Translations under genes and position numbers: made by a program
The notes under the pieces: generated by a model
What the model saw: only the letters and a program-made list of their open reading frames with translations
What the model was told of the DNA's origin: nothing
Databases searched by the model: none
Source: Trichoplax adhaerens
Lineage: Eukaryota > Animalia > Placozoa
Length of the DNA: 64,000 bases
Direction of reading: 5' to 3'
Assembly (NCBI RefSeq): GCF_000150275.1
Contig: NW_002060945.1
Coordinates: 2,875,172-2,939,171, forward strand
Shown here: positions 1-64,000 of the stretch, one piece after another
Numbering within the stretch: the stretch's first letter is position 1
How the letters are laid out: every line of letters begins with the position of its first letter

Positions 1-549
1 GTATAACATTTAATCCAGCATTGTACTGTACAATAGATCATCCAATAATTATAATAAATGCATACTGTATATAATAATTTAATTTTTATAAGCTCAACGG
101 CAATAACAACACATTCTAGCCATCATTCTATTAGGTTATAATTTAACACTGTTATGAACCAATATACTCACAAGAAGCAACGCCATAAAGTATGGCGAGT
201 GCCATATGTACGGTACATACTGTATCCTTCCTTTATAAACCACTATTACTGTATTTATTTATCCTAGTATTGATGCATAAGCTCTAACCTGGCCTTTGAC
301 TTGATTTTTTACTTTTTCTCACACTAAATGCCATGATCCTGCAATTATTCCAATACGCATTGAATTAACTAAATATCAATATATTCTTTTGATTTCTGCC
401 ATAGTAAATTATTTCCCCGATGGTTGACAATCACATTTCCGATATGAACATCTCTATCTACTAGGTTTTATTCTCGTTGTTAGCAAGCAAACGTGACCAG
501 ATATCCTGTATATCTTGTCCTATTCACTCTACCATGTTAAATCGTTATC

Positions 550-1330
550 AAAGCAGTATTGCAACTTGGAAACAACAACTCAGGTGCGTAAGTGTGTAGA
601 TAATAAAATAAACTCTATTTGGGGCGAAAGAAGGAGTCAAAACTAGAGTAAATAAGCTAGTATCCATTTCTATGCCATGTAAATTAACGCTGTATTATGT
701 AGCTTGTTAACAATGAAAATGGCCATAAAAAGACAATTGCAGGAATTTTGAATAAAACGTTGCTGTATTGTGTAAGGACTTTTTTAGGATCAAGTTGGGA
801 ATATCCGCTTCATTTTAGGTAGTAAACATGGCTGCAAGTTGTTGTTACAATTATATTATCATGATTTCTACTATCGATAGTTATTGTATCTACAAGATAG
901 GAAAAAGTAGCAGCAAGCAGCACAAACACAAGGAAGATGTCCGTTGTGTATTCTCTTTTATTGATATACGCGTATACTGTATGGAAAGAATCGATGATTG
1001 CATAAAGTGTATTTTTGTAATCACCAACAGAAAAATTGACGATCTCATCCAGTGTAGAATAAAACTACCGACCAAGGCTAAATTGATATGATCGTCTTGA
1101 TACAAGTTGATCAAAAATGGAATCATGACGAATTCAAACATCAAGAATTATTATTCTACGCGTACATATACGACTACTTGTATGATACAATCAAGAGTTT
1201 CAATATCGAACAAAGTCTAGTTTCGTTTGATATCGTTGCAATTCTAGCAAGAATCATACTAGTACAAGATATTATGTATACAATTAGGCAAGAATCCTCC
1301 TTCAAATTACACTGCTACGTCGGATGATAG
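550..1330 (-). pseudogene. Decayed rhodopsin-class GPCR-like pseudogene (frameshifts and stops; boundaries approximate)
   Basis: Minus-strand fragments in different frames read SIFLLVITKIH / LYAIIDSFH (TM3/DRY-like), DIFLVFVLLAATFSYLV (TM4-like), KIPAIVFLWPFSLLTSY and FTLVLTPSFAPNRVYFIIYTL (TM7 NPxxY-like), in the expected order. Recognised by eye only. Confidence 0.4.
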
Positions 1331-2550
1331 ATTAAACCTACTGTAACACTCGCCATTTCTACGCTATCGTACAAGACTGTCCAAAATCAACGCTATAAGC
1401 TGCTACTCAAGTCCTATTTAGGTCATGTACTGTACATGACTTCAAAAGGAGTTGAGTAGGTTAGTCATTCATCCATCTAAGTTAATACACCCTTGTGGAT
1501 TGGGCTTTCTCACCACTACCATTTGCAAGACTCACCTGGGTAATTGATGATCTTTGTCCCTCTCGTCTACAGCACCCTAAAATATTACTCCTAATGGCAG
1601 CACTGCAATTCTTCAACTCTCTCCTAATGTAATTCAACCATTAGAAAAATGTTGTTCAATGTGTCTCATTGAAAAGAAGCAGCCTTACTGGAATGAATTT
1701 GCTCTCAATTGCTCATCCACGATCGACGATAGGCCTCAAAGGTGCAATGCATGCAAGTAGAAGGAAGAAAAACAACAACTTTTTGAAAAGCTTAGGTCGA
1801 TCCTGTAGACCTGTACTGTAGATGGTCACTACTAGCCACTACCGGTGTTGAACGGGATACTTGTATAATGTTTACACTAGAAAGAGCCAGAGGTATACAC
1901 ATGCGCAGTCAAAGTATTTCTTGCATCTCGTACGAAATTGTACGGTACAGTACAGAGTCTGATTATTTTGGATGGCACCCTGATAAGATAGATTTATTAT
2001 GTACAGTACGGCCCAAACGAGATCAATTCTTACGTTAGATAGAAATATTGTACAGGAATTTCAACGGAATACTACTTTGATTGATTTTTGAAAGTAGGGG
2101 TGACATCGAAAATAATCATACTGTACACTCAGTGTACAGTAACATCGTGAACTTTATGGTTGGCTTCAAGGAACAGTATGACAAAGTTAAAAGGAAAACC
2201 TGGACAGCAACGCAGACGAAAAACCCTACCTGTTAGCTATCGAAAGTAGTCCCAAAATATCCCAAAATACAGAATTAGTATGGACATCTTGCGCCTACTT
2301 TTTGGGCAGCACAGTACTCATTTGAACTCTTTGATGATATTCTATGACTCATTTAAGGTATCATTTAATGGAAGTTGATCAACGAAAACTGGTTTCAACG
2401 CTGCTGATCGTATAAACTGTATTGTTTCCATACGGCAACAATAAGTCGAAGAGCAATTGCGATAGCGGCTGCGCGAATGAAAGGGTGAATAAAAAGAGAA
2501 CTGGGCAGAATTTTGTCAATCTACAGTATTCATACTGTAGCGTTAAGCTG

Positions 2551-2690
2551 AACTGTACAGTACAGTACAGTACATACAGTATAGTACAGTACAGTATGAG
2601 TGTACTGTACACTGTACAGTACTGTACAGTACTGTACTGAACTAGGGACTACAGGATGATCACTGTACAGTACTGTACACTGTACAGTGC
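2551..2690. repeat. Low-complexity palindromic (ACTGT/ACAGT)n tract
   Basis: Many concatenated ACTGTACAGT / TACAG / TACTG units; ACTGTACAGT is self-complementary. Explains the spurious ORFs 2379-2612 and 2422-2640. Confidence 0.85.
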
Positions 2691-2891
2691 TCTAGAATTG
2701 CCAGTCCCGATTAGGGTGCACTGCGCAGTGTCAGTTGGTGGGGACACTAGTGGTACTGTGCGGTACAGTACTCAGTAATACAGCAGGATGTAATTTGTGC
2801 AGGTGCTGGTGTCCAGTACTACAGATTTCAACCAACGCTGAATATTAATGAGATGGAAAGCAAATTATCAACTGGAGCAAATCGCATCCAG

Positions 2892-3102
2892 TTGACCCTA
2901 GTGACGTAGCAAGATAGGACTGACACCAGTGGTGTGACTACCGTACTATCGCTCACCTCAAGAGTTAAGACGTCAAGTCCCCAACGACATCTATCCTAGC
3001 TTTGACCCTAGTGACGTAGCAAGATAGGACTGACACCAGTGGTGTGACTACAGTACTATCCCTCACCTCAAGAGTCTAGACAACGACATCTATCCTAGCT
3101 TT
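2892..3102 (+). repeat. Tandem duplication of an approximately 110-bp unit (2 copies) upstream of TMEM9
   Basis: TTGACCCTAGTGACGTAGCAAGATAGGACTGACACCAGTGGTGTGACTA... starts at 2892 and again at 3002. Copy 2 has a few substitutions and an approximately 11-bp deletion; both end CAACGACATCTATCCTAGCTTT. Confidence 0.95.
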
Positions 3103-3346
3103 CCTATTTTACTTGATGGGGGCGATTTGGGCCCAAAAAGTCTTTCAAAAAGAGGCCTAGTTTATTATTGTATAGCTGTAATCCACTAGAATTATCCAAC
3201 ATACTTTGACTTGATTGACTTTCTCTTTGATTTCCTCTGTGCAACTCTGAAATCCTGCTCTACTGTACAATAAGTGTACATGGAAGCTTGCAAATTCCTA
3301 TTGTAATTCCACTAGGTCAACTGGTGACGTGACACGCTGATCCAAA

Positions 3347-5743
3347 ATGAATTACGCCTTTCTCTTCTGCTTGATAGCGTTGCTCATCAAATTAAGCGCT
3401 GTGAGTTTAATCATGTCATAATTAGAAATGAATCATTTACAGTTACAAAGCTTAAAACTAAACTGATCGATTGCATCTTGGTTACGCTATGGATGCTATT
3501 ACAATACTTATTAGTCGAGATGCTATGATATGTCACAACGATGAACATGTTGAAATGTTGTTAGAGTTAGACGCATAGTCTATAAAGTAGCGATAGACAC
3601 AAATCAATATTGACTGCTATGGTAAAAGATCAACTACAATATCATACCCACATTGTACAACCAAAGCAAATTAGAATTTATAGACTCTACATTAACAAAT
3701 AGGACCATCTACGACATTCATAGTTTGTTCTCAATACTAAGGCGTAAGATAATAGACTAATACACTTTGCTTGAATTTCAATCATTCCATAGGGTCAATT
3801 TAGCAATTCACGATGTATATGCGTATGTCCTAAAGATACCGAGTACACCAAGATTAGAAATGTATTTATTAAAGTGGTGGAATCCACTCAAAATTGGTAA
3901 ATTCATGGTGATATCTTTGCTGTTGCAATACGTTTTCATGTATAATATCATCCAAATGATACTGCTTTATAAAGTCAGCCACAAGATAGAATGATAAACG
4001 TAAAATGTCTTCAAACTCCTACTTCCGGTCTCATCCAAGGATCGCAACGTGTAAAATAGTTACTGTTATTGTGCGAAGACACATCCGTGCCTAAAGATAC
4101 AGTGATGTTATTACATACCGATACTGTTAGTAATTCTTATACAGTTTGCAAGCGTACCACTTGAACTGATTCTAGAATTAGTGTTAACGCCACTGGGTAC
4201 TGTAAGTAAATGGCATTGATTCCTTGTAATTACTTGGATATGAGATTGACTTCAAGCTATAGCCGCAAAATGGAACGATTATTTGTATCTAGTCAAGAAC
4301 TATTCACAAAAGTCATTACTGCTAACTGATTAAACGATAAAATATCTAGGTCTTCATCAATAATTATCATTGATACTTCATATAGAATTGTTTGATATCA
4401 TGCCTCTTACTCAAAAGGATGAAGTACTGTGTAAAGAACCACTTTATCCTACATTTCTGATATATACAAAATCGCTTTCAATATAGCACCTGCTCCAAGG
4501 CTGTCGGACTACCAGATATATTTTGCCTACGTTGCCAGTGTAAATTTCAAACTCGCAATATGGGTATCAATCAGGTAAATTGTTAGAATAGCTAAAATGC
4601 TCTGCCAGCTGGGTATGATTATACAGCATACTAGCCTGGTAACATAGCGAATGTAATGACAGATATAGTAAGTTAAAAACACACTATGAAATTAAAACAT
4701 AAAAATATTGTACCTCTTGGAATATCTTTATCACATTTTTCTCAACGTTGCGGTTCAATACTTTTACAGGGCGTTGTTATTTTCGTCTTGGTCGTATTAG
4801 CATTGCTGCTATTGTATCTAACGTATTCAATTTATGAAAAGTACGCAAGGAAAGAACTTCCAAGAAATAGCCAGATGCAGGTAAATTATCAATAGTGCTA
4901 ATTGTTAGTTCTAAAGTGACAGCATATTTCCATCTCGACCAGTAACCCCTATATAACTAATTGAAAACTGTCATGATAAGAAAACGATCATGATTTGACT
5001 ACTCAATACTATAGCAAATGGCGTGATTAAAATAGGGACACCCTAGTTGAAAATTGGAATAGATGAAACTTTCTTAAATACACGTATTTCGTTTCAGTAG
5101 TTGGCCATCATTAATCTTACTCTTCATCTTAATACAAGTGTTAAGACTCTAATAAGCTAGTAAACCTTACTATTAAAATAAACTACAGCCCTTTTGATAG
5201 TCGTGATTTAAAATTTATTTTTTACCGACACTGAAATTGCGTTTAGAGCCAGTCACATAGGCATATCCCATTAGGCGCATTAAAATTTTAATAGAATTTT
5301 ATATATAAGCATTCTAAAGTATCCACTCTATGGCTCATGCCGCAATGGTGCTTGTATTTACAATGAGAAACTACCTACCATTGTTACTAAGTAGGCGTTT
5401 GCAGGAGTTTGTAAAATACGTACAGATTATAGAAATATTCGTAACTAGAATAATTACAATCAGTAATAAATATCCTCGAATTTGTATATCTAAATTTTAG
5501 CTAGACAACTGATTAAATACGCTTGATGACTTACACTCCAATGTCTTTGAAAATGGATCTTGTAACGGAATTTTCTTATCACCAGCCGACATTAACATCA
5601 CTAATTATATTTCTCTATAGAATCAACAAAATTTGAATACCGAATCCATTTCCAATCGAATTATAAGATTTCGCACCAACTGGAAAAAGCAACTTACTGA
5701 ACAGCAAAATAATATTTACGTTCGTCATAATATGTTATCGTAA
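3347..5743 (+). CDS. TMEM9: TMEM9/TMEM9B family lysosomal single-pass membrane protein, 5 coding exons, 159 aa
   Basis: Exons 3347-3400, 3793-3896, 4487-4574, 4770-4880, 5621-5743; all introns GT-AG and phase-compatible (0,2,0,0). Translation: MNYAFLFCLIALLIKLSA|GQFSNSRCICVCPKDTEYTKIRNVFIKVVESTQNC|TCSKAVGLPDIFCLRCQCKFQTRNMGINQ|GVVIFVLVVLALLLLYLTYSIYEKYARKELPRNSQMQ|NQQNLNTESISNRIIRFRTNWKKQLTEQQNNIYVRHNMLS*. It has the signal peptide, RCxCxCP, CxC, CLxCxCxY/F, TM helix and WKxQxxEQ...RHxMLS C-terminus of TMEM9. AATAAA at 5799 and 5819. Confidence 0.95.
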
Positions 5744-8700
5744 TTTTGAGCTGCATACTAATATTTAGGAATGATGCGATAGCAAAATACTACATTTTAA
5801 TAAATGCTCTACAGCTAAAATAAATCAATTCTCTGATAGCAGTCTGCATTGATTTATCCCACAAATATCATTATCTGTTTTAAGTTCTGGAATGTTTCAT
5901 CATGTAGATTAGGAATACTTTGTTGAAGCTTCAATTTTGTTCAAAATTTAGTCCACTTCAACAGCAATCTCAGCCAAGATTAATCTAGATTATTTCTATG
6001 CTATTTAAATGTCTAAGTAGATACTATCAATTCTTTATCTGAAGTAATACAATGTCTCCAGTGTTGAAGTTACTGCAGATTGCGGCAATTCGATAGGACG
6101 CGGTATCATAGACTTGTCAGACCTGACCGTTACACCGAATGACTCTATTTTCATAGTCTATAATGAGAAATTCTACCGCAGAATCTTTGATTTATACTTA
6201 TTCTGAGACGTGTACTTGCAACATATCACAGAACGAAATGCATGTACTGTCAATTTAATTAATTAATTATGAGAAAATACGTCACTTAAGTAATTACATA
6301 CTATAAAGAGACCTCCAATTTCAGTGGTGCCCAATTATAGCATAGCTAAGACTATTATTATTTAATGGGTTACTATTTATTGTATTATATTTTGAACTGC
6401 AATCATGGTCCAAAATAAATGAGCTAGAAATATTAAAATTTGAGAATAACAAGCCGATTCGAATTGGCATAGAAGCAATGCTGTAATGATTTAGCTAATT
6501 GCAGCAGTTATGTAGTAGGGTTAAGAAATCATGCACTAGAAAGGCTGATCATTGATCAACAACATGGGATGGTCTATCAACTTCCATGTTAAAAGTGAAA
6601 AGAACGTACAAAGTGCGTACTAAACAGACTGACTGATTGGCATCCGTGTTCCTTGGTAGGTTCTTTAGCGTCATTTATATCTCCAAGTTTACCGTAGCTA
6701 AAATCATACCTATTATTCATGCAAGATTTTGCTTCACCAAGCTTTTCCATTATTCATAAAATATCATTAGCACTCAATACATAAAGAACAAATTTGTTGG
6801 TGAATCACTATCGTAGTTATCTAGATTTTAAAATACGATCTTACTGAGACTTATTGCAACGTTTACGTTGATTTATCGTATCACAATAATGTATAATGCT
6901 GAGAAAGGAGCAGCACACCGCATTTGAAAAAAACTGAAGCTGTATGGAATTTCAATAAAATTTGTGCATCCGGTAGCCTATCGCAGTATACTGAAAACAA
7001 GCATAAACAAAATGAAAGAAAGTTATACCTTATGCAATAATGTGTTGGAAGCTGTAAAAGAATGATATACTGTACGAGTAAAATCACAAATTGTACATCC
7101 ACTCAAAGTAGAACTTTTTATCTAAAATAATTTTTTATTAAAGCGTTTAAGTAGAAATGATCGAAAAATATAAAAGCAAACTATATAATGAATAAATTAC
7201 AAACTAGTCATTGCCCAGACGTTTCTAAGGCAGAATTTTGTGAGCAATTTAAAAAACCGTTAATTAATAGAATAAATGTGCTATAACTACGAGTGCCCGA
7301 GTATTGCACGTCATTGTACAAAAACGTAAAGAAAATAAACACCCGATCGTCACGCATACATCCGTGAGCAAATTTTTAAGCTACGAAACAGCCAATTGTA
7401 ACTATCTCAATATAACGATGAATCTGTTAACAAATCGATAAAGAAACCTGTCTCAATAATTATTTTTAATTTATTATCAAGTTATTAAATTTAGGTATCA
7501 TGAATATTAATATGTGATCAATTACGTCCGTTAAAATAAAATAAAACAGTTAAAATTACGGGTAAAACGAAATAAATAAACCATGAAAGAATTAATGGGT
7601 AACTATGATTTTAACTAGCTAGCATCATTAAATTCCTAAGTTGATAAATGATGATAATTTTCATCTAAATTCATCAGAAATTTGGAAATATTTGTAGGAT
7701 CTCAATGTTATTGGCAACAAACATGGTAAAGATGATCATCACGTAATCAAAGTATCTGCCAGATAGTTGTCAACTACTGAGATTAAAACGTAGAACAAAA
7801 TTTAGACTATTCCTATTAGACTATTAGGCTATTCCTACTCATTAAAAAAATTCAAAACAGCTATTTAAACTTACGAGATGCTCGTATTTAAAGTCTACTG
7901 ATGTAAATTTTTTTTGTCCTAAACAATCAAGATTATATATTACCTTCAATAGACCAAAATATATACAGTATAAAGGTCGATCGATTTGAGATAAAATAAG
8001 ACACTATGTTTAAGACAATATTTAAGGGCCTGATTCTCTTAGCAAGCATTTACTATTGCTAGATAGTTTATTGTATTTTCAGGCTTACAGTATGATTATA
8101 TCTGAATCTTAAATAGACAAGTTTATCGTTTTCAATTTAAGATTCAATTTCATCATACCTTCGATTTTTTCAATGAATAGTTAAATGTATATAATTCGCA
8201 TAAATGTCTAATAAAATGTATCTTCAACACGAAATAAATACATTTTATTATCTCAATCATTACTATATACAAAAAATCGAAACTTACGACAATTGTGAGA
8301 GAATTGCATTTAGTAATATTTTTAACCTTGATCATATTAGCTAAATTTATAAAAAATTTGGGATACCTTTACCGCTTCACTACTTGAATTTTTACGTATA
8401 GCATCATGATCTCAATCATCCATGTACGCGTATTCATTAACACAACTATTAAAGAGTGTAGAAAGGTGTCCGTAAATATGTACATTATGATAGGGGAAAT
8501 CCTGTCGATTACGGATTGTCCCCAGATAGTGTGACGTGTAAGTCTAAATATCATGATTACGATTAGCAATAAACATAAAAAGTGACTACTATTTGAATAT
8601 AGGTGCTAAGTTTAATTAGCAGCTTTCGCATGCTCAGCTAGAGACAATTAGTAGGTCCGGAAGTCGGAGCGAGAATCGGGAATCGACGTTAAATATTAGT

Positions 8701-11700
8701 CTACCTGCCTATGGATATCGTAATATCTAAGAGACCGGGGAGGCCATACAAAGCTAATATTTAGAATGCTATAGTAAAGCTAGTAGAACATAGACTTGTT
8801 TACAAGCAAAGAATTGATAGCGGTCTTCTTTTATTCCTGAGTCCAATCTTTAATTGGACAAATACTGTTAAACTGTAGTCAAATGCATTTTTTTTAAATA
8901 AAGGTATTTTTCTTATACTCTTGACGAGTTTATTGACTGTATCAAACTAAAGAGTTGAACTATCGTATAGTAAATTACTGCATATAGGTACCACGTTACA
9001 AAGAGCATCTGTTTATTCATTATCAAATTGTAGGTTTGCAAGATATTTAATTACACTGAAGCGCTAAAATTTACCTGTTGATGTTAAAGCTTGAGAATTA
9101 ATGATTTGTTTGCGTAAGACAAACTGAAGTATAATAGCTACCATACACAACAACTGCTTTTTATTGAATTATGCGTGCCTGTATCGTAGAATTTGCATTA
9201 GATGCTAGTAATAGTACGAGATAAATTGCTCAAGTAGAAAATTTCATTATCCTAACAAATCTAAGTAGATAAAAAAATAATTGAAATACAATGTATTATA
9301 AGAGGACAAAACATAATTTGTATTTTTTAGGATACTCGAATGATTGATGTTTGCTTACAGTCAATCGAAAATCATGCTGTATAATTATTATTTTGATAAC
9401 GAAGTAATAGACCAACATCTATTTCTTATGCATTTATTTATATTAGCAAGTATTAAATCATGATAAAAGTGAGGTATTTAATTGATAAAATAGTCAATCA
9501 ACGTAAGATAAAATATTCTATATGTGTGCCTTTATGCGATATATTGAGGAACAATATTTACTTATACCCTAATTAATGATGGGGTACTCTTTGGTTTCCA
9601 CAAACACGAACAGCTGCCTGTCTGATATTTTTCTGACGCCAATTTAATGTGCATGCAACGGTAAGGAAATAGAACGTTAAAGATGGAAATCATTTCGTTC
9701 TCTAACATCCATAATTTCTACTAAAATTGGCTACCTTTATCTATTCATTCATCCATCAATCAATCATTAGTAATTAGTAAATCCACGGTTAAAATCATAA
9801 TACAAACACTTCCTTAACGTAATCAATAACGCTGAAGCGAAAATTAGATGACTGAATCAATAATAATATTTAAAATTAATTAGATTCATAAGAGTTTAAA
9901 GCTTATCTTTTGTCGACTACTTGTGAAGAGGAAATCATAGCTAGTTCTATTTCAGTTAACATGTCTCATTTTCAGAATATTAGTCCACAAAATACTATAC
10001 AATGCGCGTACTTATTAAGGAACCTATACAGTACTATTTTATAAGTCCAATAGTCAAAATTCGAAGCTGCTAACAATGTATATTCATTAAAGACTGCCTA
10101 ATGGTCTTGATAATTGTCAGATTAATACCATATCAAATTGCATATTGCCATTTCAACAAGCACCATACTACCACTTTGTACATAAATATAATAAGCAGGA
10201 TTGCATCAGATGCAATTAAAAACAGTGACTTAGAATCAAATTGAAACAGGTCAAAATTTTAACATAAACAGTACGGTACACAACAACGGAAGACTTTTAT
10301 TGTCTAGCTCTAACTTAGATGAGCGTATTTCAAGTAGCACGTTCACGCCCTTTTACTAAAAGTTTCTAAGAGCAAATCGAATCAAACTTGTGCTAATTAG
10401 CCAATATATTGTACGATGATTTTTATAATTAATGGAACGTGTATTTTTGAAGTTAATTAATGAAAGCTTTTTCTAACACCTAATTAAATTATATGTCTAT
10501 AACACAACATATTTTGATCAACTCCATTTTACTCTTGCTTGCTAATTAAAACCATATGCACATTTGTATTTCGCAGTCTCAATTATCTGATATTTCACGC
10601 CTTTCAGATGCTAACGACTTCTTAACGATGAAATCTAGACTACAGATTTAACCGCTTAATTAGGCCGATTTACATAATGTAAAAGACGATATTATTTACT
10701 TAGCTATGCTAATTAATATCACTACGTATAGAAATTATTCTATTTATAGATGTTTTCACCATATTAAAACAAAGAATATTGTGTAAATTAATCAAGCAAG
10801 AAATACAATAGATAATATCACTCAATCTGTCTTTAAATTAATTAACCGTATTTAATCAAGATAAACTACAAGTAAAATGCTTGCTATATCCTATATAGCA
10901 GATTAATATTCTAATATGTATGCGAAAAGAAGTGTTACTTTACATTTATATTTAGTACATAATACATTCACAATTCATTACTATGTATGATTATTTGCGT
11001 CTTCAATGTTTTTTGTTGAGACTTTTCGATTAAATGAAAAAGTATAATCTAGGAATTTTCAGTTATTAGAAATATTAAACTAAATTCAAGTATTGGAACA
11101 TTGTAAGCTACAAATATTCCCAGCTTCAATAGCTACAGAATTTGCTTTTAATAATTGAATGCCAGTGTGATATACCTAGTCATCAAATATACATCGCTTT
11201 GATACTTTCGTCTACTTTATATTATCACTTTTTTTCCTCATTCTCTTCCAAATCTAAACATTTAAATGACCGTGAGTACCAGCAAACAGGCATTTCACTG
11301 ACAAGATTTGTACTGTTATCATCGGCTCTACGAGTATTTCAACTAATACTGTCCAATCTCGAATACATAACATCGCTTTATTTTTGTATGTCATATCTAC
11401 CGAACAAAAACTGAATTTCACGGTTTATATGCCACCTTAACCTTATGTTTTTAATTAATGTCTGGTCACTTAGTTTACTTAATTACTAATTATCAGTTGT
11501 CATCAGTATTAATGCTACGAACAGCCTTAACTCAATCGTGGCAGTATAAATGATATAATAGGAATCACAACGCAGTGTAGACTCTACTTAATTTAATATC
11601 AGCCAATCTCGCATGCTTAGTCGAGCATTTCCTCCATATATCTCAACGACTCAGATTCTGCTATCATACTTAATACACTACAGTAGCCTTATGCTTCTAA

Positions 11701-14700
11701 TCAATCTTTGGTCATTACATTTAGATATTGCCTATCTCCTACGTATTACTAATTATCACTAATAGTTTTTCACGAATCTTCTTGGTAGCATCATTACAAT
11801 TACAGATGACTATTTTCTTTTCATTACTTTATTGCACTATCAACTCAGGCCTGTTAGTTAAATCACTGGCTGTGATCTATTTATACCAACATAATGCATT
11901 CTCATGAAAAAATAGTAATAAGGAAAGCTTTGTTTTTATTTTATTAAGCTCATTTACATCATTCCAGACATACCTAATCTAAAAATAATTATTCTGTTTA
12001 AATTATCAGCCAAAATGTATAATCCAGTACGGCAACGGGGCGATCTCCAATGGCAGTTCTCACTACTATTTCATAGAAAAAGAAAATTCAATCTTAAATA
12101 CTATTAACAGATAAGCTGACTTCATAAAAATCAAAATTGTATTCCATTCGATAAAGAAAGCATCTATACCATAAAAAAATACCAATTTAAATTTTCTAGA
12201 TATGCTAAAAAGCGTCGCTTGACAGAACTCCCGTGCACTAGCTTAGACTGTAAGAGAAATATGCAAGCATAAGCTGTTAGTAGAAATCCCTCAAATTCTA
12301 TTTTGGCAGTAATCGTATGAAACAGTTATTCTCATTTAAAAGAAGAATAATACTTACCTTCTATCCATCCTGTGGTTATTACTAGCATTTACCATTTCGA
12401 GGTTGCATTTATCACTAATATCAATATAAGTATTCTCCACAGAATATATTTAACTGTTACATCTAATCTAGCAGTAACGATCTGGAAAAATTTTATCCAT
12501 CCATTGGTACAGAGAAAATATCATCCCCGCTTAAAAGATGGTCATAACTATCGACTAATTTTAAAAAGATGTGCGAAAAAATTTAGGTAGCATAATCCCG
12601 GCTTACATTGAGGCATAATATTTTTACTAGAAAGCACGAATATACTGGTTAAGATTATAGCTATTATAGAATATATTAAATTATCGACTGCATAGATCTT
12701 ATATAAGGGTGGGAAAATAAGTTAACTCAGGCCATCTTCGGTCTGAAAATATTACTGTAGTTCATTACAGTATAAGACATGTTCATCTGAAGCAAAAATG
12801 AAGTTCCAGTGTTGCCAATATTCTATCATATCACGTTTTTAGTATGTCATTGCAATAACGCTTGGCATTCAAGGGTTAATAAATGAAGATTAAAAGTTTC
12901 AGTTTTTGCCATTATATATTTTATAGATTTTTGTTACGAACGTAAATATTGATAACTCCCAGCAAGTTAAGGCGATTTAGTAACTAAAAATTTGAATAAG
13001 GTCATTCACTTAATATTGGACATTTTACATTAATCAGGTATAAAAAATATTCTATACCATGTCATGTAGTATTATAAAGGCCAATGAGCACCTTTAAAAT
13101 ATAAACGCTATATTTCTATGATGGTATTTAGTGAATCTCAATTTACATTTAATTAAACAGCGCTCCAATTGACACATTTAAAGATAATTAGACCATATAA
13201 TAGCTGCGAGATTCAGGCAGATTTGGGCCGTGGCACAGTCGAGTCCAGTCCAGTCTCGCCTGTCTCGGTCATCGATTTTATGAATTAAAATTACTCCAAC
13301 GAATTTAGATAATAAAATACAATCCACGGGTTTTATTGTTTCTTTTATATTTATACTACCTCCAGTTTCAGTAGGTAAACAATAATATGCCACTTATTAT
13401 TGTAGTAGAGTAATTGATGATGAAAATATTAATTTATAGATACGTATAAAGAATCTATCAAGCCGCAGCGGTTACAAAAATGAAAATTATTTAATTAAGT
13501 GCAACTTAAAATTTCATTACGGATTACCTCGCAAATTAATGTCAGCCGTGGGATGAATTTGATTACACATTCAGATGAATACTACCACTCAGTATGTCTC
13601 GATACTTATTATTGATAAACAAGGTCATCCATAGAACTAATGTCGCTAAGTAAATGTTAGGAAACATCGTTCATTCAATTTAAATACAACTTACAACACA
13701 TTTGGATTATATTACAGTATTGATGAATCAGCCTTTCGTCACTATAAGATCCTTATTCCCAAATATATTAATAGTATGATACACTAGGTTACGATTTGGC
13801 TACAATTCTAATTCACTGAATGATTTTTATAATTATCAGACAAACAGGAAATTACTCGAGGAAATAATTATTCATTAAAAATAGCTAGTCTAGTACCCGT
13901 TCAAATGAGCAGGAACGTATGCTACACAAAACATTACTATGAAACAAAATTCATAGCTAGGTTATCATACTATGCATGAATCCCTTCTTCTTAGTGTGCC
14001 TAGACAGCTACTACTTACAATGATGCATCAAGTCGTTACTGGTATCGGGATTTCAATTTTCAGTCAAATACTACTAACGAACAGCTTTATAATATTTTTA
14101 CTCTATATCCTTGAAAAAATGAGCTGGTTCTAATACATTTTACAGTGTTGCGTTGAAACACTACACAATAAAATTAGGTTTATTATAATAGAATACCTTA
14201 ATACGATTATTTTACTACAAATAGAATCAATATAATAGCAATATTGATTCACAAACTCCATCACGGAAACGAAATCCTACAAAACATCTACAATTACCAC
14301 CTTAATTTAAACAGCTTCTAACCCTTCCAATTTTTGTCAGGCTTGTTCAGTAAACAATTGCCGATATCACAGTATATTCTTTGTATCGCAAAATATAAAT
14401 CCTATAATATAGAAAATCGTTACATACTTAATAGAAGTTTTAGAATAGGACATGTATGCAGTCAGAATGTCTAGATGTAATTGGTGATGCAGATTATTAA
14501 TGTAAAGCGTAGAAGAAGCTATTATTAGTTAATGCTTGATATTATGGATATATTACATGTTTTACGCTATGACTCCAAATTATGGATTTGCATAATTGTA
14601 TCCTTCATGAAATTAAGAGACGAGTAGTTCCGGAATTGAACTTTGGGCTTCGTCTCCGAGTATATTATACAGTACAGTACAAGGGATATTGTCTTACTAT

Positions 14701-15789
14701 TACAAAATCTGTCTTGCTTTGATGCGAGTTTATGACCATAAAGGCGCCGAAAAAGACACAACGGAATAGAATTTGGATAATCTAAAGAATTTTTATTATT
14801 TAAATGTTTTATTTTTATAATTATCTAGAGGATATTTAGCTGTTTTAAAATCAATAAATGAAAAGTCCATACAAGTATCTTTCTGTTTTAAAGACAGGAC
14901 TGAAGTGACCTTGTAAGTGAAAAGGGATCAATCAAGAAAACTTCCCACACAGATGAATAAACGTATTGCATATAGATTGTTACATGCGTATTATTGTATT
15001 AAAGGAAGTTGGCTTAAACCTTACTACGAAGGAATATGTTTACTACATTGCAAGCAATAAATAAGTACAAACGTCGGTAATGAAACTAAGTAAAATAAAT
15101 TTTTAACACTTTAATGAACATTTAATTGCCGTTAAAATTTACTACAAAATTAGTAGTTAAAGGAGTAGAACTGAAGAATTTCATTTCATCAAGAGTGGCA
15201 AGAATTAAAAAATAGATATGATCTTAATGGAACAAATACTTAGTTCGTTAGCATAGCTAATATACTATGCAAAGGCAGATACGTCGTTACATTAATTAAA
15301 GAAAATTAAGTCAGTAAATTAACATTTTATGAGACAATTTGTAATTTTAGTGCATAATGAAGTTATCAGTACGAATAGAGTATTGTTCTTATAGGCATGT
15401 TACTCAATATTTCATCAAGCTCATATTTTTACTCTAATAAAACTAGAATAAATAGAATTTCAAGTCACTGTAAGTGAAGATTTATGTGTAGCATTTGCAA
15501 CCACTACTTTTCTACTTAGTTTATAAAATAGGATAAAACTGAATTACAAAAAGTAAATAATTTTTAAAGTTTTCCTTACCGCCCTCTCATTGTATATAAG
15601 ATACGGTAGATAGCAAACCTACGTATGTTTAAAGTACGAATATTTTTTCTCGTATCTATAAAGATATACCATATTTTTAAGAATTGTAGCAAGAGTAGTC
15701 GCTTACAATGGTCAAAGTTAAATTAATACATCTAGAATGCAGAGTTATATTTGCCGTCAAGACAGATTTTAATCGAATGATTTAGAATA

Positions 15790-16374
15790 TTATTGACTAG
15801 ATGTATTATGGCCTTCCTTTAATATGTCCTCTAAATGTTTAATATAACGGATAGCGGCACGTAGTGTTTCTACCTTTGATAATCGTTTTTGGTTGAATTT
15901 TCGTGGTAAATGATCTCTTAGTTTGGCATAGCCTTCATTGACGTGACGAACACGAATTCGTTCCCGTTCATTTCTTTTATGAATAAACGAGGGTTCTGAA
16001 TTAAAGTCTAGGCAAGGCGGAAAAGGGATAACATTCATCGACCGACTAGTAGATAATGAAGAATGGTGTTCGATATCTTGCTGATGAATTGTAGATGTCA
16101 CTTGACTTGAACTAAAATTTATAGAATTAGCACTAGCACTAGCTGTTACAGTTATTGCTTGCGTGGGGGTATGATTATTTGTCGATTGATGAGAATGAGA
16201 ATGTTGTTGAGAATAATTTGCTGTTGTTGCTTGAATTGGCAGGGATACCTTAGTCGTGTTATAATCGTTTCCATTAGGACTAGAACTTCTATTAGCACTA
16301 TAATCACTAGTATGTTGCTGAAGGGAAGGCTGATGACGATCGAAGCTCATTGCGAAAGAAGAAGTAATAGCCAT
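15790..16374 (-). CDS. ASCb: Achaete-scute family bHLH transcription factor, ASCb (ASCL3/4/5-like), 194 aa
   Basis: EPSFIHKRNERERIRVRHVNEGYAKLRDHLP...KRLSKVETLRAAIRYIKHL carries the ASCb-diagnostic EPxFIxKRNERER, VNEGY, HLP and KRLSKVETLRAAI motifs; Ser/Thr/Gln/His-rich N-terminus. Confidence 0.95.
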   Translation of the reverse strand: MAITSSFAMSFDRHQPSLQQHTSDYSANRSSSPNGNDYNTTKVSLPIQATTANYSQQHSHSHQSTNNHTPTQAITVTASASANSINFSSSQVTSTIHQQDIEHHSSLSTSRSMNVIPFPPCLDFNSEPSFIHKRNERERIRVRHVNEGYAKLRDHLPRKFNQKRLSKVETLRAAIRYIKHLEDILKEGHNTSSQ

Positions 16375-19300
16375 TCGATAGTATTGAAATGATTATGAAT
16401 AGAAAAATTCTGGATTAGGGATAATAAATAGCGATTCGAAGACGAGATTCACCTAAAAAGTCGAAATAGGTAATAACGCAATTGATTAACTATACGCTAA
16501 ATACTAAATTCTAAACTATACATCACGTTCACTTTCTAGAATTTTAAGTATCTATAAACAGAGAAGAATGCTCGTTTATTGTATGCTTCCGTAATATAAT
16601 GGTAACATTTAACCAAAATAATCAATAGTAAGTTTTAAAATAATATCGCACTATCTAAAGCATGTCATTTTGAGCTTATTTTTAGAATACTAAATTAAAT
16701 ATATGCTTAATATTGACCTAAAAGTATTTAAAATTAATAAATTTTTGAATATTTGGTGCCACTTTTCCACATAGAATAATGAATAATTACTGCAATTACA
16801 TTGGAGAGTAGAGTGTGTGCTGAGTCAAGTACGACGTATGAATGCGGATTTTTACGTCTATGTTACAGCAGTAACATTCTACTGGTGAACACTAATTTAC
16901 CCATTTCTTTTTCTCTAATAACATAGAAAATATTTCGGTCTCAACTCTCTTGAAATAACAAATTACTAGATAAGCTGATTATCTCTTTATGAATTCATTT
17001 TATATCAGGTATCAGATATACCACAAATTAAATGTAAACTTTTTGAGTTATCAATCGCATTCATCGCCATAAGAGGAACCAAGAAATATTACGGAATACC
17101 ATAATTTATTTTCAATACAGATTACTTATAAGTAGGGCGAATATTAACACTCGAGTAACGATATTCTTTTCTGGCAACATTAAGTAGGGTAATATTCTTG
17201 ATCGATACTGAAAGATATCTTACTAAGCCTGACATATAACTCTAAGCTTAAAATCGTTTCATTGTCAAAAAGCAGCAAGTTAATTAGTTATTGAATCACC
17301 GAATCACCCATGGAGAAAATGACGAGAAAAATTAGATCGATAAGACGCCTTATCTTTTCATGAGTCAAACTTTATATTATTATATTAAATGGCAACTAAA
17401 ATATCAAATTATTTCAGCCCTATAACTTCAATTACAGAATTATGGTATAAAATTTTGAAGTTTTTGATAACAAAATTTAAAATATTTGCGAAATTCAAGA
17501 TAAAATAACAAAGTAAATTTAATATAAATTATCATTGATTATAATATTGTCGAGAATAAGGTCTTAATGCATTAAAAATTTAGATCTGTAATCTTACAAG
17601 GATTCATATTGGGTTATATGATAACTAGGCTATTTGCATGATATATTTAAAATTCTAACCGAGGATGAATTTATCACGTAATAAAGGTAATACATGTAGA
17701 ACTGAAATAAAATTTTTCTTTTATAGTATTGTACCCTGACTATAATTGCTGATAAATATTGTCGATTTTGACTAGTCTTATTAAACTTTTCAACATGTGT
17801 GACTTACTTGATAGAGGTAGCTTTCCAAATAGGTGATAGAAAGCCAAGCTAACTAATTGATAGCGATGAATCGATCAATGGAGATCCAAGAAATAAAAAT
17901 TTTTGATTGCAGTTCACGTTGTCACCGGTATTTGAATCCTGGATGTAATATGTCTTTTTTAGCATAAAAGAATTAATCGGCTACGCTAATCAATTTTAAA
18001 CAATTTACTAAGATACCGTGTCTGATAGATTACCAGTCAATATTGAATAGCTGGCACGATAATTGTTTGACTACTGATTTAACGAATGCTTCTATTTTCA
18101 ACCTGTATTTATATCCTGCCACCCGCCATACAAACCATCTCGAGTAATGATTTGGTATACTCCTAGTGCGATAGCAACGCAAAACTATTATGGAACTGAC
18201 CTACTTACCGAAGTTGAAAGGACTTGTATTAATTTAGGGTGGGGATTATGGAAGATGAAGGAATAAAATATCGTATGGTAGACGTCACTTTTGAAGCCAA
18301 TAATATCGCACATCTTAAATCAATAATTAGAACAGAATGTCCATTAAATAAAATAAAAGAAAAGTTAAAACGTCTTCAATGATTTATGAATTAAAATGAT
18401 CTATTCTACTCATTCTATTATTCAAGACAGCAATTCTACTCTATTGATCAGCAATACACAGGTGTATCTAGATCATTTTTTAAAATTATATACTACCAAC
18501 CTTCCGTTGAAACAATACCAAGTTGAAAAATCTGATATTAAAAACCATGGATGATAATGATTTTATATTAATATGTTTTACAATCTTAGCTAGAGTTAAT
18601 CTTGAAAATATGGATAATATTGACAATTTTATTTCAAAGTTTTTTCATTATCTACTTAGAAAATGAGTTGATATCCCAGCTTAATGTACTATAAATTGGA
18701 TGAAATAAGCATTCTCATTTATTTAATATTAAAATAAATTGCAATTTACGTTTAGAATTACAGAATAGAATAATGATTCAAAGTCATCTACAAGCAAATA
18801 ATTCAAAATCATTATTTTTATTCTCCTCTTCCCTACAGTGCTATAGCTTTTATTGATTTAAGCCGGTTGTATTTCTAAAATGAATGATGGACAGATAGAT
18901 AAAATACAACGAATTAAGACAATTATCTTCCTTAAGCGGATATTACTAAGCTCAGCCAACTCATTGTGTTCAGATGTATTAATAAAAATGAAATGGCCCG
19001 TACGGTAGAGGATGTAGAAAGTAATCAAGAACAGGTCAAATCTGTTACATCCGATGAATTGGATATTAGCATAATAATAGCAAGATAGTTTTATAAAAGT
19101 AACAGTAGCTCTTGCAGCTTTCATCGACAGCTCTATTCTCATATTTAGTACTGTTAAAAGATATAGATGTCAATTTCATCACGTCTTACAGGTATAGCCA
19201 CAATACTTGGTGCCGATATCTTTTAAGAATGTAAATACAGACTATATATGGCGTCTAATCAGATATCCCATAGATACCCACATTAAACAAACGTAAACTT

Positions 19301-22300
19301 AATTTACTGTTATTTATGAATTAATTCAGATAATCATTAAATAATGATTAAATAGTATTTAAAAATACTTTTTTATCTATCCTGTAACTCATATCTTATA
19401 AGCGCGCTTTTTGTTATCCACACACATCAACTACCGTCTATCTACCGTATAATGATGGCTTATTATCTTAGCACAACGCATTATCAATCGTAAAATATTT
19501 ATCTGGCATCGTCAATAGAATTCTGTATCTGAATTTTGGACATATTTCGACTAATTATGAATCTATCTTGTATTTTGTGGAGTGTAGTATTTTCTTTATC
19601 TTGTAAGATTGATGTACAGTAGTTTACCGTCGTGTTGCAGACGTATCCAACTGTGTGTAGACATAATTAGATGGACTTTGAAATGTAAACTCAATGTTGA
19701 ATTAAACTTGGATCCAGTTACCATTTCATTGTAACAGAAATTGATTAAAGAAAAAAAATTTAGTCTAATTATGCATTGATTACACGTCGACGGTTCGTTT
19801 ACTAAATAAACATTAAAAAAACGTTCAATACTAGCCAAATGGATTTTATTGTTATCACGGGTGTCCAAATTAGATAACAATAGTTCAAGTAACGGCATGA
19901 CGAAATGATATCTAATAATGACATTGATAGTTCTTAATCTACTTTCACCTTGACTTACATCGTTAAAAGTTGTTCATAAATCAATAAGAGCATCGACGAA
20001 AATTATTCATCTACTCCTTTGCATTTGCTAAGAACCCTGACTAATTTACTGACAATTACTAGAATCTTACAACTAATAAGCTTACATATTGAAACGTACT
20101 CATTATTAACAGATGTGACTTATTATCGACGATAATAATTTATTTCTAAGCTTTGAAAAGGAGCTAGACGAATCTGGTATATCCTACTCTTGGGACACAT
20201 TCAATCGCAAGATTATCTGCACCTTATACAACTAGTTTAAATTTTCAGCTAATTATTTTAAGTTAATTACGTAGGAAACGAAATGACTTAAAATAATATG
20301 CCCAATCACTCAAGAAACGGCATGCTTTAATAAACAAGTGCCAGTAAACTAATTTCTATTCATGGACTCTGTACTATATAAAGTCGATATCCAGGTCCTG
20401 TCCAAAGTTAAACAGATATTATAATTTAATAACTTATAATCTACTTTGTTAGCGCACCATTACGATTTATCAGCACTAATCCTAAAAGATACTTTTATCG
20501 ATAGAAAATTCTTTTGTCATCGAGTGCACCTTGTCCTGTTTTAATTTTAATATTCCTTTTGATCCTCGTAAATTTCTAATTCTATTCGCGAAAATGCCAA
20601 TTGAAGTAGAAAAGAATTAAATTTTAGCTTGATTAATATACAATAAAATAAGAAATTGAAGATGAATGTACCATGATCAAATTTACTTACAATTGACGTC
20701 AATAAATAATTCAATATTTGATGTACGAACTTTGCCATTTTTATCGCCATTGAATAACTATAATGACGATTTTGTTGACACAGCTTACACATCTTGCTAA
20801 AGTATAATAGTATCCACCTTTAATAAGTTAAATTAAATTTTTCTATTGTCTTGAATACATTGGCGTGGACAAGAAGTTTACTTTAGTTAAAACTGATGAT
20901 CAGGCAGACGGAACTTATATATCGCAACGTAGAAAATTAACTTCGTAGTGAATTACATTAGATAGCTTGTATATTTTAAAAACTATATTAGTGACACACA
21001 ACAGCCAAAAAATCTATATTGTAGAGAATTATGTTCGATTATTCTTACGTTGATGCTAGTAGGAACGTTACTATTCGATAAATGTGGTATGCAAGTTATA
21101 ATTTTGAAGCATCATAATATCCTCGACTAGCAATTCCTTTAAATTATATTATTACAGGTAGCCACAAGGCACAGTTTAGTGGTATACGTTAACCTGATAA
21201 ACTGTACCGGTAATAATATAACTACGTATTTTTTTCATAAAACATCGGCATGTCACATTTGAACAAGCCACAATAGTGCCCGTTTACGCGCACTTATCTA
21301 CAAGAAATAATTGAAAATTAATCATAACATCTATATAGTTTAACCTATATGCGAGGCATTCAGATTAAAAACTATCACCGGATTAAAAACTTCTATTTAA
21401 TCTTTATGCTACAGAATGGATACAGTAAGTCCAATATTTGATTGTTTTGAGAAATCTTTTTTCATTTCTACCAAGAGATATTTGGGAACTGAATTTTTTG
21501 CATCCGCTTATTCGTATATGATTTCCTTCAAATGATTGAATGATACTGAAGGCAATCAGTAACTGAGAAGTAACAATGAAAACTTATCAGACGACTACAG
21601 ATAAAAGTAATTTAATTAACCTATTAATGTCTCCTCGCCCATAAGTTCCTTTTATAATTAACATGATGGTAATCATGGTAAGTTAAATCAACGACGCAAT
21701 CTGTGTCCATACATATACAAATTATTCAGGTTGACTTATTTGAAAAAAGTCTATTCTACATTGTCATGTAAATTACCTGATACAAATCGATCCTCGTCTA
21801 CTTTGATAGTCAGCGTTACTACAGTTGATTTTAAAAATTTTATCCTTGGTGATGTATTAATTGTCTATTTTAACTACTAATAACATTGATTTAGTATACT
21901 TTGACTAACGACAATTATGCATACTGATGATCGTGGCCATACTTGAATTAAGATAAATGTATTCCAATAATGATTACTTAATCTTGTAGAGCCATGTTGA
22001 ACTTTAAGACTGATATCAATATCGAATTGAACACATTTAAATTAAAATAATTTCGAGTATATCGCATGTATTACATCATGTCATCGCAGAATCGGTTTCA
22101 GTGGTAATTTCTACATCTGGAATGCGGAATCTCATCGTTTGACGTCAATTTTTGAGCAAATAGAACATTTGTAGTCATACAAGATACTCCTTCTAAAATT
22201 ATGGTAATTTTTGTAACAGAATTACTTAGAGTGCGGTATATTAAACCTAAATCTTTTATAATCTCATGTACAACATATACATTGCAACTTAAATTATACT

Positions 22301-24169
22301 AGCATAATCTAATCTATTATTCAGTAATTCCTGTGTCAACTAATATTAAATGCCGCTACTTAATCTAATCATGCATGTTTCAGAGTGCGTTCATTATTTT
22401 ATCAATAAAATTACCTAAGCGACCTTTAAGAGAATTTATTTGCAAAAAGAATGGCCGTGATCATCGCATTGCTATTATTAGCTCAGTCTCACTGCAATAA
22501 TTATCTTAATCTTATTATGGTAATACCAAATACGAAAGTAGAACTACATGTCTAATTTTATGTGAAACTAGCATTTATAGTCAAGTACTTAGATATTCAT
22601 CTGTGCAATCCGATTATTGGTGATCTCACATTAAACAATACTTAAAAATTCGTGGTTTAAATAGATAAACGGCACAATTTGATCATGATAGCTTTAATTC
22701 ACTCAGAATGTCCAGTTGTATCAGTTTAGTTACAAGGGACTCCATCGAATTTCCTCCATTCATGATCGAATATTCGTATACTGTAGATCAATCAGCAAAG
22801 GAAAACTAATACATTATCAGGATTTCCAATAATATCTTTTTAAACATTTGCTTGCGTTAAAGACAGAAACAAATTACTCGGAATTCACCGTCATTGACAA
22901 TGCCTATAGAGAATATAGTCAGCTTTAAAATCTATAGACGATGCTATAATTTTGATATTTCTGCTTTATTTAAATCCATGCTCCAGTAATACTACATATT
23001 ATTGTTAATACATTTATGAAAGAAACACTATCGCCGTTTCATTCAAACCATTTGCAGAAGCACTGTCGGTATATAAAGAGGAATTCAATTCTAAAACTTC
23101 AAGTATAAATTGTCCGTAATGCTACAGAATTACTTACGCAAACAAAAGAATTAGTTTTCCTAAGATAAATATCGGAGGTCATTGTCATACGCCTTCCTTC
23201 GTTATAATAAGCTTTAAAATTTTGGAGTTCCCCTTATTTCCAATCTGGACAACAATACTGTTAGCTTGCTAATTAATTTCTATTTAAAATCCTAATTTGA
23301 GGCTGTGCAAGTGTAGAATCCGATTACTAGCAATAAGCCTCAAGAGTAGAATAGTACAACAGCTATTCCTACCCGAGGTATGATAATTGAGGAACCAATA
23401 TCGATCAAGAGTACTGCTATTAAATGGATATTACATCGTGCTATTTATAACTTTGTATCATTCCTGTTATGATTTGAATTTATTCTTTCTATTAACACTA
23501 AATAATTGTATCGTTTCATCAATACTGTTAAATAGTTAGAGTTTAAATAGAAGAATTTAATTTAATGTGTAACCAGAATATTACTCAATCACTTTGCATA
23601 CGTATAAGAAATGAATTACTATCGTCGTAAATCTTTAACATTATTGTACTATTATCAGAAGCATCGTATATTATTCTAATTTCACAAATTACTTAGATGT
23701 CATCGTTTACACACGATACCTTTCATCATAATTTTCACTTTCAATTTATAAATAGAGATCAGATAATTTTGTAAATACCTATGTGCCTGCTGCTAGATCA
23801 CAAAATAAATTTGAATGGTTCATCTTCTTTCTATACAAAATGTAAAGAATCAATAAATGATCTTAAAAATATCAATCCTCAAACTTAATCTATCAACTTA
23901 AAATATTATATATTAATTTAGATTACATTATTATCAAGGCATGTTGCATTTCAAATCCGATAATCAAAATTTATTTTAGAACAAAGAAATTGACTTTAAC
24001 CTTAGCGTAAACTCTAATAAGTAAAAGCATGGATATTACAGTAACTAAAGTCAGTAATCGTTAAATTATTACTTCATACAGTGCAGGCATATCGACTATT
24101 CGTTTGCCCATTCTAGCTCCATTTTATTCATTTAGGGCCTTTGGGCTAAACCTAAGCCACCAGCCTCTT

Positions 24170-24312
24170 TCGTCCGTCCTAAATCTGTCCGTACTGCCCG
24201 TTAGCAGAGATTGACGTCATCAGCCGAATGCGACGTCATTAATGGCGTCATAGAAAAATCAGGATTGCATCTACGACTGCGCAGTAAGCAAAACAGGTGT
24301 GCTGATTCCCAC
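24170..24312. promoter_or_regulatory. CpG-enriched island with clustered CRE/ATF sites; candidate promoter or enhancer
   Basis: TGACGTCA 24212-24219, CGACGTCA 24231-24238, TGGCGTCA 24243-24250, palindrome ACTGCGCAGT 24276-24285 and E-box CAGGTG 24294-24299, in a locally GC-richer patch. Confidence 0.55.
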
Positions 24313-27300
24313 TATTGTTGACAATCCTCTTGCAGAAGTTAAAGGAGAACTTGAGCTAAAGCGTTAACTACTAAAAATTTTTAGCAGTCCTTGGCTGAGG
24401 GGCAAGAAGATTTCCATACACGGATAGCAAAATTGCAACACCTTGCCGGAAAATCAGCTCTTATACCGTGTAATCATTTCTTTCTCCATGCATCTATATA
24501 GGAAACTGTGGTATGGCATGGGAACGAAGCTTGTGTTATTTTTATAACATCGATATGCTAATAGTATTTGCAATGAATATAGCATTGGCTAATGGAATAT
24601 ATTAAAAAAAATCTACCCACCATAGACATACAATTTCTGCCCTTGCAATAGTTTCTATTACCTAGTATCTTATTAAAATCGCATATACTGTAGGCAATAA
24701 CTTATACGAGAGGTATATGGCTGCAAGCAATTCTTATAAAATGCAATATACTATTTAGCTATAGACTTCTGTATGCTCATAAAGCACATCAGGAAGGTAA
24801 AATTTCATTTCTTGTGCAACTAAATCCATTCATGATGAGTTTACTAAATTGACTGCTATGCACGATTATTAAGGGAGCTCTTACCAAGTTTCACATTGTT
24901 GTAGTATTAAACTGTATGTAGCTAACAGCAGTGTTTGATCATGCTTGTTCATATCTAAATTAAATATTTCAATGATTTCGTCGTATACAAAAGATTTGCT
25001 TAAAAACGTCATCAAAACATTGTCCAAAAAATATCGAAAGCTATAATCAAATTTCTAACCTAAACTTTAATTTTAATTCGCATCTCAAAGTATGCGTGTA
25101 CATGCGGTACTGTATAAAGCACCACAATAAAAACATCACAAATTCGTATTAAATAAGTTCCTTTACTTAGCTATATAACATATTAATTCCTGAAAGAATT
25201 GATTTTCATGAAATGAACATATCTTTTGAATAAGCTGATATGGAAAACAAAGATTTAATAATCTTCGCTGTAGGATATACCAATTTAAAACTAAAATCAG
25301 GTTCATTAAGCTACAAAAATTACTTCCAATACTAGCCAATAGTCATATTATCACAGAGATAACATACAAGTTTTCCACACTTCATTTACAAAAATAATCA
25401 ATAAAAGCAAAATGTTTGTTGTTGACGCCGCACAATCACGGAATAATGCTTGCTGAAATTCGTGTTTATTTGTGCCACTCTGTGTGATGTTAGCAGCAAC
25501 CCATAGTTCAGGATGATAGGTTCATTATATTACAACAATCTTAAACGATCGAGGATACTATTACGGTTCAATTTTAGGGGATTTTGAGCTTCTATTCCGA
25601 TGGCTGGCATTTCTAACATTCAGAAAATCTATATAAATGAAGATTATGTAAGTAGTAGCTCATATCATAGCTTATGAGAATTTCTGCTAATATAGTTTAA
25701 AGTGCAATTTTTCGAAATATAACAAGCACATTATGTATCCATAGGAATTATTCAATCAATTGCTACAGACATTGATCGTAGATATAATTTATATGCATAA
25801 TTAATTCAAGCACACTAAGATCTTGCAGATTTAGTTATACTAATACACTATAATGAGTAAAAAAATTAGGATGTTAATTAATAAACTTGTAAAAATATTG
25901 TATTATATTTATATGTATCAATTCTCAGTGATCACATAAATTCTTGCCCATGTGTACTACATAAAACTGTAAACTTTGAAATAATCGACATTACGAAATA
26001 TTAGATGGGACTATTACTCATATCGCCTTATGATAGTCTAAAATACAAGATATTAAAATTTCACTCTAATACAATATATAAATAAGCATTGTATTATATC
26101 CATTATAAATTCGAGAATATTTTAAGATATTACTTTAAGGCTCATTTTCTGTAGTTTAATAACAGTATATAGTTCTCTTAATAATTCTGCTCTCAATGTC
26201 AAATTGTTATAACCGTTTAATAGTCTATTGTTATTACTGATCAATCCTCAAATTCTGCTTCAATATGATTCTTTCTGTTGTATTTTAAATCTGGTAGATA
26301 AGGCCTTCATAGTAGAGTTTCGTTTAATGTTTACGAAACGTTAGTTGTTTCACTGATCCGTTCTTGTTTCAATTCAATAATGGATTCTTTTTCTCTGATG
26401 TACGATTATTCAATATTGATCTCATATTAGTGCTGTTAATTATTGAATCCCAAAGATTAAATGCTATTTCGTTCTAAAATTTCAAATCTAGCTGCTGTAA
26501 TACTTGCTTAATCTCACACAATATTCACCAAGCCTGATTAGAAAATTCTCAATCATCAAGATATTGTATTCAAAATTAATGGGTGTGCCACGTTGCATAC
26601 CTTATTCCTTCCATTGTTATCGTAAGTACAAATAGCGGAGAATTTCAAAAATTTTATTGTTATTTAGAAACTTTACAAATTATTAATTTTTCCCTTTTTT
26701 ACAACTCAAATTCTCTAAACGCGAGCTTTACCTTACGCTAGGAATGTTATTAAAAGGCCGCATTACATTATTTTGGTTGTTTCGCCAGTTACATTTACGA
26801 TATATAAACTATACACAATCCGTTATATTTATTCCTTACCGATTGAGATTTGTAATACACAATCTTTGATATTTACAAATGATTTACTACGCATTGTTGA
26901 CCTCTGGAAAAAATCATGATTTATTAACTACGATTAATACACTGTATTATACTTTAGTTTAAATAAATATATGAACTATACAAGTGATAAACCAATCACG
27001 AAATTCTAAGATTTGTAGAAAATTATAATTTTATTAGATCTAGATACAAAAACGTACTACGAACAGTTCTACTCTAACCGGATAATACTATTGGAAAGAC
27101 TATTAGAAAGTACTGCTGAATTTCTAAAATTCACTGCTTATATACTTTTTATTACTTCTGCACCTATAATCAGCATAGCTGCATCCTAACTTATTCTTAC
27201 AATTATTTAGGCTATATTTACATAATTAGCAAGATACGAATATACTACGGCGGATCATTTGCAATGTATTATGGTAACAGCCTTAGTATTTGTGCAGCTA

Positions 27301-28321
27301 TGTTTTCCAACTAGCCACAATACGATGAGTCATCCATACCATGGCGTTAGCGATTAAGCAACGGACTGTTGAGCTAGTAATATATGACCGTTACGCATCT
27401 ATTTCTGATTCTACCGTCAACAAAGACTCAATACCTTGTTGTATATGGTCATCTGTACTCTAACATAGAATCTTCATTTGCTGTCTATGGTTATGAGTTT
27501 ATAACTTGAGTATAGCCTATAATAAACATAGTTAGCCACACTATCGTAATTTGTACTAAATATGGCTAATAATCTGCAATCTAACACTGAATTTCGTTAC
27601 AACAAGTAAACTGTATTTACGCAAATTTTCAATTTAGTCTTTATTTGATCAAATTCGATATTGGAAATTGATACACATTTTGCAGTAGATATGTCCGCTG
27701 AGGCATGCAATGTTGCTCTATACTGATATTCAGTCAAACTGTTCAAATGTTAAGATTGTTAGTTCGATGCAAATTATTACATTACTACTGAATTTTGCAT
27801 TATTTAAATGCCTATAAACCGTACTATTCCCGTCTGCAAAGGGACAGTATGCTAAGCTAGAAAAATTAAACTGTTCATCAACATTTAACAAATCAATAAC
27901 TCCTCAGACATTTATACTGACACGTAATATATTTATATAAAAATATGCTATAACTTCACGTAAACACATGGAAAAAATAATAGCAGCAATTTTAGGCTTA
28001 CTATACTTATGTACTATCATAACAGAAAATTAACCCATGAATTAATGTATTGAATATTAATCTTGTTAAATATATATCAAAATAATATCTATGACATTAA
28101 TAATAACGAATCATATTATGAACAACTCAACGTTAACCTTGTAAGATCTCTTTACTTCACTTATATTTAATCAATTTGCCAGAATTAGCAAAACACTATC
28201 TTATGTCATAACAAGAATGGCCTATATAGATATAGCCTTCAAGTTCAAAAGGTTTATTAAACCACTATGCAAATCACGTTCTGGGAAATCCGTCGTAAAT
28301 CACTTCTCCTCCATCGTAAGA

Positions 28322-28395
28322 ACAGTCGAAAGTGGATAAGATAAACTGGATAATCAATCATACATAGCCAATTTTCAATCAATCACAATTCCATA
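28322..28395 (-). repeat. Remnant of a host LTR-like repeat related to 52284-52347, interrupted by the solo LTR at 28396
   Basis: ACAGTCGAAAGTGGATAAGATAAACTGGATAATCAA...ACAATTCCATAT aligns to the reverse complement of 52284-52347 (30/36 identities plus a 12-nt exact block). Outer boundaries not resolved. Confidence 0.6.
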
Positions 28396-28881
28396 TGTGA
28401 TGGAGGGTTCGATATCTCAGAGGATTGAGATTTAGTCGCCATTTACAATTATTACAACAAAGGGTTTATGAAAGTTATGCTTTATTGTAGGTTAGTAATG
28501 TGAAGTACAGTGAGGTAGTTACGGTAGATTAGCGTGCAAGCTGTCGTGAGTAACGAGTAGAAGTATTAGACTGTGAGAGACTAACTAGAAGACTAACTGA
28601 GAGGCTAATGATCTCTGAGGTAGAAATCGCCGGTATTTATAGTTTTAAAGATAGAGCACTTGCAGAGAATAGGATTGTGGAATTAGATACAACATATACC
28701 ATAACAGATTATAAAATAGCAGATGATTGTAGAAAACAGCGAGTACCGTAATAACTAAATACAGTAGTCTATATATGAATGTAGAGCAAGCGGACTGTAG
28801 ATCTGTCTAAATATAAGAGCAATACAACATGTCTATATTTAAGAGTAGAATATAGTTACAGTATATTCTAAATACACTACA
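28396..28881 (-). mobile_element. Solo LTR (486 bp)
   Basis: TGT...ACA termini and perfect 5-bp TSD CCATA (28391-28395 / 28882-28886). On the minus strand TATAAATA (28641-28634) is followed by AATAAA (28486-28481). Confidence 0.75.
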
Positions 28882-31800
28882 CCATACAAATCATATATCC
28901 AACAGTCTCTAGTCTATGTTCCTTACTTGAAAATAAGTCGAACCCAGAAACGATATCCGGCTAAGATAAACTGAATAATTATCCTGATACTTAGGACTGT
29001 AGAATCGTTATGCAGATTAATATTACATTCTATAGTGCTTCGGACTTATAACTAGAGTAAGACTTAGCTAGGTAATACGGACACTACGTAAAAAATCGCT
29101 ACAGAAATAATACACCATCGGCAAAATAAACTAAGGTAGCCTTTTGAATATTTGTATATATGGTGTATAATAATCAGCAAAGTCAGAGATAAAACACTAT
29201 GGCTTCGCGTGGTATCATAACTTATCATTTATAAACGTTTCTATGTACTGTACGTTAACCGCTGAAAGAATTATTTTTCGAAGGTAGTTTCAATATTTAT
29301 ATAAGTTTGATCATCACAGTACCTCTATGAACAGTGTACATGTCGTGCAATCTTTAGAACTTAATACTAAAATTTTAAGAGACTGAAGAGCCATTTAAGT
29401 AGAAATAAAAGTAATTAAAGTAATATAGCTAAACTCTACGAGGTAATCTAATCATTAAAATCATTTCGTTTCTGGAGATAAAAAACTTGAAATAAAATTC
29501 GAGTATTACGGTACTAGTGGATTCTCATTATAAGAGCTATCGAGAATGATACCTAACATATTTTAAAATACTCCTTATAAGGTCAGCAGGGTAAATAAAA
29601 ATAGTGACATCGTAAAATTTTCAGCCGCTAAACTCGACTTCAATTTGACAGACATTACTAATATGTACAAAAAGAAACATAAAAGACTGTGGTATTAAAT
29701 CAACTGCATTATAATTCTCAATCCGTGCTAACAATGCTACCGACTTAGACCTGCCTACCGTTAATTATACTCTCTGCATATGCATACGTGTAAAACTGTA
29801 AAATCAGCCACCAATCACACAACAAGTTGTTTTGAAACAGCGTATTGGCCTAATTATTTTTATTAGGCTAAAGTAGAGGCTTAATATTGCCTATATTATG
29901 GTATAAGGTATATCCCGTATTATTAAGTGATATATGCCCATGTGGCATCAAATTTTATCACATATCTTTCGATTCTTTATTAAAATAAGGGAATATATAC
30001 TGCTAAGTCATGTAATAAAATCATACCTCATTATACTAGAAACTCAATTATCATTTCATCAAGCCTAGTTTAAAGACAGTAAAAGTGAGCCAATTTACGC
30101 TAAGAAAAATGCTCTATGATGACTTCTTCATTTGGTCACAGAAATAAAGAAATTAAGGACTTCAAATTTCGTCTTAAATTATAAGGGATACTGATCAAAC
30201 CGGTGGCAATCATAAACATTTGCCACATTATGAAATCATCATCAGTTTACAATATGCGGGAATAGTAAATTCAGTAGAAAATTCGCATTGATTTTACTCA
30301 AACTGGTGGATACAAAATTTGCATCCGTTGCTAGTGGTACATATTTAAGTAACAATACAACAGGAAATTAAAGATAGGACCAAAGATTTATTATCGTAAG
30401 GTAAATTTCAGTAATTTCGTGTGAGTAAAAAGTTTGCCTTAAAATCTGTACACAAATTCATAATGGTGCCTGGTCAAATTTTTTAAATACTACTACAAAA
30501 AAAATGAATAAAAAATGATAACTACCTTCCGCGATCACAATTATGTGATGGTCGTGTGAACCACTTTGAATGCCCAATACACGGGCACCGAAAATATCTA
30601 TCAAAATGGAATCAATCACCGGAGATTTTACTAAGCAGCTGGCTATTTTCCTAATGAGATTGAAAAAAATTTGCATTACTTACATAATACAAATTAAATC
30701 TATCAAACGACCTCATGAATAGAGATACATACATTTGAGATGTACATTCATTGAATAATTACCGAGAAAATGCATTAAAATAATCCCGCGTTTATTATCG
30801 TCTGATCTCATCCTATGCGGCTCTACAGATATGCAGCCTTAGTTTCACGACAGTTCATTTCGGATACACAGCAATTAATTAATTAACAAAATAACTTAGG
30901 CTGCCATCATGATATGTAGTAAAACTCATAGCTTTTGAAGAATTATCAAACGAACAATCAACTAAGGATTTATATAGATGTGGTATAAATTCTTATTCTA
31001 ATGATTCTAATCTTAACGTTATTGAATTTAAACTATTTGATGCCACAACAAATGTGATGTTTATCCAACAAGAATTAGTTTCTAAAAGCAAGAATTTCAA
31101 TAAGGTTCATTTTTATACCATAAAATACCCTGCTGCTGTTTATTCTCTCACCGAATATCACCGATAACAATACAGAATATTCCCATCATTATAAACTGCA
31201 ATATCAAACAATCAAATTGTAGAATTGTGTAAAGAAAGATCTCATTATGTTTACGATAATACGGAGATAATGAATACTTCCCTATTCTATCCACCTGATA
31301 GCATACCCGACCTCTCGCTCGAAGATTATATAAATGACTATTTAAAACTACCATTGTTCAATTCTTTCTATATATTAAATTACTAATAGCTAATCAACTT
31401 TCTAACATGAACATTCCTATTAATTTAGGGATACGAAATCAGGTGAAAAAGTTTCACATTAGTGGGAAAATTATTGAATAAGTTCCCACCCCTTTATCTA
31501 CTATTCTTAGTTCTGTTAGCATAAAATTATAAAGTAGATATGTATTATTAATGGTAATATGTTTACTTTTAATGGTATGGTGTGAGGCGACTATGAGGTA
31601 AATAACCAAAAGTGCTCATAGATAGGAGCAAGTTTATAATAAGCAATGCTATAGCTTTGGAACTGGGAAATTGCTATTAATCCTTGAATAACAGTCATAA
31701 TGCTAGCTAGCTTCAATGCTGTTGTAACTTTTTACTACCTACAGTATTCAGGTATAACCAAGAAATAATGTGATAAGGTATCTCGAAATGCCACTTTAAC

Positions 31801-32807
31801 GATTACTTAAGATGTAATACTTTAAAAGTAGAAATAGTTAAGGATACTCTTTAGGTTATATTTGAAGAGATGTATTATTTTAAAGTTAGAACTACTTAAT
31901 CAAAAAATATTAGCATTTTGTCGGAAACTACTACTAACTACTTGCTTAAATAAGATAGGAAAAAGATAGAAAGTTTGATACTTGAAGATAACTTAGAAGT
32001 CATTATTGATTGTATGCATATTTTGATTTGATAACGACCAAAGTAATATAAATATTAAAATATAACGATTTCAAGCCACTCTGAAGTGGTTGAAAACCAA
32101 TCACCTATCCAATTCTGATATAAAATTTCCTTCATATGATCAATTGCTGATAAACTGATTTCCTATTCCATATAAGTATTCAATCAATTCAATTATACCG
32201 TGTTGTATTACAGTATACAGTATACTTAATCTATAGTAATCTGTTATACCGATCGTGTATCCAATTTTGATACAATGTATCCTTACCATAAGAGTTTCGA
32301 TTATATAATCGATATTATTCCATGAAAGGCCTCAAATTATTTTAGATACGTGTCTATTCTAGAGCAGAAATTACAACCCGGATTGTGTTTCTTAGTCCAT
32401 TAAGATATAACCTGCATATTATTTCGCATAATAAATCCTTTCTAAATTCAATTTTCAATGTAGACATTTAATCTCATTTTATGCACACGAATTACAACTC
32501 TAACAATCTATCCAATTCTACTAGCAAACAGCTCTAGCAAAAAACCTTCCAAAACTCGAGAGCACGTTCCATATCCACAAGCAATATTAACACCTAATCC
32601 GTTCCATGCTCATTCTTTTACAACTTTAATTGTAGCCGTCGAATCCTGACAGTATATCTCTTCCATTAAAAAAAATATGATATTAATTCGATATTCTCTT
32701 TCTCAGCGACATTTAACTATTTCTAAATTATTCTAAAATCATCAATTAGAAAGATGCGAAAATTATTCCATTGATTTTTGATTATTTATTTTAGAATTTT
32801 GTTTGGA

Positions 32808-32895
32808 GCTGGAATGGACAAGAATCACGCATGCGTCGAATGCAATGAACAATAGACAATCATTTCTGGAATGTATCATTACGCGTGCGCGATGA
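32808..32895. promoter_or_regulatory. Candidate enhancer about 3 kb upstream of ASC gene 2 (Hes class-C, Sox and TEAD-like sites)
   Basis: CpG-rich patch with CGCGTG (= CACGCG on minus) at 32882-32887, AACAAT/GACAAT Sox cores, two GGAATG and CGCATGCG. Confidence 0.4.
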
Positions 32896-35800
32896 AGTTT
32901 TACGTCTCGCTTTCATTTCTTCAACCACTTGCACTTTTACTATTATGTTTTCAATGTGAAAATGATAGAAATATCAGCTCCGTATCGTTTAAGATGACTC
33001 TATCCAGCACTGAGAATTACTTTCTCCCTTAGAGAGGATGGCAAGTGTACGGAAATATTATTCGATTCCGGTTATTTATAAAGCTAGTTTCCTCCCACAC
33101 ATACCATCATTGCGATGGAGCTGTTATCGCTAGTCGGCGAAACTAAGTTCGAGTCGATAAATTGTTGCTGTTTTCTCATTATTATGGGAATTTAATTAAA
33201 CTCCAGGATGTTGATTATCAAGACGAAAGGATAAAAAGTAGATAACAATAATCACTTCGTCTGTTTTATTTAGCTCAATAACGACAATCATTGGCAACTG
33301 AATAATAAATGTTAGAGTCGAAGATAGTCTGTATTCAAACAATACATAACCTTATAATAATAGATAAAGATGAAAATATGTTGCAGTGGGTTGGGTAGGG
33401 ATAAAATAGTTGACATTGTTTCTCACAGAAAAGTTACCTATCCGTTGATCCTTTTCATCGAACAAAGACAGTCAATTTCTCTATCGATTCTATTCTCAAC
33501 TGCAGTCTGACTTAATCATCTAGCCTAACCAATTCAATAGATAAAAATACTGAAAGATAATTTTGATCTATGTTCATTAATCAAAAGCTATTGTCATGAT
33601 GCCTATTGTTGACATATAAGCAACATTAGGTATATAAGGAAGATCTCAGTAAGGTAAATTATTACTTTTAAATTGTTGAGTATTTCACTTTCATCCTTTT
33701 AGTTCTATACCCAGCGGATAGTTTCAAATCAACTTCGGAATTTCTTCACTGACGCTAATTCTAATCAAGAACTATTTTTCCTATAAAATAGGAAATTTTC
33801 TATCTTTATCCAATTAACGCGATCGCTCACAATTAATTAATCTCATCGCCAAGTTTATCAGACAGATTATCGATCTTACTGGTCCCAATTATGTAAGTAG
33901 AATGTTGTTGATTTAATTTAATAAAGATGCAAGCAGTACCTTGAATAAGTCTAGTAAGTAGATAGCCTTGTCTTCGTCATCCAAAGTGCAATTATTTTAT
34001 TGTCCAGCACCTAGAGGAATATGACAAGGTGCATAGCCGAAAAAAATTTTGAATTAAGTTTTCTTGACTGTTTGAATATCATAACAAACAGTCAAGAGCG
34101 ATGACAGATCAACATCAACTTATTCTTACTTTAACGAATTTTAAGTTCATTTTGATAGCTAATCATTAAAATTACATTATCCTTTTTAGTAAATTTGCAA
34201 TTAAATGGCTTTAAACTCCTCAATAAACGCGTAGATTCGTAGTTCTATTCATAGAATATTATCTCAATCATGGAATGTTATCTATACTAGCTCTACATAA
34301 AAAATATACATATATCAGACTCGTAATGCAGTCATATTTTTTTTCACTAAATTGACAGCCGTACTAAATAACTATGCCTAAACATTAATAAGAGCGTGTA
34401 GCACTCAACATCATGTTACGGTACTTAGTTGTTGCAAAATTAAAATTATCTAATGGTTCGATTGTCTACTATAAGCTAAAAATCATCCTCTATCTAAGCT
34501 TTTCTTTAAAATTAAAATTTTCCAGCTACGATACACGTATTAAATCAGGTGTAGGTTAATCCGATTTTATAAAGATTGCACGTAAATCAAGAAAATTACG
34601 CAACCTAATATGCAAAGGCTTTCGTTCTTATACTATCGAAAAATTCATCATCTACTATTAATTATAGATCATCTTCAATCAAGATTTTAGAGATTTTTCA
34701 TGCTATGATACACGTGTTACAAAAAGTTAAACACAAATCTGATTTCTATATACAGTAAATTTTCTCAGTCATTTCATTTTCTATCATTATCAAGCTTCCC
34801 TAGTCATAAATAATATAGTTAATATTACTAAAACAACTTCATATAAAGATTAGTGAAAGTGACTAGTATCCAATATAACAACAATATCACAAGAGAAATT
34901 AAGACTGCAGTAACTCTCACAATCAAATCATACCAATAAAGTTTCTCGAGTAGCCGTAAAGAAGTAAATTTTTATAGCAGTTTAACCATTCCTCTCATAA
35001 CTTGATATCATTATCTACTACGATAATCATCGTAAATTCTCTAAATTTATCAATATCTTTTGAAACTCATTTTAAGCCTCAATGTGCCAGTTACTTAATT
35101 TATATTTGTATCTAGCTGATATGATAACATTATAACACGATAAATTAATATTACTGCACTTCTCATAACCTAATGATGCGAACAAAAATCTCAATAGCTA
35201 ATAAAAAATAGATTTTCTGATTTAACAATTTTCATAAGGCTTATACGGCTCTAACCATCGGCATGACGAGAAAAGTTAATTTGCTTACTATATCAACCAC
35301 AATAGAAACTAGACTAGGCAACATAGACCTAATTATATTAAAGAATGACGTTTCGGTCAACTTCTTTAGTAAATATGATAAAAATTTAATTCGTCACTGC
35401 TTCATAAATCGAATAATACCTCTGTTTTAAAACTACGAGTAATCAATCAATCGATCACATCAACCAGATTACCGTAAATTTCCATTTCTCGTTAGCAAGA
35501 AAATAGAACTTTCTTTTATATAATACTACATAAATACTATTGCTAAATTTTAACTGTTTCGATATGCTGTAAGTAATGGAAAATCTTGCATACCTACGGC
35601 TTTTTACGGATTATTGATATTCAAAGCGATCGAACTGAAATCAATTTATTTTGAATTACCTTCGTAGTTTTAAATTTTCCTGTATTGTCGCTATACACTG
35701 CTAATATTTTTGAATGCAATGGTACAGTATATATCATAGTAAATTTAAACTTCTGCTTTGTATTTGATTTACATACAAAATAAATGAAAATATTGAAACA

Positions 35801-35974
35801 AATTGATCATAATCATCCTTTTTCAAAGTAATGTAACGATCTTCTAATCTTACCTCTCACTAATTAAATTTTATTTTTGTTAAATGATTAGTGCTTCCAA
35901 AATATTGCATCATTCAAGCATACCGTTGTCTATTTATGAAAATATCCATTAAAGAAAGAAACGAACTAATAAAC

Positions 35975-36508
35975 ATGAATCCATTATCCGTAGATTCCAT
36001 ATCACCGGTCGATTCCGACTCTAATCTCTCGCAATATTCATTTACAAATTCATCGATACCTTCAATATCATCATCAAAAACGTCGACAACAATTACAATG
36101 AATCAATCAGATCCATGTTTAGATACATCTTCAGGATATTTACCAAATCATCAATCAAACCAATTTGTCCTTTCTTCATACCAAAATGATGAAGAAGAGA
36201 CTACAGTGCACCTGAACAATCAATCGAAGCGTAAACATTTGAAAAAATCGAAATCTAAAGAATCTGTTACGGCCAAACGGCGCAATGAGCGAGAGCGACG
36301 CCGTGTCCAATTGGTTAATGATGGCTTTAGTGAATTACGCAAGCATGTCCCAACAGATTCCGAAAATCGCAAATTATCGAAGGTCAAAACTTTAAGATCG
36401 GCTATAGAATACATCAAACAATTGCAATCGCTACTAGAAAAGCAAACTGTTCCAGAAGCACCTAGAAGAAAAGTTTATGCTCGTGTATGTCAAATACCTA
36501 CAGCATAA
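35975..36508 (+). CDS. Achaete-scute family bHLH transcription factor (ASCa-like / non-ASCb), about 177 aa
   Basis: [56 protein letters not shown]. The ORF track starts at GTG 35891; in-frame ATGs are at 35936 and 35975, and the latter has the better context (AAACATGA). Confidence 0.93.
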
Positions 36509-39500
36509 ATCCTATAATTTTGCTTCCAGCCTTTTCTAAGAAATGGAACAGAGTTGTACATCATAATTTATCTCATTACATCAGAAAACATCTACATAAT
36601 GTAAAGATCTCCTAAATTATGGGTGTTTATCAAGACTTCTGAAATACCTCACTGTGATTAAACTTGTGGATAAAAGATAAAGCAGAATATGGTATTCCTC
36701 TTAATCAAACTCTAATATACTACAATCTACTATAGCATAAAGAAATGGCATAATATTAATTAATCAATACTGATATATAACGAAGTATCTGGTCAAAACA
36801 GCATCAATCTGCTGTACAATAGCCTAAAATTTCAGTAATCATTCCTGGATTCGCTAGAAAACCTTAACTGAATTCGCCCTTTATTATATAAAGTCTAAAC
36901 CTTTCTTAAAATATAGGCTTGGACAAATTTACATTTGTTTAAGTTGCAAACGCCTTAAAATGATATTATTAATAAGTTACCGTATAAGCCATTAACGGAA
37001 ATAGTCCCTTCTTTACTATATTATTCTAAACCAGTTAATCTCATCAAGATCTATAATCGCTGGTCTTTTATGATTCTTGGGTCCGCACAAAAACCATCTG
37101 CTACAATAAAATAGTTATCAGCTCTGAAGAAGTCAGAACATAATTCTGAGCTAATAGAAATGATAAAGTCTTTTAATCATCCCAATCTATTCTAGCAGAG
37201 CATGCTAAAGAAATCAAATGTGAAAGGCAAGACTAATTTGGGATATATCAACTTTGAAGTACTCCTAGAGAATATTTCTGATTCCGTAAATGAAAGAACT
37301 TATGAGTTAGCAGACGTTGAATTAGACTATCTATGCCATCTGAGGATAATAATCTACATCTCTGGAAATAGAGCATGGATTCAATAAGACTATCAATTTT
37401 TCCATTTAATTAAAATGAAAAAACTCTCTTTCACATCACATTAAAATTTAAATACAGTAGTTCGTCATGTATTCTATTAAAGTGGGTCGACGGAGGTAGT
37501 TACTATAATATATCGAACTTTCTCAACACCTGAGATAAAATACGAGTATTCTATACTACTCGCAATAATATAGGAAAATGCATTATGGACTGTTTATAAA
37601 TAATAGATTCCGTACATTATTAGATTTATGCCGCTAAAAAGTAATCAATAATTTATTTGGGAAGAAAATATTTAAAAATAGATTCATAGTGCCCTATTTA
37701 ATCACGATTAAAATACCACTGCCAATTGGTCAATATCGAATTGATATTCTGTATTCTAATAAATTTATACTATCTAATTTATTTATGATTACGTATAAAG
37801 GCAATTTTAAAATTTGCCTTCAAAATGCCTCAAGATTTTATTCACGATCGTAGCATACTTGCAATTAGAAACAAATAATGATATGATAATATATAAAATT
37901 ATGAAATTATAACCTATTGTTAGTTATATATTGCGTCAGTTTCCTTAATCATATAGCTAATAATTGCAATATAGTTGCTCGTTTAAGTAACATTTTCAAT
38001 GTACCACGAGTTTTCCGTGAACCTAGATACAACTATCCTACTGAGAATTCCGCTATTCATTGCGAAATTATTTTAGCTATTCAGTGAGATATCTATTATA
38101 TCCATTGAAATACATAAGACTGCTTCTAGCTATAAGCTTAACTATAAATATTGTAGTAGGTTAATTGAATAAAAGAATTTTTCCACTCAAAAGACGGAAA
38201 TGACTTTTGACTTAGCATGAATGCCATAAAACATAGGATAAATTATAATTGCTAGCTAGATTTGAGATGATCATTTCAATGACTGTAAAATATATTTGAA
38301 AAAATTTTAGTTAGTTTCATCTCTTAAATTGCTACAAGAAATTGCTAAACTATTAATAATATCAAATTTTAAGAATGATAGAAATGAATTAAGTAAAAAT
38401 ATGCAAAGTCGTAAGGAAAGAGCTCAATCGAAGAATTCTTATTTAAATAGTCCAATGAATCATTTCACTTATTTACTCGTTTGTACCCTGATCATTAATC
38501 TGTTTACCAACAGTGATTTTAAGTCTTATGGAAAATGTACTAAGGATTTATTAATGAAGATGCTCTCAGACTTTAGTATAACTATCCGCCAACATGAAAT
38601 AAACCCTTAATTACAATACTAAGAGGTATAATTTAATAGTAAATAAAGGTGTAGGAAATTGTTTATTAGAACACAATTAGAGATAGTTTGCATTCTTTCT
38701 GTACCTTTACCTTGGTATTATTATCTTCATTCTTAACAACAGTTTCGATTAACTATCACTTTAGATTTAATCACAGGACCCTTCGGTCTAAATCACCATC
38801 TAATTCATCTCTTTGATTTAGAACTTACGGTATATATTAATCAAGACATTTTCAATTATGTATTGCATCTGCAAAGCCATCTTCCTAGAGCTCTTAAGCT
38901 GATAATCTTTCAGATACCGATTCATTTTTAAATCACTCCTTTCCTTTAACAACAATTAATCTGTGTTCCAAACCTGACTAAGAGTCTACAGTAATTAATA
39001 GTACCCTAAAATGAAGAAATACATTTTCTATTATTAATACGCGTATATTACCAGTACTGAAACAGCCGTCGGTCTAGCGTACAACCTTTTGCATCTCTTT
39101 AACTATGAATATCGCTCCATAGACTACCTAAAATGCAATATATCTTCTATTATGCATCATTTCGGCTAAAAAATATCTTCCTATTGCTCCTTCATATTCA
39201 GCTCCTGATTAATTTTTAACAATTCCTTATCGTCAATGCTAACTAGTTTCATCGATCTACACTCGGTATAATCCATTTATATAGATTAGTAAACAGCCAC
39301 ATATTAATTTCAGCCTCTAAATATAGCGTTGTGAAAGCAATTAATTGGCCTAGAGCCAGTTACAATTTTTGAACTACAGTTGCGATCATGAACCGACTAA
39401 TACAAAACTATGAAAAAAATAACATCGCGGTACTCTATTGAATTGGAGGACAAGATCTTCATTATCCTAATCTCTAGAAAAAGATCAAGAATAGAGACGA

Positions 39501-39556
39501 GCAAAAGAAAGATAAAATGCTATCTCGAACCCTTCCACATGACTATAGTATATGTC

Positions 39557-40179
39557 TGTCACGAAAGTAATATTCGTGACGTGTACTTTATTTTTATATT
39601 ACGTTTTATATGTGTTTACATCTCAGAAATGTTTACGGTCTCCTTAATTTTAGCTTTAGTAGTTAACAGTTGATATCCTTAATTTAGGATTAGATAGACT
39701 AAAATATTAATTGCCAAGTAGTTAAACAGCATTGTATCTATCTTTTCCAAGATTGTTAAAGTTTAAAGAACAATTCCTAAGGTCAGAGGAAATATCTTAG
39801 TAGGATAGCTTAATATGCATCTATTAAACTATTATTAAGCATAAATTATTTTAATACAGATACAGTAAAATTTAATAGGATTAGACTGTGTCTAATCTAT
39901 ACAGATAGAATCTCTTTAAAGTATTAATTTAGTTAATTTCTAATAGACGAGGTGATTCGTGTAGTTAAACCGGTTTTAGGTACCGAAACCTATATAAGCG
40001 GCGTGTTCTCCGATAATAAATTAAATTACGATTTTCTAGTAAGTTTTGAAGGTCTCTCTGTGTTAAACCTTATCTGTCTTGGAATAGCAATTGACTGGTA
40101 TTCCAAATAACAGTAGTATAGGATAGAAATTACTCTCTCAATCTTTATTGCAAGTTAGGGATATATCTAGCTCGTAACA
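39557..40179 (+). mobile_element. Solo LTR (623 bp)
   Basis: TGTCACGA...TCGTAACA termini (7/8 inverted); flanks ATGTC / ATATC (4/5 TSD); TATATAAG 39991-39998 then AATAAA 40015-40020; 5' hairpin GTCACGAA-N7-TTCGTGAC. Confidence 0.75.
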
Positions 40180-41639
40180 ATATCCAAGTACGAAGTAAAA
40201 ATTCTCAAACTTGGGAACGAATAATACGAAAAATCTTAATCTATCTATAGTCTACCATTAAATATTTATAACTTCAATTTCGGACTAGGTAAAAATGGGA
40301 TGAAGAGAAACAATCTCCTGATCTGACGGTAATTTATTTCGGCTGCGCTTCTAATCCTTGAATCAAAAATTCTTGTCTCTCTAATAAAATTTCATCATTT
40401 TTTATTTCAATATAAGCAACCTGATAGGGTCAATTTTACCTACTCTCTCTGTTATAACCAATTTCATTAAATATTATAGTTTAAACAGTATATCTTTTAA
40501 ATTATTTGGGTCTTTTAATATGCCATTAAAGCAAAATTGTGTAGTAGATGTTTATAATAGTGTTTATTTAAATGGATATTTGTAAATTGAAATAGATATT
40601 TATATACTACTAGCAATGCTGATAAGTAAAATATTGATTATTACTACTACAATTGCATGTTCTACAGATCCATTTATTATAAGGACTGACTCCAGCTGAA
40701 TCTACAATAATTATCCTACGATATTTTGTAAGCGAATAGGTATTATCATCACTTTCCATCTCCGAAGCAGGCGATAATTTTGGCGTTATATTCAAAGAAG
40801 AATTTTTCATTTAGTTCGTTAATGCCACGTTTGCATTGCCTATTTAATTGGCCTTTCATTTAAGCCATAATGATTTGATATAATTTTCTTCGCTCTGTTT
40901 TCAGAACCGCAGTCCAAATATTTATTAAAAGCACCTCATGTATTGTTATACAATAAATATAATCTATTTATTCCATAACAAGCATTTTTCATCGATGAAT
41001 AAGAAAATATCAATCTACCAGGTTTGATATCATTTCATCTATATGGTCATCAAATACTGATACGCCAAGCCAAGCATCAGTCTAATATCCATTCTTATAA
41101 CAGATATCTATCAGTATGAGCCAACTTTTTAACATTTTTTCTTCTATTTTAGGTACCGGCTGGTAAAGATGCAAGGATAAACCCAGTTGACTAGTAACTT
41201 ATTATCGCAAGGACATCAAGATAACTAACAATAAAATGTGCTAATACGACATAAGAAGATGTTAGCATTATATCAACATAAAGTATCACAGATATAAGGA
41301 AACATTAAATTTCCAGTTTTTCAATTAGTGGTAGCAGATTTTTCACTCAATCTTTATAACAACGTCATCTTAACAAATTAGATTACACTTAAAATAAATA
41401 AAAGAAGTCTTGTAATTTACATAAGAAATGAAAAGATTATCATCGATAAGGTTATTTCAGTATCTTATCTCTTAATTAAGCCATAATATGTGCAGTAAGC
41501 TACTAAAATGCCTTAAAGTTCTTATTAAAAACTACTTAATTACCAAGTATGGTGCTGTATTTCTCTTTTAAAATTTGTCACAAGAACTTCCGATCAGATG
41601 GATTCAATGCTTGATAATTTAAATTCCGTCATGAATCGA

Positions 41640-42180
41640 TTGTATTAAATTTACAAAACGAAGTCTAAATCGAAACCGGTTATACCAAACTATAGCAACC
41701 TACCCAGCGTGTGATCTCCGACTTTAAGACTATCGGACCAATATTGTAAGAACTTTAGGTTCTTCAATATTTCGTATTCGCATCTCAACAGCATTGTTCA
41801 ATTATAATACACATATTAGGAAGAAATATTATCATTTTCTGCCAATTTACGTAAAATTTCAGCTTGATACGTTTTAAAGGAAGATATATGGCACTTACAT
41901 CGAATTGCAATTTTTGCGTACTTAATGCCGATGGAATTCATTCTGCGAAAGTATTAGAATGAAATATCATCGCTAATAACTAATCTCCGTGAACTCAAAG
42001 TTTGAGAGCTGTTCGAAAGTCCGATATACTATAAATTAGTTAATCTGTGCAATCACAACCTTAGTATTGTAGTTGTTTCATTACAATAGTAGGAAGAAAT
42101 ATTATCGCCCCTTCCTCATCCATGTGAACTTTCACTCCGAGCCGTTCGAAATATTGACCTGATGTAAATCGTTTATTTTG
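41640..42180 (-). pseudogene. Degenerate approximately 135-140-bp periodic repeat, possible decayed LRR-coding fragment
   Basis: TAGGAAGAAATATTATC occurs at 41817 and 42090; GAGC(T/C)GTTCGAAA at 42006 and 42139. Minus-strand fragments FEQLSNFEFTEISY, ILILSQNEF and LKNLKFLQ resemble LRR units but are broken by stops. Confidence 0.3.
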
Positions 42181-45007
42181 AAGCATTTACTGTACTTTAA
42201 ATTGTTAACTGTGTCTTATCACGCAACTGTAACAGTGTTTACTACCGTGAATTTTCAGAAAAAAATAACTATCACTGAATGTAACTGGTAAGTTGGAATG
42301 ATTAAATACTACTCGTTCGTGATAGCCCTTCCCATCTTCAATCTGATATACATTAATGTTGCTTGAATGCTCTTCCTTCAGTATTAAACACGAATCGCTA
42401 AAACATTACTATATTTATTATTTATTTCGTTAAAATATCTTCAAACTATCAAACAGATAATCTAATTAAATTTCATTTAATTCGATTACCAAAATCAAGA
42501 ACTTCTTACGTCTAGTTTACTATTTTTCAAATGTGCTATTTATAATTTTAAACTGCCATATAACAGCAAGAAATCCGAACCTCGATTTCAATTTTGATGA
42601 TCTTAAAAACTTACTGACAACCATAGAGCCAATAAAAACTCAATCGCAAAATAAATTTTAGCTATTTTCTCTGCCATTTTAGTCATTGTTATGCAATTAT
42701 CAGCTAATTTTATTATATCGACTTGGATAGCTTCATTATATAATGAAATGTAATATGTAGAAATCAAGCTAAAAATTTCTAACAAACTTTGATTCTACTT
42801 TCTTGGTACTTTGGTCGACTTAACGAAACTTTGACACCTAATAAAGATTGAGTAAATAACCGATCAACAATTTATTTAGAAAAATGTGAGAGAGATAGAT
42901 CAAAGCAACTTTCCAAATACTTAATTCTAAGTATTACAAGTGAAGAAATAAAAAAAAAAACAGAAGTGAAACTTCAACGACCAAACAACCTAACAAAAAG
43001 AAGAACGTTTTCACTTATAACAATTCGACATCGAAGGTCTTTAGAATTCAACAAGTTCTTTCAAGAATTTTCTTTTACTCTCTACTCTAAATTTTCTAAT
43101 TAAAATTCGAATTTTATAAAAATAACATAATCGCTTATTAAAAATTTTAGATGACAGCTATGACTACTTTTCTGACATTAGTACTGACAGCTGATGTTTT
43201 ATTTTGATGAAGTTGTACGGTAACTGTACGATTATAACCTACATTACAGTACTTTACTGTCATGTTGTAAATCCCCTTTCTATACGGATAAGGCTTTGTT
43301 ACCGAGTCAAATTCATTTACAATTCCAATATGAATAAGAGTGTAGTCCATCAATTCTTTTCATTTATCAACTATAAGCTGATGAGGCCTAATTTTGGTAT
43401 GGTGCATTAATTGTGCAATCATTCGACCTAATTAAGTCATTCGATAAAGAGTAATTTCTATATTCAGCTCTAATCTTATTATTACCATATATTTTCCATT
43501 CTCTACTTCCTTCTCTTTCATTTAAAAATTCATCTGATCATTTTTATTCTTCCGCGATCGATTTTACGCGTATTTCTCATTTATCATCTAATCATTGCCA
43601 CAAGCAATAGGCTATCAGTTTATAGAATCTCTTGCATAAAAGACAATAAGATTCTTAAATCTGTAGCCTCCTTTTCTTCTAATATTTCTCATGGTCGGGA
43701 CTACTATTATAATGTCATTGTCTAATTTGTACCCACTCACATTGATATACACAGCATTAAGATTTGCCCATAAAAAAGATAGCACATCATTATCGGGTTT
43801 CTATTGCTGCGATGATACCATAAAAATAATTATGAAATTTATAAAAAAGATTGATGTAAATTAAGGCATTAAGGTAGGGGAATAAACCATCTCTCCCAAC
43901 CATGATCGTAAACTAATTCCATAAGCTCTACGAAATAATAAGCAAAAGTTTACCTTAGTGAATTACAAGTTTAAGCCTTGAAAGATAGGCAGCAAATCAT
44001 GCTTCCTTTATAATACCAATTCTGTAAACATCTTTCAATGATCACCAGAATTGTCATGTGACTAAAATTGCAAGCAGAATAGTAAGAGTAAGATCTCATG
44101 TTTCCGTTATCGCGAAAATGTACTGTACAGAACTCCTTAAAAGCGTCGCCAAAAGTAGACATTGGACTATAATTTAATCATAACAGGAACAGTACTTCAT
44201 GATATTTCCGCTTTTACGATACATATATTCCATGAAAGTTCCATGAAGTTATGATAAAGAGTTGATATCGGACCCTAATAACTGAAACATGAATGGATAA
44301 AATATCATGTTTCTGCTGCTATGACAAGCTAATTACATAAAACCGGACCAAGTCATAACAAAGAATTGATATCAGGCTATGAATACAAGCATAAATGAAG
44401 GAATAGTGTATCAGACTATACTCGCATATCTATTATATTATAAGGGACAAACAAGCTCAATAAAACTTAGAAAACTATGGCTAAAGGTAATATCAGAAGT
44501 ATTGATGTATTATTTTATAAATCAGAGTAATTTCATCCGCTATATAGCAATATCATTATCACGTTAAAATTCCATAAGTAAAATGTGAGAAATCAATAAA
44601 TTTTGATGTTGATACAAAGAACTGTACTGAGCTTAACTCAGGTGTAGACTAAGTCACGTATTCAGAGTATTTTTTAATTAATCTCGCTATTGAGAAATAG
44701 TGATTAAAAAATTATTGTACATTAATTTCTAAGGTATAAATTAGCCTACGGCAAATGGTTGTTAATAATATAAACTGTTGGTACATGGTTTCGTCATTTT
44801 CTATCATATTCTTGCACACGAAAACATGAGAAAATAAATCAAGCCCTCGGCTATATCACTGTTTGCTGTCTATTCCGTTCATATTTTTCGCTTAAAAAGT
44901 AGCGACATTTTCTACTGACTCACAAAGTTTCCTTTCCCCGCGCTAAACTCAACTTTAAATTTTCGTTAGTTAAATGAAAATAAATAGTAATGATCAATAT
45001 TGAACAC

Positions 45008-45559
45008 TGTTACGGATTTGCCTTGTCATTAGGATAGTTTAATAAGTACAGTAGCAGCTGGTATGGAGAATATCCATATTTGTAGTGCTAGGTAAGATTA
45101 GTAATGCCTTAACGTGGATGTTGTTTGTAATAGTTCATTACATATTTGATATTGATTGTTATTGTGTGATAGATAATAGTAAGATGATTGAAGTTCTAGT
45201 TGATGATAGTTGAATTAGACAACCTACGAGCTTAGATTAAGATTAAGTATGAGTAAGAGCCTCAAAATATTTACTGATAGAAAAGCTATGTAAGGAACAT
45301 CTCAGTTCGAGATGTTTCTCCTAGTAAGGTATAATAATAATACTGTTGTTGTTTATAAATTAGACGGTTCCTACATAAACGGGAACATTTGAGTTGAGTG
45401 GTGTGGTAAAAAGTTGTAGATGTATCTTTGCTAATAAAAGTTTCATCTTTACAGTATTTTGCCTTGTGTGTTTAACGTTAAGTAAAAGGGCGTTTAAGTT
45501 AGTAGCTACTTACAGACTTTTACTGTACGTTACCTTGTCGCAGAAGTGAAATTGCGACA
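45008..45559 (+). mobile_element. Solo LTR (552 bp)
   Basis: TGTTAC...GCGACA termini; perfect TSD AACAC (45003-45007 / 45560-45564); AATAAA 45433. The 3' end TACGTTACCTTGTCGCAGAAG...TTGCGACA matches the 3' end of the 51817-52258 element. Confidence 0.8.
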
Positions 45560-47858
45560 AACACGTAAATCAACAAATATCTGTTTAATATTATCAGAAT
45601 GTTGCTTTTTACTAGATCCTATTTCAATGTAGCCTAACAACTTTCCAAGCAGTAGGTAAATCGGAATCAGTTCTGTAGATATTCATATTATACTTTACCA
45701 AGATGCGAAGAGTGGATAGCAGAATCGCTCTATATGATGATATTGTCAATTGCATTTAAATTATGAACGTACTATCTTCTGTATAGATTAATAGTAAAAC
45801 AGAGGAGAAACATCATAGAAAAAGGATTACATTCAGCTATAATTTACATTATTATAACAAACTAGGATTAAAGTCAGTTCTTAAAACTATGAGCATAGAC
45901 GTATTAGTTAGTATGATTGATACTTTGAAATACGTGAGTAATACCTAACAAGATTTAACTTAAACGTGTAATTCTAGACGTTATACGGTGTATTAAAAGA
46001 AACTAATATAACTGTAAAGGCAAATAAATGAATCCTAAATTTTATAGCGTCATATAGACAGTGATGCTATGACATTGTTCCCGGTCAAAGGTAATCATGT
46101 TGCTCATGGCATCGAAACACCCCTAAAATATGACTAATTATTACGTTAATTATTAAAAGACTATTAACAATGTGACATAGCAAAACAAAAAATGATCGAT
46201 TCTCAAATTGAATAGCATTCTGATCAACGATAGCCATGCAAAATCAATTATATGCGCTTAAGATGGGCTTTTTATTCTTTATTCCTAAATTATTAGGGAT
46301 ATTGAACAGTATTAAAAAATAACTGCGATTATTCAATCGACGGTATCACCATGAATACGATTGATTACTAAAAACAACAAATCTGACGATATTTTAATTA
46401 CATTCAAATAAGCACGACAATTTACATGCAGAGCAAATTCAGAGCTATTGTGCATCCAAAGGGAAAGAAATTTAAATTACCTGTATACGATACCGTACTT
46501 CAAGGCCTCTGAACTCTTATGTAAAAATATGTTGGGATATACAACTACGCGAGTTATAAATAACATGCCAACTTCGCTCTGATAAATCATTCTATCAATT
46601 TTAGTTGTGGTACAAAAATCAATTCTAATACTCAGGCGATATTATAAAGGTGATCGCAAAGCAACATTGTTGAGCTCCCGTTATGACTCTATCTCAATTG
46701 CTAATTTTAAAACAATGATCATCAAATAAAATCAATCCAGATCTTCATTCTATTACTGATAATACTCTGAATGGTTGCATTCATTTTTCAATCTAACGTA
46801 AAAGTGATTCTAAATACTAAATTACAGAATAAAAGAAATCAAATATGGCTTAAACACTCTCAGTATCGGCTTTTAATGTAATACTGTTTGTTCCTATCGT
46901 ACAAATAAATGTAGTCAAAATAGACTCATGCCTGGTCTGTATGCATAATTAATAATGATTTGAAAGCTTAGAATTTTAACTTACGCAAAAAATGGAAAAG
47001 GCATTATTAAGAGACCGTCATAATGCTATAACGAAAATAACAAGGTTAACCAAATCCGCATTACTTATTTTATTCGCACTCATAACTTTAATTGTGATTA
47101 TACAATTATAATAACTATCACATAATTACATTTAATAAATCACTAGCTAGATTGACTTATACGCTATAACTAATATTATTCATTATTATTTCATCTATCA
47201 ACATGCTTATCCAATTTAAATATCTTCTTCTAACGCATATTCTAATTATTGTTAGTTTTAATACTGGTCATATAGCCAAAACTTATTCTAGATCGGCAAG
47301 TATCATTAACGAAACTCGCTATTTTATCGAAGTACTATGCAAAGAGTAGATCAAAATCTCTATTCCACCATACATTTAATCTCTAATCTTAGAACCTGCC
47401 CCTTAACAAATTTATTAATTCTACACGAGACCTATATATAGTTAACATCATTCTTAGTCTGAGTTTAATCGAAATACCATTATTATAAAGGTGAAGAACC
47501 TTCTCTATCAGATCTTTTAGGCACTGGTTTCAGTAATTTTCTCATAACTCGAAAAGTTGGATAATTCGTCCTCCAGATCAACATATACAGCTAATAAAAC
47601 ACGCACTTTCATTGGAGCACCACACTAATATTAATTAAAATCTCTTTCTATCGATACCAGATTGATAAATAATTAAATAATTACTTAGCTTATCCCAATA
47701 GATATAAAGAGACTAAAACGCTTAAAAAAATATTCGTCTACTTGCATAAATGAAATTCAATGGCTCCATAAATTTGAATAGTAACCCGATGCTATATTGA
47801 ATCTCTCAGCTCCGCACCTTACTTGATTTTGTTAATTGAATAATGACAATCTCAATTC

Positions 47859-47866
47859 CGTGGGAA
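47859..47866 (+). promoter_or_regulatory. Consensus Su(H)/CSL site upstream of ASC gene 3
   Basis: CGTGGGAA about 1 kb upstream of the ATG; a single motif match only. Confidence 0.3.
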
Positions 47867-48692
47867 AGGAGAATGTTATGTACTTTTCCATCTTAACATA
47901 GCATTATTCAAAAAGTATTATGTTATTAGCAATAGAAAGCTTGGTGATTCTATAAAGTTAATATTAATCTTTGATCAAAATTAGATTAAAAGTAGATTAA
48001 AGCTTCTAATCATTCGAAAATTCCTCGATTTTGTTAATGTGAATTTTTCTCGTCTTCGTGTTGAGAAAATTATCAATCATTCACGTTATCATTTCAATGT
48101 CCATATAACCGGCTATAAATTGATTAGTCACTCTACCAGAATGAAAGAATGATATCCGTATTCTATTTAAATCATTCTAATCATTTCTGACATGGAATTT
48201 AATGAGAGAAAATATAGATAAGCATCCTGTCGCTATTTTTCCGATAAGGAACGTCAATAATTGTATGAATAGGATCATTTTCAATTCGTCTACTGTCTGT
48301 TTGATAAGGCGAAAAATAGACACAGAACCTGGGTATAATGATCAAACCAGTTATGAATAAGATGAAAATCCATTTTTAAAATCATCGATAGACATCTACA
48401 GCCATAAAATCCTCTAATAAATGTAGTTAAAATTCAAAAGATATCATGTTGATATTGCTAATAAAAAAGTAAACTAACAGCAGGTGCAATTTTCTCTCTT
48501 TTGACTTGCTTTACTCTTTATTGGCGTACAATTGGCAATGCCAAGAAAAACTGTATTATCGTTTCTATCTTAAAATAATAGTAAAAAATAACAATAAAAT
48601 TAAAAGAAATAAGAAAATGGATATTAACCAATAATTTGAATTAATTATATAACAATCACAGAATGAGTATGATTGAATAAATGAATCAATGT

Positions 48693-48735
48693 ATTGATCT
48701 ATAGATCAATCGAGAGATGATGGAAGGTATAAAAG
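48693..48735 (+). promoter_or_regulatory. Core promoter of ASC gene 3: TATA box preceded by an 18-bp palindrome
   Basis: TATAAAAG 48728-48735, about 150 bp upstream of the ATG; perfect palindrome ATTGATCTATAGATCAAT at 48693-48710. Confidence 0.65.
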
Positions 48736-48875
48736 GTACGACGAATGAACTCGTTTAGCCACTACAATATAAATTATCACCTCCTGCGACTGGCAAATTT
48801 TGGGTATTAGACGATATTAAAGAAAGAAGACGACCATCTATTCAAGTCAGAGGATCAATCTATCAGTAATAATCT

Positions 48876-49427
48876 ATGTCTACTAATCCCATAGCAACAG
48901 TTTCTCCTCCATCGTCTTTAGCCATGGCAAAAATGAATAACGAAGGAGAATTACCGCCAGGGTATAGCACAAGCAATCGCTATCGATTACAAGTGAATCC
49001 TAAAGATGCTCATAACAGTATAGATTCCTCACTTCTCACTTATCAAAACAACATCAACCACAACAATAATATCCACAATCATCATAATAACAATAACAGT
49101 AATAATAATAATCATCATCATAATAACAACGATAGCGGCAGCCATGGTAAAAGGCAGCGAAGAGGCAATCATTATAAAAATATCAACCACCATGGAATCA
49201 TGCATCGTCGGAAAGAAAAAGAACCAGAAATGGTAGAAAGAAGAAATGAACGAGAGAGAATGAGAGTTAGATTAGTCAATGATGCCTTTAAACTGTTACG
49301 AAGCCATATACCGGTCGATCCTCGTCAGAAGAAACTTTCAAAGGTCAATACTTTGCGCTTAGCTATCCAATATATAAAATACCTACAACGATTAATTGAA
49401 ACCAACCCTCAACCCCAGTCATCATGA
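48876..49427 (+). CDS. Achaete-scute family bHLH transcription factor with Asn/His low-complexity tract, 183 aa
   Basis: EPEMVERRNERERMRVRLVNDAFKLLRSHIPVDPRQKKLSKVNTLRLAIQYIKYLQRLI; TATA box upstream, AATAAA at 49702. Confidence 0.95.
   Translation: MSTNPIATVSPPSSLAMAKMNNEGELPPGYSTSNRYRLQVNPKDAHNSIDSSLLTYQNNINHNNNIHNHHNNNNSNNNNHHHNNNDSGSHGKRQRRGNHYKNINHHGIMHRRKEKEPEMVERRNERERMRVRLVNDAFKLLRSHIPVDPRQKKLSKVNTLRLAIQYIKYLQRLIETNPQPQSS
49047..49130 (+). repeat. Coding (AAT/AAC/CAT)n trinucleotide tract (poly-Asn/His)
   Basis: Encodes NNINHNNNIHNHHNNNNSNNNNHHHNNN within ASC gene 3. Confidence 0.85.
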
Positions 49428-51630
49428 CAATATAATTCGGCTTGCAGTTAAAGAAGTAGCGTGTAAGCTTGGTTTTATTACGTCAATACGCTAAAGTCAG
49501 TTATGTAATCCATACTCGTAAAATATTTATCTCAATCAATTAATTTTAACTCTCATCGACTACCTACATGACAGTACGTGTATAATCTTAATAGATTAAT
49601 CCTATCCTTGCTATACTGAATATATGTACTCTGTCATAATGACACCAATCCCACCATATTTATTTTAATTTAAAAAAAATTAGATTAATGTATTTAGTCG
49701 AAATAAATCTAACTAGTTTACGTTAATGGATGATGTTACTTGCGTTTCTACTTAAAGATACCAAATTAATCTTCGGTTTGATATCGTATAGAATTGTATA
49801 ATTATTAACAAGAAGCCCCAATCAATTCATATCCTTTCATCCAAGTGAATAACTAGCGGTCTAACCTTCAATTATTCAACTCATACTTTTCGATCAAATT
49901 ATAGTTACCTTAACTCTGTAAATCCCAACATGATTAATTAATACGCTATTCAACAAAGCTTTTTACAATTTAATATGTCACGATCTCTTAATGCTTATAG
50001 CCAAATTTTTAGCTAATAAAGTACTCTATTTGCTTCGAAATCAGGGTTTAAGTTAAGGAAATTCTAGGTAATTTAGTACTAAACATATGGATTTCAATGA
50101 GCAAAATCAAGCCAATTTCATATCATATCAAAACTTGCCTGTACTGCATTATCAATCACTAATCTTATCTAACACTTAATAGTTTACTATAGAATACGGT
50201 ATACATAAATATCAATGACAGACGGTAAGACGAAATTATCTACCAAGGTTAATTAAGAACTTCATTTCCATTTTAATATTACTGCAGTATCTAATAAGTT
50301 AATATCACCGTAGCATAACGCGTACATACAAAATTTGGTTAAAAAAATGTGTTTCATCTATAGCTAATTTCAATCTTTAAAGTTAATATCCTTAGAGATT
50401 AATTATAACAATTAAAAACAGTATTACTGTTATTTATACGTTCATCATTCTACATCATACAAATGATGTTTTTTTTCTAAATTATCTACCAATTAATTTG
50501 AACGTATTAGTGCAACATGTAAAATGGTATAATTTCTCACCTTGTTACATGATATGGAATCAATCTGTAAATATACTCCAGTAGCTATGCTACTAATATC
50601 TAATTTATCTGCTACTAACTGTTTTGTTAATAAACGATGTTCAAAGACTGTTATAGTTCCAGGTAATGCAAGAGATAACCTCTAAGCTCAATAAAATTAA
50701 AATCAATTCACAGCTTAATCTCATAAATTTTCGTATATCTGAAATAAACACTGTTCACAGTCGAATAAGAGTAAGTTTTAAATGGGCTTAAATCGATGTA
50801 GAAGATTAGCTTCATTACTATTCTTCTAAATTAATGATTTCTATTACATTAACAATATAGGAACAAACTGTAATGAACTTTCATAAATCTAAATCAGGAA
50901 AGAAGTGTGTGATTTTTATATTTTTAATTCATAATTAATATTATTTAGGGAATCTTTCGCATAATAACACGTTGAAAAAAGTTTTATAAAATTGAATCTC
51001 TACATAAAATAAAAATTATCCTTTTCAAATTTATTAATTTCAGAGCACTATTGGCATTAGGATATATTCCTATACACCTTACAAACTTCAATCATTGTTA
51101 AGTGCTAAAGTTATTTTATTTCTTCCATATTTACCGATATTTATACTATTATTACTATAAATTAGGAGCACTGACATTATAAAATAAAATAAAAGTGTAA
51201 GCCCTACAAATTTTATTTGAACAAAACAGTAATATATGGCAAAAAAATTTCACCATCTTCCAAATTTAATTACTAATGATACATCGCCCATGTTTGATAA
51301 GTCATACTCGTTAAATTAACTTAACTTAGTATTTCAGATTAATTGTGATCGCTATTCTACCATATTTAACCATCTTATAGTATCTATAAATCAGACATCC
51401 ATCCTATATAGTATTAAGAAATTTCGGCGTTATAAATATATCACTATTAAGCTCTCAATCTTAACAAGTGAGTATCACTTTACATCCTTAAATTGAACGC
51501 CTGGTTTAAATAAATACTATTTTTGTATAAACTTCATAATGAATGGTTTCAAATGGTCACTATCTACAGAATTTAGATTATCTAGATTCTACGACAGCTT
51601 TAAAATCGTGAGTTACAATCTTATACCCTT

Positions 51631-52520
51631 TGTAGTAGCTTCAGCTAATTACAGAAGTAATTGAAGCAAGGTAGCATTAAGAATTAAAATAATTTACTAA
51701 GCTTATAAAGTAGTTTGATGATTGCTGAAGATGAAACAGTGTACTTATACTATTCGTTTTACGTGTGTATAAGGCCACAGTAGTCGGCTATATAAGGTGA
51801 TGTTTTTGTGTAATATTGTCACGGTACGAACTACCGTGAAGAAATAGCTATCTAAATTTGGTTAATATAATATAGTGATAATATATTACAACTAGTTACT
51901 TACAATAGGAATTACTCTAATTATAAATGTGTTACAGTAAATTTAATGCTGTGCTGCAATGTGCTCTGAAATGATTCTGTGAATGGACATATTGTAGTCT
52001 GACTGTGAAAAATTTGTTAGTAGATGTTCTCACCTAAGTATTTTTATATGATGACTCATGAATGTTAGCTACTGTAGAAGGGTATATAAGCCCGTCAGAT
52101 AGTTGAATAAAGTAGTTCTCAATTATCTAGTTGAGTTTAACGTAGAATCAAAGGCGTCTAAATTCTTGTGAGGTAGTTAAGGGATACCGAATCCCGGAGA
52201 CTATGGTAATTTAGAGATTTGTTTTACGTTATCCTTGTCACGAAGCTGGTTTGTGACAAATATCTTAATACAACTGTCAGATAATATGGAATTGTTATCA
52301 TGGAGACGAAGTTGGTTATCCGGTTTATTTTAGCTGCTTTCGACTGTGAGGGAAGAAAAGTGGATTCTTCTCCTGAAGTTTTTTTATTGATAAACGATAC
52401 TTAGCTTGAACACGGTGTTTACCTGATCTTGTGTCGTGTTAGAAATTTGCTCAATTTTAATGACTCAGATTTGAGTTAGACGATTGTGAACCTTAGGGGT
52501 TGTAAAACCCAAACACTACA
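51631..52520 (+). mobile_element. Outer solo LTR (about 443 bp after removing the nested element)
   Basis: TGTAGT...ACTACA perfect 6-bp inverted termini; perfect TSD CCCTT (51626-51630 / 52521-52525); TATATAAG at 51789. Confidence 0.85.
51817..52258 (+). mobile_element. Inner (nested) solo LTR (442 bp)
   Basis: TGTCAC...GTGACA termini; perfect TSD AATAT (51812-51816 / 52259-52263); TATATAAG 52083-52090 and AATAAA 52106-52111. Confidence 0.85.
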
Positions 52521-54957
52521 CCCTTAAATAAAGGAATTTTTCATACTAGATTTAGATGACTCAATACTATCGCTATTCTCATTAAAAGCAATGATAATTA
52601 TTTAATGCCACCTAAATTCAATAAAAGATCTAAGAGTACCTAATCCTTTTGACTTCGAAAATGATAATCAAGTCCCTATGCTAAATAAATACAGTAAAGC
52701 AGAATAAGGATATTTCCGTGTATCCTTTTATTTACCTTTGCAAAGTCTTCTTTTGGTAAGGTATATGTAATAAAGTCGAGCCAATTAAAGTATAATCCAT
52801 TAATAATATTTATTAGAAATAGCAATCTATTGCTATACTAATTTCAACTACACCAACATATAGAAAGCTGAAAAAATTATATACTCTCCCTTATTTCAGA
52901 CATGATTTGATTGCGATAGGTGTCCTTTCACCATGTATCGTGTTAGATTTATTCGTCAGAAGTATTTATATTTCTAACTAAAAGAGTTGATTTAATTGAC
53001 TCAATTGATAATTTACAAGTTCATATTTAGTTTCTAATAACCTAGCAATACTTTTACTGTACCATAAACTCTTTACTGAAGAGTAAGGAATATATAAATA
53101 GCAAATCATTGGTTAATTATTTTACTTCTACCAGTAGTGAGCTCTAATTGTGTTAAATACAATGCGATAACATCATCCAGTGGCTATCTATCATGCCTTA
53201 CAATATATGTAGACTTCTTATTACAACGCAAAGTATCTTCTTTTGAAATATAATAACAAGACTGCGGCTGCTTTCCCTAGCTATACTAATTTCCTGATAT
53301 AATGTATCTTTACTTTCAATTACAAATCAACGTTAATCTTAGAATTGGCATAATGAATAAACCCTTATTTTCGCGTAAATAATTTCTTAAATAATAATGG
53401 TAGGCCGCAAATTATAACCATCATTACTAATAATATAACCTCAAAAGAATCATAACCTTACTCTGCAAGAAAACGATATACGCGTACTTAATATCATTAC
53501 ATCCTTCTACTTATCTTTAAGAAGAATCAATATCGTTTAGTCATCGTGTCTGCATCAGAAGGATCTTTTTAACGATCATCAATAGATAACATTTGAATAA
53601 TATAAAAGATAAAGAAGCTATAAACATAGTTCAAAAGTAAGTTACGACGATATGAGAGTTGATTAAATTACTTAAATTATTATGCCATATTTCTTAAAAT
53701 TTAAGTAATTTTCACCCTCTGAGTAATATCATTTATTAACTACTGCCGTAACATGTTAGTATGTTAAAATTTGAAAGATTTGCTGCTAATATATCCATAA
53801 TCTGTATATGATCAGTTACACGGACAATGAACCAATACGATAGTTTAATCTATCAATTTTAGCTTTACATGAATATGATAATGTTACTGTTGGCTCAATT
53901 ACCATGCACAAAATGAAGTAAATCGTAGCTTTATATATCACAGGTTCACATATACAATCCAAAGTTTAACGTATTTATTATAATATTCACATGATTATGG
54001 TAATCTTATTGTTGACTAAGTTATCATGTACTGTTTATATTACAAGTAGACTAGAGATTGATTGCATTTGTGTCAGCATGAATTTACCTTAACGATGGTC
54101 CATGAATAATTGCAATACGGTGAGTCTACGAAACCTCATTCTTATATATAGAAATAATAAAATCTGATTTATTATTAACTCAATTAACTGATATTGATCT
54201 TCTAGCTATCTTAAGGTGATTAGCTTCCTTATACAGCAATTTAACCAAAAGATTTTTTATCCATATCACCGTTAAATATTTTTGGACGAGTTGCCATCAT
54301 TATTTCCAATATTATAATGTTCTCTTGCAGTATAGTGTAAAATTGCATCATTATATTAAAAATTACTTTTAGTGGAGTGTTCAGAAATGTAATCATAACA
54401 GTCTTATAGTATCAATAAATATACCCTTACTCTTAGCTACGTAACATTCAAAAAGCAAGGTGAGATCTGTTACGACGTAAAAGTTATTATATATGGTATT
54501 AATCATGTAATAAATTGATGAGAATAACATTCGAATAATAATTATTATAATACAATCTGTCGTAACAACACCAAAGCTTCAGTTAAGATAATACTCGTCG
54601 TCAGCAAAGGTAACATAATCAAGCATTAATGGACAAGACCCACCTGTAAATGATATATTGGTCCGGATTCAATATTCTAATAATTCAAATTCTGCGAAAT
54701 AATGTTATGAAATTTTATAAGAGTACTCGCTAAGCCCTATATACACAATGGCCTGAGAAAATTCTTTGAATATATAAAGCAAAATATTTCATGCAAGAGC
54801 ATAAAGTAACAAAGAAAACAACGACAAGAACTTATCAAACAACTATTGTACCATCTACTCTATATTGTTGGCTAACTATTTCATCTTACTGAATGACCAT
54901 GTAAAGAAGGCTTTTGAGTGTAAAAAAAAAAAGGATAATGAATTCACTAATTATTTA

Positions 54958-57900
54958 GGGTTAAAGTCCATATCTGACTGAATAAGCAGTAACGTTACCG
55001 CTTCTCCAAAATTTGTGATGTTTTAAAATTAATTGCTTCGTAATTCTAAATCTGATATTTCATGTATTGCTTTCAGGAATGAAAATTGCCTTGAACTTAT
55101 TAATCCAGGGTTAAATTCCACACTTACAGAATACGCCACAATATGATGACAATTTTAAATGCCTTTACGTTTAACTTTAATTTCACCATATTTACCGATA
55201 CTTTCTAACTAAAAATTTTACGATTTTAGAGATAGAGTTTCCAAACGATATACTATACGCTTAATTGTGCTAAGCCTAACATTGAATATGTCTAAATGGC
55301 ATTACTAAAGTACAACCATAGCTCCTATCACGAAGTGAATTCCGTTTAACATTTGATCTATATCACGGTGACGTTTTAGAATCGGATGAGTAGTTACCAT
55401 GATGTTTAACTACAGAGAAATGTCGTAATTAATCTAGCGTGACAATGTGAAAGCACGACTTAACGACATATTTACGAGTATATCACTCAAGAAGTGATTC
55501 TAATTGCTAACCCTCTCGTGAACTAAAATTGTCATTGATCATGATTCTTTACAGCAGAATTAAGTTAGCGATTATGTAGCCCGGATGCAGAAAATGCAAA
55601 CAATGTAACAGGATGAGTCTGTAGGTAAATATCTACGTAATTAAAGTCCATCTTTAGCTCTTAATCTTGCCATCAAGCAAAATCTGTTTGATACTTAGTG
55701 ACTGCGATAAACCGTAGTTATAAATTAATCTAGCTATCAGGGAATCTCTATAATGTTATCTAGTGAAATATATAATTTTACTTATATAATGTATTAGGCA
55801 CTTATACTACTAGAGTTCAACTTTCAAATCTAACCTTATTAAACATTAAATCAGCTTAATATTCGTTATACACACAGTAATGGCTAGGTATTGGGTCGTT
55901 CTCTGTAATTATTATAAAATTCGAATATGATAACTAAGGACAAAGGTCCATTATAACATTATCAACAGTAAGATAGAAAAATCGGTATAGCCGAATCGAA
56001 CTCAATTTTATGCTTCCACATATTTCCAATATTAGGTTCTGATACAGAAAATATAGTATAAAATAATCCAGTATGGTGATTCTAAAGTATTAAATATGTA
56101 CAACATGAAAATCAAGTCCTAGTTCCTAATTTTATCAAAAATCAATATTTATGATATCCAACTGTTATTATGACAGAATGAAAGACAAATAATATCACTA
56201 TCATATTTGAATTCACTGATTAGATCAAAGTCCATTTTAACGCTCTCACCATGATTAAAATATGCTGTTATACCTAGATGTGATCACCTTTTTAAAATAG
56301 TAGAATTGTGCTTTCATGCACTTTCAACATCAGGTCTGGGAGATTGAAAACATAATTAATTAATTCGTCTGGTTGATTTTAAAGGTTTAGCAAATATTTG
56401 CATCACTATAATTTTAACGTTGGCTTACAAACTTTGCATAAATCAAAGCCGGTGCTAAATCAAACATTATTGCTGCCTGTGAGAGTTATATATTAACTTT
56501 AGTTATCGCAAGATCTCATTGCAAGAAAGATTAAGCGTATAACTACGAATAAAGGTTAAAGTCCGTTTTAATCTCATCAGTATAACTATGAAACAGCTCA
56601 GCTGGCCAATTTATACCCACCTTTTGGCTGTATGCGTATACTGTCGAAGGCCAAATTTCAAAACTTTAATATTTCAAAGTCCAAAGGTTATAGTCCAGCT
56701 ATTACAAATATGATTACTATCTAGGATTAATCCACTATATTGCTCTATAATTTCATATTAAAACTGACAAATCAATCGAAATTTGTTGGATTTAGAAGAA
56801 TTATTAATACTAGAAAGATAGCAGCTGATTTTAATTCAAGATCAAATTGATTTTATAAATTGAGGAAACAAACTTTCAAGGATGCAGTTAAATATATTGA
56901 AATCAGAAAGTTTAGCTGATCAAATATGATTATCCATGTGTAAGAATAATTAATTAGTGAGCAAATATTAGTCTATATCATATTGAAATTCTGATAAATT
57001 AAGAGGATCAAAGTCCAAATCGAAATCATTGTTTGTCTGGAGTATAATTCTAAAGTTAAAGCTTACTTTCATTTATAGTTCCTACCAAGATACTAATTCG
57101 CCTTTCTGCTTGGGTCCAAAGTCCACGAGAGAATAATGAGCTAAAAGACTGAGATTTCTGTCTCAATTATTCTTATATACTTGTATATCTCGGCCAAAAT
57201 AACATGGAAGTAATCTGTAATCGATATCGTCAAAGCGACAATAACACATTGTTATTTCGTAGCCATTACATAGATTAGTACCCACGTAATAACGGCGTGC
57301 TATGTCGTTCCTTTAATTGGAACCAGATTGACTAGATAGTCATGCAATGACGCATTCATTGAAGGAATTATCTCGACTTTGACATCAAAGTTCAAAGTAC
57401 AAAGTAATCAATTTGAATAGCACAACATTCTTGTAAGATCACCTTGAATGAAAATTATACAATCTACTCCGTCTTTACGTTACGTAATTAAAATATTTCA
57501 ACAACAAATTTATAATTAGAATATTACACAGTTCAATATTTTAGTGTCACGTAGATGATGCGTAACTCATGATCCTATGTTTACAGAACTGTACAGTTAA
57601 ACGGCTAAATCAATCACCTTATTTTACAGATAAATAAATAATCAGGATATGGCACAAATATCTGTTGGAAGACACGATAGATAAAGGTATACAATATAAT
57701 AAATCAGAAATGATGTATTTCTACTGAATTTACAGAGTTGTACTTAAATGGATATCAACACAGTCTTATGGTTTTAATGATATTAGACAACTTAAAATGA
57801 TAAAATATCCACCGCAAAGTTAAAATAAACACGTTACATAGCATAATGAATCAAAATTATATTTTCTTACTCGTATGCCTTCGCAATAAATCAATAAAAG

Positions 57901-59030
57901 CTTTGTGAATATAAATAGTTTTCTACAATACATATTCCTGCTATCAAAACAATAGTGAATCATGATTATATTTTCTGATCAAGTTTCAGTAGTCATCAAA
58001 ACACGTTGCCTCTATAATATGTAGCGAAAGACTTTAATAGATATTTGGTTGGAATTTTAGCCCATCCATCTATATTCATCAAAAATGATCAATAGGAAGT
58101 TCTATAGACATTTAGATCAATTCCGTCCATAGTTTTCAAGTGTCAGTGAAATCAATACCAGCACTGGTTTAATTTTTTCTTAAATTTAATAAATAACAAT
58201 AATACAGTAATTGGAACGTAATTAGCTAATTATAATCAACAATCGTCCGTGAGAAAGTCCAAAGTTTGATATTTGTCGTCATCCCTTCTAACTAGATAAA
58301 AATCGAAATAAAAAGTTATAATTAGACGATGTCCTAACGGTCATTATGGTTGTTGATTATCTGCTGAGATAAGAAGCATAATATTACGAAAAAAGGTAAT
58401 AGACAGGCCATAAAAGATAAAAATGTTTCGGAAACTTTGTACATCATTGGCAAAAACAATTCGTAGATGGCATCTTTTATTGATAATTAATTAATCACAT
58501 AGTCGGTGAATGTCGTTAAAATGAATCTATCTTTGAAATACTTATAATTTATTCCGGCAGCACGTCCAAACTGATTGATAAAACTATATCATATTATGTC
58601 ATTGTACTGTGGTTCCTAAAAATCAACAATCGAATATCATAATAACTTAATTTAAAATTTAGCATTTCACATTTATCAAATCAAGTAAAATAAAGCAGAG
58701 CTTTACTTTATTCTGTTTTGCATAAGGTGTGTGCTAATAATTGCCCTTTATTGCTAAACCAATGTTGATGAAAGAAATCATTGGAACTATGCTACCTTTA
58801 TCTATATCCAATTGGTTTCAAAGAACTTTTGTTAATTGTAAATTAAATTTTATTTCACGTAAAGTTGAAATATTATTGTATTATGTAGTACAAAATCATT
58901 ATTTACGTTCGATTAATTCCTTAAAATTACACGTGAAAATTAAATAACAATTTGATTTACTTTTGAATATTAATTTTGAAAGATAATAAAACAACTACTG
59001 TTAGCTCACTTGAACTTTGTACTTTGTGTT
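54958..59030. promoter_or_regulatory. Homotypic cluster of HNF4-type nuclear-receptor DR1 sites between ASC genes 3 and 4
   Basis: GGGTTAAAGTCCA 54958, GGGTTAAATTCCA 55108, TTAAAGTCCA 55641, AGGACAAAGGTCCA 55937, AGATCAAAGTCCA 56222, AGGTTAAAGTCCG 56553, ATTTCAAAGTCCAAAGGTTATAGTCCA 56671, GGATCAAAGTCCA 57005, GGTCCAAAGTCCA 57113, CAAAGTTCAAAGTACAAAGT 57386, AGTCCAAAGTTTG 58256, TGAACTTTGTACTTTG 59011. Confidence 0.65.
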
Positions 59031-61229
59031 ACAACGGTAATAAGATTCAGTTGTTCGTATATTCAAAATATTCACATATTATATAACAATCGATAGCTCT
59101 ACTTTTTGACTACTGATTAGTATTGCTTTAAAAAATAATTTATAACCAACACAGTATCGCTTCTCAGTAATTACCTTTAAATATCAAATACCGTAATCAA
59201 TTATAATATCGCATATGAAATAGTTAAAATTTAACAATATATTCCAGTATTATTTCTACAATTATCTGTTAAGATAATCGAAACTATGTCTATCATGCAG
59301 TCTATTGGAGGAACACTACTATTACATATCACAATTAATAATGAAAATGATTTCATTTCATCACTTAAGTGAGGAATATCCCAGGAGATGTGTCGAATCG
59401 CGCGCACGAGACAAAATACTGTACATAAAACCTCGAATCAAGCTCATTTTGACTGGGAATAGCTACATTACGTCTACAATTTTTTATCGTCGCTCTTTCT
59501 TTATGGCTTATTAGGTGCCAAAAGTGTAAAAATACTATCTATATAAATTGTAATTAGCTTTTAGTACAAGTTTAGGACATGGCTACAGCTACTTTAATTT
59601 CTATTTGAAGATGCGAGCTATCTTTATCTCCAATAATATCATTTTAAATATTTCTACATCAGATCAAATCTATGGTATGTTGCTTACTAATATAAAATTT
59701 TATTTCCGAAAGCTGCTTGGTTAACTAAAAGAGTGATCAAGTTTCATTCGTAGGTTAATTAGTCAATGCCATCATATTAGGATGAGTTATACGATCTAAT
59801 TGTCATTATATAGTATTTTGCTGATGTATTTAAAAGTGGACTATAATTCAATAAAAGATGTAGTAATAGTGCTAAGAATGGATTCTATTAGTTAATAACA
59901 AAAAACCATAGTGTTTTAGTACAAATTCCATCGAGGCATTATGTTAATTAAGAAATAGAGAGCATGCTTACTATTTTTGTACGTTTGTACAATTATGCCT
60001 ACCTAGTCCCAAGTGCTAGTTAAGAATAAATTGAATAAACAGCCACTTACTATTTCACAATATTATGCCTTATGGGAGAACATATAAATAGCCAAAAGAT
60101 ATTTACTTGGCAAACGAAGGAAAGAGCTGATATAATATCGTATCTAATATGATCGATATTATCCGTAACTATATCATAGCAGTCGCGGAATGATAGTCCA
60201 CATCGATAAAAAATAAAATTATCTTTGTACCGTTATTTAATGCCAGTTAAACAGCCCATACTACACCTCCAGCCTAGAATATATCGAGATAGAATCTAGA
60301 CTAGCCTATTTTTAGCTTAGATAATTTAATTTTAAACCGACGACATTCATTTATTCATCAATGTCAATCATGCCTGATGTTCCAAAGTATTTCATGTTTT
60401 ACGTACTCCTACTTCACTTGTTAACCTATAGAAATATATAGTACTGTATATCCAATAAAATGCTCCCATAGACGGCTAACCTAAATTGTTAAATCCATCG
60501 CATGATTTTGATGCGTGCCAGTGGAAGTTAGCTAATTTGCGAAATGAATGAATGCTTCAACTATCTGATCACTGATGTATTCTGCTGGGAAATCAGTACG
60601 GTATTAAATCCACTATTGGTCAGATCCTTTCGTTTAGAAATCATTGATTTATTCCTAGACTCATCAACTATTCGTCTTGTAGTTTCGATTCTACTTTACA
60701 CCAGTCCGCAGTAAAAATCTTATCTGAAATCAAAACATCAAATCAATCAAAGTGTTGTGTTGTCTTAATACTATTTATTCATCATAATAAATGATAAAAA
60801 AGAATTCAAAAGTACGGCCATTTGATGACTCAAAAAATTGTTTAGATAAACAAATGAAATTATACACGAGCTTATCTAGCTAGCGATAACTGCAGCAATA
60901 GATATAATAGCATTAACCATATGTTACATAATTCTAATAAAAGAATTTCAAATCTCTACTAATTAAGATTAAAAATACTAAAATTATAATAAGCAGTAAA
61001 TCTAAAAGCAATGAAGTTCAAATTCTAGAATATGACAAATTAATTAGATTATTAAAAGTCAATGACCAGTTTCAAAGAGTTATTATTTTTACTTTCTGTT
61101 AACTTCATACTATTTAAATCGTAATAGCAAGAAATATTAGGTAATGGTCAATATTTAATTTAATCTTGTTATCTTAAATGACATTCAAAATCTAGTCAAA
61201 TCATATTCGACCGTATTTATAATAGAAAC

Positions 61230-61733
61230 TTAATTAGTGGCAGTATCGTCGGCTAGTAAATCCTTCAAGTGATGGATATAATCGATAGCCATACGTAGTG
61301 TCTGAGCTTTCGATAATTTTCTTCGTTTGCCGATCACAGGCACATGCTTTCTGAGTCGAGCAAACCCATCATTCACTCGCTCAACTCGTTTCCTTTCTCT
61401 TTCGTTTCTTCGTAAAGTTTTTACAATTTTCGCAGGATTTTCGTATAGTCCACTTACAGAATGTTCCTCGACGCAGTAATAGTTGCCATTTGTACAAATT
61501 CCTGGACTTGATGCGCCAGAACTGCAATAAGGATCACCCATAGCAGAACTTGAGCGGCTCGTACTTTCACTAAATTCCTCGACATCTTGGATATCTGAGT
61601 GGTAATAGCCATAACAGTTTTCGTTACTCTTCAGCGGCTGTTGATATGATAACGGAAACGATGGCATTACATGGGTTTGAACATGGAAGGCCGCACCTGA
61701 TTGATAATAATCGCTGCCGGTATGCGCCATCAT
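61230..61733 (-). CDS. Achaete-scute family bHLH transcription factor (divergent), about 167 aa
   Basis: TLRRNERERKRVERVNDGFARLRKHVPVIGKRRKLSKAQTLRMAIDYIHHLKDLL. First ATG at 61733 (the ORF track starts at TTG 61751); TATTTAAG TATA variant at 61869-61862. Confidence 0.95.
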   Translation of the reverse strand: MMAHTGSDYYQSGAAFHVQTHVMPSFPLSYQQPLKSNENCYGYYHSDIQDVEEFSESTSRSSSAMGDPYCSSGASSPGICTNGNYYCVEEHSVSGLYENPAKIVKTLRRNERERKRVERVNDGFARLRKHVPVIGKRRKLSKAQTLRMAIDYIHHLKDLLADDTATN

Positions 61734-62126
61734 GTAGAGTTGGATAGGCAAATGAAAATTAAATGAAAATTGGATTGAGAAATATGATCAATAATATCAA
61801 ACTTGATAAGCACAGTTTGATCTGACAACTATCTGCAAATTCATCAGTAGTTAATGATCGCCTTAAATACTATCGGATATCGTCCATGTGCTAGCTTAAT
61901 CATAAAGGATATGTGACAAATAGCATGCAATTGTTATTTACAAACACTGATTGTCCGCAATTTTACTGTCTATGTGGCAGGTTGATATTTGACGTAATTA
62001 AATTAGACAAATACTTGTTCCGTTAAATAGAAACAATTCTCATCGTTTTGTTAATATTCCCATACTTTCACAGTCTTATTGTCAGTATAAGACAAAATAT
62101 GCCTATTTTCCTTAATAGAATGAAAT

Positions 62127-62187
62127 TGGACTTTGATAGCAAATACAAAATTTGAACTTTGTTATCAGTTATTTTGGACTTTGATCA
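62127..62187 (-). promoter_or_regulatory. Three HNF4-type sites in the proximal upstream region of ASC gene 4
   Basis: TGGACTTTG 62127, TGAACTTTG 62153 and TGGACTTTG 62175, i.e. CAAAGTCCA / CAAAGTTCA on the gene's sense strand, about 400-450 bp upstream of the ATG. Confidence 0.6.
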
Positions 62188-64000
62188 CTTAGATTCAAAG
62201 GAAGTACAAGACATGTTGCTCTCCTTGAATTTAGTGAATGGTAGCGCGGTAAAATTTTCAAGAAGTTGTAGTAAATTAATCAATGAATGATCTGTAATTG
62301 AAGTAGAAATAATTATGCTGCAGTTACTGTCTACAATTTATCTTGTCCATAGGACAGAAATGGTTCGCTATTACCGGCATTAATTACATCTTTTCAAGTC
62401 ATAATGGATATTACTATCATATAGTTAAAATAATTTAACGACAAAAGACAAACCACGTATAATACATGCATTTATTAGTGTAAATCTTTTACAAAGATAT
62501 GTAGCGCTATAGTAAAATTCTTTACTAGTAGGTTGAAAACTTACACGTGGATGTCGGAAAATTTTATAGCCTTTACATTATAAGCAATGCAACTTGTCGG
62601 CTTTTACTATTATATATATAAAGCTATTAAATATATTAGCAAGTATGCTCTAATGTGTCTCCATGTCAATAAAAGTATTATATTTTTAGCGAAGTAGATT
62701 TCAGGTAGTATTTATGGCGCGAATTATCGCGAAATCTGTAAAATGTAGAATTTCCAAAGCCATCATTGCATGTTATTAGTGTAATTACATCAATACGAGT
62801 AAGGGTGTGTAATCCGACTTGAATCTTGTAATTGCTAGCAAAAAAATTCCATATTACGGTACATCTTTTAACAAAAGTGCGGATTAAGTCTTACACTACA
62901 TAGATTGGTATCGTGTGCAAAATAAAATTATCATTTCCTTTAGTAAAGTCAGCTCAGCGATGAGAAATATCAATGAAGAGGATTCATCCTAGCAATTTAT
63001 AATAAGGCTGCTGTCCCCTTTAATCCTTCAATGAAGGAAATCATTCACATAGCCATGAATCTATGAAGATCTACAAGCCATACATTGGAGTCGGTAGTAG
63101 AAAACTAAATGTTCAACGCTAACGAAGAAAGGTGTGCCCGGTAGTCCTTAAATTAATTCTACCATATCAGCTATTTGCCTTTGAATCGTTAAACTACAAT
63201 TTTATTACTTGACAAAGTAGTCTTCAATGTTGTTTTATCATTCACTGGAAATATACAGCTACGTTATAGTCATAGTAAAAATTTCTGGAATGTTCTTTAA
63301 TTACTGTTTCACTTATTCATTATACATCTAGAATTTCAATATACAGTAACCAGTTAGTTTACAGAGTTTCTATCAATCATTTCATAATGAACCCAGTGTC
63401 TTGAAATATCCTTACGTATACAGTATAGTAGCCCTTCATCTAAATGATCTAATCGATCAGTTAATTTTTTCCATAATTTTATAACGCTCACTGATAATAC
63501 CACATATTACAAGCAGAAAATCCTGCTTTTGCCTAAGGATGATTCTAAATGTTTACCTAGTAATACTCTAATAAATTAGAGCTTGCTGTACAGTGTACAA
63601 TGGCAGATACTGCTTGAAAAGCAAGTGCTTGTAGCCGCTCATGAGACGGGGTTTTACTGTTTGTACAGTATTCTTAAATCGATACAAAATAATGTTATTA
63701 TAATTGCATATTAAGCTCTATCTTACCTTTTCCTGATATCATAGCCTTATCTAAGCATCACCAAAGTTTTATTGGCAAACAAACTAAATCTAAAGCACAG
63801 TTACACTGTGATGCTGTATTACACATTACTGTACTACAGTATGTAATCCAGAATACTGTAAGTTATTTCTTGCTGATAATAATAATTAATCATTACTGTA
63901 TAATCTTATCAATTTAGATAAAAGTATGTGATAAATACCCTATGTTACTATCTGGTAGTGCAAGTATTCCTATAGAAGTTCCTGGGTTAATGTATGTTCT

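Follow-up and report, generated by a model that had tools for sequence, protein, structure and literature searches.

Gene pairs with conserved microsynteny form a well-known class of gene neighborhood. The achaete-scute complex of the fly, a gene cluster, contains four intronless ASC-type genes, which are ASCa-type, lineage-specific duplicates. In humans, the genes TMEM9B and ASCL3 are paired at 11p15.4, and TMEM9 and ASCL5 form a second pair at 1q32.1. Published gene lists give the order TMEM9B, ASCL3, and C5H11orf16 in turkey (PMC8470100), and the order CACNA1S, ASCL5, TMEM9, and IGFN1 in human chr1:200.6-201.4 Mb (PMC3760796). Such pairs resemble the ancient microsyntenic pairs and genomic regulatory blocks treated in the main text of Irimia et al. 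2012 (PMC3514665), in which a non-developmental gene lies beside a developmental transcription factor in distant phyla. Neither TMEM9 nor an ASCb gene is named in that main text. A full-text search, whose reach excluded the supplementary lists of microsynteny surveys, likewise found no paper that names TMEM9 and an ASCb gene as a syntenic pair.

The TMEM9/ASCb adjacency is present in two distant phyla, since the same two families that are immediate neighbors in the vertebrate TMEM9B-ASCL3 and TMEM9-ASCL5 pairs are also immediate neighbors in the placozoan Trichoplax adhaerens. The window analyzed here is a stretch of 64,000 nucleotides of T. adhaerens DNA (assembly GCF_000150275.1, contig NW_002060945.1, positions 2,875,172 to 2,939,171 of the forward strand), and all positions given below are counted from its first nucleotide. 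It is about 30% G+C. Within it, TMEM9 adjoins the edge of the genome’s only ASC cluster.

The gene at 3347-5743 on the plus strand is an expressed, correctly spliced TMEM9. Its coding sequence of 480 nt is carried by five exons, which are separated by introns of 392, 590, 195, and 740 bp that all begin with GT and end with AG. The per-exon translations follow the TMEM9 architecture of an N-terminal signal peptide, a Cys-rich luminal part, one transmembrane helix, and a conserved C-terminal tail. Exon 1 (3347..3400) contains the start codon and the signal-peptide-like N-terminus, exon 2 (3793..3896) encodes the Cys-rich luminal part with a CxCxC motif, and exon 3 (4487..4574) contains a second Cys motif. 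The transmembrane helix is encoded by exon 4 (4770..4880), and the conserved C-terminus and stop codon by exon 5 (5621..5743). All four splice joints, including 3400/3793 and 3896/4487, are present exactly in contigs of three metatranscriptome runs, and a single 1231-nt RNA contig contains the entire mRNA, extending to ~6308. Other RNA contigs reach ~6590, beyond which RNA coverage ends; the 3′ UTR is accordingly placed at 5744..6590 with an approximate end, the contigs stopping at 6308-6591. A fourth run covers the window evenly throughout and behaves like DNA.

The exons were scored singly, and never joined, against the Pfam family Tmemb_9 (PF05434), which has a cut-off of 28.6 bits. Exons 3, 4, and 5 score 17.6, 13.3, and 27.4 bits (E 0.0037, 0.078, and 3.4e-6), each alone below the cut-off, with a sum of ~58 bits. 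Their matches are colinear in the 145-position profile, covering positions 33-49, 53-73, and 111-145. Exon 5 also aligns to the terminal coding exon of a PF05434-bearing Xenopus tropicalis gene (TMEM9B) at E 2e-4. Together with the RNA-confirmed exons, these matches uphold the earlier note’s identification of the gene as TMEM9. In the searched assembly of 105.6 Mb and 1414 contigs, exons 3 and 5 each occur once, which makes TMEM9 single-copy. A six-frame search of the whole genome with the PF05434 profile itself found no match because the TMEM9 exons are too short.

TMEM9 and the ASCb-class gene, here termed ASC-1, are convergent and lie tail to tail, their stop codons being 10,046 bp apart. 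The intervening spacer (6591..15789) contains no recognizable gene and is mostly unique sequence, and ASC-1 is thus the next intact gene 3′ of TMEM9, as had been claimed from the sequence alone. The five longest open reading frames between the two genes are without a Pfam match, an Rfam search over the whole window returned no match, and no RNA contigs were found at 6600-9199. No internal repeats were found in the spacer; a genome-wide DNA search identified in it a short dispersed repeat of ~320 bp (13867..14188) with at least 30 partial copies across the genome, plus two short segments that have one or two relatives at other places in the genome. On the other side of TMEM9, ~13 kb of 5′ sequence without sizeable open reading frames is followed by a large gene with IgGFc-binding and I-set domains.

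ASC-1 (15790..16374, minus strand) is a single-exon bHLH gene that encodes 194 amino acids, and its sequence assigns it to the ASCb class. Its bHLH domain matches Pfam HLH (PF00010) at E 5.2e-18 over residues 133-182. The best named database matches are all ASCL3/4/5 proteins or coral “achaete-scute homolog 3-like” proteins. An NCBI record holds a 194-aa protein that falls in the same 90% cluster as ASC-1 and is identical to it in the bHLH region, and a further NCBI protein of 90 aa is identical to part of the ASC-1 open reading frame.

The class assignment was examined with a maximum-likelihood tree of 66 sequences and 67 columns. Named proteins of both ASC classes were included together with unnamed representatives, and five further bHLH genes of Trichoplax served as the outgroup. 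Failure to group with ASCL3/4/5 had been named beforehand as a refuting outcome, and it did not occur: the tree places ASC-1 in an ASCb clade of 39 rows that includes all 14 named ASCb proteins, with support of 100/94. All 16 named ASCa proteins fall outside this clade, as do the three other ASC genes of the window, ASC-2, ASC-3, and ASC-4. The possibility that all placozoan ASC genes form one lineage-specific group was rejected: constraining them to a single clade is 42 log-likelihood units worse (AU p 0.0028). In the 66-sequence alignment, ASC-1 carries the ASCb motifs, namely an EP-x-F-I stretch before KRNERER, VNEGY, and SKVETLRAAI, whereas ASC-2, ASC-3, and ASC-4 instead carry the ASCa-like versions VNDGF and SKVKTLR.

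ASC-1 had been treated as a lone gene; it is the first of a four-gene ASC cluster. ASC-2 (35972..36508, plus strand) encodes an ASCa-like bHLH protein of 178 aa that shares 99% identity with the Trichoplax sp. H2 protein named “Achaete-scute-like protein 4”, and its next-best named matches are ASCL1-like. ASC-3 (48876..49427, plus strand) encodes an ASCa-like bHLH protein of 183 aa, identified by its own HLH match and by the tree. ASC-4 (61230..61733, minus strand) encodes a divergent ASC-type bHLH protein of 167 aa from the first ATG and has a very long branch. Each of the four open reading frames has a strong HLH match of its own, and the tree places ASC-2, ASC-3, and ASC-4 with the ASCa grade. 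A whole-genome search found no further ASC-like genes, the next bHLH matches being ~41% identical and belonging to other families.

The cluster spans 46 kb and is gene-poor, with no other open reading frame of at least 85 aa that could be assigned to a family. The spacers around the ASC genes are unusually long and non-coding for such a compact genome. Gene order runs from TMEM9 through the ASCb gene to the three ASCa-like genes, which puts TMEM9 at the ASCb end of the cluster and all five genes within 60 kb. The clustering of ASCa-like genes with an ASCb gene in a placozoan is an added observation beyond the TMEM9/ASCb pair.

The vertebrate neighborhoods confirm the linkage of TMEM9 with ASCL5 and of TMEM9B with ASCL3 that the earlier note gave for humans; the turkey and human gene lists agree with it. 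In Xenopus tropicalis, the gene upstream of ASCL3 has a Tmemb_9 product of 193 aa and ends 5.5 kb before it; a DUF4537 gene (C11orf16 family) follows ASCL3, and the three genes share one strand. The gar ASCL5 gene has a CACNA1S-type channel gene 4.3 kb downstream. In both Xenopus and Trichoplax, the ASCb gene lies at the 3′ side of TMEM9, across a gap of 5.5 kb in the former and 10 kb in the latter. Relative orientation is not conserved: the two genes run in the same direction in Xenopus but tail to tail in Trichoplax. The earlier note had anticipated such a contrast with the human pairs.

Beyond the ASCb gene, the vertebrate loci continue with CACNA1S or C11orf16 (DUF4537), whereas the Trichoplax locus continues with three more ASC genes. 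No other vertebrate neighbor was found near the Trichoplax pair: a DUF4537 gene lies at a distance of 1.3 Mb, and the strongest matches to Cav channels are on other scaffolds. TMEM9 was not found within 10 kb of several vertebrate ASCb paralogues. Two loci were set aside as uninformative, the Megalops “ASCL5” and the Xenopus “ASCL3” (P0101), which have plexin/AMER-type and RtcB genes as neighbors. In the tree, neither protein groups separately from ASCL4-named proteins, so their source names are unreliable.

Lineages between placozoans and vertebrates were surveyed from ASCb proteins outward, with 10 kb searched on either side and one paralogue per species, which makes the survey a weak test. 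TMEM9 was within 10 kb of the sampled ASCb gene in 0/5 non-vertebrate loci (Oculina, Hydractinia, Ptychodera, Caenorhabditis nigoni, and one further eukaryote). A two-sequence profile of the conserved last TMEM9 exon had no match in those five loci and found only the Xenopus gene, and tblastn of single Trichoplax TMEM9 exons against the loci produced only noise at loose thresholds and, at stricter ones, likewise recovered the Xenopus gene alone. Both immediate ASCb neighbors are annotated in Hydractinia, and neither is TMEM9; in C. nigoni, where both immediate neighbors are also annotated, none of the seven neighbors seen is TMEM9. Two candidates were rejected. In Hydractinia, a weak match to exon 2 (E 0.015) belongs to a Cys-rich, Dickkopf-like gene of 198 aa, and a 281-aa neighbor in Ptychodera has no TMEM9-like terminal exon. 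The Stylophora ASCb protein was traced to short contigs only, and the closest placozoan relative to a 3.9 kb contig only. Because one paralogue was taken per species and most of these genomes have large intergenic distances, failure to find TMEM9 is not the same as its absence. The claim that the pair has been conserved since early animal evolution was not borne out by these loci and has two end points only, the placozoan and the vertebrates.

The favored explanation, with a probability of roughly 0.58, is that placozoans and bilaterians both received the TMEM9/ASCb adjacency from their common ancestor. The adjacency would have persisted in two lineages with slowly rearranging genomes, and the ASCb gene would have flipped in one of the two. 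The two copies of the pair in vertebrates were left by whole-genome duplication. Inheritance is favored by the single TMEM9 copy and by the location of all four ASC genes in the window, which together mean that neither has an alternative partner elsewhere in the genome. Mistaken identity of either gene, for instance a pseudogene that looks like TMEM9 or an ASC duplicate peculiar to placozoans that only resembles ASCb, is very improbable and already largely refuted. Sub-threshold scores of the single TMEM9 exons and a bHLH tree of 67 columns could be read in its favor, but spliced RNA contigs match the TMEM9 model exactly, three colinear exon matches total ~58 bits, and exon 5 directly resembles the terminal exon of an annotated Tmemb_9 gene. 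The ASCb clade is supported at 100/94 and an all-placozoan clade is rejected at p 0.003, which argues against an ASCb look-alike. Coincidence is a more serious contender, although still a rather unlikely one: TMEM9 and ASCb may have shared one ancient chromosome-scale linkage group and become adjacent in two independent events, one in placozoans and one in the ancestor of vertebrates. The failure to find the pair in the sampled intermediate lineages, the different orientations in Trichoplax and Xenopus, and the lack of a third vertebrate-neighborhood gene adjacent in Trichoplax are all consistent with it. With gene pairs numbering in the thousands and linkage conserved at chromosome scale, chance is expected to produce some shared adjacencies, and the scanning of many windows makes some chance matches to human gene order expected as well. 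However, random placement of two named single-copy genes on this one scaffold of 9.66 Mb and ~1,000 genes would make them adjacent with a chance of ~0.002, or about 2 in 1,000, by a rough estimate. Specifically the ASCb member of the cluster touches TMEM9, and it does so on the 3′ side as in Xenopus, which adds modest weight to inheritance. The negative survey extended over just 10 kb and a single paralogue in each species.

Inheritance need not imply selection on the pair. The earlier note regarded the arrangement as typical of a genomic regulatory block, in which ASCb enhancers in or beyond TMEM9 would cause selection to keep the pair together with TMEM9 as a bystander. This is doubtful, and less probable than coincidence. 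The pair does have the usual make-up of such a block, in which a small gene with broad expression adjoins a developmental transcription factor, and TMEM9 mRNA occurs in three RNA runs. Both vertebrate duplicate pairs have retained the adjacency, and the unusually long non-coding spacers around the ASC genes also count in its favor. Against these points, nothing ties any ASCb regulatory element to TMEM9. Its introns are only 195-740 bp long, neither it nor its surroundings yielded a conserved non-coding element, the orientation of the pair is not conserved, and the genes are tail to tail, with an ASC-1 promoter that points away from TMEM9. The sole conserved non-coding piece seen in comparison with another placozoan contig is on the far (5′) side of ASC-1, that contig being 3.9 kb long and stopping short of TMEM9. 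Pairs held by constraint also usually occur in many phyla, and none was found in the loci sampled. The same low probability attaches to a broader proposal, in which ASCa and ASCb would be tandem duplicates born beside TMEM9 and shared regulatory DNA would have kept the block intact for more than 600 million years. Trichoplax would then be near the original state, and the human ASCL loci at 1q32, 11p15, and 12q23 would be its duplicated remains.

If the adjacency is ancestral, it provides position-based support for placozoan ASCb orthology that is independent of sequence trees, which matters because a bHLH domain of 60 residues usually yields weak trees. The catalogue of very old neighborhoods would then also gain an example that reaches from placozoans to humans. 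The compact placozoan locus is a practical place to ask whether regulatory constraint or slow rearrangement preserves such neighborhoods. If the adjacency is instead a coincidence, it serves as a useful caution against taking gene-order matches between two species as ancient.

TMEM9/ASCb is a plausible ancient gene pair, and at most one more case of a known class. It differs from the genomic regulatory blocks described in the main text of PMC3514665 in that TMEM9 is a candidate bystander without sign of regulatory elements, and in that the pair was not seen in the five non-vertebrate loci. The cluster beside it resembles the Drosophila achaete-scute complex, as each consists of four intronless ASC-type bHLH genes spread across tens of kb of gene-poor DNA. 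The Drosophila complex is entirely ASCa-type and composed of lineage-specific duplicates, whereas the placozoan cluster combines one ASCb gene with three ASCa-like genes and spans the older split between ASCa and ASCb.

All four ASC-type bHLH genes of the Trichoplax genome lie in a single gene-poor cluster of 46 kb (15790-61733). The cluster is composed of one ASCb gene, ASC-1 (15790-16374, minus strand), and three ASCa-like genes, and introns are absent from all four; this arrangement is consistent with ASCa and ASCb having arisen through tandem duplication. In humans, chromosome 12 carries ASCL1 and ASCL4, and chromosome 11 carries ASCL2 and ASCL3. Hydra vulgaris proteins P0123 and P0317, one ASCb-type and one ASCa-type, are located on a common chromosome record of 78,219,554 bp. 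Immediately past ASC-4, the terminal gene of the Trichoplax cluster, the flank L025 (G000:C1412:2939172-2949171) contains two TSPO/MBR-like ORFs on opposite strands.

ASC-1 is represented by P0121, a 90-aa protein recorded on a 9,661,127-bp NCBI contig equal in length to this scaffold; P0121 spans just residues 103-192 of the ORF at 15790-16374. A recorded protein of 194 aa, P0277, shares its 90% cluster, and the 90-aa model looks truncated. Approximately 1.9 kb upstream of ASC-1, a 112-nt non-coding stretch (18214-18325) is 69% identical to L007:1-118, the beginning of a 3.9 kb contig from a different placozoan lineage. Coding sequence aside, this is the sole match to L007 near ASC-1, and it is a candidate for a conserved regulatory element.

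Within the spacer that separates the 3′ ends of TMEM9 and ASC-1 (6591-15789), two pieces (8457-9000 and 7378-7812) share 73-81% identity with single loci elsewhere in the genome, at ~0.603 Mb on scaffold C1410 and ~2.84 Mb on C1412, the scaffold carrying the window; neither piece had a match in Rfam. At 3321-3344, in the TMEM9 5′ UTR, one RNA contig (run X13) shows an insertion of 7 nt and a deletion of 1 nt. The RNA runs differ from the window at ~1% of sites, and these differences, including the 5′ UTR indels, look like strain variation.

The ASCL3/4/5 names in source records are unreliable. Two distinct proteins from the Xenopus tropicalis loci L011 and L021 are both named “achaete-scute homolog 3”; of these, P0198 alone adjoins TMEM9B, while P0101 adjoins RtcB and clusters with Xenopus laevis ASCL4.

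The nearest gene upstream of Trichoplax TMEM9, in the flank L024 (G000:C1412:2855172-2865171), is large and encodes IgGFc-binding and multiple I-set domains. Human TMEM9’s other neighbor is IGFN1 (PMC3760796), which contains Ig and FN3 domains. Because Ig-repeat genes are very common, the presence of an Ig-type gene beside TMEM9 in both species is probably a coincidence. In Hydractinia, the gene adjoining the ASCb homolog (L019:2671-4087) encodes a 198-aa Cys-rich, Dickkopf-like protein, and a list for a region of turkey chromosome 5 includes DKK3 alongside TMEM9B and ASCL3 (PMC8470100). This pairing may be nothing, or it may be a faint trace of a wider linkage.

Follow-up and report, generated by a model that had tools for sequence, protein, structure and literature searches.

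A four-gene achaete-scute cluster kept throughout Placozoa joins ASCb and ASCa/ASCc-side genes and is probably a relic of an ancient tandem array

In this work, we characterized a stretch of 64,000 nucleotides of the Trichoplax adhaerens genome (hereafter, the window), which carries four coding sequences, g1 to g4, each encoding a bHLH domain of the achaete-scute (ASC) type. Achaete-scute genes constitute core proneural factors, and the origin of their subfamilies is unsettled for non-bilaterian animals. The features of the locus, in window coordinates, are the following:

15790..16374, minus strand: g1, ASCb-type, 194 aa, CDS in one exon, bHLH at 15805-15993, Pfam HLH E 5e-18.
17806..18020, minus strand: 5'UTR exon of g1, spliced to 16450 over a 1355-nt intron (16451-17805, GT..AG).
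35975..36508, plus strand: g2, 177 aa, bHLH at 36263-36451, nearest to the NvashA/CnASH (ASCc-type) group.
47855..47990, no strand assigned: conserved non-coding block, ~0.9 kb 5' of the g3 start codon.
48876..49427, plus strand: g3, 183 aa, bHLH at 49224-49412.
61230..61733, minus strand: g4, 166-167 aa, bHLH at 61239-61427, the fastest-evolving member.
1..64000 and beyond the window, no strand: gene-poor domain of ~75 kb, with the four ASC genes as its sole genes.

The open reading frames extend over 15790-16374 (-), 35891-36508 (+), 48876-49427 (+) and 61230-61751 (-), which gives the order g1-g2-g3-g4 and the orientation -,+,+,-, with spacers of 19.5, 12.4 and 11.8 kb. The real start of g2 is the ATG at 35975, because its ortholog P0130 (177 aa) begins at the same methionine, and g4 starts at the ATG at either 61733 or 61730. 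Each of the four sequences matched the Pfam HLH family (E 5e-18 to 2e-20); these matches and the open reading frames bear out a first-pass annotation of this DNA, made from the letters alone, which had described four divergent ASC bHLH genes in this orientation, 12-20 kb apart (11.8-19.5 kb as measured here). The signature RNERERxRV...LSKxxTLRxAIxYI is common to the four proteins, and their alignment confirmed that the N-termini are unalignable, as had been noted. In the basic region, residues R7, N8, E9, R10, E11, R12, R14 and V15 are invariant across the cluster, as are L38, S39, K40, T43, L44, R45, A47, I48, Y50 and I51 in helix 2 (LSKVxTLRxAIxYI). Judged from its sequence, this basic region, of the RRNERERNRV type, keeps the residues that contact the E-box.

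The genome searched comprised 105.6 Mb in 1414 contigs, from T. adhaerens or a near-identical strain, and the cluster proteins were 99-100% identical to those of Trichoplax sp. H2, which confirms the placozoan source that had earlier been entertained as a possibility. Genome-wide, the best matches of g1-g4 are one another (E 1e-11 to 1e-14), with the next bHLH at 1e-8, and the four genes constitute the complete ASC gene set of the T. adhaerens genome. Word-index protein searches with g3 and g4 gave placozoan matches only, an effect of the word filter that has no bearing on novelty. An exhaustive profile search yielded 12,401 relatives, and the best database matches of the cluster proteins carry the name achaete-scute homolog.

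The coding sequences had also been described as intronless. They are uninterrupted, but the g1 gene is not intronless, as it possesses a spliced 5'UTR exon: an RNA contig of 936 nt (run X7) spans the whole g1 CDS, covering 15730-16450 and then 17806-18020, and the skipped segment ends in CT..AC on the plus strand, i.e., GT..AG on the minus strand. The annotation of Trichoplax sp. H2 includes an identical g1 protein and gives g1 and g3 as single-exon CDSs with lengths equal to those found here (g3 being 99% identical to the H2 protein P0121); g4 is 100% identical to P0124 over 166 aa. RNA contigs were also present in three RNA-seq runs. The mapping used run X7, source of the spliced contig, together with three runs recorded as RNA, with reads assembled over only 6 kb of the window; most putative RNA runs were set aside as DNA-like, 84-90% of words being present.

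The left limit of the gene-poor domain lies ~10.2 kb beyond the window, at the end of an Ig/FN3/IgGFc-binding gene, and its right limit ~1.4 kb beyond the window, at the first of two TspO genes, these flanking genes being identified from open reading frames and Pfam matches. Within the window, intergenic open reading frames gave no Pfam match, and the searches for Rfam families, tRNAs and tandem repeats were likewise negative; in the H2 annotation, no gene is called within 10 kb on either side of g1 or g3. The earlier observation that no gene intervenes is upheld by these searches and by the consecutive gene identifiers of other placozoans described below, with the caveat that RNA contigs, weak and unspliced, occur at 19.8-21.3 kb. 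The locus is accordingly arranged as an AS-C-like complex, i.e., tandem ASC paralogs without intervening genes. Candidate genes were discarded at 11133-11411, 18861-19169, 19599-19973, 38311-38607 and 39401-39670, as well as at the left edge of the window, where positions 1-4000 have a high GC content, all of them open reading frames without a Pfam match. The stretch ~1940-2700 is a dispersed repeat with >100 copies, and the stretch 18800-20900 is single-copy in the genome. The block at 47855-47990 lies in a region that is single-copy here and aligns over 137 nt, at 80% identity, with contig L031 from a divergent placozoan; it may be a 5'UTR exon, a promoter or an enhancer. Apart from this single conserved non-coding block before g3, the only hint of shared regulation at the locus is the intergenic spacing, which is long and conserved.

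The four-gene cluster is kept throughout the phylum Placozoa. In a divergent placozoan, 1:1 orthologs were identified for g1 (P0001; 66% identity overall, 94% in the bHLH), g2 (P0130; 97% in the bHLH), g3 (P0122/P0123; 95-97% in the bHLH) and g4 (P0125; 49% overall, 70% in the bHLH), and the four genes bear consecutive identifiers, in unchanged order, in both Hoilungia (g00681-684) and Cladtertia (000957-960). The individual genes were already annotated (Najle et al., 2023; NCBI annotation of H2): in Table S4 of Najle et al. (2023), g1 corresponds to TriadT7436 ('ASCL3/4/5'), g2 and g3 form one orthogroup ('like ASCL1-5'), and g4 is 'like ASCL3/4/5'. In the literature covered, from which the Trichoplax bHLH survey of Gyoja (2014) was left out, we found no paper describing the cluster as such.

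For phylogenetic placement, a rooted tree was built on 63 bHLH columns, with deep nodes at 81-86% bootstrap; seven other Trichoplax group-A bHLH domains served as outgroup and fly sequences were left out. Also excluded were P0126, a multi-domain protein with four bHLH stretches, and P0127, P0128, P0131, P0132 and P0141, seemingly artefacts or PTF1A-type genes. The ASC clade including g1-g4 was separated from the seven outgroup domains at 100/100. Inside it, g1 belongs to the ASCb clade (86/78), beside the coral ASCb protein P0005 (100/84 and 96/86, the second value starred in each case), shares 70-75% identity with vertebrate and cnidarian ASCb proteins, and is the only member of the cluster to carry the ASCb signature (VNEGYA.LR.HLP and KRLSKVETLRAAI.YIKHL). 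The remaining three genes lie outside the ASCb clade, in a non-ASCb clade (86/80; 99 SH-aLRT in an unrooted quick tree), and the bilaterian ASCa group, with 28 rows (81/72), contains none of them. The split between ASCb and non-ASCb genes within the cluster is thus shown. Of the first-pass statement that the complex contains ASCb and ASCa-like members, the assignment of g1 holds and g2-g4 do fall on the ASCa side of the split, but none is placed within bilaterian ASCa, and 'ASCa-like' is a loose label for them.

Among these, g2 was recovered as sister to the NvashA/CnASH group with weak support (84/44); it is 63-68% identical to that group and shares with it a stretch of 15 residues and the signature HVPTD...KLSKVKTLR; beyond the bHLH, g2 has a C-terminal tail that is conserved. 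The ASCc signature, which opens with RRRV(Q/K).VNDGF and includes a further stretch of 16 residues, is mostly present in g2, which has RRNERER where the group has RRNARER; equating the group of NvashA/CnASH, Sp7 and Bf30 with ASCc is our interpretation, drawn from the 2007 sequences together with Bao et al. (2017), the tree having no named ASCc reference. In turn, g4 groups with Acropora/Nem23-type genes (97/79), and g3 pairs with Nem13-type genes in the quick tree (84). The top bHLH identity to a cnidarian or bilaterian gene reaches 75% for g1, 68% for g2 and 67% for g3, versus 46-59% to cluster neighbours; for g2, the latter amounts to 57-59% with g3 and g4, and 46% with g1. In AU tests, a single clade g1+g2+g3+g4 was rejected (p=0.018), which, together with the 1:1 orthologs in a divergent placozoan, speaks against a recent species-specific clade and sustains the old duplications that had been proposed. 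A clade g2+g3+g4 obtained p=0.108, at a cost of 5.2 lnL, versus p=0.418, and a split of g2-g4 before the divergence of placozoans was not distinguished from one after it.

Comparison of gene order with cnidarian ash loci gave a mixed outcome. In three coral assemblies (Acropora-type), 7 kb separate the ASCb gene P0010 from P0269, a gene of the Nem13 type on the ASCa side, but in Nematostella v1 the ASCb, Nem13, Nem17 and Nem23 genes are distributed on four scaffolds (e.g., Nem27 on scaffold_588, Nem13 on scaffold_123), so that tight ASC linkage is no general feature of cnidarians, and the adjacency in corals may have arisen secondarily. At a coral or anemone NvashA-type locus (L030), a second HLH gene was absent within 10 kb, and the Saccoglossus ASCc-type contig was too short for neighbours. 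The cnidarian ash genes (Nem13, Nem17/NvashA-type, Nem23 and Nem27, as well as the Hydra CnASH-type) comprise one ASCb and three ASCa-side members, as in Placozoa, and, in the tree, g4 pairs with the Nem23 type, g2 with the Nem17 type and g1, at starred support, with the Nem27 type; the AU values above do not establish that g2-g4 correspond one by one to cnidarian lineages. The cnidarian genes serve true neurogenesis, whereas placozoans have no neurons.

Vertebrate ASCa and ASCb genes share a chromosome, as in the placozoan cluster, in the pairs ASCL1/ASCL4 and ASCL2/ASCL3, the partners lying megabases and many genes apart. The human aromatic amino-acid hydroxylase (AAAH) genes PAH and TH adjoin ASCL1 and ASCL2. 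This synteny has no counterpart in Trichoplax, whose sole AAAH gene (PF00351) is on another contig (C1388), away from the cluster; the contrast with the human loci is a point against ancestral linkage. The Drosophila AS-C (ac, sc, l(1)sc, ase) resembles the placozoan cluster in having four ASC bHLH genes with uninterrupted CDSs, spread in mixed orientation over tens of kb with long intergenic DNA, and in its tie to precursor selection by Notch/Delta, which for the placozoan cluster comes from the literature and concerns g3 only. In contrast, the Drosophila genes are all ASCa (four, with no ASCb; Bao et al., 2017, PMC5381572, Table 1) and arose by insect-specific duplications, whereas in Placozoa an ASCb gene stands together with ASCa/ASCc-side genes, and the splits between the cluster members are older than the living placozoan lineages; further, enhancers are shared in the Drosophila AS-C and hypothetical as shared elements here. 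Different ASC subfamilies are also physically linked in lophotrochozoans, where the ASCa-ASCc linkage was read as 'likely a very old linkage' by Bao et al. (2017), who consider non-bilaterian ASC genes 'hard to classify'; that linkage is bilaterian and limited to ASCa and ASCc, while the placozoan array is non-bilaterian, adds ASCb and holds all ASC genes of the genome.

Beyond what was observed directly (gene set, order, spacing, phylum-wide conservation, and the transcription and splicing of g1), we consider it likely that this phylum-wide cluster joins two ancient ASC lineages as the relic of a tandem array, with g3 as a proneural-like member. Since an ASCb gene and three ASCa/ASCc-side genes stand in one cluster, its most likely source is an array in which the ASC subfamilies split; ASCb and ASCa/ASCc-side genes would then have been linked ancestrally, and the placozoan cluster would have arisen independently of the insect AS-C. 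The ancestral-type complex suggested by the first-pass annotation is supported, with caveats, by the coral ASCb/ASCa-side pair, which favours old linkage. As a placozoan-only origin of g2+g3+g4 was not rejected, the ancestral array may have had only two genes, ASCb and one of ASCa/ASCc type, with g2-g4 generated by tandem duplication in the placozoan stem and fast divergence, and with their likeness to separate cnidarian groups being noise of a short alignment. This history, to which we give somewhat less than an even chance, agrees with the AU result and cost of the constraint, the greater proximity of g2 to g3 and g4 than to g1, the joint orthogroup of g2 and g3 in Najle et al. (2023), and the weak support for g2 with group 3 (84/44), but it conflicts with the free tree, which joins g4 to the Nem23 type and g2 to the Nem17 type, with the quick-tree pairing of g3 and the Nem13 type, with the motif that g2 shares with the NvashA/CnASH group, and with the fact that g2 and g3 are each closer to a cnidarian gene (68% and 67%) than mutually (57%). 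We advance more tentatively, as possible but rather unlikely, that the cluster is the only intact survivor of a four-gene proto-AS-C of the placozoan-cnidarian-bilaterian ancestor, composed of ASCb and Nem13-, Nem17/NvashA (ASCc)- and Nem23-type genes. If so, corals would retain one adjacent pair and lophotrochozoans the ASCa-ASCc link, and the array with its shared regulatory desert would be older than neurons and would first have diversified peptide-secreting cell types.

The relic array must also be weighed against secondary clustering, in which dispersed ancestral genes were united by a rearrangement in the placozoan stem and the coral ASCb/Nem13-type pair formed independently. The four scaffolds of Nematostella v1 and the mixed, not head-to-tail, orientations speak for it; however, tandem duplication is the usual origin of gene families, ASCb stands beside a non-ASCb ASC gene in two phyla, the lophotrochozoan linkage favours an old association, and a chance union of all four paralogs, and nothing else, in one desert is unlikely, so that we regard this course of events as improbable. 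Even less can be said for a recent lineage-specific amplification, by which the genes would be young Trichoplax paralogs, uninformative on ASC subfamily origins: the tandem layout alone is compatible with it, and Simionato et al. read Nematostella bHLH clusters in this way, but it is refuted by the AU rejection of one clade of four, by the bHLH identities of 46-59% among paralogs versus 94-97% between placozoan orthologs of g1-g3, and by the presence of the four genes, with their order kept, in Hoilungia and Cladtertia.

Regarding function, in Table S3D of PMC10580291 the g3-type orthogroup OG_7241 and the E-protein TCF3/4/12 mark peptidergic progenitors, together with Delta and Sox genes. From gene order and absence from older T. 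adhaerens models, we infer that g3 corresponds to Tadh_wf_g3088 / Hhon_g00683. A locus considered for the E-protein (L027) proved to be of another bHLH type, and the E-protein was taken from Table S4 of Najle et al. (2023). The four proteins belong to the class-II bHLH factors and would heterodimerise with the single placozoan E-protein, and the ASC/E-protein heterodimers would be expected to act on E-boxes. Published expression suggests that g3, at least, is activated in Delta/Notch-positive progenitors of peptide-secreting cells, and that it may play a proneural-like role in a neuron-less animal; the early guess that the complex specifies peptidergic cells finds backing in these single-cell data for g3, the one gene they cover. 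Shared cis-regulation across the cluster, as well as the roles of g1, g2 and g4, are presumed.

The genes studied here had been annotated before, a link of one of them to peptidergic progenitors was on record, and the tree is limited to a 63-residue domain. Taken together, our results indicate that neuron-making ASC genes have kept an old tandem arrangement in an animal that lacks neurons. The locus, together with the coral pair, allows two questions to be addressed: did tandem duplication separate the ASC subfamilies before placozoans, cnidarians and bilaterians diverged, and did precursor selection rely on a shared regulatory landscape before neurons existed?

The locus is a tandem complex of four achaete-scute (ASC) type bHLH genes, named g1 to g4 from left to right. 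A bHLH domain was found in four of the five ORFs of at least 100 aa in the whole window, as follows:

15790-16374, minus strand: g1, ORF with a Pfam HLH match
35891-36508, plus strand: g2, ORF with a Pfam HLH match, ATG at 35975
48876-49427, plus strand: g3, ORF with a Pfam HLH match
61230-61751, minus strand: g4, ORF with a Pfam HLH match, ATG at 61733 or 61730

The Pfam HLH matches (E values of 5e-18 to 2e-20 for all four), the strands, the spacing of 19.5, 12.4 and 11.8 kb between successive genes, and N-terminal halves that cannot be aligned to one another bear out the first-pass annotation, which had described four such genes from the sequence alone. For g2, ATG 35975 was taken as the true start because P0130, its ortholog in a divergent placozoan, opens with the same MNP(L/M)SV residues. 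The alignment of the four bHLH domains contains 25 invariant positions, including the basic-region motif RNERER.RV and the helix 2 motif LSK..TLR.AI.YI, and the basic regions retain the residues by which group-A bHLHs contact E-boxes, so that binding to these sites is predicted. Outside the bHLH, the C-terminal tail of g2 (36452-36505) is nearly unchanged in P0130, in contrast to the diverged N-terminal half, and may constitute a functional motif.

The genome assembly searched comprises 105,631,681 bases in 1414 contigs (~30% GC), with the window at C1412:2875172-2939171. With g4 as query, the other three genes ranked next (E values of 1e-11 to 1e-14), followed by unrelated bHLHs at 1e-8; this drop indicates that g1-g4 represent the entire ASC complement of the genome. 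Regarding the surroundings, the intergenic ORFs of the window gave no Pfam match, searches of it for Rfam families, tRNAs and tandem repeats were negative, and the independent annotation of Trichoplax sp. H2 (H2) places no gene within 10 kb on either side of g1 or g3, all in agreement with the earlier statement that no other intact gene lies between the four. The block is limited on the left by an Ig/FN3/IgGFc-binding gene ending 10.2 kb from the window, and on the right by two TspO genes, which are neighbours on opposite strands at the edge of the gene desert:

L003:1371-1793, plus strand: TspO/MBR (translocator protein) gene 1, 1.4 kb right of the window
L003:4624-5031, minus strand: TspO/MBR (translocator protein) gene 2, 4.6 kb right of the window

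Given these limits and the empty intergenic searches, g1-g4 stand alone in ~75 kb of a compact genome. The left neighbour (L001, L005 and L002, ~24 to 10 kb left, minus strand) is a large multi-exon gene with many Ig/FN3-like exons, one of them encoding an IgGFc-binding domain (PF17517, E 9e-41). Another developmental-type transcription factor lies ~18 kb right of the window, where an exon (L007:8143-8718, minus strand) encodes C2H2 zinc fingers, the first resembling the Zap1 and Zic/Gli type. The slightly GC-richer left end of the window is not a gene and contains a dispersed short repeat with >100 genomic copies; positions 1940-2700 hold dispersed repeat families of ~90-200 nt (>100 copies across the genome), and similar repeat-derived ORFs reappear ~22-31 kb right of the window.

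The same arrangement is found in other placozoans, as the four genes carry consecutive identifiers in Hoilungia (Hhon_g00681-g00684) and Cladtertia (HoiH23_000957-000960), and three of the four do so in H2 (003870-003872) (Najle et al., 2023, Table S4, PMC10580291), where the contig carrying these three stops before g1. The H2 assembly GCA_003344405.1 encodes an identical g1 protein, and g3 displays 99% identity to 'Achaete-scute-like protein 5' of H2; these identities mark the source as T. adhaerens or a near-identical strain. All four genes have 1:1 orthologs in a divergent placozoan:

g1: P0001, 66% overall identity
g2: P0130
g3: P0122 and P0123, 65-69% overall identity
g4: P0125, 49% overall identity

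Identity of the bHLH between these orthologs reaches 94-97% for g1-g3 and 70% for g4, and is only 46-59% among the four paralogs. The rate of change of g4 is thus much higher than that of the genes next to it; g4 also has Ala where LSKV usually has Val (61230-61733). Against other animals, bHLH identity is up to 75% for g1 (vertebrate and cnidarian ASCb), up to 68% for g2 (cnidarian/hemichordate group 3) and up to 67% for g3 (an Exaiptasia/Acropora group).

For the phylogeny, an exhaustive profile search returned 12,401 relatives, of which the best 150 were kept together with 120 matches of another search; bHLH domains were cut out of the combined matches and the set was thinned. Groups were named from cluster records and the supplements of Simionato et al. 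(2007): group 3 contains Hydra11 (CnASH type) and Nem17 (NvashA type) with Saccoglossus and a scyphozoan, group 4 corresponds to Nem13 and group 5 to Nem23, and a large bilaterian group takes in spider, annelid and lungfish 'achaete-scute homolog 1a'. In the careful tree (78 rows, 63 columns, LG+C20+F+G4, rooted with seven other Trichoplax group-A bHLH domains), the ASC clade was recovered at 100/100. Within it, g1 and P0001 fall in the ASCb clade (86/78), beside coral ASCb (100/84* and 96/86*), and g2, g3 and g4 belong to a non-ASCb clade (86/80); this split received 99 SH-aLRT in a larger, unrooted quick tree. Inside the non-ASCb clade, g4 clusters with the Nem23-type group (97/79) and g2 with group 3 (84/44), and g3 is not firmly placed. 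All three fall outside the bilaterian ASCa group (81/72) in this tree; the proposed mixture of ASCb and ASCa-like members holds for g1 as ASCb and, more loosely, for the other genes as non-ASCb.

A single clade of g1-g4 was rejected by the AU test (ΔlnL 42.7, p=0.018), which, with the 1:1 orthologs, upholds the earlier reading of old duplications. Neither g2+g3+g4 as one clade (ΔlnL 5.2, p=0.108) nor g3 with the Nem13 type (ΔlnL 2.9, p=0.418) was rejected. From the tree and these tests, ASCb separated from the other ASC genes before placozoans arose; a three-way split of g2, g3 and g4 as old as this separation and a younger one are both compatible with the AU tests.

Linkage of ASC genes is also seen in three Acropora-type coral assemblies, where 7 kb separates two convergent genes, the ASCb gene P0010 (bHLH identical to that of Stylophora 'achaete-scute homolog 3-like') and P0269, a Nem13-type, ASCa-side gene named in Acropora cervicornis:

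L018:10001-10495 (plus strand) and L018:17424-17888 (minus strand): coral ASCb/Nem13-type pair, also in L024, L025 and L026

Full-text literature searches found no paper mentioning this pair. On the other hand, Nem27 (ASCb type), Nem13, Nem17 and Nem23 occupy four different scaffolds in Nematostella v1, which counts against a general linkage rule. In lophotrochozoans, an ASCa-ASCc linkage was judged probably very old, and ASC genes of non-bilaterians were described as hard to classify (Bao et al., 2017, PMC5381572). The Trichoplax aromatic amino-acid hydroxylase gene is not near the ASC cluster. One database match outside the window, the 606-aa predicted protein P0126, carries four repeats of a partial ASC-like bHLH unit, and the Q/P/S-rich spacers between them are almost identical to one another; it may be a tandem array fused into one gene model or a genuine repeat protein.

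Read contigs were placed over 6 kb of the window. One from run X7 spans 15730-16450, including the complete g1 CDS, and then joins 17806-18020, skipping 1355 nt with GT..AG ends on the minus strand; g1 is therefore transcribed, with a spliced 5'UTR exon and an uninterrupted CDS. The intronless CDS noted earlier is thus confirmed for g1, and H2 annotates g1 and g3 each as a single-exon CDS. Contigs from three runs recorded as RNA-seq also overlap the 5' portion of the g1 CDS. Upstream of g1, weak, low-depth, unspliced RNA-run contigs (X7, X15) cover a single-copy stretch at 19829-21346, whose ORFs (19599-19973 and 20550-20819) gave no Pfam match; this signal may come from transcription upstream of the gene, from enhancer RNA or from carried-over DNA. 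A non-coding block at 47855-47990, which lies 0.9 kb upstream of g3, shares 80% identity over 137 nt with a divergent placozoan (L031:2098-2234), and the L031 alignment around the g3 CDS reaches ~410 nt upstream of the ATG; the block is a candidate 5'UTR exon or regulatory element.

Concerning function, the orthogroup Tadh_wf_g3088/Hhon_g00683/HoiH23_000959 is a transcription factor marker of peptidergic progenitors (Najle et al., Table S3D, PMC10580291). We infer that Tadh_wf_g3088 is g3, since the gene order fits and the older T. adhaerens protein models contain nothing that matches g3. Expression of this orthogroup is common to Nematostella and Hydra neural progenitors and mouse neuronal precursors, the markers listed with it include the placozoan E-protein (TCF3/4/12, TriadT8076), and peptidergic progenitors are Delta/Notch-positive and raised by Notch inhibitors (Najle et al., PMC10580291).

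Public annotations and a published transcription factor table already include the four genes. Trichoplax bHLHs were reportedly surveyed by Gyoja in 2014; full-text searches, outside whose scope that survey lies, found no paper describing the cluster as such or its ASCb plus ASCa/ASCc make-up. For the question of how proneural genes originated, the interest of the ASC cluster is moderate.

Follow-up and report, generated by a model that had tools for sequence, protein, structure and literature searches.

What would a dense array of nuclear-receptor-type sites be doing in non-coding DNA beside an achaete-scute (ASC) gene of a placozoan, which has neither neurons nor a gut, and which factor would read it? 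Only four nuclear receptors are present in placozoans, whose four-gene ASC cluster is conserved across genera. In other animals, HNF4 is a fatty-acid/nutrient-linked receptor of digestive epithelia. The initial annotation of the 64-kb stretch of DNA analysed here (the window) had described a cluster of DR1-like sites, read them as HNF4 sites and proposed ASC gene 4 or gene 3 as a direct target. The densest non-repeat group of HNF4-specific motifs that we could find in the genome lies in a 3.3-kb single-copy non-coding stretch beside an ASC gene. This cluster is probably a regulatory element, and it gives a candidate link from a gut/nutrient-sensing receptor to a cell-fate gene family.

Excess and type of the sites

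The 9-mer CAAAGTCCA occurs seven times in the 64-kb window, at 56226, 56675, 57009 and 57117 on the + strand and at 62127, 62175 and 19672 on the - strand, and these positions match those listed by the initial annotation (four in the cluster, two at 62.1 kb and one at 19672). Dinucleotide shuffles gave 0.44+/-0.64 copies and reached seven in 0/100 cases, and 0.40 copies per 64 kb would follow from the genome-wide frequency (662 copies in 105.6 Mb); by shuffles and genome frequency alike, the claimed cluster is far above chance. Four of the copies fall inside 900 bp. We listed 635 of the 662 copies in the genome, and among these there was no second place with four in 1 kb; the two other three-copy groups have identical flanks and are therefore tandem repeats. 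An unbiased k-mer screen that set 54958-58300 against the remaining window put AAAGTCC/AAAGTCCA first, with seven occurrences on the + strand and none on the - strand compared with 0.14-0.22 expected (P about 1e-10 to 4e-9). With up to two mismatches allowed, the 13-mer RGKTCAAAGTCCA matched 20 times in the window versus 3.4+/-1.6 expected (0/100 shuffles); 11 of these 20 matches fall inside 54958-57401, 10 of them on the + strand. A genome scan would be expected to yield 2e-5 clusters of four 9-mers in 900 bp and 6e-6 clusters of seven 8-mers in 3.3 kb. Counting against a regulatory module of HNF4 sites, AAAGTCCA is not over-represented genome-wide (3394 copies versus 3553 for the reversed control). 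At the sequence level, the stretch is like a homotypic cluster: it groups sites for a single factor over a few kilobases, beyond genome-scale chance. Its sites, together with an outlier past the cluster and one isolated site near ASC gene 1, are as follows.

54958..54970, + strand: DR1 GGGTTAAAGTCCA; 5' half-site one mismatch from RGKTCA, T at p5
55108..55120, + strand: weaker DR1 GGGTTAAATTCCA, 150 bp from the 54958 site, with a 23-nt similar flank in common
55635..55650, + strand: AAAGTCCA as 3' half-site, 5' half-site poor; ACGTAATTA overlaps it
55937..55950, + strand: AGGACAAAGGTCCA, a DR1 variant with GGTCC as its 3' half
56222..56234, + strand: AGATCAAAGTCCA, DR1 with exact H4-SBM
56553..56565, + strand: DR1 AGGTTAAAGTCCG
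56671..56697, + strand: chain of four half-sites, ATTTCA-A-AGTCCA-A-AGGTTA-T-AGTCCA, with an exact H4-SBM inside
57005..57017, + strand: GGATCAAAGTCCA, DR1 with exact H4-SBM
57113..57125, + strand: GGTCCAAAGTCCA, DR1 with exact H4-SBM
57383..57406, + strand: chain AGTTCA-A-AGTACA-A-AGTAAT, weaker half-sites
58250..58266, + strand: AAAGTCCA then AAGTTTGA; 5' half-site poor; the final + strand site
59005..59030, - strand: chain AGTACA-A-AGTTCA, the first site past the orientation switch
19672..19684, - strand: isolated full DR1 ATTTCAAAGTCCA, located 3.3 kb upstream of ASC gene 1 in sense orientation to that gene; this 13-mer is identical to the one at 56671

The chained half-sites that had been quoted are present at 56671-56697 and 57389-57401. 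Of the nine AAGTCC sites of the cluster, six show a 5' half-site no more than one mismatch from RGKTCA at 1-bp spacing, compared with 1.2% of background hexamers (P=2e-10), and this half-site one base upstream marks them as true DR1 elements. Elsewhere in the window, a 5' half-site at the DR1 position was found at 1/13 sites, and two cluster sites are missing a recognisable one. The sequence xxxxCAAAGTCCA is bound by HNF4 and by neither RXR nor COUP-TF2, and both of the latter disfavour TC at p10-p11 (PMC3384313). On this distinction, the 3' half-site here has TC and not GT at p10-p11: AGTCCA occurs eight times in 54958-58300, always on the + strand, and AGGTCA not at all versus 0.9 expected. 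The H4-SBM core (CAAAGTCCA at p5-p13) is exact at four sites in 56226-57125 and at two in 62127-62183. Five further cluster sites read [T/G]AAAGTCC[A/G], with p5 deviating from the C of the human motif to T in four cluster sites and to G in one; this deviation and the two missing 5' half-sites count against an HNF4 module. The region has no canonical RXR/COUP-TF DR1, as judged by AGGTCA and AAAGGTCA, and its three canonical-like matches are weak and all lie within the same chains. The HNF4-type reading, as opposed to one by RXR or COUP, was supported.

The candidate receptor and target gene

Four zf-C4 loci were found in the genome. A CDGCKGFFRR P-box (Asp and Arg) is present in only one of them, L003, the other three having CEGCKG/A-FFKR; at the two positions that set specificity, Glu/Lys is found in the local RXR, COUP and ERR proteins. 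L003 has the HNF4alpha DNA-binding domain as its best PDB match (3.9e-40) and is followed 3 kb downstream by a full ligand-binding domain. Asp69 and Arg76 are both required for binding to xxxxCAAAGTCCA and are conserved down to Trichoplax (PMC3384313). One intact HNF4 orthologue with the specificity residues is encoded, which supports the initial reading. The neighbouring genes and promoter features are as follows.

48876..49427, + strand: ASC gene 3, bHLH, putatively wf_g3088; alternative or additional candidate target, 5.5 kb from the cluster
61230..61751, - strand: ASC gene 4, bHLH, putatively TriadT54312 / TrispH2_003872, 'like ASCL3/4/5'; likeliest candidate target
61861..61905, - strand: conserved core-promoter block with TATA-like TATTTAAG; putative gene 4 promoter
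61992..61999, + strand: ACGTAATT in a promoter block conserved in L001; the word occurs three times in the distal cluster
62122..62188, - strand: promoter-proximal triplet, two exact H4-SBM with CAAAGTTCA between them; sense to ASC gene 4

Of the two proposed targets, gene 4 appears likelier because three like sites in its promoter have been conserved in a distant placozoan. The comparison was made with L001, a Logan contig of 1957 bp that ends 260 bp past the gene, and it covers the gene and its promoter. L001 is the gene 4 orthologue, with 49% protein identity and gene 4 as its best match (score 338 versus at most 202 for the paralogues). The triplet lies about 300-350 bp upstream of the likely start of gene 4 and about 370-450 bp upstream of the ORF; it aligns site for site with L001, inside fully conserved 10-13-nt blocks. 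ACGTAATT(A) is a second word that the distal cluster has in common with a conserved block of the promoter. The H2-strain assembly, the only second assembly extending into the cluster, keeps every AAAGTCCA site there, but it is 99.06% identical and this retention is therefore uninformative on conservation. A protein search with the L001 orthologue gave no further placozoan copies, and two metagenome scans with the conserved promoter patterns gave no matches. The expression information found is limited to the gene that we take to be gene 3 (wf_g3088), listed as a peptidergic-progenitor transcription factor; in the rows listed of the supplementary tables of the same study, HNF4 does not appear and gene 4 is assigned to no module, and the text covered likewise does not mention HNF4 (PMC10580291). 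Secretory-cell specification by gene 4 is conjecture.

We consider it unlikely that the module is real but read by another factor, be it an HMG-box protein (TCF/LEF or Sox; WWCAAAG/ACAAAG) or RXR, COUP-TF or ERR. Mammalian Ascl2 is a Wnt/TCF target, which would favour TCF. The HMG core overlaps many of the sites, every promoter site fits WWCAAAG (three in the window, four in L001), ATCAAAG occurs four times in the region versus 1.05 expected, and Sox motifs are reported to be enriched near peptidergic-progenitor genes (PMC10580291). However, the invariant part of the sites is AAGTCC(A) and not CAAAG, with TTAAAG at four cluster sites and GAAAG at one. WWCAAAG fits only three of the seven AAAGTCCA sites, and its seven occurrences in the region (3.8 expected; P=0.09) mostly overlap sites of nuclear-receptor type and do not amount to an HMG cluster. 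Three of the four ATCAAAG matches are merely the 5' part of such sites, and Sox cores are not enriched in the region. At the promoter, conservation of the sites runs 3' into TYCA, for which TCF has no need, and a natural C-to-T change in strain H2 breaks CAAAG in the conserved middle site but keeps AAAGTTCA. The enrichment of 5' half-sites at DR1 spacing points to a dimeric nuclear receptor, and RXR, COUP-TF and ERR are disfavoured by the TC at p10-p11 or by their Glu/Lys residues.

Single-copy status and orientation

The cluster region has a single match in the genome, and TRF found no tandem repeats in it. The flanks of the sites resemble one another no more than random controls do, except in the pairs 54948/55098 and 56227/57010 (about 35 nt in the latter), and the spacing is irregular, ranging from 108 to 860 bp. 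The related flanks, regular period and further genomic copies that would identify a repeat family do not characterize this region, in agreement with the earlier view that it is not a tandem repeat and that its flanks are unrelated. Because exact 8-mers have been kept in a single-copy region where the flanks are unrelated, selection on the sites is implied. The cluster interval contains no ORF of at least 70 aa, no Rfam family and no gene in the H2 annotation, and a hidden gene or RNA was rejected on these grounds.

All 11 cluster sites are on the + strand (P about 0.003, composition allowed for). The switch in orientation is sharp, with the sites from 54963 to 58254 all on the + strand and those from 59018 to 62182 all on the - strand. 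Such uniform orientation is not expected of ordinary enhancers and counts against a module of that kind. It is not the case that all sites converge on gene 4, as the 59018/59025 sites are situated downstream of gene 4 and face away from it, and a mirror-image duplication around 58.6 kb was rejected on mismatched distances. An RNA-level motif of the + strand is unlikely because the conserved promoter copies are upstream of the putative start site and on the other strand. The NF-kappaB consensus has flanking GG and CC, and an NF-kappaB-like reading of AAAGTCC was discarded since both are absent.

It seems improbable that the cluster is a historical by-product, in which a segment with one site was duplicated locally in direct orientation and has since decayed, with no present function or with function only at the promoter sites. 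The single orientation and the residual similarity within the two pairs would fit such a history, as would the fact that the other multi-copy groups of the 9-mer, among the genomic copies listed, are tandem repeats. But neutral decay would erode sites as fast as flanks, and here seven 8-mers and six 5' half-sites are intact although the flanks are otherwise random-like; the irregular spacing and the lack of a TRF array also argue against it. No nuclear receptor is known to act as a directional loop anchor, which counts against an element that would work, in an orientation-dependent way, as a boundary or architectural feature between the regulatory domains of ASC genes 3 and 4, anchored by HNF4 or another factor. 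We hold such an element to be very improbable: the orientation switch and the sequence-determined chromatin loops of placozoan genomes would suit it, but the reported placozoan loop-anchor motif lies in Mutator transposon terminal repeats at housekeeping-gene promoters (PMC12221973), whereas the region here is single-copy and transposon-free.

A candidate HNF4 response module and known systems

Three things are inferred from these data: binding by HNF4, activity as an enhancer and the identity of the target. That the cluster serves ASC gene 4, and possibly also gene 3, as a homotypic HNF4 response module is in our judgement an even call. The interval 54958-58266, with an outlier at 59005-59030, would be a distal cis-regulatory module made of about a dozen HNF4-specific DR1 sites, in which the 3' half AGTCCA follows AA, often as CAAAGTCCA. 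The distal sites and the three conserved promoter sites would be occupied by homodimers of the single HNF4 orthologue, and the distal array may add to or buffer the HNF4 input at the promoter, by activation or repression. Gene 4 would be the likelier target, and the element may be shared by gene 3, which lies 5.5 kb off on the other side. In placozoans, most regulatory elements are reported to be close to promoters or in first introns (PMC10580291) and contacts between promoters and distal enhancers to be few (PMC12221973), both of which count against a distal module.

It is possible, if doubtful, that a single HNF4 is wired directly, through a dense and orientation-locked HNF4-specific array, to an ASC cluster that includes a peptidergic ('proto-neural') progenitor gene. 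Such wiring would link a digestive epithelial programme to secretory/peptidergic specification and would predate the cnidarian-bilaterian ancestor. Peptidergic-cell progenitors resemble lower (digestive) epithelial cells (PMC10580291). If true, the HNF4-to-ASC connection would be a tractable network edge for the emergence of neurosecretory cells from a digestive, mucociliary epithelium, and the cluster would join the small number of distal regulatory elements that have been defined by sequence in a placozoan. Testing is cheap because ATAC-seq, scRNA-seq, Micro-C and four-species genome alignments have already been published, with ATAC and ChIP tracks among the data of PMC10580291. The initial annotation knew of no description of this linkage, and our literature search likewise found no paper linking HNF4 to ASC-family genes as direct targets.

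Like super-enhancers, the cluster is a multi-kilobase array of putative factor sites by a cell-identity gene family. Membership of that class is decided by ChIP signal (Mediator, H3K27ac and master transcription factors) and is not callable from sequence, so the label 'super-enhancer' is not justified. The promoter resembles that of the Wnt/TCF-responsive mammalian Ascl2 in being an ASC-family promoter with multiple (A/T)(A/T)CAAAG-containing sites, but the conserved core here runs into a nuclear-receptor half-site and many sites are without CAAAG. The homotypic clusters of Drosophila (Bicoid, Su(H) and Dorsal) are well-documented enhancers normally of mixed orientation, whereas the present candidate cluster is uniform; alike are the crowding of sites for a single factor into a few kilobases of unique non-coding DNA, the adjoining developmental regulator and a density far above chance. 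Compared with the H4-SBM elements described in 2012 (PMC3384313), the predicted sites here number about 12 in 3.3 kb in a single orientation, several with T at p5, in a placozoan and next to a developmental bHLH gene rather than a metabolic one. They share with those elements an identical 9-mer core, TC at p10-p11, a DR1 with a looser 5' half-site and a cognate receptor with the Asp/Arg pair.

The distal cluster and its rarity in the genome

The distal array (54958-58266, with an outlier at 59005-59030) is genuine and, by its statistics, exceptional; at the sequence level it may be named a homotypic cluster of HNF4-type DR1 sites, and 'super-enhancer' is an unsupported label for it. It lies among four achaete-scute-type (ASC) bHLH ORFs (Pfam HLH E values of 1e-18 to 1e-20), the last of which carries three HNF4-type sites upstream.

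Features of the ASC locus (H4-SBM, HNF4-specific binding motif)
15790-16374, - strand: g1, ASC bHLH ORF (Pfam HLH)
35891-36508, + strand: g2, ASC bHLH ORF (Pfam HLH)
48876-49427, + strand: g3, ASC bHLH ORF (Pfam HLH)
61230-61751, - strand: g4, ASC bHLH ORF (Pfam HLH)
62122-62188, - strand: promoter triplet, two exact H4-SBMs and one CAAAGTTCA, sense to g4

The assembly GCA_003344405.1 (contig NOWV01000034.1), which we take to be that of Trichoplax sp. H2, matches the locus with 99.06% identity; just downstream of g4 (about 60107-60617), a short segment of about 136-250 bp is rearranged or duplicated between these near-identical assemblies.

The seven positions that the initial annotation had given for CAAAGTCCA were matched exactly. 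The expectation, roughly put there at less than one copy per window, came to 0.44 with shuffles and, from the 662 copies counted genome-wide, to 0.40. A blind k-mer screen of 54958-58300 ranked AAAGTCC(A) first, with seven copies on the + strand and none on the - strand, and, with at most two mismatches allowed, the 13-mer RGKTCAAAGTCCA has 20 matches in the window (3.4 expected), 11 of them falling within 2.4 kb. In the whole genome (105.6 Mb, 1414 contigs, roughly 30% GC), a search split by flanking bases listed 635 of the 662 copies of the 9-mer, the other 27 all being on contig C1414. Among the copies listed, at least four within 1 kb occurred nowhere but in the distal cluster, and the only other three-copy groups, at C1410:59.8-60.7 kb and C1413:6.640-6.643 Mb, are tandem repeats, because the flanks around each copy are identical. 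The former (C1410:59853-60686) has a unit of about 400 bp and adjoins an actin exon; the latter (C1413:6639997-6643334) has a unit of about 200-380 bp. By Poisson scan estimates, 2e-5 clusters of this kind would be expected with the 9-mer and 6e-6 with the 8-mer.

Related sites were also seen outside the array. The window covers C1412:2875172-2939171, and in the 57 kb that precede it there are four further exact copies of CAAAGTCCA, all on the + strand (C1412:2818536, 2829305, 2865149 and 2866277), and the roughly 120 kb around the ASC cluster hold 11 against about 0.75 expected. A full DR1, ATTTCAAAGTCCA, at 19672-19684 (-) lies 3.3 kb upstream of g1 and sense to it, and its 13-mer is identical to that at 56671-56683; a weaker AAAGTCCA is found at 14862 (+), downstream of g1. 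Genome-wide counts are 160 for GCAAAGTCCA (66 for the reversed control) and 86 for TCAAAGTCCAA (43 for the control); the bare 8-mer AAAGTCCA, with 3394 copies versus 3553, shows no enrichment. The counts of the longer words suggest that selection acts on the extended HNF4 motif throughout the genome.

Site type and candidate reader

Sites were ascertained by AAGTCC alone, and the six bases at the DR1 5' half-site position were then inspected. Six of the nine cluster sites (GGGTTA, AGATCA, AGGTTA, ATTTCA, GGATCA and GGTCCA) were within one mismatch of RGKTCA. Only 1.2% of background hexamers come that close (P=2e-10), and of the window's 13 AAGTCC sites outside the cluster only one does. The cluster sites are therefore dimer-type DR1 elements, rather than monomer sites or chance words. 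The half-site AGTCCA occurs eight times in the cluster region, and the canonical AGGTCA not at all (0.9 expected).

In protein-binding arrays and ChIP-seq, HNF4alpha binds xxxxCAAAGTCCA, whereas RXRalpha and COUP-TF2 do not and disfavour TC at positions 10-11 of the 13-mer; the motif specificity of HNF4 is underlain by Asp69 and Arg76, conserved in HNF4 'down to Trichoplax' (Fang et al., PMC3384313). We found exactly four zf-C4 nuclear-receptor loci in the genome, in agreement with the published HNF4, RXR, COUP-TF and ERR (PMC5624297). The HNF4 locus (C1403:1647888-1648094) has the P-box CDGCKGFFRR, matches the HNF4alpha DNA-binding domain (PDB 3cbb) at 3.9e-40, with other receptors at about 1e-27, and is followed 3 kb downstream by a complete ligand-binding domain. 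The other three have CEGCKGFFKR (RXR-like and COUP-like) or CEGCKAFFKR (ERR-like). Among the four, HNF4 alone would be expected to read the cluster sites. A weak fifth ligand-binding-domain match (PF00104, E=5e-4; C1412:3904528-3904668, -), without a zf-C4 partner, may be spurious or a fragment.

That an HMG factor (TCF/Sox) or another receptor reads the sites instead is rather doubtful. The TCF/Sox core (A/T)(A/T)CAAAG is present in many sites, including every promoter site, but what stays constant from site to site in the array is AAGTCC(A), with TTAAAG in four sites and GAAAG in one; Sox cores show no enrichment, and site conservation extends 3' into TYCA. The H2 strain carries TAAAG in place of CAAAG at the middle promoter site and retains the half-site there.

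Origin and orientation of the array

The array had been described as having unrelated flanks and not being a tandem repeat, and this was borne out: the 4.2-kb region has itself as its sole genomic match, TRF reported no relevant array, and 60-nt local alignments of the site flanks scored 8.9 against 8.3+/-0.4 at random positions, excepting two pairs with residual similarity (54948/55098 and 56227/57010). In the distal region, we looked for ORFs of at least 70 aa, Rfam matches and H2-annotation gene models, and found none. Exact 8-mers within otherwise unrelated unique sequence are the pattern that selection on binding sites would be expected to leave. The strand bias also held, with all 11 nuclear-receptor-type sites from 54963 to 58254 on the + strand (58% expected from composition, P about 0.003); the five from 59018 to 62182 are all on the - strand. 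A decayed local duplication without function would fit the uniform orientation and the two flank similarities, but not the survival of the sites, and is unlikely. A directional architectural element, to which the orientation switch is the sole pointer, is very improbable, and no recognisable feature was found at the switch point. Nor do all sites point at g4, since those at 59018/59025 point away from it.

The g4 promoter and a possible HNF4-to-ASC link

The promoter triplet is set back upstream, by about 370-450 bp from the g4 ORF and by about 300-350 bp from a TATA-like block. A contig from a distant placozoan (L001; Logan, SRR30664517) encodes a protein with 49% identity to g4, clearly its orthologue because it scores 338 to g4 and 202 or less to g1-g3. 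When the upstream regions were aligned, all three triplet sites were in register within fully conserved 10-13-nt blocks in diverged surroundings, and L001 has an additional fourth site of this type. Promoter conservation spans 61752-62330 (-) and L001:600-1247, and includes a core-promoter block (TATA-like TATTTAAG with about 35 conserved flanking bases), a TTACGTCA/ACGTAATT block and a ACATGTCTT block.

ACGTAATT, found in a conserved promoter block, also has three + strand copies inside the distal cluster, where CGTAATTA occurs four times against 0.11 expected, an excess that is marginal after correction for the about 3000 k-mers tested. CGTAATTA or ACGTAATT(A) is located at 55425, 55635, 57482 and 58216 (+) and in the promoter block at 61992 (+), where a homeodomain or bZIP factor might provide a second input. 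Each of four GATCAAAGTYCA sites is preceded, 3-20 nt upstream, by TTGA(A)WTC, a pattern defined post hoc (56195-56234, 56975-57017, 62170-62215 (-) and L001:675-705). The pairing could be a composite element or could reflect shared ancestry of the sites. Mainly because the distal array and the conserved promoter have motif content in common, we favour g4 as the candidate target.

A cluster of four ASCL-like genes (Hhon_g00681-g00684 and orthologues) appears in Table S4 of a four-species placozoan atlas, whose Table S3 counts the wf_g3088 orthogroup with the transcription factors that peptidergic progenitors over-express (PMC10580291). The H2 contig starts between g1 and g2, g2 and g3 are the mutually closest paralogues, and exact-sequence look-ups in the public H1 protein set found g1 as a 90-aa partial model and did not find g3. 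From the Table S4 cluster, this contig geometry, the paralogue similarity and the look-ups, we infer indirectly that g1 is TriadT7436, g2 TriadT54311, g3 wf_g3088 and g4 TriadT54312/TrispH2_003872 ('like ASCL3/4/5').

In our literature searches, no publication was found that names ASC-family genes as direct targets of HNF4, and an HNF4-to-ASC regulatory link is plausible but unproven. Placozoan regulatory elements are mostly promoter-proximal (PMC10580291), and only 241 promoter-to-distal-enhancer contacts were counted in T. adhaerens (PMC12221973). The array is best read as a putative HNF4 response module, a known type of element in an unexpected place.
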